A stretch of 64,000 bases of DNA from Heptranchias perlo (lineage: Eukaryota): contig NC_090328.1 in the NCBI RefSeq assembly GCF_035084215.1, positions 21,638,001-21,702,000 on the forward strand, in the 5' to 3' direction. A program made the translations under genes and the position numbers. Shown here in pieces: positions 1 through 64,000 of the stretch. Below the pieces are notes generated by a model that did not search any database, was not told the DNA's origin, and saw nothing but the letters and a program-made list of their open reading frames with translations. Numbering within the stretch: position 1 is the first letter of the stretch; each line of letters opens with the position of its first letter.

Positions 1-690
1 AAGGGGCAGTAAAAGGGAAATGAATGTAGCAGATGGAATGAGGTTGTATTTGGAAAGTACAAAATGACTCTTGTCCTGTTTAAGAGTGAAAACAATTACT
101 TTTGTATTTGTTAATCAACTGAAGGATGTTTTGACTTTTAAAAACTTGCTAGGATGAGAATACTTCGGTGGAAACCCTGAAGAAATTGCGCAAATGGCAG
201 TTTTTAGCAATTTGTACCATTTCTCCAGGGACTTGGCCGATCTTCCTCCGAAGTTACTGCATGAGATCGGGAAATCCGCATAGAGATTCCAGGCGCATGT
301 CCAAAGTCTGGACAATTCAGAAATTTTAACAGTAGCACACTGTGACCTAAATATGTTGACACGGAGATTTCCTAGTTTCAGCTGCTTACTGAAAATAAGT
401 AGTTCACTTCAAATCTTCCCCTTTCATGTTTCTCACTGCTCCCCATATCACTCAAATGTTGCTCCTGGCAAAGAAATTGTCTCAGCCTCATGACCAGGAT
501 AACCTGCATAACCATCCAAGAGTTCACTGGGGAGGGACAGTAAAAGGGAAATGTCGCAGATGGAATGAGGTTGTATTTGGAAAGTACAAAATGACTCTTG
601 TCCTGTTTAAAAGCGAAAACAATTACTTTTGTATTTGTTAATCAACTGAAGGATGTTTTGACTTTTAAAAGCTTGCTAGGATGAGAGTAC
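1..690. repeat. Local direct duplication, ~160 bp (1-163 and ~532-690)
   Basis: cagtaaaagggaaatg...gcagatggaatgaggttgtatttggaaagtac...cttgctaggatgaga occurs twice with few differences. Confidence 0.9.
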
Positions 691-1664
691 AAATTAAAAT
701 TCTGAGGTTCCTTCACCCAAGACATGAGACTGTCTACTCTCTTTACAGATACTGACACTAACTGCTGTTTATTTCCAGCATTTTCTGTGTTTGTTAGGAT
801 AAGATTTTGTTATCTGTTAATAGTTTGTAAGAAAGGGAATCACTGAACAAACAAGCTTCTGAAGAAAACTGCACAATTATGAAAGGCTTTGGAAATATCA
901 GACTACATTTTTCCATACAGACTACCCTCTCTGTTTTCTTTTACTACTATCGACTACTCCACACAATATAATTTCACTCTCAAGATAAAAGAATAAACTC
1001 AAGTGCTGGAAATACATGGCAGTATATCACCATCTGAAAAAATAAAAAAGTAGGTTAACATTTCGAGCAGGGACTCTTCATCAAAACACTTTCTGTTTCA
1101 AACAAACACCAAACACTTCAGATCAGACATGGCTTGGTTAGATCCAGAGTAGAAGACTTTCCACCCTCTCCCTCGGTAAAGTCCCTCAGCCAAAACTCAA
1201 GAGTTGCATCTCTTACTGCACTATTGTGGCATTTTCCATTTCTCCCACCAGCTACCTTGTGAGCTTTACCAGTGGCAATCTTGGTGCTGTGTGCCTACCA
1301 GGTACTGGATTGAGATTAGCCAAAGTCATTTATCATAGGACTCTAACAGCTAACAGATAGAGGGGCAGATGTTGACTTTGTGCGATACTGTAAAACAGGT
1401 GATAGTGCGTTGGCAGCCTGTTTTACGTCTCCCCTGATTTTTATTTCCAAATGGGGAGAGATGTGAAACGGGTTTGCCAACTCGTCATCACACGTTTTGC
1501 ACTATCGCGGAAAGTCAGGATCTACCTCAGAGACTTTCATCCAATCAGACCAGGCTGAATTCAGAACCAGGAAACAGGTGAAAGGACAGTGTCCCAGTGG
1601 GCAGCAATTAAGAATTCCAAGCCTCACACAACTGACGAGCATAAACCAGAATTGTAAATGTAGA

Positions 1665-1727
1665 ACAAAAGCAAAATACTGTTGGAAACACTCAGCAGGT
1701 CAGGCATCATTCTAGCATTTTTTATTA
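1665..1727 (-). mobile_element. Internally deleted family B element
   Basis: caaaagcaaaatact...ctcagcaggtcaggca...agcattttttatt matches both ends of the 52903 element; TSD taaatgtaga at 1655-1664 and 1728-1737. Confidence 0.65.
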
Positions 1728-3639
1728 TAAATGTAGAGATGTGAATCAACAGAAACACTCCAATAAACTCCAGTGTAAAAGACATCACAGGTCAACATAC
1801 ATGGCAGACAGCCTTAATTTTCAGGTTAAATTTTTATAAAGAGCAAGGCCAGAAGTTATTGTCATAAATATTCTTAATTATATGAGCTTGGCAACAAAAC
1901 AAAAATCACAGTTTTAAAACAGATCACATTTGAAACGTGACTTTTTCATCAGTACAGTTCTTCAATATAGGTCTACCTTCTGAGAAAAGTTAACAATTGG
2001 GCACGATGGTTTTTTAAAGGATGTTTTAATTTAAGGATTCAATGATGTCAAATGTTTATAAAGTATTTCAGCCTCTGAGAATACTTCAGGATTGACATTT
2101 AGAGAATGGAGTCACCACACTGGCACAATAGTTGGGAGTGAGGCTATTACATCTCTGGCTGTTTCAGACTCATAAGACAGCAGTATGTTTCCGCACTTGG
2201 GGCTGTGTGCTTCCTAATGAGGAGTTTTTCCCATTCTTCATGTGGACAGAACAACCACCATATCCAATTAAAGTCAAAAGCCAGTGTCCGTTGTGGTGTT
2301 TCTTCTTGCAGGTTCCTCTTACAAACATAAATGGGCAGTTTTGCAGGGAGATGATAATTGGGCTCGACACCTGGCCCATGCTGGAGGTCAATTTCTTTTC
2401 ACCCTGCTGTTCCATTCTATTCTTAGTTTGATTAAGGACCAGTTTCAAAGGTTATACCTTGCGGGTTATTAAGGTAGAACCCTTCATAGAAGAGGGAATG
2501 TTGTTATCCAGACTCTAACATCAAGCGATTCTGAGTAACATTCGTTTTTGTATCTGTTTCTGTCGATTTGTAAATGCATCATCTGTAGAACTGGCTTAGA
2601 CATTTTAGGTGAACCATTTAACATAACCTGAAGTAAAAGGGGACAATGTACATTTATGACAGATTATACAGTACCATATTATATCTGTAACACATGTAAT
2701 CCATTAGTTCTGGCGGCTGTACTAAAATAATTGCGTTACACATTAAAATCTCATCTTGCTGAAGAGCCTATATATAGAAAGCACATTAGATTAAAAATAG
2801 CAAGTGATATTTTCTCTTGAATATTTAAGTACTGTCTTTTCTAAAATGTCAACTATTTAAATTTTGATACTTTCTAATTTAAATATTTCTGGGAAACATT
2901 TCTTATCCTTGTGGGTGCAGTGATGACAGTGACACGATAGAGTCTTAATCTGAGGTTTTAGGGGTCAGTTTTAACTACCCCACTTGGCAGAAACCAGGTT
3001 TGGGGGGGGGGGCGGTTAAAATGGAGCCGGGGATTTACCCACCCCTTTCCCATCCCGATCTGGCAGACTGCAATTTTAAATTGTAGGCGACAAGGACAAG
3101 CTAGCAGGGTCCACTTTAAACATGCAGCGTGGGTTCCAATGACGTACACAGCAATTTGGGGACTTCTGATTATCCTCCAGGACGCCCATTCCAATATGGC
3201 TGATAATTGATGTTTCATTATAGGGGGAAGAACCTTCCTTCCCTTTGTGAATGGGGAAAGAAATCCAGAATTGGTTACTAACCCAGTGTTTAGTGATTCT
3301 GTCAGTTTAATCGTGCATGTTAATTCTTGGCATATTTTGAATAATTCTGGAGTAAATTATTCAAATATTCCAAACTTGCATGCACATGCTCCCCTTCTCT
3401 GTATTTATGTCCATTGTGTATGTAGCTTTTTTCCTCCATCTTTATTTCTCTACTATCTGTTTCTGTCTCTGTTCCTTGAGTCACACACACATTCTCACTT
3501 ACTCCCTAACTTTCTCAGCCCTTTCTGCCCCTCTTGATGTGGAGAAGGTGCCACAAATATGAGTTTTGTTTCTTCCTTCTGTGAAATAGACAGCAAATTG
3601 TAATAAATGTAACATTTTTATTGCATTTCTTTATTTCAG

Positions 3640-3882
3640 AATAGCAAATATAAAAATCGAATTGTCAAAGCTGGACTCCGAGGCCTGGCCAGGGATGCTT
3701 GACGTCGAGCGAGACAAGTTGATGCTGATTAACGAGAAAGAAGAACTTCTGAAAGAGCTGCAGTTTGTGACGCTCCGGAAATGCTCTCAGGATGAGCTGG
3801 AGCGGCTGGAAGCAGAGAGGAAGCGATTGGAAGAGGAACTCCATTCTGCTCCAAACACACCCAGTGAAGCACTTGCTGGGAG
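3640..3882 (+). CDS. WWC2: WWC2 internal coding exon (coiled-coil region); upstream exons lie outside the window
   Basis: ttatttcag acceptor and ag|gtctgt donor. Translates [44 protein letters not shown]...ALAG, matching recalled WWC2. Confidence 0.93.
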
Positions 3883-4218
3883 GTCTGTGCGGTGATTTTG
3901 TCCGTGGATTTCACGGGGCCTTTAGGGCAGCATGAGGGCATCATGGTGACTTCATGTCAAACTCTTGATATATTGGAGGGAGGGATGAAGAGAGAGTGTC
4001 GGGGAACAGTCTTCCATTTTCATATTTAGAACATCTTAAATGCAAATGTCAGTGAAGCCAGAAAGCTGTGGGACGGTTATGATGGCATAAATACTGAGAT
4101 GGATTTTTAAAAAATATTCTTTACTACTGCCGCCTTTGTGCTTAGTTTATTTTCTGTGTCTCACAGAAATGCAAATCCCAGTTTACTGAGAGCAATTTAT
4201 AAATACTCTTATTTTCAG

Positions 4219-4308
4219 ACTAAAACTACAAGAGAAGAGAAAGGGCCTCGTGCAGCAGCTTGAAGATGCGACCCAGCTAACCATGTATCTACATTCACAA
4301 CTTAAAAG
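4219..4308 (+). CDS. WWC2: WWC2 coding exon
   Basis: ttttcag acceptor and ag|gtatac donor. (R)LKLQEKRKGLVQQLEDATQLTMYLHSQLK; phase-compatible with neighbouring exons. Confidence 0.92.
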
Positions 4309-4649
4309 GTATACGTGCCTATGGCACTCATGGACCATTCAAACCTTTAATTGCAGTTTATTATAGATTTGTACTGATTAATCAAATAGGAATGATTACA
4401 TCTGTTTTCAAATGTTTTTTTTGTTGATCAGTGGTCCTGTTACAAAGCTGGCATGGATACTGTACCCTTCTGTACACACATGTCAGGCAACCTTCAAACA
4501 CTGTTCTATGTATAGTTGCCGATACACCTTCAGCACTCCTGTTCGCTACCCTGTCAACTGGCGAATAGAATTGTTTAGAATAAAAACAGAACCTGTTTTA
4601 TTCCTGGTTTACTAGCTGAGGAATAAACTGTCTGTAAAGAAAATAAAGA

Positions 4650-5103
4650 ATAACTTGCATTGATATATCGCCTTTCTCAACCTCAGGAATTTACAGCCAA
4701 TGAAGTACTTTTGAAATGTAGTCACTGTTGTTACTCCGTTAAAGGTGCTATATAAATGCAAGTTGTTGTTATAATGTAGGAAATGCGGCAGCCAAATTGC
4801 ACACATCGAGGTCCCACAAACAGCAATGTGATGATGACCAGATAACCTGTTTCAGTGATGTTAGTTGAGGGATAAATGTCGGCAAGGACTCCCCTGCTCT
4901 TCTTCAAAATGAGATCTTTTATGTCCACCTGAGGGAGCAGACAAGGCCTCGGTTTAACGTCTCATCCGAAAGACGATACAGTACCTCCGACAGTGCAGCA
5001 CTCCCTCAGTACTGGAATTGGAGTGTCAGCCTAGAGTGGGACTTGAATCCACAACCTTCTGACTCAGAAGCAAGAATGCTACCACTTAGCCATGGCTGAC
5101 ACC
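4650..5103 (-). mobile_element. tRNA-derived SINE (Deu-domain / SacSINE1-like by recall)
   Basis: Reverse-complement homolog of 60059-60480; tRNA head with A/B boxes; central tctttcggatgagacgttaaaccgagg domain. Confidence 0.8.
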
Positions 5104-5473
5104 AGTAAAATTGAGTTGCTGGCACAGATGTGATATAGATGAAAACTGTAATCCAAAATCAGCTGATGTTCTTCAGTGCGATGTTGGCATGTTACAAAGT
5201 TAGACGTGGGCTTGCCTTTCAACAGCAAGAAACACCTTGCTTTGTGCTTCTACCTGCTCTTTCAATGGATAAAATATTAGATTACTGAAATAATATGCTG
5301 GCATAGGCTGAACACTTGTATAGTTTACCAGAAGCTTTGTCAAGTTGTAAAGAGAAATTTTGAGGGAAGTAATGGGAGACAACCGAAAACATTTGCAAGG
5401 GATGCACAAATTAAACATTTTCCTGAGATATTGGCTTACAATCTCATGAAATTGGAGTAGGCAAAAAAAATTT

Positions 5474-5812
5474 AGAATCAGAATGATACAACACAGAAAG
5501 AGGCCATTCGGCCCATTGTGCTGGTTGAGGTCACAATCAGATCAACCATGATCTTATCAAATGGCAGAGCAGGCTCGAGAGGCCGAATGGCCTACTCCTG
5601 CTCTTAATTCGTATGTTTGTACGTATGTTTGTATGTGCCTGTGCAGGCTCTATGAAAAAGCGATCCAATTAGTCCCATTCCCCTGCTCTTTCCCCATAGC
5701 AGACTATTTTCCCTTCAAGTATTTATCCAATTCTCTTTTGAAAGTTACTATTGAATCTGCTTCCACCACCCTTTCAGGCAGTGCATTCCAGATCATTACA
5801 ACTTGCTGCGTT
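5474..5812 (-). mobile_element. CR1 3'-end fragment containing a second CR1 tail (~5524-5635, + strand)
   Basis: aggccattcggccc...ttccaccaccctttcaggcagtgcattccag, with an internal gaatggcctactcctg plus (gtatgttt)n. Confidence 0.7.
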
Positions 5813-6477
5813 GTCCTGTTTTCTGCTTCATTGAAACTCCAGCTTTCCAGGATGTTCTATAAAATCAAAAGGACATTAAACAAAATCAATTGCCATTGAC
5901 TTCTGTTTATTCTGGGTAAAATCCATCTTGTTCTTGCAGTTTGTGGTCCAGAGACTTTAGTCAGGTTACACTCCCAAGACCCGGGCTGCAGTATAAAAGC
6001 TGCTTTTGAATTAAATTTCAATTTTTAATGCTGTTCTTTAAATGTTTGCTGCCGCATTTGTTACTTTAATTCTCCCCCCTCCCTGCTTCCCCCAATGTTC
6101 ACCCCTTGTTCCTCTCTGGGAATCATTGATTCCTTGCAGAGTACGGTTCTGTCATTCTGGATGCCTTACGGTACCTCTTCATGGATGATTCTCAGCAGGG
6201 AACCAAGCCCAATCCTGTCCTCACTCAAGATCTGTGTGTGCACATGCACGTCCAGCAGGATAGTGATCAGGAATGGAAGCTCTGCCAATTTTCCCCTCTC
6301 TAGAATAGGGACACTGAGGTTAATTGTAAAGCATCTACCACTGCCCTGAATGAGGCAGCCACCTCAACACAGACCTGGGATTGAATCTGCAACCATCCCG
6401 GTTTGTATAGCTTAGCAATCAGTGTAGAACCTTGTTGGGACATCAGGCAGCTAATGCAAAATATGTCTAATTAAAAA

Positions 6478-6760
6478 ATAGAATCATAGCATCGTTACAG
6501 TGCAGAAGGAGGCCATTCAGCCCATACAGCCCGTGCTGGCTCTTTGTAAGAGCTATTCAATTAGTCCCATTCCCCCACTCTTTTCCCCGTAGCCCTGCAA
6601 ATTTTTTCCCTTCAAATATTTATCCAATTTTTTGTAAGCCACAATTGAATCTGCTTCCACCACCCCTTCAGGCAGTGCATTCCAGATCATAACTACTCGC
6701 TGCATAAAAAAGTTTTTCCTCATGTCACCTTTGGTTCTTTTGCCAATCACCTTAAATAAT
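6478..6760 (-). mobile_element. CR1 3'-end fragment
   Basis: RKNFFMQRVVMIWNALPEGVVEADS. Confidence 0.85.
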
Positions 6761-6830
6761 AGACATCGCTTGAGTGAATTCAGAGCTCTCATCTAATTCT
6801 TGGGTTCAGAGGACACTTATTAACAACTTG

Positions 6831-7071
6831 ATGTGGAGATGCCGGTGATGGACTGGGGTTGACAATTGTAAACAATTTTACAACATCAAGTTATAGTCCA
6901 GCAATTTTATTTTAAATTCACAAGCTTTCGGAGGCTTCCTCCTTCGTCAGGTGAACGATGTGAACGATTTTTCACATCGTTCACCTGACGAAGGAGGAAG
7001 CCTCCGAAAGCTTGTGAATTTAAAATAAAATTGCTGGACTATAACTTGGTGTTGTAAAATTGTTTACAATT
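6831..7071 (-). mobile_element. Penelope-like-derived palindromic insertion (family A), hammerhead motif in each arm
   Basis: 101-bp arms 6864-6964 and 6971-7071 with 1 mismatch; 33-nt unpaired tail; TSD ttattaacaacttg at 6817-6830 and 7070-7083. Confidence 0.85.
6980..7018 (+). ncRNA. Minimal type I hammerhead ribozyme motif (mirror copy on - strand at 6917-6955)
   Basis: ttcac CTGACGA a ggagg-aag-cctcc GAA AGCT T gtgaa: stem I, core, stem II and palindromic stem III. Confidence 0.75.
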
Positions 7072-8149
7072 ATTAACAACTTGAGTTTTGCTTTCCATGT
7101 CTCTGATGCCTTTGATCAGGTTGCACTCCTGTAGTCACTCCCAGGTGTCCATTCACACCCCAGCGTGGTACCAGATTTCTGAAAGAATTTGACAGCAGTG
7201 TGACTCTCGCTGCTCCTCTCTCTCTCTCAGTGGCTTTTGTGCGTATATATACCATAAATCAGACACCTTTGGATGCTTTGCAGCGAGAGCACCAGGCTCA
7301 CAGCCCACTGTGTGAAACTGAAGAGCCATGGGCTGCAACCTTTCATGCACAGCAGCTGGACATGAAATTGGTAACTTCATCAAAATGCTGTCTGCCTTTG
7401 TGTTAACGAATCCAAAGAGCTAAATAGTCAAATTAATGCTGGGGAAGGAAGCAGTTTGCAAGGCTGTAACAGCCCTGTGTTATTAACACTTCAACCCCTG
7501 CTAATCGGCCTTCACAGTGGGCGGACCGTCACATCAGGTGAGAAGTAATTCACATGAGAGAGTGAGGACTGCTAAAGAGCCCCCGACACTTGTAATAATT
7601 TCCATTAAAACAAAGAGGAAATTTTTTTATTCTATTTGCTATTTCTAGCAAAATCGTGGACCCAATTTTGCCATGAAAAGCGAATCAAGGAAATCACCCC
7701 CACCTTATAAAGCTCTCCTGATGTGGTAGCGTGGTTTCGTACTGAGCACATCAGATCCCAAAGGTCCCGCATAGTGTTCTCTGAGCTCTGTCAGGTTGCT
7801 GGTCCCTATCATTCCCCTGGCAGAACTAATATTAGGGATGGGCAATAAATGCTGGTCTTGCCAGCGAAGCCCACATCCCATGGACGAATACAAAAAAAAG
7901 TTGACTGTATTGGCCCCAGTGCATCAAGGCTCAGGAAGGGAAAAAGTAGACAAGAGTCCCACTCCCGATCACAATCTGGTGAATCTTGTTGGAGTGTGTG
8001 TGTGTGTGTGTGTGTGTGTGCACGCGCTCACGCGCATGCCTAGAAGCTTTACAAAGGTACAGGTGGATCAGGTGAGGATTGGATGGGACTCAGCTATGAT
8101 GCCTCCTACAGTTGAATATTATTTACTAAGTTACAATGCACTTTGGGAG

Positions 8150-8899
8150 GAACAACATAGAGAGACAGTATAATCTAAATGGTACTATTTTGAGGGGGGT
8201 GCGAGTGCAAAGGGACCTGGGGTTGCATATTCACAAATCTTTGAAGGAGGCAGGGCAAGTTGATCAGGTGGTTAAGAAAGCGTATGGATACTTAGCTTTG
8301 TAATTAGGGCCATTGAATACAAAAATAAGGAAGTCATGCTAAACCATTACAAATCACTGGTTAGGCCTCAACTGAAGTGTTGTGTACAATTCTGGCCACC
8401 ACACTTTAGGAAGGATGTCAAGGCCTTGGAGATGATACAGAGGAGGTTTACCAGGATGATACCAGGGATGAGGGACTTCAGTTATGTGGAGAGATTGGAG
8501 AAGCTGGGGTTGTTCTCCTTGGAGCAGAGACGTTATGGGGAGACCTAATAGAAGTATTCAAAATTATATGAGGGGTTTTGATGGAGCAAGTAGGGCAAAA
8601 CTGTTTCCTCTGGCAAGTGGGTCGGTAACCAGAGGTCATAGATTTAAAATAATTGGCAAAAGCACTAGAGGAGAAAGGTCTTCACACAGATGGTTGTTTA
8701 GATCTAGAACGCACTATCTGAAAGGGTGGCGGAAGCAGATTCCATAAGAACTTTCAAAAGGCAATTGGAAATGTACTTGAAGAGGACTAATTTGCAAGAT
8801 TGTGGGGAAAAAGTTGGGGTGTGGGATTAAATTGGACAGCTCCTTCAAAGGCACGACAGGCCAAGGGCCTCCTTCTGTGCTGTAAGATTCTATGATTCT
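8150..8899 (+). mobile_element. Older CR1 LINE 3' fragment
   Basis: LVRPQLKCCVQFWPPHFRKD...RRFTRMIPG; ttctatgattct tail. Confidence 0.9.
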
Positions 8900-9573
8900 G
8901 TAGTACTCCAATATGTATCATGGAAACAGTCACTTTCCATGATGTCATGTACTCCTTGTGGTAATTCCAAGTTATTTTTCATGCTAATATTTTGATTTAA
9001 AGTCTACTCATGATAATTCATCTTTTGCCCCCAAAAATAAATTATCCAATTATTTTAGTTAAGCAATTTACGTAAGCAAGTTCTAAAACAATTTTAGAAT
9101 AATCAGATAATTTTGTATTAAGAGATGTGGACTGTGGCCGAATCCCTTTAGTTTGATGCTGGAGGTTTGAAATTGTGTTTCAATTGCTCTGGATAGTGTT
9201 CACAGTTAAATGCTAATCTGCAATGCATTAATAACACACAGCTGTACCCTTAGGGGCCAGTTCATACTGATCAGCTTTTCCAGAAGATTATAATTATTTA
9301 TTCACTCTTACCTCTCCTTAAAACATAATGTAAAATATGATAATTGGATACAAGTATTTCAGTATGTTTATACACAAACACACACAAAATTGTACATGGA
9401 GCATTAACCCCTTCCTCCCCAGTACTCATGAAATTGATGAGACATATGAAGCAGCCCTGAGTCAATACTGTTAATAAGCAACTCGTTATTAAACCTGAGT
9501 TGCCATGACTACGGTTTTGTCAAAGTGCTATTATAAAAGCCTTTCTCACTTAATGCATCTCTCTCGTTTTCAG

Positions 9574-10256
9574 CCTTTCAGCAAGCACACTGTCAGTCTC
9601 GTCCGGGAGCAGTCTGGGATCACTGACATCAAGCCGGGGGTCCCTCAACACCTCCAGCAGGGGATCTCTAAACTCACTCAGTTCCACCGAGCTGTATTAC
9701 ACCCAGTCCGATCAAACACCTGACCTGGACTACCAGTACAAACTGGACTTCATGCTGCAAGAAAAAGCCGGTTACATTCCTTCAGGACCCATAACCACCA
9801 TCCACGAGAACGAGGTGGTGAAATCCCACCGAGAGCCACGCTATGAGAACTCGGCCGACTCCTCCGCCTCAGGGCACGCTGTGAAATCTTTAGTTGAGCC
9901 TCCTAAATCAGTAACCTCATTGTCGTCCAGATCTTCGCTCTCTTCTTTGTCTCCTCCCAGCTCACCGTTGGTCTCCGATGCAGTATTTTTGTCGTCAGCA
10001 CAAGAGTCGCCCTTGCATCATCTCACGACGGACTTTGAAGACTGTGAATTGCACCGTGATTTTGCAAGCCTCGGCCTCTATGGCAATAGTGAAAACCAAA
10101 CGTTGCTGGAACCCGAGCAGACCAGCAGGACTCAAACACCCTACTTGAGCATCGAGTCTGGGATTCGAAGCAGAACTGGAGAATACCTGAACGAGGCTAA
10201 AGGCCTTAATGGTGAACTGGCAGCTCCTCTTTCGACCCTGAATGAAGGCATTGCAG
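9574..10256 (+). CDS. WWC2: WWC2 large Ser-rich coding exon
   Basis: ttttcag acceptor and gcag|gtaagc donor. (S)LSASTLSVSSGSSLGSLTSSRGSLNTSSRGSLNSLSSTELYY...YQYKLDFMLQEKAGYIPSGPITTIHENEVVKS, which is WWC2-type wording. Confidence 0.95.
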
Positions 10257-10304
10257 GTAAGCGAGTCCCGTCATTCAGAGATAAGAGTGTAGTGATTGGC
10301 TTGG

Positions 10305-10680
10305 ATGTTGGCTCAGTAAATGGCCATCCAAAGTGCTACCGAACCCTAGGACGGGCCCAGGTTCAATCCCTGGTATCTGTTGAGTTAGCTGACCTCAACC
10401 AGGACAGCAGTCAGGTTGCAAGAACTGGCCTCATTACCCCAGGGCTATGAAGGGGGTGGTGGTGGGGGGGGAAATCAACCCAACGACTCCTGCTGGAAAC
10501 TGGATGTGCATGAACATTGGGTAAGGACAGGATTGGGCTCAGCGGTGATGCTGTTAAATGGCCTGGCAACACTCAATGTTGAGCTCACCCACTAAGAGTG
10601 ACACGGTGGGTAAGGTGCAGGAGGGTTTCCATTGCCATTGGAACTCTACCACAGCATGGGTCAGAGGGGAGAAAACTGAA
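10305..10680 (+). mobile_element. Old tRNA-SINE family (LmeSINE1-like by recall); other copies at ~6150-6430 (-), 13925-14040, 20690-21010, 24295-24490 (-), 46270-46630 and 48380-48820
   Basis: Shared caggttcaatccctgg...gagttagctga...attggcctca...cctgctggaaa...ggaaccgtacc. Confidence 0.7.
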
Positions 10681-11064
10681 GGATACAAAGAGTAGAATGA
10701 AGGCAGAATAAAACTAAATGTGCCAAAATGTCCCAGATTCCATTTACAGGACTGTGCCCTCTGTGACATTTGAAATCTTTGCACAGTGCCAGTTATGTAC
10801 AGTTTAAGTGCATGGACAGTATATACTTTACCCAGGAGTTTCAGTTTAAATTTTTGGAATTAGTTATAAAAATGTCAGCATTCCCACAGCAATCTTAAAA
10901 ATAAAAAGTTAAAGAAGACGAAAAACTCATTGGCTCCCTCCATGAGGCGTTCCCTTGCTGTGTCCCAGGCTGATAGAGAAGTGTGAAAGTCCCCAGTACC
11001 ACAAGCACTTGTTTCTGCTGACTGGATGGAGCCATTCACTGATGGAGTTCATCACAGACTCAAT

Positions 11065-11737
11065 GGCCCTGATATTAGCGGGGAGGGTGCCGGGGAGCGG
11101 GGTGGGGGGAACCTGGCAAGGCCGGGGACGTGGAGGCCCTGCTGAACTTAACGGCAGGGCCTCATTTAAATAATCTGCAGCAGACTCCCGCCCAAGAACT
11201 GGCCAAATTGATAGCCTGGCGGGCGAGGTTGGGAATTTGTGGCAGGAGGCCCTAGCTGGGGACCCGAGTTGGGGGGGGGGGATCTCGCCACGATCTGGGG
11301 GAGGGGGTGGTCTGGCCGCAATGCAGTTGTGGGGCGGGGGGATGGGGGGGTGGAGTCTGGCCCCTCCTGGCCCACGAGGAAACCTGAAAGATAAATTTTA
11401 AACTTGCCTGCTGGACCTCTTCTGGCCCAGGATCCATCTCCTGTCAGGTTTTGCCTGATAGGGGAGCTGACACTGCCCCCCTCCCACCACCCCACCCAGC
11501 TCAGGCCCTAGCTTGAAATTGCAGATCGGCTCTTGATGACATGATATGATCCAATCTGCATTTTTAAGTAGGACCCCACTAACTTGCTGCGGGTGTCCTG
11601 CTCACCTGTTTTAAAGAGCAGGTTAATATCAGGACATGGCAGGAAGGCAGTGGGATCGGAGTGGGTAAGTGACTTGCATTATTTTAACTGCCTCCCTGCT
11701 CTGTTTTCACCATGTGGGAGCAGTTAAAATCGGGGCC
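11065..11737. mobile_element. GC-rich non-autonomous TIR element; related fragments at ~2960-3200 and ~22660-23350
   Basis: Imperfect ends ggccctgatatt / aaatcggggcc bound a GC-rich block in an AT-rich intron. Confidence 0.55.
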
Positions 11738-11983
11738 AAGCTGTCTGACTATCTGGTGAGTTTCAGACCCAAACTGGAATGTCTCTGAACCACAAAAGAA
11801 ATAAAGCCATTTTTTGCTATCAGGGAGCAGAATTAATGGAACTTTTTTGCTGATCAGAGGCACAAACTGTCAGATCCAATATATTCGATATTGTCCACAC
11901 ACAGTCACTGAACAATTAGGGATAGCACCAGGCATAATGACATAATCTGGGGAAATCATACAAATACACATATTTACGAGACA

Positions 11984-12143
11984 CCTGAGAGATCATCTCA
12001 TAGATACTCGTAATCCAAGATATCAGCTCACACCTCCCACTAGACTGAGAGATCAGCTCACAGATCCTACTAGGCTGAGAGATCAGCTCACACAGCTAAC
12101 TAAACTGCAGGGATCTGAGGCTCATACATATCCCACTAGACAG
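11984..12143. repeat. Degenerate ~30-bp tandem repeat, ~5 copies
   Basis: Recurrent ctgagagatcagctcaca...actag. Confidence 0.7.
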
Positions 12144-13294
12144 GGGGGAGGTGAGTCCCACACATCCTGTTGGACTGTGAATAGATCAGTTGAAATGCTA
12201 GAAAAATGGACCAAACTTGAAAAGAAAAAATTTGCAGGGCTATGACAGGAATAAGGTGGCGGAGTGGGATGAGCTGGATTGCTCTTGCATAGAGCTGGCA
12301 CGGACTCGATGGGCTGAATGGCCGCCTTCTATGCTGTAACCTTTCTATGATTCTATGACTCCCACAGATCCACGTTTTTTTTACCAACTGTCATGCAGAA
12401 TGACCGCAGCATAACATGGACATGTGTTCAATTTTCTGCTGTGTAAGCTACTAATTTGGTACGATGAATGAGATGAGCCAGACAATGTAGTTTTTTAGGT
12501 GCACAGTTATATATTCCTTTGGAAGAGACAGATCAAGAATGCAAATCATCTGAAATGAATTGAAATGTTCACTGCCAGAATCAAATGGTTCACTTTTGAG
12601 CTTTTAAAGCCAATTGCTATTAAAATATCACATAAGGGAAAGTAGATCAGAATGGTTGGCAGGGGTTACCTTTCTGTCGTAATATCGGTCAAGGTAAGTT
12701 TGAACACCAGTTTGTGCAGATTAATTGAAAACTTGTGTTTAAACTTAATAAAAGAGGTTGAGGACAGTAATAATCTGAACATATATATCCTCAACAGTAT
12801 CCAAGTGTTAAACACAAAGTTTGTCAGCTACTAGACGATCCCTCTCTGATCTGTAGCTTGCAGCCTCTCTTTCTGTCATAACCTTTCTTCTTTATCTTTG
12901 TTAATATTACCGTGTTAGTGCTCCTCTGTACTTTCCTCTCTTGTTTCTCCTGAGTTGCAAATACACTGTTCTACTCGCTCTTTTCATTCTTACATCCTCA
13001 CAGTCTCCTACTCTAGCTCATTCTTTCCCAAAATCTCAGAACTCCTTATTTCCCTCAGGTTTTTCCATCCTCCTACAATCTTCAGCCTTTTAAAACTCCT
13101 ACTTAGTGTCAACTGATCACTGCTCCCTTATTTACATTATCTTCACTCTTCCTCTTTTCAAGTATGTTCTGTTCTATGGACCTTAGCCCTTCATCTTGGT
13201 TTCTCAATTTAAAATAATTCTGGTAAAGTTTAGTGTGACAGCTTCCCACCTTGCTGTTGAACTTCAGAGAGTAACAGAGACTGTAGTAGGTAAC

Positions 13295-13590
13295 TTTTGT
13301 TAGGACCATTTTGGTGCTGTGCGAGGAATGGAAACCTGATTAGAGGGATTCAAACATGGAGTCACGAGAGAAGTGGCATGGATCCAGGAGGTGACAGCAA
13401 ATTCAAAGAATTTGGAGAGGAAAGGGGGAGATAGTTCACAAAGATAGAGGGAGGGTGGTATTTTTGAGGAGGATGGTGGTTTTGAAAGGGAGGGGGATAG
13501 TGCCTGAGGAGAGGGAACCATTTACAATGTCAGCTAGGGTGTGAGACCAGGAAGGGAAGTTGGGTGGTCAGCAGTTTTGTGGGAATGAGT
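13295..13590 (-). mobile_element. L2-type LINE fragment
   Basis: Purine-rich; reverse strand resembles the L2 RT N-terminal region (PSLSKPP...PPFLSKFFE...LNPSNQ). Confidence 0.55.
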
Positions 13591-15070
13591 CTTTCTTTCA
13601 GTGTGAGTTCTTTCTTTTAGGAGTAGAGGGTAACCTAGTGAGGGCTAATCTGCCCAAAGATTGTTTTTAAAAGTGAGTCCCACTTACTTTTTTAAAGTTT
13701 GTATCTTTGGTTTATTAAGCAGTTAAAAAGCCTGAATGTGCTCAGTCTCATTTCATGTATTCTATTTGTTTGAATGTTAAAAATGAAATTGTAGTGCCAT
13801 CTCTTGGCTATTGTTAACAGTGCACTGGAACGCAGTTAAAACTAGCTCTGCACATTGGTCAACCAACACAACCACCTTTAGTGATCACTTCCTTTTAACT
13901 TAGATGAAAACCTAATTCCTGGGCGGCTCCACATGGCTCAGTGAATAGCTGAGTCATACAGACAGGAAGGTCCCAGGTTTGATCCCTGGACTGTAAATCG
14001 ACTGATGTCATCCAGAATAGTGTTACAGTCCCTACCGCTCACACCATTCCTGGTTACACCAGACAGCACCCTATATCGGGCAAATGGATTTGTCGTTAAC
14101 ATAGGCATCAATTACAAAGGCGCTGCTTAAACCGTATTAAGCGCAGCGGCTATTTTGGGCAGTTCAATAAGTACTTACCCTGTACTGACCGATTTAAAAG
14201 CTTGGTGATTTCAGGCAAACTCAAGTCTTCAATCAGCTGTTTGCATTGTTAACAATTACGTGTAAGAAAATACATCAAGTTCCACACGTCCCAGTTTGTC
14301 AGTGGAGAATTCCGGCAGCTTCAGGAGTTATTTCTTTGCATTGGTATTACCGCCCGCCATGTATAGCGGGCAAATCACGTTCGCACGAACATGCCCGCTA
14401 TATGCAGTGGGGACTGCATGGCGATACAGTTGGCATCAGCATCCCCAGGTTAGATGGTGAAAAGAATTGGCCACGGTTCCCATTCCTGATTACTATCCAG
14501 TACCCCTCCCTTCTCCAATGGAGGTACATGTATATGAATGTTGCCTGAGGACAGATCAGGGTTCATTTATGCCAAATGGTCACTTGGATGAGGCACCAAT
14601 GGGCATTATGCATCCCATGTACCCACACCCCAGCAAACACTCAACATCATCTGGAGTGGAGGAGAGAGAATTGGTAGAAAAAAGAAAACCCATTTGCTAA
14701 CTGATCCCTACATGAATAACCCTCACTGTCCAGGCGGGAATGCCCTTTGATATGTCGCTGTAGAGCACAGTCACTTTCCAAGGAGGGTTAAGCATTTCAG
14801 AGAAATCAAGTTTGCAAAATTTAAATTGGAACTTTTAATTCATTAATGATAATGATTAAAAAGTATAAATATAATTCCAAATGAAACTTAGAAAGTGAAA
14901 GAAATAGAAACAAAACTAGAAATGGAAAAAGAAAAATCAGAAAGTGAAATAAAAGAAAAAAAAGTTGCTCAGAACACTTCATGTACAATGTACTACTTTG
15001 AAGTGCAGTGACTGTTATTATGTAAGGAGTCGTACAACACCAGGTTATAGTCCAACAGCTTTATTTGAAA

Positions 15071-15107
15071 TCACAAGCTTTCGGAGCTTTGCTCCTTCGT
15101 CAGGTGA
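15071..15107 (-). ncRNA. Minimal hammerhead ribozyme motif in a single-arm Penelope-like remnant (15021-15193)
   Basis: Reverse complement reads tcac CTGACGA a ggagc-aaa-gctcc GAA AGCT T gtga. Confidence 0.7.
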
Positions 15108-15753
15108 AGTGAAGAGTTACATAAAGGAACAGCATATATAGTCAGTATGCTGTGCCTTTATGTATAATAAAGGCACAGCATACTGACTATATAGGCAGAT
15201 GTACCCCTAGATCAGACGTACCACACTGGAGTGTCAGGCTAGACTATGACCTCAAACTCCTGTGGGACTCAGACTCACAACTTTCTGACACAGCTGTGTC
15301 TTAAAATATTAAAATAGAAAAGGATAGGAAAATGTTGGGGTGGGGAATCAAATTACTAATCAAAGAGGCCAAAAATCCACCTGGACCAGGAGCGTACAGA
15401 TGAAGACCATGGGGTAGAATTTCCATCCGGCTTCTCTAATCTCCTGCCGTAACTTCGGTGTAAAATCAGATTAGTTTTATATACTTACTAGTCCTGGGCC
15501 AGAAACCATTAAACAGCAGAAATAAAAAGGGGAAAAAAATTACGGATGCTGTAAATTTGAAATAAAATCAGATCTATCAGCATCTGTAAAGAGAAGAGAC
15601 AAGTTAACATTTTGAGTATATACCCTTTATCAGAACCCACTGAACAGCATTTTGATGTCAGACACTATTGCTTCCCACTGCCCATCATTGCACTTGTGTG
15701 GATTAGGTGGGGAGGGTTACCTGAATTGAGATTGATCTGAAGGGTAGAGTTGA

Positions 15754-16723
15754 CATAAGAACATCAGAAATAGGAGCAGGAGTAGGCCATACGGCCCCTC
15801 GAGTCTGCTCCACCATTCAGTAAGATCATGGCTAATCTTCAACCTCAACTCCACTTTCCCGCCCAATCCACATATCCCTTGATTCCCCTAGAGTCCAAAA
15901 ATCTATTGATCTCAGTCTTGAATAAACTCAATGACTCAGCATCCACAGCCCTCTGGGATAGAGAATTCCAAAGACTCAACCCTATGAGTGAAGAAATTTC
16001 TCCTTATGTTTCAATGAGATCATCTCTCATTCTTCCAAACTCCAGAGAGTATAGGCCCATTCGACTTAATCGCTCCTCATAGGACAACCCTCTCATCCCA
16101 GGAATCAATCTAGTGAACCTTTGTTGCACTGTCTCTAAGGCAAGTATATTCCTCCTTAGGTAAGGAGACCAAAACTGTACACAGTACTCAAGGTGTGGTT
16201 TCACCAAAGCCCTGTACAATTGCAGCAAGATCTCCTTACTCTTGTACTCCAACCCCCTTGCAATAAAGGCCAACGTACCATTTGCCTTCCTGTACATGCT
16301 GTACCTCCATGTTGACTTTCTGTGTTTCGTGTACAAAGACACCCAAATCCCTCTGAACTTCAACATTTAACAGTTTCTCACCATTTAAAAAAATAGTCTG
16401 TTTTTCTATTCTTCCTACCAAAGTGAATAACCTCACATTTCCCCACATTATACTCCATCTGCCACCCTCTTACCCACTCACTTAACTTGTTTATATCCCT
16501 TTGCAGACTCTTTGCGTCCTCCTGACAGCTTACTTTCCCACCTAGCTTTGTATCATCAGCAAACTTGGATACACTACACTTGGTCCCTTCATCCAAGTCA
16601 TTAATATAGATTGTAAATAGCTGAGACCCAAACTCTGATCCTTGCGGCACCCCACAAGTTACTGCCTGCCAACCTGAAAATGACCCGTTTATTCCTACTC
16701 TCTGTTTTCTGTCTGTTAACCAA
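15754..16723 (-). mobile_element. CR1 LINE 3' part (RT C-terminus and 3'UTR), interrupted; resumes at ~18177-18246
   Basis: VPQGS, SKFADDTKL and HLEYCVQFWSP motifs; frameshifted; same family as 61072-63137. Confidence 0.92.
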
Positions 16724-17885
16724 ACCAAGAAGATAGATGAGGGCTGTGCAGTAGACGTGGTCTACATGGACTTCAGCAAAGCCTTTGACAAGGTACCGCA
16801 TGGTAGGTTGTTACATAAGGTTAAATCTCATGGGATCCAAGGTGAGGTAGCCAATTGGATACAAAATTGGCTTGACGGCAGAAGACAGAGGGTGGGTGCA
16901 GAGGGTTGTTTTTCAAACTGGATGCCTGTGTCCAGCGGTGTGCCTCAGGGATCGGTGCTGGGTCCGCTGTTATTTGTTATTTATATTAATGATTTGGATG
17001 AGAATTTAGGAGGCATGGTTGTAAGTTTGCAGATGACACCAAGATTGGTGGCATTGTGGACAGTGAAGAAGGTTATCTAGGATTGCAACGGGATCTTGAT
17101 AAATTGGGCCAGTGGGCCGATGAATGGCAGATGGAGTTTAATTTAGATAAATGTGAGGTGATGCATTTTGGTAGATCAAATCGGGCCAGGACCTACTCCG
17201 TTAATGGTAGGGCGTTGGGGAGAGTTATCGAACAAAGAGATCTAGGAGTACAGGTTCATAGCTCCTTGAAAGTGGAGTCACAGGTGGATAGGGTGGTGAA
17301 GAAGGCATTCAGCATGCTTGGTTTCATTGGTCAGAACATTGAATGCAGGAGTTGGGATGTCTTGTTGAAGTTGTACAGGGCATTGGTGAGGCCACACTTG
17401 GAATACTGTGTACAGTTCTGGTCACCCTATTATAGAAAGGATATTATTAAACTAGAAAGAGTGCAGAAAAGATTTACTAGGATGCTACCGGGACTTGATC
17501 GTTTGACTTATAGGGAGAGGTTGGATAGACTGGGACTTTTTTCCCTGGAGAGTAGGAGGTTAAGGGGTGATCTTATAGAGGTCTATAAAATAATGAGGGG
17601 CATAGATAAGGTAGATAGTCAAAATCTTTTCCCAAAGGTAGGGGAGTCTATAACGAGGGGGCATAGATTTAAGGTGAGAGGGGAGAGATACAAAAGGGTC
17701 CAGAGGGGCAATTTTTTCACTCAAAGGGTGGTGAGTGTCTGGAACGAGCTGCCAGAGGCAGTAGTAGAGGCGGGTACAATTTTGTCTTTTAAAAAGCATG
17801 TGGACAGTTACATGGGTAAGATGGGTATAGAGGGATATGGGCCAAGTGCAGGCAACTGGGACTAGCTTAGTGGTATAAACTGGGC

Positions 17886-18105
17886 ATGATGTGGAGATGC
17901 CGGTGATGGACTGGGGTTGACAATTGTAAACAATTTTACAACACCAAGTTATAGTCCAGCAATTTTATTTTAAATTCACAAGCTTTCGGAGATTTTCTCC
18001 TTCCTCAGGCAAACATTTGCCTGAGGAAGGAGAAAATCTCCGAAAGCTTGTGAATTTAAAATAAAATTGCTGGACTATAACTTGGTGTTGTAAAATTGTT
18101 TACAA
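17886..18105 (-). mobile_element. Penelope-like-derived palindromic insertion (family A) inside the 3'UTR of a CR1
   Basis: 90-bp arms 17924-18013 and 18016-18105; TSD gtataaactgggc at 17873-17885 and 18106-18118. Confidence 0.85.
18016..18054 (+). ncRNA. Minimal hammerhead ribozyme motif, variant (mirror copy on - strand at 17975-18013)
   Basis: tttgc CTGAGGA a ggaga-aaa-tctcc GAA AGCT T gtgaa; compensatory stem II change and G-U pairs in stem I. Confidence 0.7.
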
Positions 18106-18692
18106 GTATAAACTGGGCGACATGGACATGTTGGGCCGAAGGGCCTGTTTCCATGTTGTAACTTCTATGATTCTATACCCATGCTAATATATTACCCCCA
18201 ACCCCATGAACCTTATCTTGTGTAACAGCCTTTTGTGTGGCACCTTCCTTGACTTCAATTTGGAAGTACCTTGAGACTCATGAATATGATTTCAATTGCT
18301 CCACATGGAGGCTTTGGCAAGTTGTAAAATTGGATTCAATATGTCTGGTCATTTGTGGTCTGGCACCATGAAAAATGACCATGAAATCTGACTAGTTGTC
18401 ATAAAAACCGAACTGATTCATTAAGATCCTTCAGGGAGGGGAATGTGTCACCCCTGGTATGCCTTAGACGTGACTCCAGTCCCATACTACATAGTTCACT
18501 CCTAATGTCTGCTGAAGTGGCCTAGCAAGTCACTCAGTTGTATAAACAAAAGGCCACTACCACTTTCTCAGGACAATTTGTGATAGGCAATAAATTAATG
18601 CAACCTTACCAGCATCACCCACATCCTGAAAACACAAAGTACATTTTTTAAAATGACCTGACATTGTTTTTTTAAAATTGACTAATAACTTT

Positions 18693-19267
18693 CATAGGAA
18701 CATAGGAACAGGAGTAGGCCATTCAGCCCCTCGTGCCTGCTCCGCCATTTGATAAGAGCATGGCTGATCTGTGATCTAGCTCCATATACCTGCCTTTGGC
18801 CCATATCCCTTAATACCTTTGGTTGCCAAAAAGCTATCTATCTCATATTTAAATTTAGCAATTGAGCTAGTATTAATTGCCATTTGCGGAAGAGAGTTCC
18901 AAACTTCTACCACCCTTTGTGTGTAGAAATGTTTTCTAATCTCACTCCTGAAAGTTCTGGCTCTAATTTTTAGACTGTGTCCCCTACTCCTAGAATCCCC
19001 AACCAGAGGAAATAGTTTCTCTCTATCCACCCTATCTGTTCCCCTTAATATCTTATAAACTTCGATCAGATCACCCCTTAACCTTCGAAACTCTAGAGAA
19101 TACAACCCCAATTTGTGTAATCTCTCCTCGTAACTTAACCCTTGAAGTCCGGGTATCATTTTAGTAAATTTACGCTGCACTCCCTCCAAGGCCAGTATGT
19201 CCTTCCGAAGGTGCGGTGCCCAGAACTGCTCACAGTACTCCAGGTGTGGTCTAACCAGGGTTTTGTA
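18693..19267 (-). mobile_element. Young CR1 LINE 3' fragment
   Basis: ORF ...RFTKMIPGLQGLSYEERLHKLGLYSLEFRRLRGDL; (gttcctat)n tail; nearly identical to the 24800 and 43415 copies. Confidence 0.93.
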
Positions 19268-21111
19268 AATAAATTTTCTAAATACTGAAAAGAGGTAGCC
19301 TTGAAATTGCTGTTGACAATGTCAGCAGACAAAGCTTTAACTTACTTGTACAATATACTTCGGTCTGCTGTTTTAGGAGAGGTGTTAACCCATTTAAAGT
19401 AAAATGTTTTCCTTATTTGACAATGGCACAAATGAGAGCTGCTATGTCCCCCAGCACCAGCTGTCACTTTAAATTCTGTCTGAAATCACTTAAGAGACTG
19501 TACAGATGTAATGCTTTTTAGTTGGAGTGCCATTTTGGGGTTGAAATTCCTCTATGTGCTACTTTTGACGCACGGCTTAACATTGTTGCGTCGACCTAAA
19601 CCTAAACTGGTGCACTGAAAACAGCGTGCATCAAAATTTCAACTCCTCTGTTGTGTGAATATTGCATAAATGTCTGATGTCAACAAAAAAAAGATCTTGA
19701 ATCGTTGTTGCTGTTTGATTTCTCTTTTGGTTGCAGTAGGGACTAGCCGACAGTTGGACTGGGATGTGCCACTGTTTAGGGAGAGGTCAGGTAGCAGATT
19801 CCAAAAATAATCTTTCAGCCTCGCTCCACCCCTCTGCACGGCTGAAATATAATCTTCGTGACCCTGCCACTAGTGCCCCCATTCTGTAGCAAGAGGCCAG
19901 TCATCGTGGCCCACATACCATTTGGTGTAATGCACCACCAGGAACATTTGAACAGTATTTGAATCTTGTGTGCTCGTTGCTTCTACTATCTTGTACCTAA
20001 CCACTGGATGATTCAGTGTGAAATTCTTACGGTAGACCCAATTTTTACATCGGCAGCATTTCCTTTTACTAAGTTTTATCTCCTAGTAGAAATCGTTCCA
20101 TATTTCTTCAAATCTGCCAGGACTCTCACCCATAGTGCCAAGCAGCCTACTGCCAAACCTCCAGCAGCACTGTTTTGGTATCTCGTGCTAGCAGGCATGA
20201 GATACCACTTTGGAAGAACATCCTCATTTCATTCTTTTCAGTGAATCATAGAATCTTACCACAACAACAACTTGCATTTATTTAGTGCCTTTAATGTAGT
20301 AAAACGTCCCAAGGCACTTCACAGGAGTGTTATCAGACAAAAGTTTACCCTGAGCCGCATAAAGAGATATGACCAAAAGCTTGGTCAAAGAGGTAAGTTT
20401 TAAGGAGAGAGAGGTAGAGAGGTGGGGATGTTTAAGGAGGGAATTCCAGAACGTAGGGCCTATGCAGCTGAAGGCACAGAAGGAGACCATTCGGCCCATT
20501 GTATCTGTGCTGGCTCTCTGAAAGAGCTATCCAATTAGTACCACTCCCCTGCTCTTTCCCCATAGACCTGCATTTTCTCATTCAGGGGGACATTGCAAAG
20601 CTCTCTGTGCCCGCACACCACTTTACATTATACTTTTTAGAAAGTATGAAAGGAAGCTCCCCCACAACTTAGCTTGAGGGGGAACGGCACCAACTATCGT
20701 GGAACTGAGCAATACAAACCATGAAGGTTGTAGGCTTGGTGCCTAGTCTCTGGTGAGTCAACTAAACTTAGCCAAGATAGCAGTGTCAGTTAGGAAAGGA
20801 AAAATCAGCCAGGATCCCCAACCTAATGCCTATTCAATGATTGCTATACTGCAGGACAGAATCAAACTGGGCTGTGATGCTGCCCCATGGTCCAATAGTC
20901 TGCCAACACTCGCTGTCTAATGAGGCACCCTGCGCTCGTGGAACAATAGCCCAACAAAAGTCATCATCACCTTCTGGTGAGAATGGGTGAAAAATTGGAT
21001 GGGAGGAAGGTGCAGGAAAGGTGAAGTTCCCAGCCAGCCCACCAGGCGGGAACTCGCTACCCCGGAAGTGATTCAGATGAGGTTGATGAGGCCCGTGTGT
21101 TCTGTGTGCAG

Positions 21112-21235
21112 GTGTTGATTTACAACGAGGAGCAGTGGGACATCTACTTGAAGAAAAAACGGCGTGTGTTTCTGCTGCTGTTTCCGATGAATCCGTCGCT
21201 GGAGACAGTGGGGTTTACGAGGCTTCTGTCAAACG
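21112..21235 (+). CDS. WWC2: WWC2 coding exon
   Basis: gtgtgcag acceptor and cg|gtatgt donor. ...EEKTACVSAAVSDESVAGDSGVYEASVK, a conserved WWC motif. Confidence 0.9.
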
Positions 21236-21454
21236 GTATGTGCACTTTGTCCTGTGTTTCACAGTAGCTCAAAGATGTCGTGTGAAGAGTCACTAATTTG
21301 ATGGTTGTACGCTCGGGGGCTGAAATTCCTACGTGCTCTATTTTTAGTGCACTGGTGTGCTATTTAACAAAGTCATTCTCCAGTTTATTTTAAACACATA
21401 ACCAATTTCTAAAGATAGTACAAATGTTTCAACCCATTTGTCACAGTATTAGCA

Positions 21455-22290
21455 TCAATCAGGTTTCCACCCGAACTACGGAACTGAAACGGCCCTTATC
21501 AAAGTCACAAATGATATCCTATATGACTGTGACCATGGTAAACTATCCCTCTTCATCCTTCTCGACCTATCTGCAGCCTTTGACACGGTTGACCACACCA
21601 TCCTCCTCCAACGCCTCTCCTCCAATGTCCAGTTGGGTGGGACTGCCCTCGCCTGGTTCCATTCCTATCTATCCAATCATAGCCAGAGAATCACCTGCAA
21701 TGGCTTCTCTTCCCACTCCCGTACCGTTACCTCTGGAGTCCCCCAAGGATCTATCCTTGGCCCCCTCCTAATTCTCATCAACATGCTGCCCCTCAGCGAC
21801 ATCATCCAAAAACACAATGTCAGGTTCCTTACGCACGCGATGACACCCAGCTCTTTTTTTTAATTCATTCATGGGACGTGGGCATTGCTGGCAAGGCCAG
21901 CATTTATTGCCCATCCCTAATTGCCCTTGAGACCTCTACCTCACCACTACCTCTCTTGACCCCTCCACTGCCTCTGATTTGTCACACTGCTTGTCCGATT
22001 GGATGAGCAGAAATTTCCTCTAATTACATATTGGGAAGACCGAAACCCACCACAAACTCCGTTCCCTAGCCACCGACTCCATCCCTCTCCCTAGCCACCG
22101 TCTGAGGCTGAACCAGACTATTTGCCACCTTGGCTTCCAGCTTGATCCTGAGCTGAGCTTTCAACCCCATATCCTCTCCATCATCAAGACCACCTACTTC
22201 CACCATCGTAACATCACCAGTCTCCGACCCTACTTCAGCTCATCTGCTGCTGAAACCCTCATCCATGCCTTTGGTACCTCTAGACCCACC
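21455..22290 (+). mobile_element. L2-type LINE RT fragment
   Basis: SGFHPNYGTETALIKVTNDI...LLDLSAAFDTVDHTILLQRL...GVPQGSILGP. Confidence 0.88.
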
Positions 22291-23901
22291 TTGGGCCGGC
22301 CAGTATTTATTGCCCATCCCTAGTTGCCCTGAGAAGGTGCTGATGGGCCTTCTTCTTGAACTAATATAACTGAGTGGCTTTCTAGTGCACTTCGGAGGGC
22401 AGTTAAGAGTCAACCACATTGGTGTGGGACTGGTGTCATATACAGGCCAGACCGGGTAAGGACAGCAGGTTTCCTTCCCTAAAGGATATTAAGTGAAGCT
22501 ACTCACTGGTAGTGTGTGGCATTGCATGTCCATGAACCATCACCCCGACACATTTCTACATTGCACATTAAAGAACAAACGGTTTTCTTAGGCAGCAATA
22601 AATGAACATCGTAGAAATGAGAGAGAGAAGAAATCAGTGGTTTATGCACCTCTGATACCCAGGGGGCAATTTTAACCCACCCTACCTAGTGGGAAACAGG
22701 GCTGATGCGGAGTTAAAATTGCTCCAAAAACTTAGCACCCTGTTCTCGCTCCATTCCCGCCCATCATCGCTTTAACTGGGCCCTTATAGGCAGCTGAGGC
22801 ACCCACTTGACTCAGTAATTGGCACCACTCCATCTCTTAAAGCCCATTCCCTCTCCTTTAAGGTTCTTCAGCTCGTGTAGAATTTTTTTTCCCCCGCACC
22901 TGACATAAAAATCTTTCGGGCTCTTCTAGATTCTTTAAATGTGGCAGTTTCCTCGTCTGGTCTTGCTGCAGCAACACCACAGTTTCCTCCCTCACAGTGG
23001 CAGGATCACCATTTGTGGCGGGGATCCCAACTGGAGCATGTCCTGCAGAAGCAATGACTCCAAAACTAGGAAAATAGAAGTCCCGCCTTGTATTTCTGCC
23101 AGCGGCGAAACTGACTCGGAGGAAAATTCTACCCTCAAGTGCTGAAAAGTCATTTATCTGTTGGGGCATGTCTCTGCTGAGTCTAACCCCATTCTCACCT
23201 GATGTCCACAGGTTTACTTTCCCTGGGGTCACTCTCTGGGAGCTTCCTGTATGGCTCAGCACCACATTGGACAGTACATTTACTCACCAGGCCATTGTGG
23301 GAGGAGTGGTAATTGCTTTTTTTTTTAGTGGCAAGGCAACTTTAAAGGGGCAACCCCACAATATTGAGCTCCTAGTTGGGAGCCGTGCTCAGAAGGAGCA
23401 TGAGTCAGATATGCAATACTGTAGTCCCGATTCTACAACCTACACCTCCCTGTGAGTATGGCTTCCCACTGGGAGCATGATATTGTGGAATTATCCTTTC
23501 AATTACAAGTACTGTATCTTCCACATCTACTGTACTTACTCTAAAATCCAGCATATTACATAGAGTTACATAGAATTTACAGCATAGATACAGGCCATTC
23601 GGCCCAATAGGTCTATACCAGTGTTTATGCTCCACACGAGCCTTCTCCCACCTTACTACATCTCACCTCTATAATATGCATCTTCTTCTGTTCTTTGTCT
23701 GTTATAAGTGCAGGAGACCATGTTATACAGGATACGTGTGTGCTCCATAACCATGGGGAGTAACTTGCACACGGCTGTGACATATTCCCTGGGTAAATTT
23801 GTCATGTATTTTATGGTGGATTTTTACTGTTCCCAGTTCTCTTGTTCATCTTGTTTAGTTTATAATTTCCATTAACTTAAATTTTACAACTCCCCTGTTA
23901 G

Positions 23902-23982
23902 GCCAAGTGAAACTGAAGATGCTATTTACGATGAAGATGAGCCTTCCACACTAGAGGCAGCTCAAATCCAGATAGGACTGAA
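23902..23982 (+). CDS. WWC2: WWC2 coding exon (start of C2 domain)
   Basis: ctgttag acceptor and aa|gtaagt donor. PSETEDAIYDEDEPSTLEAAQIQIGL. Confidence 0.9.
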
Positions 23983-24555
23983 GTAAGTGCTTTTTTTAAT
24001 TCAATCTGCCTGGCTGAATTTGTGACCCTGAATTTTTTTTTCCTTTTTGTCCTCTTCCCATCAGTTTTTCCCCAGTTCTCCTGAAGCCACTGAGTCCTTG
24101 CTGAGATACAGTTCCATAGGCCCAACAGTAAATTGCCCAAGCAGGTCATTCATAATTTTGAGCATTTTGGTGCGACCTATTTGACCATGGGGATTGGGTC
24201 CTCACAGCTGAACTCAATACTACATTCTACATTTTTTCTATCTTACAGGCGCTTATATTAATGTAAATTGTTGTTATATTCACCCAACTCCTACACGCAT
24301 GCACTTTCAGTAGAAATTGCTGGATAGCGATGAGAAGCAGGAACCCTGGCTGATGTTTGCCTCCTTAACCGAGGGTGGCTAAGAGCAATTGTGATCCTGC
24401 TACAGCTGCCCCGGCTGAGATGAGTTAACTCAGCACCGGACAGGGATCAAACTTGGAACATTCTCGGTTACTCGCCACTTTAACCAGTTGAGCCTGGCCG
24501 GTATTTCCATGTCAAAATATCTGACTCTTTATTTTTCTTACTGTGTCCACAACAG

Positions 24556-24642
24556 GTATGATCCCACCAATGCGAGTTTTATTATAATCATCGTGCAGCT
24601 GAGAAATCCAGCCGCCCTACAGGTGCCACCTGGATGCAAGAT
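24556..24642 (+). CDS. WWC2: WWC2 coding exon (C2 domain)
   Basis: caacag acceptor and at|gtaagt donor. YDPTNASFIIIIVQLRNPAALQVPPGCK. Confidence 0.9.
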
Positions 24643-24799
24643 GTAAGTACTGCTCTCCGTGAAGACCCAATGCGTCCTTTCTTAAGGCAGAGCTATCAAC
24701 ATTAGAGAACGGTTAGGACTGAGATTAATTATCAAAAAGACCAACACAATGCTTGATCATCTCTGGATGTGCCTCCTTAGTTTAGATGAAGGCCATCCC

Positions 24800-26385
24800 A
24801 ATGCCGGAAATCCCAAGAAAACTAATATTAAATCGGGGACAGGGACTCGATAAAATTAAGATAAGATTGCCGATGCCCTAACTATAATCTTTCAAAGTTC
24901 TCTAGATTCAAGAACTGTCCCTCTAGATTGGAAAATTGCACATGTCACTCCACTTTTTAAGAAAGGAGAGAGAGGGAAACCGGGGAATTGTAGACCAGTT
25001 AGCCTAACATCTGTTGTGGGGAAATTGCTGGAGTCTATAATTAAGGATAGGGTGACTGAACACCTCGAGAATTTTCAGTTAATCAGGGAGAGCCAGCATG
25101 GATTTGTGAAAGGTAGGTCGTGCCTGACAAACCTAATTGAATTTTTTGAAGAGGTGACTAAAGTAGTGGACAGGGGAATGTCAATGGATGTTATTTATAT
25201 GGACTTCCAGAGGCATTTGATAAGGTCCCACATAAGAGACTGTTAGCTAAGTTAGAAGCCCATGGAATTGAGGGAAAAGTACAGACTTGGTTAGGAAATT
25301 GGCTGAGCGAAAGGCGACAGAGAGTAGGGATAATGGGTAAGTATTCACATTGGCAGGATGTGACTAGTGGAGTCCCGCAGGGATCTGTCTTGGGGCCTTA
25401 ATTATTCACAATATTTATTAACGACTTAGATGAAGGCATAGAAAGACTCATATCTAAGTTTGCCGATGACACAAAGATTGGTGGCATTGTAAGCAGTGTA
25501 GATGAAAACATAAAATTACAAAGGGATATTGATAGATTAGGTGAATGGGCAAAACTGTGGCAAATGGAATTCAATGTAGACAAATGTGAGGTCACCCACT
25601 TTGGATCAAAAAAGGATAGAACAGGGTACTTTCTAAATGGTAAAAAGTTTAAAAACTGGGATGTCCAAAGGGACTTAGGGGTTCAGGTACGTAGATCATT
25701 GAAGTGTCATGAACAGGTGCAGCAAATAATCAATAAGGCTAATGGAATGCTGGCCTTTATATCTAGAGGACTGGGGTACAAGGGGGCAGAAGTTATGCTG
25801 CAGCTATACAAAACCCTGGTTAGACTGCACCTGGAGTACTGTGAGCAGTTCTGGGCACCGCACCGTCGGTAGGGCATATTGGCCTTGGAGGGAGTGCAGC
25901 GTAGGTTTACTAGAATGATACCCGGACTTCAAGGGTTAAGTTACGAGGAGAGATTACACAAATTGGGGTTGTATTCTCTAGAGTTTCGAAGGTTAAGGGG
26001 TGATCTGGTCGAAGTTTGTAATACATTAAGGGGAACAGATAGGGTGGATAGAGAGAAACTATTTCCGCTGGTTGGGGATTCTAGGAGTAGGGGGCACAGT
26101 CTAAAAATTAGAGCCAGACCTTTCAGGAGTGAGATTAGAAAACATTTCTATACACAAAGGGTGGTAGAAGTTTGGAACTCTCTTCCGCAAACGGCAATTG
26201 ATACTAGCTCAATTGCTAAATTTAAATCTGAGATCGATAGCTTTTTGGCAACCAAAGGTATTAAGGGATATGGGCCAAAGGCAGGTATATGGAGTTAGAT
26301 CACAGATCAGCCATGATCTTATCAAATGGCGGAGCAGGCACGATGGGCTGAATGGCCTACTCCTGTTCCTATGTTCCTATGTTCC
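24800..26385 (+). mobile_element. Young 5'-truncated CR1 LINE (RT domain)
   Basis: QHGFVKGRSCLTNL, YMDFQ, KFADDTK; tail gttcctatgttcctatgttcc. Confidence 0.95.
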
Positions 26386-26439
26386 CTTCCTTTAGAAGTG
26401 GTCCGGTGAGTCAACAATTTAAACTCCTCCCTCCTATAC

Positions 26440-26628
26440 TATCCCTTCATTGTCACTGGACCAAAATTCTGGAACTCCCTACCTAACAGCATTGTGGGAG
26501 CATGTTCACCAAACAGATAGCATCAGTTCAAGAAGAAGGTGCATCACCACCTTCTCAAGAGCAACTAGGGATGGGCAATAAATGCTGGCCTTGCCAGCGA
26601 CGCCCACGTACCAAGAATGAATTTTTTA
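26440..26628 (+). mobile_element. Recurrent LINE 3' end / SINE tail (gggatgggcaataaatgctggccttgccagc); also at ~7830-7890, 18540-18630, 21860-21932 (-), 22290-22490 (-) and 49270-49620 (-)
   Basis: The same ~60-180 bp motif occurs at six or more places in both orientations. Confidence 0.7.
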
Positions 26629-28292
26629 ATTCTCGAGATTAGTACCCTAGAAGTCCTTTTTTCAATGTAATCCCTAGCTCCTGAAATTCCCTTTGTAAGA
26701 GCAGCATTTTACACCTACCTATGTCATTGGTTTCCACGTGAACCTTGACCTTAGTTTTCTTCCCTTTCCCTCTTAGGATCTTATTCACCCACTCGGTCAA
26801 GTCCCAAACTCTGGTACCTGGGAAGCAGTATACCATTCAGGACTCCTGGTTATGCTTGCAGAAGATCCTATCACTCCCTCTAACTGGGGAATGTCTTTTG
26901 AAGCTCTCCAAAGCCATTCAGAATTTCTGTCACTCATTTTTATCACTTCCCTTTAACTAACTCCACTCCTTTAAATTTCATTTGCACGCAATTTTCTGTT
27001 CCCACTATCAGTGTTCTCACTGTACTCACCTAAGTCCACACCTGGAACAATGCGAATGGGCTGATCTCGGAAAAGTGGAGTGCAAACAGCACACTTGAGT
27101 CTGTCCAAATCCTGCTTCTAACCATTCGGGTCTAAACTCCACCCATATCGGAAAACCTAGGCTTCTGTGTTCCACGAGTTTTCTGTCATTTGCAAATTTA
27201 AAAAGCCCTTGAGAGAAATTTTGAATAATCTGCTGCTCGGGATTAAGCATCACCTGGGAAGAGGGCAGAAAGGAAAAGATGGGTTGGGGGGGAGGAAAGC
27301 ACATCCCTTATGGAACCCGCCAAATTTTCCATCCATTGACAATGGGTGGAAAATGCAGCCGGTTCTGTGAAGAGTGTGCGAGTTTACCTGCCGGATTTTT
27401 CTTCCAGCACTCGGCTCAAGCGGTAAAGACGAAATTCAAACCCATTATTGATGGGAGTAAATTTTACACAGCCGTGCGCCACCAATGGGGCCTCACACAC
27501 ACCCAGTGCATACGGGATCACCATGGGCACACTGTCTGTAGCTGAGGTTCCGCAAGCAGTGCAGAATCACACAAAATTTACCATAATAGCACTAGGGTTT
27601 GAATTTATGTCAGAACTCTGCAAGGAACAATGGCAATGTTATGTGTCTACTTTCACTGATGTGAAATATCAAAAGGTCTGAGACAAACCAGTTTATATCA
27701 TGTCTCCATTTAATGTGTCCGAAATAGAACTCAGCATCAGCACTTTTCCAGTCATCACTTCTGCTTCTGCTCTTTTTAACGTACACACAGCATTGTCGGA
27801 AGGGACGGGCGATGGCCTCCGTTGCCCTCAGCCAGTAGGAAAGTGGAGTTGAGATAGAAGATCAGCTATGATCTTATTGAATGGCGGAGCAGGCTTGAGG
27901 GGTCGTATGGCCTACTCTTACTCCTGTTCCTATATCTTATGTTCTTATGGTCACAATGAGAATCAATTAATCATGCACTTTCTGTGCTGACATTCATTGT
28001 TAAGGCTTACACATGAATTACGGCTATTCGAATGGGGTACTAGAGGGCAAACCCATCTGTGGAACCCTACCCCAGAAAGGCAGTGAATGACTTCAGGAGT
28101 GAAGTGGAGTGGAGAAATTTTTCGAGGCAAAAAACAGAAATGGGAAAATGATCTTAGTACATCCTAGGCAGGTTCTTCAATGACAAATGCTCTGAATGAC
28201 TTCTTCTCTTTGCTGGCCTTACACTGTCGCTGATTATTAAATCCTTAACAATTTCAGTCCTTTGTGTGAAAGTTAATCTCTCGATCCTGCAG

Positions 28293-28485
28293 GTACATCA
28301 GAGCTGCATTGCTTCCAAGTTCGTGTGACTGCAGCAGCCTGTTCCGCACAAAGGTTCATAGTGTTGCAGAGACTCTCGTCTTCAATGAGGTATTCAGGGT
28401 AGCTATTACCCAAGCTGCTTTACATCAGAAGACACTGCGAGTTGATGTTTGCTCCGTGGGGAAGACACAGTTGGAGGATTGTCTG
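28293..28485 (+). CDS. WWC2: WWC2 coding exon (C2 domain)
   Basis: cctgcag acceptor and ctg|gtgagt donor. YIRAALLPSSCDCSSLFRTKVHSVAETLVFNEVFRVAITQAALHQKTLRVDVCSVGKTQLEDCL. Confidence 0.93.
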
Positions 28486-29479
28486 GTGAGTGAAGAAGAA
28501 GCTTTATTAGGACTATTTCACAGTCATTAAATAATGAAACAAACAGCAGTCTTGTAACAGACTCTTGGAAAGCTCACACAGCAATCTGAGAAGTACTCGA
28601 CAGTTAATATTAAGGTAAAAATAGATTTTTTTTAAACCATCCAGCAATGAGCAACAAGATTACTATAGAACAAGCAGCTGTTTGCTGTCTGTATTTCAAA
28701 ACTAAGCAACATGCTGGTGTTGAAAAGATAATGAGCTCAATTTTACTTGCACTGGAATTTCTTTCCCACTCGTCTGCTGTAACTTCAGAGGAAGCGCTGC
28801 AGAAACCCCGGGAAAACGGCGTAAAAGCACAGCAACAACAGTTGGCTCAGTCAAAACGATGGGTTCTGAAGGTTTTAAAGGTGCGGAGAGATGTGGAGAG
28901 GTTTAGGTCTGGAACTCCAAAGAGTTGGACCGAGGTGACTGAACACCTGCCATCCATGGTGGAAGGCCAGAGTCAGAGGAATGGAGTGCTTAGGATGGGT
29001 TACAGGGCTGGAGGAGGTTACAGAGCTATGGTAATGGGAGGCTATAGAGGGATTTATAGACAAGGAGAAGGATTGTAAATATGATGTTTTGGAGAAGGGG
29101 GAGCCAATGTGGATCACTGAGAATGGGGGTGATGGATGAGCAGGAGTTGGTGCAGCAGAGCTTTGGAAGATGGGAGACCAGCAAAGAAAGCATTGGGGGG
29201 AGTTGAGGCTGGAGATGATGACGGTATGTATCAGAATGTCAACGGTGAAGGGGCTGAGGTAGGAGTGGAAGCAGGCAGTGTTTTGCTGAGTAGTCTGCCA
29301 ATTTTGCATTTTTGCTTTTTTGTCCTGCCAATGCATTCCTTCATTATTCTTGGTTGGGTATTTATTTTTGGCATTCTGAATGTGCTTCATGGTTTACATG
29401 AGGAAGAAGAGTTCATGAGACATTAACGATTTCAGTTGCAAGATCATCTGAGTGTTTGATCTGCGCCCGTCACCACCCC

Positions 29480-30095
29480 AGGACCTGCATTTTACAGCCT
29501 CCACACGTACCTGAACATGTCTTCACTGCCTCCAGTTACACAAGATAGACTGTCACATATTGACAGGAGATTTTTCAGTAAATTGGGAACAGGGACAACC
29601 CTTCCTGTAGAACGGAATATTACTGCTGCATGTTACAGAATTCTTCCAACCTACCAGCGAGAGCATCTATTATATCAGTGCACACCTTATCAAACAAGGA
29701 GTGACTGCTATGTTTGCAAGGAGAAATACCTTCATCATTATTCCTATGGAAAGGAAACATCAGCTGTGCAGAGGGCACAGCTTTCACTGGACGACAGAGT
29801 TCACTTGAGTGCAGGGTGTTGTAGCTGGCATCCATGTGGGCATCAGAACACTTCATATTATCCCCATATGAGGCCTACATGACTGGAAAGGGTTTGCAAA
29901 CAATTGCTGATATCTGACCACAAAAACATCATTACATATGTCAGTGGCCATTATCCAAGAAGCAGCCATGATGCCTTCATTGTGCAGTAGTCCACGGTGC
30001 CTGCATCTGAAAGAGAAGAAGGGTAGATTGCTCTTAGAAGAACAGGGCTATCCTCCGTATTCATGGCTGATGACCCCACATCGAAACCCAAGAGC
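29480..30095 (+). pseudogene. PIF/Harbinger transposase (HARBI1-like DDE nuclease) relic
   Basis: Fragments VQGVVAGIHVGIR, LISDHKNIITYVSGHYPRSSHDAFI and GRLLLEEQGYPPYSWLMTPHRNP occur in the expected order. Confidence 0.8.
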
Positions 30096-30478
30096 ATTGA
30101 GTTACATGGAAACTACAGCACAGAAACAAGCCATTCGGCCCAACAGGTCCAAGCCGGCATTTATGCTCCACATGAGCCTCCTCCCTCCCTACTTCATCTA
30201 ACCCCATCAGGATACCCTTCTATTCCTTTCTCCCTTGTGTGCTTATCTAGCTTCCCCTTAAATGCAGAGGCTGGAAGGCTGAGCATATGTTTGCTGTTTC
30301 ACAGCTAACACTTCCACCTTCAAGAAAAGTGTACCATGCTGCAGTGGCACAATGAAAGAATGTGTGCAAAAGGTTGTGCAAAATGCTTCAAATGGTACCT
30401 CCCAGAGGACATGTCAATTCACATGATTGATGAGCTCCACGGAAGTTTGAGCAAAGTTGAACAGTACAGTTTCCAGTG

Positions 30479-30740
30479 TTTTCCTCCTGATACCAGCAAA
30501 CTTATTCCTCATTTGGCACCAGTACATGGCAGTTGAGTGACCGCATTGAATCAAGTCAGTGACCTCCCTCTATGCAGCTGTTCCCTTTGCTTCTACTGGA
30601 GGGTGTTCTTTGGCCCGAAATAGGGGCACCCTTCTTTGAAGCATCTCTTGCAGCTAGACCTCCAACCCTTCAAAGAGAGCAATGTTGCTCACATATCTCT
30701 GCTGTACCACTACGAACAACTAGTTCATTTTTCTGTCATC
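30479..30740 (-). pseudogene. Myb/SANT-like DNA-binding gene relic of the same Harbinger element
   Basis: With frameshifts reads AA*REVTDL..NAVTQLPCTGA..QMRNKFAGIRRK; convergent with the transposase relic. Confidence 0.55.
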
Positions 30741-31777
30741 GCCACAACTTTTCCCTTTAACAGAGAACTGCAGCCCTTGACGAGCTTTGGCCTCGCTAGA
30801 TTTTCCACTCCCCAGCCCAGTCTTTTCATGTGTCAGCAGCCTATTCAAATCAGGGGAAGGACTCCACTCCGAAAACGGAGCCCTTGTCCTGAACTGGCAG
30901 CATCAATATGCCTTAACCATGGGCTAGCTCAAGCACGTTTTTGCCATTATCAGATAATTGGGGCTATTGTTTAATTGTTCCTCCTTCTGAAGAACAGCAT
31001 TGCCTCCAATACTGGAGCTGAGATCAAGTTTACCAGGTCGAGAAGACTGTATGGGTTTGGCTGTTTTGTGGCACAGTACATTTATATACCAGTGAACTTC
31101 AAGTACATGAGAAGGATCCCAGAAACAATAATTAATATCTCGGCTAGATAAAAGTTATCAACAGTCTAGATTGCAGATTTTCTTTCTCTGTTACTCAGCT
31201 TTAATTGAGGAACATGACAGCAACAAAGCCAAAAGCAAATTGCTGCCCTTTTCTGGGCCTGGCAAAACGAGACATTTCAATTGTGCCCTTCCAAAGAACA
31301 AAAAATATTAAAAGGATTGCTGGCTCAATTTATACTCGCTTTAAGATAAGGTAAATTAACAAAAAAATTATAGTGGATTGCACACAAAATGCAGCATTCT
31401 TGAATCTGGCATGCTATTTACTTTAGACTCCCTATGATTCCAGACAAATTACTGTTGGGTAGCAATTACTTTAAGTCGTATTCCTAATAATTTGGTCAAT
31501 GCCTCAACCAACCAACCAAAATCAGGTTAATTGCTATTTATGCAATTTTCATCCATGCTAAATGGCTGCCGTATTTGCTGACATAATGAGTTATTGTGCT
31601 TGTAAGTAATTCTTTTGAGGCTTTACTGAGAGACATGATAAGACACTATAAAAATACACATCTTTCCTATTTAAAATTCCTGTGTGAAAGAGTTACACAA
31701 ACACACTAACCAAGTTGTTAAAAACAGTGGTCAGACTAATTTCTACCTAGATAATTTTCTGGTTTCTTTTTCTAAAG

Positions 31778-31942
31778 GCTGGAACCCAGATCAGCCTGGC
31801 AGACCTCTCCAGCACCGGTGAGACCTCCACCAGCTGGTACAACATGCTACATTACAAGAGCATGAACATTCATAATCCAAAGAATAAAGCACAAAGTGAG
31901 GACGCCTCACTTACACCTCAGCCTTGCAGCACTATAGACAAG
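31778..31942 (+). CDS. WWC2: WWC2 coding exon (end of C2 domain)
   Basis: tctaaag acceptor and aag|gtaagg donor. AGTQISLADLSSTGETSTSWYNML... Confidence 0.92.
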
Positions 31943-33843
31943 GTAAGGATTATTCAGGGGAGTGAACTAGGTTTGGTAGAACCATTGCATGGAACTGAAC
32001 ACAGAGGTTTGGTTCTTGTTTGGACAAATAACTGGAACTGGAATGCCAAGTCGTAAGAAAGTGGGAGCTGGCAGGAGTAATCCTGTCTTACTAAAGGGCT
32101 CCGACTTACAATTTATTATAGTTCAGCATTGATAATAGACAGACTGTCCTCCCCTTCTGGGTGAAGGAGGAACCCAGTATATCCCTTATATTCCATGTAA
32201 GTCCAGGAGCTTGGTTCGAACCTGAGTTAAGAAGGATGAAGTAAGGCATACAAGTATTTGCGGGTAAGGCAGTGGTCTATTTGCTTAATTCCTTCCTTAT
32301 TTTATTGCACACATCATCCTATTTATAAAGCCTTCCATTCTGACACTGATTCTTGTTGTGGAAATTGCTATGGGTCTGAAATGGGCACCGTACACAGAGC
32401 ATGCGCCCCAACCAGGAGGCCCAAGACCAGCCCAGAATTAGGCTTCGGGCCCTATTAGTATTAGTTGGGTGAGCTGCCAGCGCCAGTCACACCTCCACAG
32501 GCAGCTCGCCTATTTTGAAAAGATGAATTTTGGGCCGTGTGCCTCGCAGGTAGTAAGTCCTGAGAGGAGTTGAGGCAGTAACTGGGGTGAGGTGCAATCT
32601 GGATACTCTGTCGGGGGAGCACCCTTGCTCCTTCTGGCACCACAGGAATGTTTTTTTAAACTTTTTTTTTAAACTAACCTTTTGGTGGTGGCCGCTGCTT
32701 AGGCCCGCAGCGGCCGCTGAAGAATCCCGGGCGAAGCAAGCCTAGCTGCTGCTCCTCTCATTGGTATCAATTTTGGTAGAGGGGGCTTAAAACAGGCATC
32801 AGGCCCTCTTTTACAGATGCTAGGGGCCTAACATCTGAAAAATGGTCCAACCCAATATCGCGTCGGATGTCTTTCATTCGTCCTTTGGGCGCAGGACGTT
32901 GTTTCTCGAAATTGGCCCTTGTTTAAGCCCATAAAACGAGCACAGGGTTGTCCAATTTCTACCTCCTTGGCTCCCTGCTTTATCACGTTGCGTTTGATGC
33001 TCTTTTCAGGACCTGCACTGTTACTTGTTATAATGTACAGAATGCTTGGCCCTCAAAAGTTGTGTTTTAAAGAGAGTGGGCTATATTTGTAGCAAGTGCC
33101 CAAACCACTATTTTTAGAAATGTGGGGGAAGTGGAAACAATCCTAGACCCCTCCTTCTCCCATCCCTCACTTAATATCACTCATGTAATCTAATCAGCCC
33201 CTTTGAGGTTCACACATCCCTAAAGAATGATGTATTTCCTCAATAAACTATGACTCAGTATTTGACCGAATAGTTCAGATGACATTTGGCAAAGTAGGGT
33301 CAACATATGTTGGTCAACAGAGTGGTATTGGAAAACTCACGAGACTCGAACTGATGATTTATCGCCAAATTGTTCAGTAGTCCGTGCGAAATGTTAAAAC
33401 TGAAACCACTTGAAGCATTGAGAGGTTTAACTTCATTATATCACAAGGAGAGGTTTAGCAGGTTATTTGTAGAGCTGGTTATTTGATCAGCTAATTTTAC
33501 TTCCGGCCAAAGCGTTATGAAACTTCAGTTAAATGCCTTGTTGTCTGGTGAATTTGCCTAGCAGGATTTTGTAGATGAAAGTACAAGCGACATTACTAAA
33601 TTATGTATTTGTAATTTAAGTATCACAAGTAATTTCCATGGGCGGAAACTACAGTTAATTATAACCTCTGTTCAGCAGAGACACTGAATGTGCATTCTTT
33701 AGGGGAAACTGAAATGCCTTTGGTGAGTTGTGTCATATGATTTGTTGCTCAAGTATAAAATTCTACTTGAAAGAAAAGAATTCTCTATATTCTGCCTGGA
33801 CTTCTTTCAGTTTTGGTGCCTTTCTTCTCTTTGTATCCAGCAG

Positions 33844-33944
33844 GATGCTGTGTCTGCACTCCTGGAGAGGACATCTGTTGAGCTGCAGGCAGTAGAACAG
33901 GAACTGGCTACAGAGGAAGGGGATGCTGCACCAGGCGAAGACTG
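33844..33944 (+). CDS. WWC2: WWC2 coding exon (alternative start 33841, tandem CAGCAG acceptor)
   Basis: DAVSALLERTSVELQAVEQELATEEGDAAPGED(W); donor tg|gtactg. Confidence 0.88.
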
Positions 33945-34920
33945 GTACTGTAGTCCTTGTGATATTATACAATTTACGTTTTCAATGTAGCATTCTTCTC
34001 TCGTTTGTATAAAAACAGTGACAATGATGTTCCTCTTGAGTTCTGCTGGGCTCTCACCATAACTCCATTGGGAGTCTGGCGAAACGTCCAGCAAACAGGC
34101 AGGGATGCAGGGATCTTTGGGCCTGTGTTACTAACTATTTTGCCTAGGACCACAGTCCCAAGCAGTGTCTTCCTCGAGGCCCACTTTGTAATCCTCCAAA
34201 ATGATGGATGAAACCCAGGCCTGCGTTTGCAATCCACTGTATATTGCGCTCTTGTCTTCTAATGTCCCACCCTGGGCAGGAGCTGCATAAAAACCAGTCA
34301 CTTTTCAGAGGATAGGGGAAAAATGAAACTACAACAGTTTTAATGGAACTATCGGGCCTACAGTTTTAATAGGATGCTTTCACTTGCTCTTTGGATGTTC
34401 GTATTGCTCCTCCTCCTGGTTGACGAGGAAGAGTGGTGGTAGCAACAAGTCTCTGCTCTGGTGACATCCCACAGCTGAGCATGCCATGGATAGAGCTATA
34501 CAGAGCACCGGGTCTGCCAGTGTCACAGGGAAAGAGCAGGTGGGCTGCAAGTGGCCTTCAGGCCACCTTTTAAGCAGCAGTGAAACATACCATGATTAGT
34601 CAACAACTCCATTATTGTTGTACCATGCGACTACCAGGATGGTAGAAGGCGAACTAGATGAACCGTTATCTTTTTTCGTCTAGCAATTCCTAAGTTCCTA
34701 TACATAGAAATACTTAGAAGTTACAACACAGAAACAGGCCATTCAGTCCAACCAGTCCGTGTCATTGTTTACTGTACACGCGAGCAAATAGTTCTAATCA
34801 CATTTCCCTACCCTGTTCCTCAACCCGTCATCCACCTATCCAATCTAACCTTGAATGTTGACAGTGGGTAGAACTAGATGAAGTCCTTGTAAGATTTTTA
34901 TGACTTGTTGCTAAATGCAG

Positions 34921-35098
34921 GCTGGAGATGCTGGTGGAAGATACTGCTGAGGCACAGGAAGAAGGAGATGGCACTGACAAAGAGACAGAGGCGGAAGAGG
35001 ATGCTGCAGAACTGATTGTATCTCAAGAAACACCCCAGAGTATGACTGTTGAAGAAAGTGGTGGTGTGACGGAGTCACAGACAGTGCTGCCAACTCTG
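34921..35098 (+). CDS. WWC2: WWC2 acidic coding exon
   Basis: aatgcag acceptor and ctg|gtaaga donor. (W)LEMLVEDTAEAQEEG...VLPTL; phases fit both neighbours. Confidence 0.87.
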
Positions 35099-36162
35099 GT
35101 AAGAATGTACACCATTATGCACCTCCATTAGAAAGAGAGCCCAATTTTGCGCAGTGCTCTAGCAGTCGTGGCACTGAGCATGTTGGCATTGCATTTATCC
35201 TCTCCTCTCCCCCACACAACAACAAAAATGCATATTTGTTTGTACCTTAGCATGGAATGACACAAGAGCTGCAGTTGTACAATTGAGAAAATTGGGTGGG
35301 GGGAAAGAAAATATAAATTGAAGCTCTTGCAGTAGCAGGCATCCCTGGGCTAGGAGCTCTTGACTATTTGTCTAATTGAGTAAGTGGAATGTCCAGCTGG
35401 CCGGTATATTATTGTGTGCCAGTAAGTTGGCTGAGGAGTGAAGTAAGTAACTCTTGAGAGAAGCTCAAAATGTGCCAGACTTGACAGATCTTGGCATTAA
35501 ACTCTGGCTGATAAAAGCAGGTTTTCACTAAGTGCCTACACCCATAATCCTGGTACACATGCCACTAAATGTTGTAAGACTGGGCATTAGGATGGGTGCC
35601 AATTACCTCAAGGTTTCACTGGGCTCTCCCATCTGTGTCTCATACACTTGCAATGCAGTTTCCACCTCGTTATTAGGTTTTAATGGAAACTGTTCTGAAT
35701 GTAAGGCTGCAGTGAATAACTCAATGCATTTATATTACAAAACTGCTTTGAATTCAAGTGACCCTGTAATAGCTTTGTGCAAGCGGAGTTGTTTGAAAGT
35801 GAGTTGTGACTTTTAATTTCTGCCCACCAAGCCTGACCCTGGGAATGGTCTGTACAGGCCAAAGCTGTGACGACCTCATTGCTGGCATGTGTGGCCAGGC
35901 TGAGTGGCAGCCAACCCTGCTGGAAGCAGCCATTTACAATGCTGCTGCTGCTCTACTGCTTCCGGAGGAGCCTAGGAAAACTGTTTCTTTATGTTGGCTT
36001 AGGCTCTTTCTGAGTTAGTCGCACTGTCTCATTTATCTTAGTGTTTTGCCTGCTTTTAGTAAAGGTAAAGGCAACACTGATGTTTGGTGAACTATTCTTC
36101 GAGCGGTTCTCATAGCTTCCATTGAACAGCAGCTGACAGTGTGTTGCATCCGATGTGCACAG

Positions 36163-36327
36163 GTTGACAAGGAAATGAACACTGAGGAGGCTGTGGTGGA
36201 GTGTGTGGCCGTCAGGCCTAAGGACAGGACCAACCTGAACAACAGGCAAAAGCATTTTGTGAGGAACAGCATGATTGTAAGATCCCAAACCTTTTCTCCA
36301 GGAGAAAGAAACCAGTACATTTGCAGG
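36163..36327 (+). CDS. WWC2: WWC2 coding exon
   Basis: gcacag acceptor and agg|gtaagg donor. VDKEMNTEE...AVRPKDR...IVRSQTFSPGERNQYICR. Confidence 0.94.
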
Positions 36328-37361
36328 GTAAGGAATTCTTCTTTTCTTTTTCACTGTATTGATAGCGATTCACAATTGTTTGATTCATACACAACTCTTT
36401 ATATATAAATTTGTCAAATTCATGATCACGTGCTCCCAGCGGCAAGACACACTTGCAGGGCGCAGCCCATGATTTTCCATCGATAATAGACAGAAATGCA
36501 TAGATTGTGTGCCTGTGATTTCCCGTAATATGTTGCCTCTTTGTGTGTGTGTGTGTGTGTCTCCATGACAGGAGCATGTGTTAGCAGAATATGCTCTAGT
36601 ACAAAGGGCCTTAGCACTAGTACATAGTGCAGATGTGCATATTGTAAAAGTGAGCCCAGTATCACTTTGCTTGCCAGTATGAATACTGAGGAAGATTTAT
36701 ATATAATACTAAATAAACCTATATACCGTGCTGCTGCTGTGTTGCTCCCCATTATAACACCCCTGTCACATACAATCTCAACATTCACTATGATGACTTT
36801 CTTCTGTGTTTTCTTACCTCTTGCTGAACTTGCTGTTTACCATCCCTAGGCACGTTAGAGAATAAACAGATGTTGGTTCATTCACTTGTCCCTCATTGTA
36901 ATGGCGCCACCAATACTGACCAGCGCTGAACAGAAACCATAATTGTGTAGGCCACAGCCGTTTATGGTAGAGTCAAAATAGCAGTAGAATTGAGACAGCA
37001 GTCTAATTAGGGAAGAGAGTTATAATATCATCCTAGGTATATCTGCAAAATGTGTTGAGACTGTACTGGGTCATATAATGGAGCTGGGGGAATGCTCTGA
37101 AGGTTCTGAATAATTTGACAGTGTCAAACTTTGAATCGGTACATCCACAATCAAATTTTTAATCCCTATATTTTAACGAATGTATGCAATTCCACTGTAG
37201 GACTATTATCCTGATTATAGAGGACCCATTAGATGTCTGAAATATTAGTTACATTTAGTAACTTTATATAGCCATTTAGAAGTAAATCAGTATTATATGA
37301 TTAATACACTAAGAATAATTTGGGATAATAATAGATGTTTACAACTTCATTTTGAGAACGG

Positions 37362-37590
37362 GTTGTTGCAGCTGGTTAGCGCACTGTCCTTTCACCCCTG
37401 GGACCTGGGTTTGACTCCAGTCCAGAATGTTGAGATGAAAATCACCTCTCTCTGCTGACTGTCAAGCTTGCAGATGAAATGAGTTTGGGGAGTCTAAATG
37501 CAGATCCCATTGGGCATGGATCCACAACACAAAGCTGTCCTGGAATAAAGTGGCAGTTTCACTCAGTAAGACCAAAAGGATGTCTGGTAT
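37362..37590 (+). mobile_element. LF-SINE-like element
   Basis: cctttcacccctgggacctgggtttgactccagtccag...tgaaatgagtttggggagtct...tccacaacacaaa resembles the recalled LF-SINE 5' half. Confidence 0.6.
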
Positions 37591-37773
37591 ATTCTCCAAT
37601 ATATTTAAGGTCCATCATTAGGACAGAGTAGAGGAATCTTTATTCTAATTCATGCCTTTGCTATACCTGAGTTGGGAGTGCTTGATGCTATCACGTATGT
37701 ATATTTGGATGATGTTCACTGTGGATGTAAGCTACATATTGAGTTTTTATCCCCTTTTTTTCTGTATCAACAG

Positions 37774-37866
37774 TTGAATCGAAGTGACAGTGACAGCTCA
37801 ACATTAGCCAAAAGGTCGCCTTTTGTGCGCAATGCCATGGAACGGCGAAGCTTGCGGGTGAAAAGG
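37774..37866 (+). CDS. WWC2: WWC2 coding exon (region homologous to the aPKC-binding segment of KIBRA)
   Basis: caacag acceptor and agg|gtatgt donor. [31 protein letters not shown]. Confidence 0.94.
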
Positions 37867-38587
37867 GTATGTCTTGTAAATAATTCGCAAAAATATGCAC
37901 ATATTGGGAAAGAGAAAATCTTACCTTATTAAAATATTAATAAAGTTCCTTGGGACTGTGGTGACACAAAATGCCACATAAGAGTGGGGTGTGGTTTGGA
38001 GCCAGTCTGTGAGCTGCCAGGCCCGGCCAAAGGAGGCGCTGAGCAAAGACATGAGGCTGCTTCCTGCGCAAAAGACTAAGACACCCATGTTGTTCTTGAC
38101 CACTCCTTAGCAACCAGTTCAGAGACCCATAATGGTGGACTGTTCCATTAACAGTAAGAAAACAATGAATGGGTAAAAGTATAGAGATAGAAAAACAACA
38201 AAAAACAACTTCCGGAGCATAACACTATATAAAACATTTTAGCATGTTGATCATTTGTCTGAACATTTATTTTACTAGTAGTGGAATTCCATTTTTAAAT
38301 AAATACTTTAAACAATGAGAAATATAGAGCATACTCCTGGCTCCGCAGCACTCCTGACAGCTACTGCCAGCCCCCTGCCCTGCTTGTCGCAACCTGATTT
38401 CTGTGAGGGGATCTAAAACAGGTTGTTAGGCCCTCATTTACATATGCAAAGGACCTCACGCCTGTTTTAGGCAGCCATCATTTTGGGTCGCACATTTTTC
38501 AGGCATGTTTGGGGTGCAGAACGTAAAGCAGACACAATGATGCCCAATTTCTATCCCACTATATCAAACAAAAATCAGCCAACAGAG

Positions 38588-38762
38588 TGGGATAGATTTT
38601 GACTTTCTGCGATAAATCTAAAACAGGTGACAGCAAATCGCCATCCCGTTTTACATCCATCCCGGTTTTTATTTCCATTGAAGTCAATGGGAGAGATGTA
38701 AAACGGGATGCCGATTCACTGTCACCCGTTTTACACCAACACACAAAGTCAAAATGACCCCA
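38588..38762. mobile_element. Palindromic MITE; related copy at ~1362-1528
   Basis: Ends gggatagattttgacttt / aaagtcaaaatgaccc; internal aaaacaggtga..cccgttttaca repeats; central ccattgaagtcaatgg. Confidence 0.75.
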
Positions 38763-39716
38763 GTATGTCCAATATGCACTGTCATGGACTCTCCCCAACG
38801 TACCTCATCACCCGAGGAAGATAAACAATTTCACATAAACCTTCCAAGAAGTTAAAACTGAAGTTTCTTCACGACTCCAGAGGTAATCAAGCAAAAGCTC
38901 CATTATAATCGAAATTATTCAGCTCTAGCTGGTTGTATTCTGCATCAGTTCCAGATGTTAGATTATTCAGCACTGAAAGCAGGCTACGGAAGTTCAGTCA
39001 TTCCTCACTGGGAAAAAAATGTGTGCATGGAGGGGCAGTGGGGGGGGGCAATGTCCAAGTTTTTACAATCATGAAGACAATTGCAATGATGAATATATAT
39101 ATATATAGGTACGTTTTGTATGTAAAGAAGAAAGGAAATACAAGGAATATAATTACTGTTCAAGGCAAAGAAACCATCATTTATTATCAGAGGGCAATTT
39201 TATGAATGGATATTGACACTGGGGAGCCTTGTCTACCAGCTGCACCTAACAGAAAATTATGGTTGCACTGCCCGCGATTTCCCATGGGGACAGAATGACA
39301 TGGAAAGAGCACCTGTGATTTCCAATACGTGTGGCCAAAGGGCAGGGATCCCTGCCCAGAGCACACATTCATAAAATAGGGCCTCATTTCCTAACACAAT
39401 GGGGTTCTTAGCTAATTACAACCCCTTAAGAAGTCTTACCTTGTGGAGTAGCGCAGTGAATGCCATTCAGTTGAAGCATTTAGAAAGATAAAGAAGAGAT
39501 TACAGCTTCAAAAAGAATAGGAGTACAGATTAAGAATTTGTATGAGAGGAACACAAAAATGATTTATGCCGGACCTGAAAAAGGCTGAACAATGTAATGA
39601 GCTGGATGCATTGAATGGCCAGTTTACAAGCTGTAAATTAGGGGAACAAGTGTTCTGAAATTATTTTAAATCCTTTACTTCACCTGTGTGATTTTGTTTT
39701 TGATGTCCCGGTACAG

Positions 39717-39959
39717 ACCCTCTGCCAACCGCTTGTGAGAAGAACAACTGCAGAGCTCCCCATCCGCACCTCTCTCGACTTGGAGCTGGATCTCCAAGCA
39801 TCACTGACGTGGCAGAGTCGTCTGAATGATGAGCTACAAGTGCTCAGGGAACTAAAAAATAGGTTGGAGGAGATGAAAGCTAAGGGGGAGACGGAACTAC
39901 CCACATGGGTGCTGGAGGATGACAGGTTCCAGAAGCTTCTGAAACAAGCAGGAAAGCAG
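39717..39959 (+). CDS. WWC2: WWC2 coding exon
   Basis: gtacag acceptor and cag|gtatga donor. TLCQPLVRRTTAELPIRTSLDLELDLQASL...RFQKLLKQAGKQ. Confidence 0.94.
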
Positions 39960-40004
39960 GTATGAATTCAGCAATATTTAAGGTTCACAGGTCTAAGAAA
40001 ATAT

Positions 40005-40243
40005 AATTGTAAACAATTTTACAACACCAAGTTATAGTCCAGCAATTTTATTTTAAATTCACAAGCTTTCGGAGGCTTCCTCCTTCCTCAGGTGAACGAA
40101 AAAAAAACTTTTTTTTCGTTCACCTGAGGAAGGAGGAAGCCTCCGAAAGCTTGTGAATTTAAAATAAAATTGCTGGACTATAACTTGGTGTTGTAAAATT
40201 GTTTACAATTGTCAACCCCAGTCCATCACCAGCATCTCCACAT
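40005..40243 (+). mobile_element. Penelope-like-derived palindromic insertion (family A), opposite orientation
   Basis: 102-bp arms 40005-40106 and 40109-40210; tail ends ...catctccacat; TSD taagaaaatata at 39994-40005 and 40244-40255. Confidence 0.85.
40119..40157 (+). ncRNA. Minimal hammerhead ribozyme motif (mirror copy on - strand in the left arm)
   Basis: ttcac CTGAGGA a ggagg-aag-cctcc GAA AGCT T gtgaa. Confidence 0.75.
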
Positions 40244-40545
40244 TAAGAAAATATACTGTGATGACCTGTTATCTTTTTTGCCTCTACCTTGACACCCAGC
40301 ACCGAATCTAGCTGCCTGGTACCGACTCTGATCATGTTTATTAAAATGGGACGATAAAATCCTTTAGGCACCTCTGACAAGACGTTCAACAACATGATAT
40401 CTACAAAGTGCAATACCAGCATCTAGTGACAGAAGATCAGTATTGCAACCGTATGGTGTCTGGGTTTGCAATATCCTTTGTAATAGTAGGAACCAAGGGG
40501 TTAGTGACACTGTAATAGTTTGAAGTCCCAAACGGAGATCAGTTC

Positions 40546-40971
40546 GAAATTGGACCTCGGGCCTCATTAATGTTATTTTGGCAAGCTGCCATTGCCTGTC
40601 GCAGCTCCATAAACAGCTCACCGATTGCCGGCAGTGGCCCAAAGGTAAGTCCCGGAATGGGCGGGGTGGAACAGCAACGGGTGGGGAGGGGGAAGGTGGG
40701 GGGCGATCGGGATAATGTGGAGTGGTGGGGGGAGCACTCCTGCTCCACGTGGCACAACGAGAACATTTTTTGTGAATAATTTTTATTAAACTGAACTTTT
40801 GATGGTGGTAGCTGCTTAGGTCTCAGAATGGATATGTAATGGGGCCGAATACCTGGTTTAGGCGGCAGCCAGGGCCACCCAGTTTAGGGTCAGCAGAATG
40901 TTGGCCACCAAAATTGGCCCTCATTGCGCTCGTTTTATTCCCGTAAACCAGGAGGCACAAGGTCCAATTTC
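40546..40971. mobile_element. Non-autonomous TIR element (MITE-like)
   Basis: Perfect 12-bp TIR gaaattggacct / aggtccaatttc; a similar element is at ~32372-32963. Confidence 0.65.
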
Positions 40972-40984
40972 TCCCCCTACAACT

Positions 40985-41430
40985 CTTAGCAACAAATGTA
41001 GGCCCTTTAGCCACTCGAACCTGTTGCACTATTCAATTAGATCGTGGCTGATCTGTACCTCAACTCTACTTACCTGCCTTTGTTCCATATCCCTTGATAC
41101 CTTTACCTTACTATCAATCTCAGTCTTAAAACCTCCAATTGACCCAAAATCCACAGCATTTTAGGGGAGAGAGTTCCAGATTTTCACTGCCTTTAGTGTG
41201 AAAAAGTGCTTCATGATTTCACTGCTAAATAGCCCAGCTCCAATTTTAATATTTTCTCCCCATGTTCTAGATTTCCCCCACCAGGGAAAGTTTCTCTGTA
41301 TCTACCATATCGAATTACTTTAACATTTTAAAGACCTCAACCGTCTAAACTCAAGTCTGTCCTCTTATTTTAGTCCTTTAAGCCCTGGTATAATTCTGGT
41401 GCATCTGCACTGTATCCCCTGCAAGGACAT
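40985..41430 (-). mobile_element. Degraded CR1 3' fragment
   Basis: gtaggccctttagccactcg...gagagagttccagatt; similar to the other CR1 3' ends. Confidence 0.7.
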
Positions 41431-41953
41431 CTAAATCCCTTTGCGCCCCTCACTATTAAGAAAATATTCCGATTTGACTTACTTGGATCCAAAGTGGATG
41501 AACTGTGGATGGCTACACACTTCCCCACAATTTAGGGTAGAGGTAGCCAGCATGCCCAGTTAGTATGAAAAGTACACAAGAGCTTCCATCACATTTACTG
41601 GGTGCCATGAATAACTGAAGAACATCCAGCATGTTCCATGAGGATGAGAAGTAGCTGATGAGTATCCACATGCACCTCACATAAATTAAAACCACACTTG
41701 CTGCTGCTTCGACCCAAAGGAAATTTCCTTTCTTTTAAAATTAAAGTTTTGACTAATTGGCATTTTAAGACATCATCACACCTTCTTTGATTACAAAAAT
41801 CGGACATAAAATTGGCAAATTTGCTGAACTAAATCAGGTCACTTAAGGGCAGATGGACTGCGGCAGGGTAATGGGAGAGTTTGTGAACCTGACAGCCATT
41901 TTGCAATTACATGGTAAATTACACTTAAAGTATAATAAATATGTTTCACCCAG

Positions 41954-42081
41954 GCTGAACAAACAAAAGAAGAACAAAAGCAGGAGTGGAAGGCTGAAAA
42001 ACTGATGAGGAAGGCCTCAAAGGAGGTGTGCAGGCTACGAGAGCAGAGCCAGAAGGTGCCACTGCAGGTCCAGTCATTCAG
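41954..42081 (+). CDS. WWC2: WWC2 penultimate coding exon
   Basis: cacccag acceptor and ag|gtcaga donor. AEQTKEEQKQEWKAEKLMRKASKEVCRLREQSQKVPLQVQSF. Confidence 0.94.
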
Positions 42082-43414
42082 GTCAGATATTTTTTTTCTC
42101 CTTTTCTAAATATAAAAAGGGTTCACAGTTTGAAGAAGAATACTGTGTTTATAAGCAATTCCACAATGTACCAGGCTCATAGCACTCTGAAATTCAGCCT
42201 GCTTACATCGCAGGGTAGATTTCAGTGCAGTACTGAAACAAATGCTGTTTGAGTTGTGCCATTAGAGTTTCTGACCTTAGATCTTCTTGATGTCAGAAGA
42301 AAGTCCACTCGGGCCAATGGTGCAGAAACTGCTTGCATTTACAGCCAGTGGCATTGCACCTCTCAGGTGGAGAGATAAAGAGGGTAGAGTTTTCTCTTCC
42401 CTTTGCCTGCAGAATCTGGGAAGAAAAATGGGCAAAGCCTGTTACTACAGGTCTCCACCCTGCCCTGGTGTTTCCTGGGGATTCCTCAACCAGCATAAGT
42501 GGACCTATGTCTGTAGTAGGCATAGGTCCAGCATTGTTAATGATAATGGGGCTGCAGGGGACAATATGGAGCAATTAGGACCTTCTGGCTGCTGATTTCC
42601 AACCAGGGGAGCAGGCCTGCATTTGTAGATCCCTCCCCCCACCCCACCCCCCAGCCATAAGAATGACCCAAGGAAGAAAAACAGGGGCAGCTGCACCTGT
42701 CAGGTACCCAGCAAGTGCCCATAGAGGAAAATCTACCCCACTCCCTCCTGAAGTAGCTCCCTGTGCAACTGGAAGCACCAGCATCATCTCATTTACTTGA
42801 TACTGCTACACCTACAGTCATGGCAGTAGAAAACAAGATTTGGATGAGTTCTAATTTTCCCCATACAGGATACTGACTGTCATCTAACCTTCACAATAAT
42901 GGTGGGACTTAACGGATTTAAAAGTCCACTTAAAATGTTCATATTGAGAGTGTGCTGATAGTGCTAGGAGCACTGTTACCACTACCATCAAACAATATGG
43001 TTGAGGAATAAATGTTGGTCAGAACTCCCCTGCTCTTCGAATATTGTCAAGGGATCTTTTACGTCCAACTGAGAGATCAGATGGAGCCTCGGTTTAACGT
43101 CCCATACAAAAGAGGCACTCCCTCATACCGTACTGGAGTGCCAGCCTAGATGATGTGACTAAGACTTTAGAGTGGGACTTGAACCCCACATCTCTGATGG
43201 CAGCTGAGCCCCTGCAATGGCCACTGGAGGCAGTGATAAACATGCTCCATCGTGCTATTGGCCTTTCAACAGGCTACACAATCATCAGTGGTGCTTTAGA
43301 AAATTAAAAGGGGTAAAGAAACTCTTAAATGTCACAGGACTCTGCTTCAGCACTGTTCTCCAGCACCTCAGCATTAATATAAATGCTGCTTTAGTTTCTC
43401 CGATGGCCTACTGG

Positions 43415-46238
43415 ATAGGAACATAGGAACAGGAGTAGGCCATTCAGCCCCTCGTGCCTGCTCCGCCATTTGATAAGATCATGGCTGATCTGTGATCTAG
43501 CTCCATATACCTGCCTTTGGCCCTTATCCCTTAATACCTTTGGTTGCCAAAAAGCTATCTATCTCAGATTTTAATTTAGCAATTTAGTATCAATTGTCAT
43601 TTGCGGAAGAGAGTTCCAAACTTCTACCACCCTTTGTGTGTAGAAATGTTTTCTAATCTCACTCCTGAAAGGTCTGGCTCTAATTTTTAGACTGTGCCCC
43701 CTACTCCTAGAATCCCCGACCAGCGGAAATAGTTTCTCTCTATCCACCCTATCTGTTCCCCTTAATATCTTATAAACTTCGATCAGATCACTCCTTAACC
43801 TTCTAAACTCTAGAGAATACAACCCCAATTTGTGTAATCTCTCCTCGTAACTTAATCCTTGAAGTCCGGGTATCATTCTAGTAAACCTATGCTGCACTCC
43901 CTCCAAGGCCAATATGTCCTTCCGAAGGAGCGGTGCCCAGAACTGCTCACATTACTCCAGGTGCAGTCTAACCAGGGTTTTGAATAGCTGCAGCATAACT
44001 TCTGCCCCCTCGTACTCTAGTCCTCGAGATATAAAGGCCAGCATTCCATTAGCCTTATTGATTATTTGCTGCACCTGTTCATGACACTTCAATGATCTCT
44101 GTACCTGAACCCCTAGGTCCCTTTGGACATCCACTGTTTTTAACTTTTTACCATTTAGAAAGTACCCTGTTCTATCCTTTTTCGATCCAAAGTGGATGAC
44201 CTCACATTTGTCTACATTGAATTCCATTTGCCACAGTTTTGCCCATTCACCTAATCTATCAATATCGCTTTGTAATTTTACGTTTTCATCTACACTGCTT
44301 ACAATGCCACCAATCTTTGTGTCATCGGCAAACTTAGATATGAGACTTTCTTTGCCTTCATCTAAGTCATGAAAAAAAATTGTGAATAATTGAGGCCCCA
44401 AGACAGATCCCTGAGGTACTCCACTAGTCACATCCTGCCAATGTGAGTACCTACCCATTATCCCTACACTCTGTCGCCTTTTGCTCAGCCAATTTCCTAA
44501 CCAAGTCCGTACTTTTCCCTCGATTCCATGGGCTTCTATCTTAGCTAACAGTCTCTTATGTGGGACCTTATCAAATGCCTTCTGGAAGTCCATATAAATA
44601 ACATCCATTGACACTCCCCTGTCCACTACTTTAGTTACCTCTTCAAAAAAATTCAATCAGGTTTGTCAGGCACGACCTACCTTTCACAAATCCATGCTGG
44701 CTCTCTCTGATTAACTGAAAATTCTCGAGGTGTTCAGTCACCCTATCCTTAATTATAGACTCCAGCATTTTCCCCACAACAGATGTTAGGCTAACTGGTC
44801 TACAATTCCCCGGTTTCCCTCTCTCTCCTTTCTTAAAAAGCGGAGTGACATGTGCAATTTTCCAATCTAGAGGGACAGTTCCTGAATCTAGAGAACTTTG
44901 AAAGATTATAGTTAGGGCATCTGCAATCTGCTCACCTACTTCCTTTAAAACCCTGGGATGGAAACCATCTTGTCCTGGGGGTTTGTCACTCTTTAGTGCT
45001 ATTATTTTCTTCAGTCCGTTACTTTACTTATGTTAATTTTATCGAGTCCCTGTCCCCGATTCAATATTAGTTTTCTTGGGATTTCCGGCATGCTATCCTC
45101 TTTTTCATCTGTAAATACTGATGGAAAGTAATCGTTCAACATGTCCCCACTGTCAATGACAATATCCCCACTTTCAGTTTTTAGGGGCCAACACTGCTCC
45201 TGACCACCCTCTTTTTCCGAATATAACTATAAAAGTTGTTCGTATTGGTTTTGATATCCCTTGCAAGTTTCTTTTCATACTCTCTTTTTGTAGCTCATAC
45301 TATCTGTTTTGTGACCCTTTGTTGATCTTTGTATCTTTCCCATTCGCCAGGATCTGTTCCATTTTTTGCCTTTTTGTATGCCCTTTCCTTATGTTTTATA
45401 CTGTCCCTTACCTCTTTAGTTGTCCATGGCTATTTTTTATGGCAAGTAGAGTTCTTGCCCCTCAGGGGTATAAACCGATTCTGTATCATGTTAAATGTTT
45501 CTTTAAACATTTCCCACTGATCATCAGTCGTTTTACCCATTAACAGATTTGCCCAGTTTACTGTGGACAGTCTCTGTCTCATCCCATTGAAGTCGGCCTT
45601 GCCCAAGTCTAGAATCTTAGCAGCTGATTCACTTTTTTCCCTTTCAAACACTCGATCATGTTATGATCACTATTGGATAGATGTTCACGCAGAGTTAAGC
45701 CGTTAACTAAATCTGGTTCATTACTCATTACTAAATCTAGTATGGCTTGCCCCCTTGTTGCCTCTAGGACATACTGCTGTAGAAAACTATCCTGGACACA
45801 CTCAAGAATTCACTACCTTTGTGACAGTTGCTAGTCTGCTTTTCCCAATCTATGTGAAGGATAAAGTCCCCCATTAAGACCACTATGCCTTTCTTACACG
45901 CTTGTCTAATCTCTGCATTTATACAATCTAGCACTTCAGAGCTGCTGCCAGGGGTCCTATACACAATTTCCACTATAGTCTTAAATCCTTTCCTATTTCT
46001 CAATTCAACCCATAAGGTCTCTGTTGGCTGCTTACCTCTCGTTATATCCTCCTTTATCATTGAAGTGATTTCATCTCTAATCACTAAGGCTACTCCTCCC
46101 CCTCTTCCATTTTCCCTATCCCTACTGTAGACCTTATAACCCGGTATATTTAGTTCCCAATCCTGACCATCCTGCAGCCATGTCTCAGTAATAGCTACCA
46201 TGTCATACCCTCCAATTTGAATTTGAACCTGTAGTTCA
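43415..46238 (-). mobile_element. Young CR1 LINE, ~2.8 kb, APE endonuclease + RT, disrupted
   Basis: VAITETWL...IPGY...GGGVAL...MGDF (endonuclease) and a 234-aa RT segment with FADD. Confidence 0.96.
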
Positions 46239-47274
46239 AGATAAATGCAATGGCCTGTCTAACAGTAATTCAGACACACCAGACACTTCCAGGTTCAATT
46301 CCCTTCTGGTGCTGAGTTAGCTGATTTTAAATAGGGCAGAGATTGGGCACTATTATTGGCCTCAGCACTCTGAATTACAGAGGGGAACAAGTAAGTTCCC
46401 ACCCCTGATTGCTATCTAATGACTCCTGCTAGAAAGTGTGTGTGTGTGTGTAGATGGTGGGCTTGACAGCAATACCTTCTATCAAATATCCTACCAAAAT
46501 TTACTGACTAGGTTCAAAAATTATGAATGGCCACTTGGCTGAGCTATGGGAGGGCTGCTGATGCCCTGAGAACTGTATCCCAGCACAATTCAACACCATC
46601 AGCAGAGAAGAAAAGAATTGGGGAGGTAGAAAATCCGTTGAAGGGACGCAAAGGCCAGAGCAAATAAATAAAATTTAGGATACATCTTTCGTAAGATGTT
46701 TTTAATTAAATGAAGTTACCAACTATTGAATCCTATTGGCACAGTTCAATTTGTGCATTCTTTCCCTGCCATGACCAGTATCTTAAATTCAATGTTAAGT
46801 TATTTTTTCTCCAATTTCTCCCCTTTATTCTTCTCTTCTTCACCTGAAGGAGTTGGCTTGTGCTAAGGTATGTTACTGTGGTGTGGGTGCATGAAGCCTT
46901 CAGGTAACTCATCCAATGCCTATTATCCTTGTGTGAGGCACGTCAGCTGCCCATTTGACCATGAGGCAAGCATCAAAACTGAGCTCAATCCTGCCCTGGT
47001 CTGAGGTCTGCTCGGATCCACTGTTATTTCCACATGTGGCTGCTTTTGTGATCTCTCCGGATGATCTACCCTCTCGACATACGTCACACGACAGCTCGTC
47101 TCACAGGTTTGGACTGGGAAACTGCTTATCCATCAGTGGTCTTGTAAAATCCTTGCCTGTGGTTGGAGAAGACACTGTCACTCACTCATGGTGGGGAGGG
47201 GGGGGGGGCAGAAAAAAGGACAAAAAAATTATTCATAGCACAAATTAACCATTTGTTTTATCTGCTAATTGCAG

Positions 47275-47341
47275 AGAGAAGATGGCGTTTTTCACCAGAG
47301 CAAAGATCAACATCCCATCACTACCCGCTGATGATGTGTAA
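47275..47341 (+). CDS. WWC2: WWC2 last coding exon with C-terminal PDZ-binding motif ADDV
   Basis: ttgcag acceptor. (R)EKMAFFTRAKINIPSLPADDV then TAA. Confidence 0.95.
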
Positions 47342-50300
47342 TCTAATTTGTCTTGTAGATTACAAAGTATTTTTCAGCATCTTAGCAAATTTTGATAGTT
47401 AGCTGTCTAAAATCTTTTCAAGCATTCTGGTGATACAGATATAACGTATTTGTAAAATAATTGTAATTGAATACCTCTATGTAAAAAATGGTTTTTGTCA
47501 GAGAACACCCAAAGTAGTGTAATTCTGAAGCAGTCATGCTAATTTTGTACAGTTTGTATGTATTTTTTGGTGTGCTTTTATTTTGTAAGGATGGGATACA
47601 GGAATGGTGGCAGTTCAGAAAAATGTATTCTGTTGAACAGCACTGCATTTTAGAAGAAAAAGTACCCCCCACCCCACAACTCCCGTTCAACAGAAGATAT
47701 TTTATTCTTTTGTCAATGTTTTCATAAGATCAGACTGTGATTGTGGCTGTGAGCCACAGAATATTTTTGTACAAGGGGTATGAAGCTGTAGGTTTCTTTT
47801 TTTATTATTGATGTATGTTCTTCGCAATTCTGTGGCAGTGCTTCTCGAGACCAGTGCTTGCATGGTGTTCACCTTCCACTTATGCCTCAGTGTTCTTTCT
47901 TTCCCCCCCCCCTGCCCCGTGCTTTTATTCTCACCTCTGCACAGGGATGGAGTGGCGTTGCAGGTGGTGAGTCTAAAACTCCTTCCTATGTGAAGTGTAC
48001 AGTGTTGTCCATGACTGCGTTGATCAGTCTCACTTGTTTTATTTTTTCTGGAGCGGGAGATAACATCACACCTTTGTCACCTTGTGAATTTGTGTTGCTG
48101 CTGCTACTGTTTCCTTCCGCAAATGCAAAAATGATCAGTTGACCCTTTGAGCACTGCTTTTGGTTTGGAGTTTTTTAAACTGTGTATTTTCGATTGGAGG
48201 ATATCTACAGGTCTGGTTTATTTGTAAACTTCCAGTGATGAATATTATTGAGGGAGTTGCAGATTTTAATTGGCATTGCTTGGGGTGTGATTAAAAAAAA
48301 ATGAATACATTTCCTTTTTTAGAGTAGTTTCTGCAAACTCCCCAAAACAAGGACATCCCACCTTTAAAGTACACAGATCCCTTCGTGGCTCAATAAGCCC
48401 ATGGAACTGGGCCACACAGACCTGGAAGGCCTAAGCTTCCATTCCCAGCCTGTGCCAAATTAGTTGATTTCTGCCAGGCCAGCAGTTGCAGGCTCTATAA
48501 TTGGCCTCAATGCACTTGAGGTAGAGAGGAGGGCAAACATAAATCAGGATTTGCAATCCCGATTGCTATCCTGTGACTCCCTACTGGCTGAGAAGTGCAC
48601 ATGTGTGGATTTGGATGAGGTTAGATTCAGCAGATGCCCATCTGCCCCTTCTGCATCATCAAATGATCCGCCAACACTCACTGTCCAGCCTGACACATGA
48701 AGAATGACCAGTTGGGCAGTGTTCCAGAGCAAACCAGTTGGGTGGCGAGTGTCTGCGGAACCGTACCATGGTACAAGTCAGTGTCGTCAGGAAGGAGGGA
48801 AGAAAATTGGTGGGTGGAGAGGAAGGAATTAAAAACAGAGTTTGATTTTTATTTCTGCATTGATATAAGATGTTAGAGCAGTTCGAAATGCACGTGTAAC
48901 TAAAAAATTGTTGATATTTAGCAGCTAGGGAACAAAGTGAACTATTCGTATTACACAGTCCGTGTGTAAATGGTAATGGCTGTGGAAAGGAAAAACTTTG
49001 GGGGTTGATTGTTTCTGCTTTTTTACCAGATCCCTATGAAATATTGATATATTCCAATTTCTCATTAAAGATGAATTCCCCCCGCCCCCCCCCCCCCCCC
49101 CCCCCCCATCGCTCCACTTTTCTTAAATGCATTTTCTGGGTAAATGCAAGTAAAATATTAACCAAATATTGTCATTATAGGCAAAATAATTATATGTAGA
49201 ATAATAAATGTCCAAGAGAACGTTACAAGGATGCATATAAACTGTAGCTTCCATGAACAATATTAACTTTTTTTAAAAAATTGTTTTTGGGTTGTGGACA
49301 ACACTGACGAGGCTGCATTTATTGCCCATCCATAAGCTATTGTTGAGACAACCAAGTGGTTTGCTAGGTCATTAAAAGTCAACCACGTAGAGTGGACAAG
49401 AGTCACGTGAGTAGGCCAGACCGGGTAAGAGTGGCAGGTTCCCTTTCCCTGAAGGACATTAGTCACCGTTGGGTTTTTACAACAATCCGACAGCCTTCAT
49501 GGTAATTTTTCTGGTGCTAGCCCACAAATTACCAGATTTATTGAATTTAATTCCAGAACTTCTTGTAGTGGGATTTAAGCTCATGACCTCTGGATTGGTA
49601 GTCCAGTATAGAGCCGCCACAATACTGTAACACATCTCAGTAAGGAACTAAGTATACATTGGTACTTCATCCTCTGATTATCCATCTTTTTTTAAGTTTA
49701 TAGAGATAGAATTTTTAACTATATAACTTACTGGGAAAAAAAATGGGCAGAATGAGTGCACTGTTGAAAAACCATCTTACATGCGAAGGGAGGAACAATT
49801 GCTATGGTCATTATGTATAGTGAAATTGTAAACATATTATTTTTGAATACAATTACAATGTTGCTACAAGTAGTGACCAGAGCACTTCTTCCCTCCAATT
49901 GGGGTGGGGGGACAAAAGATGTGTACTGAAAAACAAGCAGCATCAGACATACAAAGATCTCAGAGCTATAACTATAGCTATACAAGAACAATATGTATTC
50001 CATTGTCTGAATGTGCATTGTATTTGGGGGGAGGCAGTGGAAGGTGCTGCAAAATACCTTGTTAAATTACCATGATCTTTCTGTAAAATTATTCACAAAT
50101 CAAGCATTGGAACGTTACATCACAGAATCAGGCCATTCGGCCTATCAAGTCTATGACGGTATTTTGCTCCACATGAGCCAACTAGCCTAACCCCCACTCT
50201 CCTGCTCGCTTAGATAGTTCTCTTTTACAAGCAACGACCTACTTCCCTTTTAAAAGAATCTACTTCAACAATGGTTTGCGGCGGAGAATTCCTAATCACC

Positions 50301-51900
50301 CTCTGTGAATTTTTTTTCTTGTCTCTAATCTGATGTATAAATTAATTCAGGGTGAAAAAAAGACTTGTAAAGGATCTAATGACAAAGCAATGATTTCTGC
50401 TCTTGAATATGGTATTTCTAAAGAAAAAGAACTGGACATTTGACTTCAGTTAGCAAGTTCCAGCTGGACAGAACTGGAGACATGAATTTGAATGTTGTGG
50501 TCAAGGCCTCTTGTGTCTCTCATGGTGTGCACTCATGTTTCAGTTAACCCTATGTTTCTGTGAAGATGGTGCCCGAAAATAAAATGCTTTTCCTTTGGAT
50601 GTGCACCATCTCCTTTCACAAAGTATTACCCTCCTCTCCCATGTTAACATTACTTTTACTGCAAGGTCATCCTTGCTTTCTTCTGTCTTCACTTGTATTT
50701 GACTACTAGAAGGTGTGCCACTAACATCTTACAAGGTCAACATTAAGCTGGAAATTCTGTGACTATTTAATGTAGAACTAAATGAAGTAATGAAGGATAC
50801 TGTTTCAGCTTGCATGTATATGTCTGATATGTAAAAAAAAGTATTTACAGTGATATTCTTAGGATTGTGCCTTTTACGCCTCCTGTTTATTTATTACAGT
50901 CTTATTTATGTTTTGTTCTGTATGGTTCAGTTCTGGACATTTTTTTTATTCCTATTAAGACTGCAGTTGGCACATTCTGATGTTTAGAGTTATTTTCATA
51001 AGGACAGCTAGATATATTCACAGAATATTGAAAAACAAAAAAAAAACAATTCAATGGGCTAGTATGCTGGAACTTAATCTGATTTACTATCTTGCCACCT
51101 TTAGAATGTGCTTTGCATTTTTCAAAGCAGTACAGGGTGGGATCCCTGTACAAATGAATAAAGTTCCAGGCTGGAATTAGGAGTCTTCGAGACACTCCTC
51201 TGTCAGCCCTTTGTCTCCTAATGCTTTGCAGGACCTGATGATTCATTCATTAAAGGCCTTATCATTGGCCTTGAATTGTTAATATTGAAGAATAGCCAGG
51301 TTTTCTGCATTTGAAAGTATGCTGTTTTCATTATAATAAGTGAGGCAGCTGTTACCATGGTAGGTATTCAATAAGGAAATCAATTATGTTAAACTTTTTT
51401 TTGACATTTATATCTTTTTTTTGCTATGACACGATTTTATAAAAAAAGTTCTCATCTTTCTATACATCTATAGAAGTGTTGATAATTTATTTTCTGCATT
51501 CCACACACTAATGTAATATATAAATATAGCTGCACAGTGGTAAACCATCATAATCAATGCAGTGCTAATGACTACAACTCACTTCTTTGAGTCTTCCGCT
51601 GTGATTTTTTTTCTGTATAAAAATGAAAAAAAACTATATCAAGGATATTTTATCTTTCATATTGAATGCCATTTAAATGAATATAAAAATGTGAGTTATG
51701 CAGTCACAAGTATTTTATCGAACAACATAGTCTTATCAACGATAGTGCCTAAAATATTTCTTGGGGTCTTAATTCCAACCGTGTTCTCAAATGCTCAGAA
51801 CTGAACTAGCTATCTGAACGTGTTACCCTCAGATTATGGCTTTCATTCTAATTTTAGATCTCCTGTAGTGTACAAATAAACCCATCACATTGAGTATTGT
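47342..51900 (+). other. WWC2: Putative long AT-rich WWC2 3'UTR; candidate poly(A) signal AATAAA at 51875-51880
   Basis: U-rich, relatively repeat-poor sequence after the stop. AATAAA is followed by GT/T-rich sequence. The end point is inferred, and other AATAAA/ATTAAA hexamers exist. Confidence 0.5.
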
Positions 51901-52902
51901 GGTCTCTGCACTTTTCCACATGTTTCAGTGATTGATTAAAAAAAAACAATTTTTGAAGGAAAAAAATGTTTGTCTTTTTTGATGAAAAATCCTTTTATCG
52001 CCTCAGGTTTTTCATTTCTCAAAAAATATTTCATTTCACTTACGTTCAGTATGTCAATCTTGTATTGAAATACTGCGGATTGGGTGGCATAGTTGGTTAA
52101 TATATTCTTCTAGGACCTAGGTTCAAACCCAGCCCAGGCTGGCTGATGGAATTCTCCAAGAGAAGAAATGCACCACAACTCTATATCTAAATCTGTATTT
52201 CTGCAATGTTCAATATTAATAGGATGGGATGAAAATCTCTTCTGTCATCTTGTGAATTCTTCTGCTTACTAAAGGAAGGGATGTTAGCATTAGAACACTG
52301 TCCCATTTCAGTACTCAGTGCCAACATCAAGCACTTCTAGGTCAGGTACGGCACAGCCAACTGCAGAATAAAGCTCCCTCTATTATTAGCTCCACCCACA
52401 GATGAGTACGCCCTAATGTACCAGGATGATATGTCACTTCAGTTACCCTTGTGGCTTCCTTTGACTAAGAATGGCAGTTGTCAAATTAGGGATAGTTTTG
52501 TACTAGTGGTTCACATTAGTAACTGGTTCACGAGTTCTCAGACTCATTGTTTACAAGATTACAAGTAAGCAAGGAGAGGGAATTATGTACCTCCCAAACC
52601 CACTTCCTCCACCACCGAGAAGGACAAGGGCAATCGATGCATGGGAACACCATCACCTCCAAGTTCCCATCCAAGGAAGGGTTTTTTGGAAATCAAGGTA
52701 TATAACATTAACACAGCTGCCAGCACCCACCACCTTCGTCACTTCCTCAAAGAAAGAAATCAGGTTAATGAGGATACTTAACCTACATGTTCTAAAGCCA
52801 TGCTGGAGATGTCTAATAACTTCCAAATAATCAAGGTGATCATAACTCAAAATCCATAAAATACCTTCTAAAAACTTCCTGCAACCAACAATAAACTCAT
52901 GG

Positions 52903-53119
52903 AAATCAAAAGCAAAATATTGTGGATGCTGGAAATCTGAAATAAAAACTGAAAATGCTGGTAAAGCTCAGCAAGTCAGGCAGCATCTGTGGAGAAAGAA
53001 ACAATGTTAACGTTTCAGGTCGAAGACCTTTGACGAAAGGTCTACGACCTGAAACGTTAACTCTTTCTCCACCGATGCTGCCTGACTTGCTGAGCTTTTC
53101 CAGCATTTTCTGTTTTTAT
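52903..53119 (-). mobile_element. Palindromic Penelope-like-derived insertion (family B) with truncated hammerhead core
   Basis: Imperfect arms 52941-53031 and 53036-53120; tgacga a aggtc-tac-gacct GAA ACGT T at 53031-53058; TSD taaactcatgg at 52892-52902 and 53120-53130. Confidence 0.8.
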
Positions 53120-54949
53120 TAAACTCATGGGCCTATTATTAACAAAGACTGTTTCTCCCCCCCTCCTTAAATAATGGGACCACATGAGCATCCTTTTCTT
53201 CAATGGAAAGCAACTTAGTCCTCAATGAACTATTAATTATATATGAACCAGTGGCTCACATGTAACTTCCATTTTCTTCAACACCCTGTGATAAATAGCA
53301 TTGGTCCTGGCACAACAATCGGATTTAAATGCAATTTTAGATGCCCGCCTATTCTGTAATACCAGCACTGTTTCATCATCTTAAGAACTGAAATCGATGC
53401 AAATTATCTATTTAGTTCATGAATCATATTTCATCCTCATATCTAACCTATCCTGTAAATCCTTCAAAGAACCAATGCAGTTTTTCATTTTCTTCCGACT
53501 TCTAACATAACTCAAAAAAAAGCTTTGACATCACCAGAACAATTGTCCATTATCCTTTTGTCTAATGTCCTTTTAGCATTCCTGATAGTGACTTTAGTTA
53601 TCTTCAGCTGTTTTCGAGGGTTCGGCTCATTATTTGCATGCAGCATACGAGTTAGTGAGCCACTAAACTTTTTTGCCAGCCGTTTCATCTGAGGATGGTA
53701 TGGGATGGATCAAATCTGTTTTGTCTTGCAATGCTGCCAAAAGAATATAACAAGCTGAGACATTAAACTAGCAGCTTGATCAGACAGAATCTCTTCTGAG
53801 AACTGGCCCGAGTAAACATATCTAACAGCGGCAGCCACACATTCTCCATCTATTGACACATCTGGTTACCTGCAACAACAACTTGCATTTATATAGCACT
53901 TTTAACGTAGTAAAACATCCCAAGGCGCTTCATAGGATATCTAGATGCTTAATCTACTTTGATCAATATATATCCCATTTCAGTGACTGACTCCTTACTG
54001 GCATGGGGCTTACAATATCTATTTCCATCCTCTTGAAAGGTTCATTAACAATGGGGAACGATTGCAGCAGCACTTGGTTGTGATCTACCAGTTCACCTGT
54101 ACATTGACACTGTTCATGTTCTACAAACTTTAGCTGTGTCCATAGAGATATTGAGCCAATAAAAGTATGTTGACCATCTACTCTTTACATGTTTTACTCT
54201 CCTAATGTCCTGCAAATGGAATAACATGGGCTATCTTTTTTACATCCTTCAAATGGTTTCAATTTCCATTGTCAAGTCAAAAACCTTTCTTCTTAACTGT
54301 AGCATTCCGCCGGCTCAGGTTGTGAGCCACTGCTGCCTTTTGCTGCTTGCACTCACATACCCTCCAGCATGGAAACAGTTCACTGAGCCTCAGCTAACTC
54401 AGTGCAGTTCAATCTACCTAGGCTTTCTTGGTCACCACTGTGGCAGTGGGAACCTCCTCACTAGGCAGCCTCTGGCACATCGCAGTTAACACCTGGGAGT
54501 GCTGGTGCTAACTTGGTCTGGTTTTGGTCTCCAGCCTTTGTCTGACCCTGGGTAAACGCACAAACTATTTCTCCATTATGTTGGCCATACCTTGGTGGGG
54601 TACATCTTCCATCCCAAAAAACCATGAATGTGGGTGATCTTGCCCATCTATTGCTTCCCATCAGATGCGGCAGATGCTAGAGTTGGTTTCACACAAGCCT
54701 TCTGTTGGCCATTTGCTTATAATGATTCCTAACAATCTCATGCCTTATGCCGGACTTGGTCTTCCCAAATGTGTCTTAGCTCCATTCCCCTGATCCAAAT
54801 AGACCAGCAATCACTATGCTGCCTTTCAATTTGTTAAAATTGCAACACATATTCTTGGACCTACCTCTCGAGGTCTATTCTGTGCAGCAGTGTCTGACTC
54901 ATGGAATTGCAGGCACACCCACAACTAGTTGGGTTATCTCTCAGCTGGC

Positions 54950-55662
54950 CACTTCCACCCTTTTCACACACTCCCACCCCTCACTCTGTTTTCTCTCCAC
55001 TCACCTCTCACGCTCTCACACACTCCCCCTTCACTCACTCCTTCCCCCTCATTGTCTCCCATTCCCACACCCTCCCTTCCCTCTCACTCACTCCCTCCCT
55101 TCCCCCTTTATCCCACTCTCTGCCCCTCACACTATCTCATTCCCTCATTTTCCCATTCCCTCTCTCCCCTCTATCTCCCATTCTCTCTCTCCCCACTCAT
55201 TCTCACACACCCCTCTCTCTCCGACCCTTCACAATTCCTCGCTGTGCCTCGCTTTTTCCCACTCTCTCCCTTTCACACTTTCCCATTCCCTCTCCATCCA
55301 CACTTATCCACCACTCATTCTCTCCCATTCCCTCTTGCCCCTCTCTCCCACCACTCTCTCCACCTTACTCTCTCCACCCACACTCTTTCCCCCCTCATTC
55401 TCTCCCACCACATCCACTCACTCCTCCTCACTCTCCCCCTCCCCACCCCTCCTCCCTCTCTCCCACCCTTCACTGTCTGCCAGCCCTCACTCATTCCCAC
55501 TCCCTCTCCCCTTCACCCCCTCACTCTCAGGCTCCATCTCTCCTCACTCTCCCCGACTCACTCTCTCCCCTCATTCTACTCCCACTCCATCCCTCCTCTC
55601 CCCCTCACTCTCTCCCATCATTTCCACCTCCCCCTCTTGCTCTCTCACACTCTTCATCATCT
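54950..55662. repeat. C/T-rich low-complexity tract
   Basis: About 700 bp nearly devoid of G on the + strand (ctc/cac/ccc motifs). Confidence 0.95.
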
Positions 55663-55904
55663 CAGGGTTGCCAACTCTGGTTGGACATGTACCTGGAGGA
55701 TTCATCACATGACCTTCCACCCCACCCAGTCAAACAGCCTCTTTTTCCCCATCTCTTAATATTATTATAACGAATGAACCAAAGTGTTCAAGGAAAATGA
55801 GAAAAACACCATTCTCTTTTAATTCTGCAATGAATTTTCTCCTGTTGCTCTCAGCAGTGTCCAGGAGACCAATGTTTAATTCCTGGGACAATCCAACAAC
55901 ACCC

Positions 55905-56930
55905 CTCCCTGCAGTTCCTCCCAGTCCCAGGGGAGGCCACTCCCTGCCTCACGGGGGGCGCTCCCTGCAGTTCCTCTCGGCCCCGCGGGGGGAGGCGCTC
56001 CCTGCAGTTCCTCTCGGCCCCGCGGGGGGAGGCGCTCCCTGCAGTTCCTCTCGGCCCCGCGGGGGGGCTCCCTGCAGTTCCTGTCAGCCCCGCGGGGGGC
56101 GCTCCCTGCAGTTCCTCTCAGAGCCGCTGGGGGCGCTCCCTGCAGTTCCTCTCAGAGCCGCTGGGGGCGCTCCCTGCAGTTCCTGTCAGCCCCGCGGGGG
56201 GCGCTCCCTGCAGTTCCTGTCAGCCCCGCTGGGGGCGCTCCCTGCAGTTCCTCTCAGAGCCGCTGGGGGCGCTCCCTGCAGTTCCTGTCAGCCCCGCGGG
56301 GGGCGCTCCCTGCAGTTCCTCTCGGCCCCGCGGTGGGCGCTCCCTGCAGTTCCCCTCGGCCCCGTGGGAGGCGCTCCCTGCAGTTCCTCTCGGCCCCACG
56401 GGAGGCGCTCTCTGCAGTTCCTCTCAGTCCTGGCGGGAGGCGCTCCCTGCAGTTCCTCTCGGCCCCGCGGGGGGCGCTCTCTGCAGTTCCTCTCGGCCCC
56501 GCGGGAGGCGCTCCCTGCAGTTCCTCTGGGCCCCACGGGAGGCGCTCTCTGCAGTTCCTCTCAGTCCTGGCAGGAGGCGCTCCCTGCAGTTCCTCTCGGC
56601 CCCGCGGGGGGCGCTCCCTGCAGTTCCTCTCGGCCCCGCTGGGGGCGCTCCCTGCAGTTCCTCTCGGCCCCGCGGGGGGCGCTCCCTGCAGTTCCTCTCA
56701 GAGCCTCTGGGGGCGCTCCCTGCAGTTCCTCTCGGCCCCGCGGGGGGAAGGCGCTCCCTGCAGTTCCTCTGAGACCCGCTTGGGGCGCTCCCTGCAGTTC
56801 CTCTCAGAGCCTCTGGGGGCGCTCCCTGCAGTTCCTCCCGGCCCCGCTTGGGGCGCTCCCTGCAGTTCCTCTCAGAGCCCCTGGGGGCGCACCCTGCAGT
56901 TCCTCTCGGCCCCGCGGGGGGCGCTCTCTC
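55905..56930. repeat. GC-rich minisatellite, ~34-bp unit, 29 copies of TGCAGTTCC counted
   Basis: Unit ~ctgcagttcctctcggccccgcggggggcgctcc. TGCAG starts at 56107, 56141, 56175, 56209 and 56243 (period 34). Confidence 0.97.
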
Positions 56931-57420
56931 TATTTCCTGGCCGGATGTTGCCTGGGCTTCCCCCGGCCGCTCGGGTTTTGGGGCAGCGTCGTGTGATGGC
57001 GGCGGACGGGGCGGACGTGGTGTCCGAGTTCCTGCAGCAGAATCGGCGGCTGTCGGATTGGGTGGAGACGCTGAAGGGCGATTGCGAGTCCGAGAAGCAC
57101 TGGAAGGCCCGCCGGGAATTCATCCTCCGCAACATGGAGGAGGAGCAGAAGACGAGCGGCGCGGAGCCGGGCCTCGGCACTGACCGGCTCCTCGCTCTCT
57201 CCATGGTCTGGGCCAACCACGTCTTCCTGGGCTGCCGGTGAGTGAGGGGGGGGGGGGGGGCCCGGGCAGCTGGAGCTGGAGCTGGAGCTGAGCCGCTCAT
57301 CCTCACTCCTCAACCCCTCCATGGTGGAAAAGCCGCTGGGTCAGCTCGGTGCCGGTGTTACTGGGGGCCGTTCATTATCAAACAGGGCTGGTGACAGTCC
57401 AGAGCTCCCGGGGCCCTGCA
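55950..57420. promoter_or_regulatory. CpG island / probable CDKN2AIP promoter; ETS-like CCGGATGT at 56941-56948
   Basis: High GC and CpG density compared with the CpG-poor flanks; spans the ATG exon. Confidence 0.75.
56996..57237 (+). CDS. CDKN2AIP: CDKN2AIP (CARF) coding exon 1, XRN2-binding XTBD domain
   Basis: ATG in gtgATGg context. MAADGADVVSEFLQQNRRLSDWVETLKGDCESEKHWKARREFILRN...LSMVWANHVFLGCR; donor cg|gtgagt; lies in a CpG island; syntenic with WWC2. Confidence 0.92.
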
Positions 57421-59622
57421 GCAGCCCCCCCCCCCCCTCCCTCTCCCTCCCCCCCCCCCTCCCTCTCCCTCCCCCCCCCTGAATCCCCAGCCAGCTTGGC
57501 TGCGGTTGGTGCCTTGGGTACTTGGAGAGGGAGTCTTCACCCTCATCTTGTTTTTTTCTTTTTATGAAAACTTTCCTCAGGTTGGGAGGGTTGTCACCTT
57601 TTGCCCAATCTAGAATTCGATTTCTGTTATCTGCTTTGCTGATGAATTGGAAAAAGAAGTAGTAAGTGATGTTTCTGAAGCCAACACAGGCACGATGGGC
57701 CCAATGGCCTCCTCCTGTGTTGTATCTTTCTATGATTCCACAGCATGAAAGAGGCTTAAATGGGGGAAGAGGGAACATTTGTATTTTAAAAGTGTCTGGT
57801 TTAGAAATGTTGGGATAAATTTTTTAAAATATGGACAGACTGGTCCAAAGCTGGGCAGGTTGCATACCTAGTGAGAGATGTTGGGGAGGGAGTTTACCAG
57901 TAATATTGCCACAGATACGAATACACAATAATCAATACTAGGGTTCATAAGTTACAAGAGTAAAGATTGAGTGGCTTAATCACAGCCTGAACCTTGATAT
58001 GTGATTATAGTGTTCAATTATGTATCTTATGTTCTTTGAGTTTATGCTCTGAGATTTGTTACTATGATTTTAGTTTCTGATTCCTGCCAGCGACAGCTGA
58101 CGTGATGAGGTGAATATCAACCAGCGGATTCTCTGTATTTGTTAAGTGACGATGCCCACAATGTAGGATCAGTGATTTATTATTGATTAACAGGAAATAT
58201 GACGAACAACATGTGTAATTACATGTCTGGATTTCAGAATAGTTAGGAAATGGAGGGTTATAGCAGGATTTTGATAGTGTAATTGTGGGTCTTGCACAAA
58301 AGCTGCCCTGTTTAGGTCCTTCCACCGTGTTTGTATCTCTCTTAACTGATGATGAAAGTGTAAATTGGGGTGACAGCAGTTGGAAGGCACTGTCTGGAGA
58401 TTAGGTAGGAACTCGGCGCCAACCATGATTGAGTTGTAGAGTGTCAAGTAGCTGTTGAAGCTCCGCTCCTCCGGTGGTCAGGAGAATGGTGGCAATGCCC
58501 TTACATTTTATGGTGGTGTGTGACTCAACATGCTCATGAGGAGCTCCTTTTGGCTGTTGTGACTGCAGCAAGGGCTCAAACCCACGCTTGTCAGTTGTCT
58601 AATTAGTGACTATATTCCTTGGGAGTGATGGGGGGGGGGGGAAGAGAGCTGTGTAAGTGGGGTCTCTTTAAGATTGGGGTGGCTCCAAGGTGACATGTTT
58701 GTCAATGGAAGTTTGGAACCAAGTCAACCCTCTATGATGGACATCATCCGATACCTTAACCAAACAAGTCAACAGTACTTCAGGGCACTGTTGAAGATTG
58801 ATCAGCCATCTTGCCTCACTAATAGAACTTGGAAGGGTAGACCTGTTACTGATCCAGGATTCTTCCCACTTGGCTCCAGGTAGCTCTGCAAACCAATGCT
58901 CTAACAGTATTGTCCTGGCTGGACATACAGTGGGATGCTTACCAGCAGTCTTTGCCTAAGCTCTCTGGATATAAGGTATGTGGGGTGTGTGTCTGAGGAG
59001 AGAATGTGAACTTCATGTCAGTCAAACAAAAATTCTACATGTAGATTTCTCAGTAACTTGGGCTGGAGACACTTAAACCTGGTGCTATGTTTCCATGCAA
59101 GTTACACACTCGGCTAACCAATAAAAAACATTCAAGCAACAGTTTTAAGTGTGTTCAAAGCAAATTGTGTTTGAGCTGTAAGTATCTTTTCCAACATTTT
59201 TAAGTAACCTGTTTGTGCGTACACTTGACTCATCAGTATGGCATCAGAAGTTTATCAGTTCTGAATAAAAGTACTTGATTTGCAGACCTCCTACTGCAAT
59301 CCAGTAGGAAGTATCCATAATTCAACTCCCAACAATAGAAAATGCTTAAAACATGTATTGCTGCTCTCTCTAAACTCACCAGTAGTTGTTGGTTAGCTTT
59401 AAATCTATGATTTCAAAAGGTGAATGGTCCAGCCTGATCCAAGTCTGTGTCAGGCAGGATCTGAATAACCAGATACAAATCAAATGTGTCTAGAGTGCAC
59501 CTATCATCTGACTTGATTAGAAGTCAATTAATTGCTAATATAATTGCTCTTCACAATCCTACTTGCAGGTCTTGGTATACACATTGTAACTGGGTGGCAC
59601 TGTTTGTCATTTTGTGATTCAG

Positions 59623-59756
59623 ATACTCAAAGGCAGTGATGGATAAAGTGTTGGAGATGGCAGAAGGCATCAAAGTTACAGATGCTCCAGTCCACACAAC
59701 AAGGGATAAGTTGGTTGCCAGTAAGGTGAAGAAAAGAGAGCTTTCAAACAGCAATG
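59623..59756 (+). CDS. CDKN2AIP: CDKN2AIP coding exon 2; the large exon 3 is not recognisably in the window
   Basis: gattcag acceptor and g|gttagc donor. YSKAVMDKVLEMAEGIKVTDAPVHTTRDKLVASKVKKRELSNSN, which continues past the point where the short paralogue CDKN2AIPNL would end. Confidence 0.92.
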
Positions 59757-60058
59757 GTTAGCAGACTAGCTATATACTACAGAGTGTCCTTTTAAAGCTC
59801 CCTTCTGATTTTGCTTATTTGTTTCATTAAAATGAACTGCAATTTATTCAGTGCTAGGTATAATAGTATTTTAGAGATAAGTACTACATTTTGTGGTTAA
59901 ATTCTGACAAAAATAGGTCCTTTTATTAAAATTTGCAGGGCTATGGGGAAAGAACATCAGGGGTTGGACTAATTGGATAGCTTTTTCAAAGAGCCGACAC
60001 AGGAACAATGGGCCGAATAGCCTCCTTCTGTGCTGTATGACTCTGAATTGAACATTAG

Positions 60059-60480
60059 GTGTCAGCCTTTGCTCAGTGATAGCACGCTTACCTCTGAGTC
60101 AGAGATTGTGTGGTTCAAGGCTCACTCCAGAAACTTGAGCACATAATCCAGGCTGACACTTCAGTGCAGTACTGAGCGAATGATGCACTATTGCAGGTGC
60201 CGTCTTTCGGATGAGACATTAAACAGACGAGTCTGTCCTCTCAGGTGGATGTAATAGATCCCATGGCACTATTCGAAGAAGAGCATGGGCGCTTTCACAG
60301 TGTCCTGGCTAACATTTATTACTCAACCAACATCAGATTATCTGATTTATTTAATTGCTAATTGTGGGACCTTGCAATGTGCAAATTGGCTGCCATGTTT
60401 CCCTGACAGTGACTACACTTTAAAAGTATTTAATTGGGATGTCCTGAGGTTGTGAAAGGCACTGTATAAATACAAGTTCA
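60059..60480 (+). mobile_element. tRNA-derived SINE (Deu-domain / SacSINE1-like by recall); a further fragment at ~43000-43200 (-)
   Basis: gctcagtgatagc A box, ggttcaagg B box, and an L2-like tail ending gtataaatacaagt. Confidence 0.8.
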
Positions 60481-61071
60481 TTCATTATTTCTTTTGTGTT
60501 GTCTTAATTTATGTTGCTGTCAGTTGACTTTCACCATTAGACAAGCTATTAGCATTATCTGTTCAACTCATTCAATGGAACAGCACAGAGGGGAGCAACA
60601 TGATAAATAGTCTTATTAGTGTTTTAACCAATCTATTCAATGAAATATTTTAAATAATGTTAACTCAAGGCTTTACTTAAACAAGCTGTTTGATATCCAG
60701 TTGTGTCTACGTTGTATTGTTCTAACTCTAAGAGTGGACTTCTTTATACGCACATACTTATGCAGACTTTCTATTTTTATTTATACGTTTTGTAAGAGTT
60801 GTCAGTGATAGGGTAGGGAACAAATTTCCATTTTTGACACTGTGTTGTCATCAAGCTTGTCTAATTCAGGTATGTTGCGGACCAACTGCTGAGCAATGCT
60901 CCCTCTGCTATGTGCAACATCACAAGAATGATTGCTGCTCTTCTACGACCTACTCGTTTCCCACAACAGGCATCTTTGTAGCTGCTTCTCTGTGAGATTG
61001 TCCATGTAGTGAATGCTGAATTGTAGATGATTCAGTTCTATGGATCTGGACCCACTAGGAGCTGAGTTGAA

Positions 61072-63137
61072 ACATAAGGGATAGGTGCAGGGGTAGGCCA
61101 TACGGCCCCTTGAGCCTGCTCCGCCGTTCAGTCAGATCATGGCTGATCTTCGACCTCAACTCCACTTTCCCGCCCGATCCCCATATCCCTTGATTCCCCT
61201 AGAGTCCAAAAATCTATCCATCTTGGCTTTGAATGTATTCAATGACTCGGCATCCACAGCCCTCGGGTAGAGAATTCCAAAGATTCACACTCCTCTGCGT
61301 TAAGAAATTCTTCCTCATCTCAGTCTTGAATGGCGGACCCTATATCCTGCAATTATGCCCCCTAGTTCTAGACTCTAGCCAGGGGAAACAATCTCTCAGC
61401 ATCTACCCTGTCAAGCCCCCTCATAATCTTAAATGCTTCAATGAGATCACCTCTCATTCTTCTGAACTCCAGAGAGTATAGGCCCATTCTACTCAATCTC
61501 TCTTCATAGGACAACCCTCTCATCCCAGGAATTAATCTAGTGAACCTTTGTTGCACCGCCTCTAAGGCAAGTATATCCTTCCTTAGATAAGGAGACCAAA
61601 ACTGTACGCAGTACTCCAGGTGAGGTCTCACTAAAGCCCTGTACAACTATAGTAAGACTTCCTTTCTCTTATACTCCAACCCCCTTACCATAAAGGCCAA
61701 CATGCCATTTGCCTTCCTAATTGCTTGCTGTACCTGCATACTAACTTTTTGTGTTTCTTGTTCGAGGACACCCAAGTCTCTCTGAACACCAACATTTAAT
61801 AGTTTCTCACCAGATAAAAAATATTCTGTTTTTCTATTGTTCCTACCAAAGTGAATAACCTCACATTTCCCCACATTATACCTCATCTGCCACCTTCTTG
61901 CCCACTCACTTAATCTGTCTACATCCGTTTGCAGGCTCTTTGTGTCCTCCTCACAGCTTACTTTCCCACCTAGCTTTGTATCGTCAGCAAACTTGGATAC
62001 GTTACACTCAGTCCCTTCATCTAAAGTCATTAATATAGATTGTAAATATCTGAGGCCCAAGCACCGATCCTTGCGGCACCCCACTAGTTATAGCTTGCCA
62101 ACCTGAGAATGACCCATTTATCCCTACACTCTGTTTTCTGTCCGTTAACCAATCCTCTATCCATGCTAATATATTACCCCCAACCCCATGAGCCCTTACC
62201 TAGTGTAATAACCTTTTATGTGGCACCTTATCGAATGCCTTTTGAAAATCCAAATATACTACATCCACTGGTTCTCCTTTATCTCGTTAACATTCTCAAA
62301 AAAACTCTAATAAATTTGTCAAAGATGATTTCCCTTTCATAAAACCATGTTGACTCTGCCTAATTATATTATGATCTAAGTGCCCTGTTACCACTTCCTT
62401 AATAATGGATTCCAGCATTTTCCCAACGACCGATATCAGGCTAACTGACCTGTAGTTCCCTGTTTTCTCTCTCCCTCCCTTCTTGAATAGCGGGGTAACA
62501 TTTGCTACTTTCCGATTCACTGGGACCGTTCCAGAATCTAGAGAATTCTGGAAGATGGTAACCAATGCATTTACTATCTCTGCAGCCACCTCTTTTAGAA
62601 CCCTAGGGAGTAGGCCATCATGTCCAGGGGATTTATCGGCTTTTAGTCCAGTTAGTTTCTCCAGTACTTCTTCTCTACTGATATTAATTACTTTAAGTTC
62701 CTCACTCTCATTTACCCCTTGGTTCCCCATTATTTTTGGTATGCTTTTTGTGTCTTCTACTGTGAAGACAGATACAAAATATTTGTTTAACTGCCATTTC
62801 CTGATTCCCCATTATAATTTCTCCTGTCTCAGCCTCAAAGGGATCAACGTTTACTTCTACTCTCTTCCTTTTTACATACTTATAGAAACTCTTACAATCC
62901 GTTTTTATATTTCTTGCTAGTTTACTTTCATATTCTATTTTCTCCCTTTTTATCAATTTATTGGTCCTTTGGTTTCTAAAACTCTCCCAATCCTCTACTT
63001 ATTACTCTTCTTGGCAACATTATATGCCTCTTCTTTCAATCTAATACTCTCCTTAACTTCTTTAGTTAGCCACAAGTGGATGACTTTTCCCGTGGAGTTT
63101 TTATTTCTCAATGGAATGTATATTTGTTGAGAATTTT
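61072..63137 (-). mobile_element. CR1 LINE, ~2 kb, in CDKN2AIP intron 2
   Basis: KSPG-DG...NVTPLFKKG...QHGF...FADD...HLEYCVQFWSP across frameshifted ORFs. Confidence 0.95.
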
Positions 63138-64000
63138 AGGAAGCTTACAACACCAGAAGGAGGAAACTCTTAACTCATCTGTCTGAGCTGGATTCAAGTA
63201 GCTCTTTCAGATAAGACAAATAAATGTTATCCGGTCTCCCTAGTGCTAAGTTTTCAACTTCATTTTGGCTCTCTTTCAATTACTGATAAACTAGTCAAAT
63301 TCCTGCTAAAGAATCTCATTTACAATAAAATAGAAAAACAGCAAACCACACAAGGAACGCATGAAGTATTAAATTCCTCACTCACAAACAGTAAATGTAC
63401 GTATTGGCTATATAGAAACTTAGAATTTTGCTTAAATTGGATCTGAATAAAATTAACTAAAATAAAAAGTTTTCACAGTGGAGAATGGGCGGAAAGATTC
63501 CAGTAGTGTTTCAGAACCATCAGAAAATGGAATTTTGCAGTTTCATTCCCTTTAATTCCAGCCTCTATCTTCTGACATTTCTGTCGACTGAGTGCCAGCC
63601 ACTCTTGAGCCAAATGCCAGGACGTCTCTTGCTTTTTCTTTTTTGTTTTCATTTTTTGAGGAAAAAGAGAGTACTTTGCCTCACTATCAGCTGCCTTTAC
63701 CAGAAGTTTTCCATTTAACCCTAGCTTTATTTATTAGTAATCATAATCATATGATGTAGCACATATACTGTACTACACAATATGATTTTTAAAAAAACCT
63801 TGACGTAACCATACATTTGACTATTAGACCGAGTAAAATGTAGCTGAGAAAATAACGGTTTGAATATCAATGAATGATCTTGTAAAGGCATCTCCCATTT
63901 ACTTCAATGACAGTAATTTCGTAAGTTAAATTATAAGGGCTGGAGTTGCTAAAATGTTTAAAATGTCACCTATTCGGATGTGTGCTGCAGGTAAAGTTTG

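What the first reader, a model, noticed from the sequence alone, without database searches (positions are those of the whole stretch)
6817..7083. Family of TSD-flanked ~100-bp palindromic insertions with a hammerhead ribozyme motif in each arm
Seen in sequence: three ~220-240 bp insertions (6831-7071, 17886-18105, 40005-40243). Each has a near-perfect 90-102 bp inverted repeat, a shared unpaired 33-nt tail (gtcaaccccagtccatcaccggcatctccacat) and its own 12-14 bp target-site duplication. Each arm contains stemI-CUGAnGA-A-stemII-GAA-AGCU-U-stemI', so both strands encode a hammerhead motif. Established knowledge: Penelope-like retroelements carry minimal type I hammerheads with a palindromic stem III in their pseudo-LTRs and often insert with inverted ends. 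Inference: this is a recently active, non-coding, ribozyme-bearing mini-retroelement mobilised by a Penelope RT/GIY-YIG enzyme encoded elsewhere. No such ORF is in this window.
Basis: partly seen in the sequence, partly recalled or inferred. Interest (0 to 1): 0.85.

Follow-up and report, generated by a model that had tools for sequence, protein, structure and literature searches.

The report
Palindromic stubs of a Penelope retrotransposon
The three palindromes are short, head-to-head end pieces of a very abundant protein-coding Penelope-like retrotransposon of this genome, a known kind of structure, and their uniform length likely marks where reverse transcription ran off the predicted start of the element's own mRNA, which would make the family a natural record of how these elements insert.

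Summary
In detail: three insertions, each with a 98-107 bp inverted repeat, one 33-nt tail, a net ~12-bp target-site duplication and a minimal type I hammerhead motif in each arm.

They are not a separate non-coding family. The arm plus tail is the pLTR end of an autonomous Penelope-like element (PLE). The tail has 33,559 exact genome matches. Intact 902-aa RT + GIY-YIG ORFs lie on other loci, and copy 2's arm matches one 128/128. The same layout runs up to 2.9 kb. Inverted tail-less pLTR, tail and hammerhead are published PLE hallmarks.

Less ordinary: in two subfamilies the short arms end 29-30 nt after a conserved TATA box (26 of 51; 15 of 36), not at a fixed distance from the hammerhead, and tails end at the ORF's ATG. 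Arms are therefore likely run-off cDNAs of the mRNA 5' leader, primed from both nicked target strands and joined head-to-head. Only 2 of 154 arms end at the hammerhead cut site, and the whole palindrome is predicted to bury the motif. Verdict: new member of a known kind, with a testable mechanistic lead.

The parts
6817..6831 (.). Copy 1 left target-site duplication (15 nt; last 3 nt also match the element's tail end, net 12)
6831..6863 (-). Copy 1 tail: the 33 nt that precede the ORF start region in full elements
6858..6964 (-). Copy 1 tail-bearing arm (pLTR end; subfamily with TATA 46 nt upstream of CUGA); hammerhead motif at 6917-6955
   Evidence: 134 identities, 2 mismatches to natural long copy L139
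6971..7077 (+). Copy 1 tail-less inverted arm; hammerhead motif at 6980-7018
7070..7084 (.). Copy 1 right target-site duplication
17873..17885 (.). Copy 2 left TSD (13 nt, net 12), inside a LINE 3' region whose other copies hold the site once
17886..18013 (-). Copy 2 tail (17889-17921) and tail-bearing arm; hammerhead motif at 17975-18013; 128/128 identical to the pLTR of intact-ORF copy L137
18016..18105 (+). Copy 2 tail-less inverted arm; hammerhead motif at 18016-18054; reaches 10 nt upstream of CUGA, i.e. TATA+30
18106..18118 (.). Copy 2 right TSD
39994..40005 (.). Copy 3 left TSD (12 nt)
40005..40106 (-). Copy 3 tail-less inverted arm; hammerhead motif at 40058-40096
40109..40243 (+). Copy 3 tail-bearing arm (hammerhead motif 40119-40157) and tail (40211-40243); a non-templated T run is mirrored at the centre
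40244..40255 (.). Copy 3 right TSD
15020..15140 (-). Fourth, more diverged tail-less arm of a related subfamily (88% over 73 nt); hammerhead motif 15070-15108; TATATA at about 15140-15135 with an initiator-like TCACTT whose A is 30 nt downstream (counted by hand)

Best explanation
The three palindromes are short, head-to-head, TSD-flanked end pieces of an autonomous Penelope-like retroelement of this genome, likely made anew at each insertion when its RT/GIY-YIG protein primes cDNA from both nicked target strands and copies only the ~130-nt leader of the element's predicted mRNA.

Shown: family identity, intact ORFs, copy number, ~12-bp TSD, tail on one arm, tail ending at the ATG, short arms ending at TATA+29/30.

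Inferred steps:
(1) A pLTR TATA/initiator promoter starts the mRNA 10-17 nt upstream of the hammerhead.
(2) The protein nicks both strands about 12 bp apart.
(3) One 3'-OH primes RT at about the AUG, giving the tailed arm; the other primes about 32 nt upstream, giving the tail-less arm.
(4) On the first pLTR of a transcript both cDNAs run off the RNA 5' end. Priming at a downstream pLTR of a tandem transcript gives the long copies.
(5) The two cDNA 3' ends are joined by microhomology or snap-back and filled in.

The hammerhead is a passenger copied from uncut RNA. The stubs mostly lack the TATA box and ORF and are likely dead on arrival. My odds: identity 0.97, run-off at the start site 0.75, two-strand priming 0.6.
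For: Family link: arms run upstream into RT (RYIDD; RVT_1 E 2.5e-10) and GIY-YIG-type sequence. Four intact 902-aa ORFs at three loci. Copy 2's arm is 128/128 identical to L137. The same layout at 2.9 kb with a TSD occurs at L031.

Architecture in 94 tail-selected copies: 68 have an inverted arm; 53 of 62 outer ends lie 28-37 nt inside the tail end; TSD found in 72 of 94, 40 of them 12 nt. The template match ends 3-6 nt past the tail pattern, on the ATG, in 66 of 94.

Run-off: TATAAAT is kept 36-47 nt upstream of CUGA across subfamilies. With TATA at -46, 26 of 51 short arms end at -16/-17. With TATA at -40, 15 of 36 end at -10. Both equal TATA+29/30. Genome counts fall 6316 to 1842 between -12 and -24, then to 1071 at -46; and 6436 to 5196 between -10 and -14, then to about 4605 at -33.

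Two primings: either arm may be longer (inverted 26, equal 19, tailed 17). Some single insertions with a TSD carry different subfamily alleles in the two arms (L082, L169, L233, L106, L087); 4 of 69 differ at the C/G position N7. PMC11167929 shows both-strand cleavage and extension, two internal RT starts bounding the tail, and uncut RNA as the main substrate. Only 2 of 154 arms end within 2 nt of the hammerhead cut.
Against: No transcription start was measured; the promoter is a sequence inference. In the -40 subfamily the -10 end is itself a near-palindrome, and a second peak of 7 of 36 arms lies at -18 on a perfect palindrome, so local self-pairing also makes peaks. 51 of 87 arms of that subfamily pass the TATA box. 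A third subfamily gave only 3 of 12 short arms at TATA+28-30. Arms are identical in 55 of 66 pairs, against 15-19% for random pairs, and copy 3 mirrors a non-templated T run in both arms; both fit single-strand fold-back equally well. One discordant case (L168) has no clear TSD, and gene conversion could explain discordant arms. D. virilis Penelope has a TATA-less internal promoter (PMC2377424). Pfam GIY-YIG scored below its cut-off on a fragment (18.8 v 22.6 bits) and was not reported on the whole protein. Samples come from the start of one chromosome and include a few duplicated segments.
Confidence: 0.7

Rival explanations
1. Same element and same run-off, but one cDNA folds back at its 3' end and copies itself (self-priming), so the second arm is a DNA copy of the first.
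For: 55 of 66 arm pairs are identical in the diagnostic segment. Centres are often perfect palindromes or hold templated snap-back junk. PMC3846280 reads junction palindromes as self-priming.
Against: It does not easily explain why the tail-less outer end is fixed 28-37 nt inside the tail end (53 of 62), why the tail-less arm is often the longer (26 v 17), or why some insertions carry two subfamily alleles.
Confidence: 0.3
2. One reading: a non-autonomous, ribozyme-bearing mini-retroelement (retrozyme- or SINE-like) that is itself transcribed and re-copied in trans by the PLE enzyme.
For: Short forms outnumber long ones (49 of 94 tailed arms are 115-150 nt). One centre recurs in 9 insertions. 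Non-autonomous PLE derivatives are known (PMC8557442; bioRxiv 10.64898/2026.07.22.740005).
Against: 59 centres among 69 palindromes; the recurring centre is found in both orientations to the tail (4 v 5) and sits on a self-pairing end. Arms carry the same subfamily alleles as coding copies. They lack the TATA box and the ORF start, which was needed for activity in another PLE (PMC11167929). The hammerhead is buried in palindrome RNA. Retrozymes are head-to-tail tandems (PMC7229834).
Confidence: 0.07
3. The length peak comes from RT stalling or template release just after the hammerhead's structure, or from local palindromes, not from the RNA's 5' end.
For: 72 of 154 arms end between 18 nt upstream of CUGA and the CUGA itself. 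Palindrome-centred secondary peaks exist.
Against: The peak shifts from -10 to -16/-17 between subfamilies in step with the TATA box while the hammerhead is nearly the same. It also shows in monomeric copies and in the subfamily without a palindrome there.
Confidence: 0.2
4. A MITE of a DNA transposon, or a miRNA hairpin.
For: Near-perfect inverted repeats; Rfam miRNA models score on them.
Against: The Rfam scores are below their cut-offs. There is an asymmetric tail, 26 of 94 copies are monomers, and the arms are directly continuous with an RT ORF.
Confidence: 0.01

Closest known systems
EN+ Penelope-like elements, Neptune/Nematis type (PMC8557442, passages read)
   Same: One ORF with RT then GIY-YIG; C-x4-C-xx-C linker; heavy 5' truncation; partial tandems; inverted 5'-truncated copy; 30-40 bp tail at one end; hammerhead in the pLTR.
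   Different: Nothing in kind. The passages read do not describe a length peak tied to a TATA box. No tree against named clade references was built.
Adineta vaga Pen2/Pen3 and Drosophila virilis Penelope (PMC3846280, PMC2377424, passages read)
   Same: Inverted pLTRs, 31-34 bp tail, 8-10 bp TSD, palindromes at head-to-head junctions; putative TATA + initiator in A. vaga pLTRs.
   Different: TSD here peaks at 12 bp and copy number is in the tens of thousands. D. virilis has a TATA-less promoter. PMC3846280 proposes self-priming on an antisense template.
PAc, Poseidon of Anolis carolinensis (PMC11167929, parts 1-2 of 4 read)
   Same: Tail bounded by two RT start sites; hammerhead apparently uncut in the inserted copies.
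   Different: PAc starts RT 111-118 nt into its ORF, with the hammerhead overlapping the start codon. Here the hammerhead is about 120 nt upstream of the ATG and the tail ends at the ATG.
Minimal type I hammerheads of metazoan PLEs (PMC4209133, parts 1-2 of 4 read)
   Same: Short helix I, unpaired base before helix II, palindromic helix III/loop 3; pairs of motifs 100-700 bp apart on opposite strands were already noted.
   Different: Helix II is 5 bp here. Cleavage is untested.
Non-LTR retrozymes (PMC7229834 passages; bioRxiv 10.64898/2026.07.22.740005 part 1 of 5 and passages)
   Same: Short, non-coding, type I hammerhead, PLE-related.
   Different: Retrozymes are head-to-tail tandems that yield circular RNA. 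These are head-to-head and dispersed, each with its own junction.
L1 twin priming and retroviral strong-stop DNA (recalled, no call)
   Same: A second target strand priming on the RNA; a short cDNA that runs off the RNA 5' end.
   Different: L1 twin priming inverts a non-overlapping part, whereas here both arms copy the same stretch. Strong-stop DNA is tRNA-primed and is not integrated.

Membership tests
EN+ Penelope-like element | Single ORF with RT and C-terminal GIY-YIG endonuclease linked to the repeat | tested here: met
   902-aa ORFs with ADKGG, RYIDD, VVY..YIG read from the sequence; RVT_1 E 2.5e-10; Pfam GIY-YIG E 0.002, below its cut-off, on a fragment; many homologs carry PF01541
EN+ Penelope-like element | pLTRs from (partial) tandems; inverted 5'-truncated copy | tested here: met
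   Tandem ORFs at L137, pLTR on both sides of the ORF at L136; 68 of 94 copies have an inverted arm
EN+ Penelope-like element | 30-40 bp tail at one end; target-site duplication | tested here: met
   53 of 62 outer ends lie 28-37 nt inside the tail end; TSD in 72 of 94, mode 12; empty LINE sites for copy 2
EN+ Penelope-like element | RT groups with PLE/telomerase RTs in a tree | not tested
   No named PLE references were held; homologs are unnamed RT(+GIY-YIG) proteins of sharks (84-94%), turtles (45-49%) and invertebrates
Neptune clade | CX2-5CxxC linker between RT and EN | tested here: met
   CHGNLCKTC; motif definition from PMC8557442 (shared with Nematis)
Neptune clade | Phylogenetic placement | not testable with these tools
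Minimal type I hammerhead | CUGAnGA / GAAA / UH core with helices I and II and palindromic loop 3 | tested here: met
   Among 27 natural variants 94.4% of cells are paired, 3 pairs change on both sides, and slid controls give 25-53%. The sequences are related and were picked by the core motif, so this is supportive only.
Minimal type I hammerhead | Self-cleavage | not testable with these tools
   Only 2 of 154 genomic arms end at the predicted cut; no Rfam hammerhead match
Non-LTR retrozyme | Head-to-tail tandem units, each with a hammerhead | tested here: not met
   Head-to-head pairs or monomers
Self-propagating non-autonomous family (SINE/MITE-like) | Copies share one fixed structure | tested here: not met
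   59 centres among 69 palindromes; commonest centre in both orientations

The most novel reading that the evidence does not exclude
Most insertions of this PLE are integrated 'strong-stop' products. A dimeric RT-endonuclease primes on both nicked strands, at the AUG and about 32 nt upstream, sometimes on two different RNA molecules, runs off the capped 5' end, and the two cDNAs are joined head-to-head. This would explain in one scheme the PLE tail, the inverted pLTR, the masses of solo hammerheads in animal genomes and the need for tandem source copies, with tens of thousands of genomic junctions as the read-out.
Probability: 0.5. Interest if true: 0.65.

Novelty: new member of a known kind. 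Interest (0 to 1): 0.42.

Why it matters
As an element it is ordinary: a young, abundant PLE family with the published inverted-pLTR, tail and hammerhead layout.

Its value is as a natural experiment on an open question. The steps of PLE integration after RT initiation are unvalidated according to PMC11167929. This family has over 33,000 near-identical ends, several subfamilies with different TATA-to-hammerhead spacing, and intact ORFs. Run-off at the start site and two-strand priming can therefore be tested by counting and in vitro.

It also warns annotators that such ~100-bp perfect hairpins will be miscalled as MITEs, miRNA precursors or independent ribozyme elements.

Tried and rejected
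Rfam scan: no hammerhead model matched; miRNA hits are below cut-off and reflect the hairpin.

PDB sequence search of the ORF: one hit at E 0.65, not used.

Expression: no RNA holder was listed. The four runs laid were contigs of one sample with RNA only guessed, so they say nothing on expression or start sites.

I first took the mirrored TTTG at copy 2's centre as non-templated; it is the subfamily's own sequence. I first saw a pile-up of ends at -127 with one reference; part of it was subfamily divergence, so ends were re-measured against matching natural copies.

Hammerhead cleavage as the source of the 5' ends was rejected (2 of 154 arms). Long arm pairs differ mostly by private changes and did not settle one v two templates. 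Dimer cofolding did not give the helix III duplex as the minimum-energy form, which is uninformative on activity.

The first genome search was biased by the query's T run and was not used for end-position, inversion or TSD statistics; its loci do enter the arm-identity and centre counts.

Literature searches for a run-off or twin-priming account of PLE inversions and for this family in sharks listed none. I saw only listings for most hits, and Repbase, Dfam, subscription papers and supplements were not seen. Earlier-findings look-ups returned nothing.

Full report
OBSERVATION. The three insertions are present as described. Arms of 107, 98 and 102 nt are 97-100% complementary, a 33-nt tail lies on one side, and duplications of 15, 13 and 12 nt flank them. 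In copies 1 and 2 the excess over 12 also matches the element end. Copy 2 interrupts a LINE whose other copies hold the target once. A descriptor scan found 7 hammerhead motifs in 64 kb: the six arms and an older relative at 15070-15108. Rfam gave no hammerhead match. The window holds no PLE ORF.

WHAT IT IS. The genome is 3.25 Gb and holds 33,559 exact matches to the tail, with 0 for the reversed control. Some copies run upstream into RT and GIY-YIG-type coding sequence. Following tail-selected loci gave four intact 902-aa ORFs at L136, L137 and L138: RVT_1 E 2.5e-10, ADKGG, RYIDD, a C-x4-C-xx-C linker and VVY..YIG. Pfam's GIY-YIG model scored only 18.8 bits, under its cut-off. Closest named homologs are uncharacterised shark proteins at 84-94%, then turtles at 45-49% (4220 of 8000 scored candidates at E<=1e-30). 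In full elements the arm and tail lie directly before the ATG and again after the ORF, so they are the pLTR. Copy 2's arm is 128/128 identical to L137; copies 1 and 3 match two other subfamilies.

ARCHITECTURE ACROSS COPIES. The first 100 listed tail matches reduced to 94 distinct contexts, a few of them duplicated segments. 68 have a head-to-head inverted arm and 26 are monomers. 53 of 62 measurable inverted arms start 28-37 nt inside the tail end. A TSD was found in 72, and 40 of these are 12 nt. Tailed arms run from 34 nt to over 3 kb, with 49 of 94 at 115-150 nt. L031 shows the same layout at 2.9 kb. The match to the template ends on the ATG in 66 of 94. The layout is the published PLE one: inverted 5'-truncated copy, 30-40 bp tail and pLTR hammerhead (PMC8557442, passages; PMC3846280, passages). 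Opposite-strand hammerhead pairs were noted in PMC4209133 (parts 1-2 of 4).

NOT A SEPARATE FAMILY. 69 short palindromes show 59 different centres. Copy 2's centre recurs in 9 insertions, but in both orientations to the tail (4 and 5), and it sits on a self-pairing end. This points to formation at each insertion, not copying of a master palindrome.

WHY SO SHORT. TATAAAT is conserved 36-47 nt upstream of CUGA although the spacer differs between subfamilies. With the box at -46, 26 of 51 arms that stop short of it end at -16/-17, on an initiator-like TCATTTT (77 arms examined, 26 pass the box). With the box at -40, 15 of 36 end at -10 (87 examined, 51 pass). Both are TATA+29/30. Genome-wide exact counts agree: 6316, 1842, 1071 at -12, -24, -46; 7030, 6436, 5196 and about 4605 at -7, -10, -14, -33 (the last is not strictly nested, and all include loss by mutation and variants). 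The diverged copy at 15 kb also has TATA and initiator-like motifs 30 nt apart (counted by hand). Against: a second peak at -18 on a perfect palindrome, a near-palindrome at -10, and only 3 of 12 short arms at TATA+28-30 in a third subfamily. No start site was measured. I infer run-off of RT at the mRNA 5' end after internal initiation near the AUG. Internal initiation is shown for another PLE in PMC11167929 (parts 1-2 of 4).

HOW THE PALINDROME FORMS. Read 5' to 3' from each TSD, both arms are antisense to the RNA, as two target-primed cDNAs would be. Either arm may be longer (26, 19 equal, 17). Arms are identical in 55 of 66 pairs against 15-19% between insertions. Yet several TSD-flanked insertions carry different recurrent alleles in the two arms, 4 of 69 at the C/G site N7. 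That favours two primings, usually on RNA of one source, followed by microhomology or snap-back joining. Fold-back of one cDNA plus occasional conversion remains a live rival. Long arm pairs did not decide it.

THE HAMMERHEAD. The motif is of the minimal type I kind. Its helices are kept across 27 natural variants (94.4% of cells paired, 3 pairs with double changes; related sequences picked by the core, so supportive only). Only 2 of 154 arms end at the predicted cut, so templates were mostly uncut. In RNA of a whole palindrome both stems have predicted probability near 0. In single arms helix II forms (0.7-1.0) and helix I varies (0.03-1.0). Activity is untested.

COMPARISON AND VERDICT. It meets the tested hallmarks of an EN+ PLE and has the Neptune/Nematis linker; clade placement was not tested. 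It is not a retrozyme (head-to-tail; PMC7229834 passages; bioRxiv 10.64898/2026.07.22.740005, part 1 of 5 and passages) and not a MITE. D. virilis Penelope differs in having a TATA-less promoter (PMC2377424, passages). My searches listed no paper on this family or on start-site run-off in PLEs, but repeat databases, subscription papers and supplements were not seen. L1 twin priming and strong-stop DNA are recalled comparisons. New member of a known kind; interest 0.42, mainly for the mechanistic read-out.

Noticed in passing
window 15020-15197: Older PLE-subfamily arm with a hammerhead carrying a compensatory helix II pair, followed by a ~60-bp hairpin (15132-15197); no TSD seen by eye.
   Followed up: partly
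window 16984-17885 and 18106-18176: LINE 3' region, 96% identical to a copy in L031, interrupted by copy 2. The PLE insertion is therefore younger than this young LINE copy.
   Followed up: yes
window 55905-57006: GC-rich minisatellite of ~34-nt units (about 29 copies), preceded by a C/T-rich low-complexity tract from about 54950.
   Followed up: no
window 53003-53064: A further ~60-nt hairpin scored by miRNA models below their cut-offs; not matched by the PLE unit.
   Followed up: no
window 24860-26380, 43415-45020, 18693-19267, 15760-16730, 61070-62670: Several dispersed LINE-like repeat fragments, 95-98% alike within one group and 66-90% between groups.
   Followed up: no
L138 (G000:C1:4434500-4444000) 1320-6917: Two intact PLE ORFs lie head-to-head with identical protein sequence; L137 holds a tandem; pLTR hits at G000:C1:4461032, 4464113 and 4467194 are spaced 3081 bp apart, likely a tandem array.
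   Followed up: partly
G000:C2:2.76-5.80 Mb: 17 same-strand matches of one subfamily's pLTR motif at roughly 100-400 kb spacing, and three at 15.4-kb spacing on C1 near 15.34-15.37 Mb: probably copies carried in segmental duplications.
   Followed up: no
L045, L168, L010, L009 centres: Some palindrome centres hold 25-60 nt of foreign or re-copied sequence, as in templated end-joining.
   Followed up: partly
L288, L136: A minority of insertions carry the tail on both arms.
   Followed up: no
P0010: A shark epsin-2 gene model in the database includes a stretch 97% identical to this PLE's RT: either exonisation or a gene-model error.
   Followed up: no

Follow-up and report, generated by a model that had tools for sequence, protein, structure and literature searches.

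The hammerhead motifs in the window, a stretch of 64,000 nucleotides from the genome of Heptranchias perlo (NC_090328.1, positions 21,638,001 to 21,702,000), are quite probably minimal type I hammerheads in the pseudo-LTR (pLTR) of one abundant Penelope-like element (PLE) family with a Neptune-type linker. Their RNA fold is likely to have been selected in a few source elements, which kept the core, pairs 1–4 of stem I and pairs 1–4 of stem II, while pair 5 of stem II drifted. The motifs are end-repeat pieces of a very abundant Penelope-type element and the family is of an already known kind.

A first-pass annotation had described four hammerhead copies in the window, and the letters and coordinates that it quoted for them are all right on re-reading the sequence. 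Their number has to be raised to seven motifs in four insertions of one PLE family, because three of the insertions are palindromes with one motif per arm:

6980..7018, + strand: minimal hammerhead, pair 5 G-C, N7 = C, predicted cut after 7013
6917..6955, - strand: minimal hammerhead, mirror of the 6980..7018 copy in the other arm, predicted cut after 6922
15071..15107, - strand: minimal hammerhead, pair 5 C-G, N7 = C, stem I of 4 bp, predicted cut after 15075
18016..18054, + strand: minimal hammerhead, pair 5 A-U, N7 = G, two G.U pairs in stem I, predicted cut after 18049
17975..18013, - strand: minimal hammerhead, mirror of the 18016..18054 copy, predicted cut after 17980
40119..40157, + strand: minimal hammerhead, pair 5 G-C, N7 = G, predicted cut after 40152
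40058..40096, - strand: minimal hammerhead, mirror of the 40119..40157 copy, predicted cut after 40063

C3 is found at +6985/-6950, +18021/-18008, +40124/-40091 and -15103, and the two arms of each palindrome are copies of each other and hence non-independent. Stem II starts at +6993 and +40132 where pair 5 is closed as G-aag-C, at +18029 where it is A-aaa-U and at -15095 where it is C-aaa-G. The core (CUGANGA / GAAA / UH) with stems I and II is present in all seven motifs, its N7 being either C or G, as had been remarked. Characteristic marks of PLE minimal hammerheads are also present: the extra A after A9, the pair G10.1-C11.1 (G10.1 in 200 of 200 flank-anchored arms) and the palindromic 15.2-16.2 (AGCU). 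RNA folding predicts the two-stem fold to be near the energy minimum for the monomer, a prediction that has no bearing on catalysis. A scan of the window with Rfam gave 16 matches at E ≤ 1, among which the hammerhead family was absent; they were only matches to miRNA-like hairpins below their gathering scores. In the copy at 18016 the pairing of stem I is kept via two G.U pairs, as the first-pass annotation had it. An artefact of the fold-back junction is ruled out as origin of this odd stem I, the letters being identical in full-length copies; it is the state of its subfamily.

The four insertions that carry the motifs are:

6829..7069, long arm on the - strand, short arm on the + strand: insertion 1, palindromic 5'-truncated PLE end
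15023..15191, - strand: insertion 2, single arm of an older lineage, 97% identical to the long C-G lineage copies L083 and L078
17885..18105, no single strand: insertion 3, palindromic PLE end that belongs to the youngest lineage (A-U), long arm 129/129 identical to full-length copies
40005..40243, long arm on the + strand: insertion 4, palindromic PLE end in the opposite orientation

In insertion 1 the long arm reaches the region of the start codon and the short arm is without the tail of ~37 nt; the arms are 97% complementary and 94–96% identical to the final ~125 nt of the full-length unit. The arms of insertion 4 are 100% complementary over 102 nt. Target-site duplications flank the three palindromes: 15 bp for insertion 1 (6817-6831 / 7070-7084), 13 bp for insertion 3 (17873-17885 / 18106-18118) and 12 bp for insertion 4 (39994-40005 / 40244-40255). 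Upstream pLTR makes up ~45 nt of insertion 2, which also has a small fold-back (at about 15136-15192), and a target-site duplication was not found at 15.0–15.2 kb, the best flanking repeat there being just 7 bp. The PLE copies in the window are likely inert, because tblastn with the full-length PLE ORF detected no PLE ORF in the whole window and because each palindrome is predicted to fold as one long hairpin that hides both motifs. The differences among these copies are inherited subfamily states and not events at their loci.

Full-length copies occur outside the window as tandem units of 3,081 bp with a frame of 902 amino acids for RT/GIY-YIG that starts at an ATG. For example, L031 has three motifs spaced 3,081 bp with intact ORFs in between, which is the arrangement of tandem pLTRs. 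The 902-aa ORF matches RVT_1 (E = 3e-10), and a GIY-YIG-type motif with two cysteines can be read from the translation, although GIY-YIG was not reported in a Pfam search of the ORF at E ≤ 0.001. Residues 148–882 align to ORF2 of a second PLE family, and that ORF2 matches Pfam GIY-YIG. Full-length copies elsewhere in the genome thus show the single ORF with RT followed by GIY-YIG of EN+ Penelope-like elements, and the C-x4-CxxC linker ahead of the endonuclease conforms to the Neptune definition CX2-5CxxC of Craig et al. (2021; PMC8557442). The motif has 63,642 exact matches in the genome and its reversed pattern none; its abundance is far beyond chance. The arms of the family number more than 70,000 (roughly 72,000). 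Their ends, analysed for 342 arms, cluster at -38..-31 (129 arms) and at -1..+9 (131 arms) from the ATG. These clusters, ~37 nt apart, together with the three palindromes of unequal arms, correspond to inverted 5'-truncated copies with a 30–40 bp tail, and their match to the tail described in PMC11167929 supports this reading of the family and its insertion. The second PLE family has two ORFs, bears an endonuclease and forms tandem arrays beside telomere repeats, which we judge to be the better lead and which deserve a separate look. A pattern for stem II with both bases of pair 2 altered had 734 matches versus 386 in the control; these were rejected as variants of the family described here, since the excess is a second PLE family.

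Selection of the RNA structure in several source lineages had been proposed by the first-pass annotation from pair 5 of stem II. The proposal is supported, but the evidence for it comes from other positions, namely pair 3 of stem II, pairs 2–4 of stem I and the invariant core, which within the window show partial variation at most. A tree of the copies has three changes at pair 3, all of which keep pairing: two from A-U to G.U and one to G-C. It is broken in about 1% of the copies: A10.3 is lost in 8,183 copies, of which the first 100, inspected by eye, have 62 G.U, 32 G-C and 6 broken pairs, and only 194 copies retain the A with a partner other than U. Pairs 1–4 of stem I are paired in 18 of 18 haplotype classes of at least three arms, with changes solely to G.U or C-G and one double change from U-A to C-G; it should be noted that the 3' side of pairs 1–3 was prescribed in the search patterns. 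Over 15 lineage haplotypes the inner eight pairs are paired in 120 of 120 cells. The independent events are few (3 at pair 3, about 7 in stem I), and transitions are favoured anyway. In the core, 200 flank-anchored arms showed 15 changes per 2,200 site-observations, eight of them G>A at G8 or G12 (seven at CpG) and the remainder single; none was amplified. A core mutating as freely as the loop, which according to the first-pass annotation would speak against its proposal, is not what is seen: amplified variants occur at 0 of 11 core positions versus 5 of 8 free positions (Fisher p = 0.005, with classes set post hoc). Shared changes are found in 149 of 219 columns (68%) of the upstream flank. 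The downstream flank, with changes in 13 of 40 columns, is conserved too, so that the core is not alone in being conserved near the start codon. The covariation that was expected among aligned genomic copies is seen in part. On 15 haplotypes, scored by shuffling, the score was 0.238 versus 0.185 ± 0.021 (5 of 500 shuffles), a modest result; related sequences can exceed such shuffles. By contrast, the number of pairs changed on both sides was unexceptional (243 of 500).

The pair flagged in the first-pass annotation is the fifth, loop-closing pair of stem II, and its three Watson-Crick versions in four copies had been taken for covariation. This fails genome-wide: among 63,642 copies there are 33,486 G-C, 12,494 A-U, 7,156 A.C, 4,749 G.U, 2,067 C-G and about 3,600 purine-purine pairs, so that 10,767–10,846 copies (17%), in amplified lineages, are mismatched, as are 58 of 200 flank-anchored arms. 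On a tree of 66 copies pair 5 changes at least 11 times via amplified A.C, G.G and G.A lineages, the C-G lineage sitting among G.G lineages. Only the series G-C/G.U/A-U behind the copy at 18016 looks like a textbook compensatory path. The three Watson-Crick pairs in the window are a lucky draw, and caution is in place, since sampling alone may by accident produce such a set when only four copies are compared. The original proposal could be saved by assuming that pair 5 itself is selected and that the A.C, G.G and G.A lineages are tolerated intermediates. Indeed, 83% of the 63,642 copies are paired versus about 68% from the margins (hand calculation), a C on the 5' side nearly always has G as its partner (in 2,067 copies out of at most 2,146), and the young lineages run G-C, G.U, A-U. 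We nevertheless consider this unlikely: genomic copies are non-independent, ~4/9 of the lineage states are mismatched, A.C is commoner than G.U and C-G, 5 of 15 haplotypes are unpaired there, the backbone beneath the G-C lineages consists of A.C lineages, and a change from G-C to A.C took place in one lineage. Weak selection on pair 5 is possible; strict selection is excluded.

Selection on the remainder of the fold need not be selection for cleavage. The fold could be kept for binding of the element's protein, as promoter or for the start of reverse transcription, the hammerhead being a structural relic. This would be in line with catalytic mutants of the anole element that inserted unimpaired in vitro (PMC11167929), with the poor cutting of minimal hammerheads (PMC4209133) and with the strong conservation downstream of the motif. 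Yet fixation of 11 of 11 core positions, with N7 and the loop varying, is the profile of a catalytic core, and two further PLE families in the genome keep the core with different stems and with ACGU for AGCU, which makes a non-catalytic role rather improbable. Compensatory changes could also arise by DNA hairpin repair or template switching in reverse transcription, without selection at the RNA level, as fold-back is frequent (three palindromes in the window) and self-templated copying therefore common. This is disfavoured and has very little probability, because direct Watson-Crick swaps without strand bias would be the result, whereas on the sense strand of pair 3 G.U is common (about 62% of the 8,183, extrapolated by eye from the first 100) and A.C rare (37 among the first 100 of the 194, also by eye). 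The changes in stem I are likewise G.U on the sense strand; the restriction of wobbles to that strand favours selection at the RNA level. Moreover, such copying leaves the fixed core unexplained.

Family identity, copy numbers, lineage pattern and insertion anatomy rest on direct observation; the events that follow are inferred. Tandem full-length copies would be transcribed, and two hammerheads may join through the self-complementary AGCU, forming stem III. The cut, probably helped by the element's protein, would be made after CUU, at about 80 nt ahead of the start codon. Reverse transcription would begin near the start codon at either of two sites that lie ~37 nt apart, and palindromes with unequal arms, one long and the other short, could then result from fold-back copying. 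The chances appear about even that the ~72,000 arms represent a natural mutational scan, according to which a competent hammerhead (core, stem I pairs 1–4, a 4-bp stem II and the dimer palindrome) would be required in vivo for the continued spread of a PLE lineage, though dispensable for insertion in vitro in one reconstituted PLE. If true, this requirement would indicate that the essential cleavage takes place apart from the insertion reaction, e.g., when read-through transcripts of tandem copies are processed to mRNA of unit length, and the lineage haplotypes offer alleles that can be tested as they are.

Minimal type I hammerheads in metazoan PLE pLTRs were described by Cervera and De la Pena (2014; PMC4209133), and the following are as here: the core, the extra nucleotide between 9 and 10.1, G10.1-C11.1, the absence of stem III in the monomer, the palindromic 15.2-16.2, a stem I of 4–5 bp, and tandem copies about 3 kb apart besides opposite-strand pairs. 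Stem II has 4–5 bp here rather than the 7–8 bp of the Schistosoma families, coelacanth has about 4,000 and Xenopus 9,000 against the more than 70,000 arms of the present family, and changes are here resolved by lineage. With the EN+ PLEs of the Neptune group (Craig et al., 2021; PMC8557442) the family shares one ORF with RT then GIY-YIG and a CX2-5CxxC linker, partial tandems, inverted 5'-truncated copies and a 30–40 bp tail at one end; its placement in the Neptune clade would follow from the linker rather than from an RT tree, and Nematis has this linker too. The non-LTR retrozymes (Li, Clavereau, Pollet, bioRxiv 10.64898/2026.07.22.740005) are likewise non-coding, hammerhead-bearing derivatives of PLE pLTRs, but they are head-to-tail tandems of hammerhead units, whereas the copies in the window are inverted or single insertions, the inverted ones with target-site duplications. 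The Poseidon element from Anolis carolinensis (Frangieh et al., 2024; PMC11167929) also has a hammerhead in the pLTR and two insertion end points that define a tail. Its ORF starts at stem II and both RT start sites are inside the ORF, whereas in the present family the ATG follows the hammerhead at a distance of about 80 nt, with end points located around -35 and around +2. In the anole PLE, hammerhead mutants were without effect on insertion in vitro, and ends at the cut site were not found by RNA-seq (PMC11167929). PLE hammerheads with compensatory changes have been in print since 2014, and the proposal as stated in the first-pass annotation holds little that is new. Of modest value is the lineage-resolved map of the parts of the PLE hammerhead kept by selection, which bears on the role of the ribozyme for the element because the ribozyme was not needed for insertion in vitro.

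The letters and coordinates of the first-pass annotation were correct on re-reading of the sequence. It had counted four motif copies; a scan of both strands of the window finds four insertions, and these hold seven hammerhead motifs with a 5-bp stem II (positions are those of nucleotide C3):

+6985 and -6950, both strands, motif pair
+18021 and -18008, both strands, motif pair
+40124 and -40091, both strands, motif pair
-15103, minus strand, single motif

An extra match at -13085 was weak, was attributed to chance and was left out of the seven. The motif comprises a stem I of 4–5 bp, CUGANGA, an extra A, stem II (GGAGX-nnn-YCUCC), GAAA, GC and UU, and the cut is predicted to fall after CUU. 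A stem III is impossible in the monomer. A15.1 to U16.1 is the palindrome AGCU. An Rfam scan of the window returned no hammerhead family match. Three of the four insertions are palindromes with 97–100% arm complementarity, flanked by target-site duplications of 15, 13, and 12 bp. They are predicted to fold as single hairpins (-163 to -186 kcal/mol) in which both motifs are concealed, and are therefore probably inert.

The seven arms (hammerhead-bearing end-pieces) match the last 73–129 nt of a 3,081-bp unit at 88–100%; no open frame of a Penelope-like element (PLE) was found in the window. The unit occurs in tandem, with open frames of 918 codons (902 amino acids from the ATG), in ten genome stretches. 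Its protein matches RVT_1 (E 3e-10) and includes a linker of the form C-x4-CxxC as well as a two-cysteine motif of GIY-YIG type. Exact motif matches number 63,642 in the 3.25-Gb genome, the reversed pattern giving 0. The genome's repeats suggest a shark or ray as host. Among 342 arms of the fetched loci, 129 end 31–38 nt before the ATG and 131 at -1 to +9 relative to it, 10 have no anchor and the remaining ends are scattered. The two clusters are the PLE tail of PMC8557442, which passages of PMC11167929 explain by two reverse-transcription start sites. A small hairpin lies where the short arms stop (40190–40210 and equivalents; 48–63 nt 5' of the ATG in L031, a locus with a full-length tandem) and is a candidate for the structure setting the second start site. 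Letter counts read by eye show A-U at the innermost pair of this hairpin in young lineages, G-C or G.U in older ones and a broken pair in some.

The first-pass annotation had read three Watson-Crick pairs at the loop-closing fifth pair of stem II (pair 5) as compensatory covariation. Genome-wide, this position is as follows.

Pair 5 in exact genome matches, remaining motif letters held fixed
G-C: 33,486 copies
A-U: 12,494 copies
A.C: 7,156 copies
G.U: 4,749 copies
C-G: 2,067 copies
non-C with purine: 3,611 copies
remainder: 79 copies

The first 100 of the 3,611 matches comprised, by eye, 91 G.G, 7 G.A, 2 A.G, and no U-A. Pair 5 is thus mismatched in 17% of copies; the neutral background, estimated from 194 copies at one constrained site, is near 0.3% per site. 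It was broken in 58 of 200 arms picked solely on flanking sequence (the first 100 of 52,807 plus the first 100 of 13,198 matches, all from contig C1, in 140 neighbourhoods), pairs 1–4 in 7/800. A tree was built, with the hammerhead excluded, from those arms that had at least 250 nt of upstream element (66 of 236); on it pair 5 needs 11 changes (8 on an earlier 34-row tree). There C-G is placed amid G.G lineages, those with A.C lie below those with G-C and one lineage passes from G-C to A.C, directions of change being unproven because the tree is midpoint-rooted. The three pairs seen in the window do not count as evidence of strict covariation at pair 5. It is possible that selection acts on it weakly: 83% of copies are paired, about 68% being expected from the margins by hand calculation, and young lineages run G-C, G.U, A-U.

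Pair 3 of stem II is A-U in every window copy. Genome-wide, 8,183 copies have a non-A base at 10.3 (the first 100, by eye: 62 G.U, 32 G-C, 6 broken), and just 194 have A with a non-U partner; on the tree pair 3 changed in three events, all keeping the pairing. Stem I pairs 1–4 are paired in 18/18 haplotype classes with at least three arms, a result weakened by search patterns that held the 3' side of pairs 1–3 fixed; the changes are A-U to G.U, C-G to U.G, and one double change, U-A to C-G. In stem I, breaks at the fifth pair are frequent. Compensatory changes could also arise through DNA-level repair, which is disfavoured since the wobbles are sense-strand G.U and not A.C; this sequence pattern favours pairing in the transcript.

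In the core, 2,200 site-observations of the 200 flank-chosen arms yield 15 changes: eight G>A at G8 or G12 (seven at CpG), one truncation junction, and others occurring singly. No core change was amplified in these arms; amplified variants occur at 5/8 free positions vs 0/11 core positions (Fisher p = 0.005, post hoc). Shared changes were found in 149/219 upstream and 18/55 downstream flank columns. For 15 lineage haplotypes (16 occurred in at least three loci, one junction variant being removed) all 120 cells of the eight inner pairs are paired and the covariation score is 0.238 vs 0.185 in shuffles (5/500); the number of pairs changed on both sides is unremarkable (243/500). The reading that the RNA fold was under selection in source lineages is partly supported, through pair 3, stem I, and the core and not through pair 5.

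How the hammerhead serves the element can be proposed from the papers cited here and passages of the review PMC6765202, the anatomy and lineage pattern coming from the present analysis. Tandem elements would be transcribed across two pseudo-LTRs, and stem III would form between two paired hammerheads, perhaps with help from the element's protein, cleavage falling about 80 nt upstream of the ATG. Only source elements would be exposed to selection, dispersed copies decaying neutrally. Against this mechanism count two results for the anole PLE in the relevant passages of PMC11167929: catalytic mutants were without effect on insertion, and RNA ends at the cut site were not seen.

The window has further features. 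At 53006–53061 a short palindrome carries a decayed hammerhead that belongs to a third and older family (no C3, first stem II pair A-U, ACGU palindrome), with three further copies in fetched loci L012, L089, and L115. A long tract rich in C and T begins at about 54,900 and is followed by a GC-rich minisatellite with about 29 copies of a 34-bp repeat (55905–57006). LINE-like fragments, presumably CR1/L2-like, lie in both orientations at 15760–17862, 18693–19267, 24864–26381, 43415–45015, and 61071–62665, with RT-like frames of 287 codons (17002–17862) and 234 codons (44656–43955). A 298-codon open frame with a serine-rich start in a GC-richer stretch (9554–10447, plus strand) may be a host gene exon.

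A second hammerhead family made up, by eye, 69 of the first 100 listed variant-stem matches, all 69 lying no more than about 1 Mb from a contig end. Its arrays (fetched loci L168–L177, L138–L145, and L151–L164) are:

C1, 0.93–1.02 Mb
C1, 198.12–198.27 Mb
C4, 141.42–141.81 Mb
C5, 0.13–0.19 Mb
C6, 112.39–112.49 Mb
C7, 0.85 Mb

The head-to-tail units of about 7.7 kb have two long frames, ORF1 (754 codons; a weak GDSL match, E 0.011, which does not reach the cut-off) and ORF2 (744 codons; RVT_1 E 1e-8, GIY-YIG E 2e-6), and a minimal hammerhead with an ACGU palindrome and stems unlike those of the main family. Degenerate CCCTAA repeats (reverse-complement telomere) follow 3' of ORF2 on the sense strand, one array adjoins a pure telomere tract, and in 4/6 the 5' end faces the contig end. 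The family appears to be a telomere-associated vertebrate PLE with an endonuclease and is probably of more interest than the hammerhead finding in the window.

For fish, PMC5408684 mentions Neptune-like PLEs with esterases, and a telomeric location is described, in passages of PMC8557442, for PLEs lacking an endonuclease. The titles and abstracts searched, a coverage outside which most subscription journals and Repbase fall, contained no endonuclease-bearing PLE arrays at vertebrate telomeres, and the literature search found no paper joining hammerhead ribozyme, Penelope, and cartilaginous fish. A retrozyme preprint (bioRxiv 10.64898/2026.07.22.740005) includes one chondrichthyan and reports Neptune and Poseidon elements from five classes of vertebrates. 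The main element itself is a known kind of PLE, and its minimal hammerhead with compensatory changes is already in print: PMC4209133 reports families rich in such changes, and every trait listed in the relevant part of that paper for PLE minimal hammerheads is found in the motif described here.
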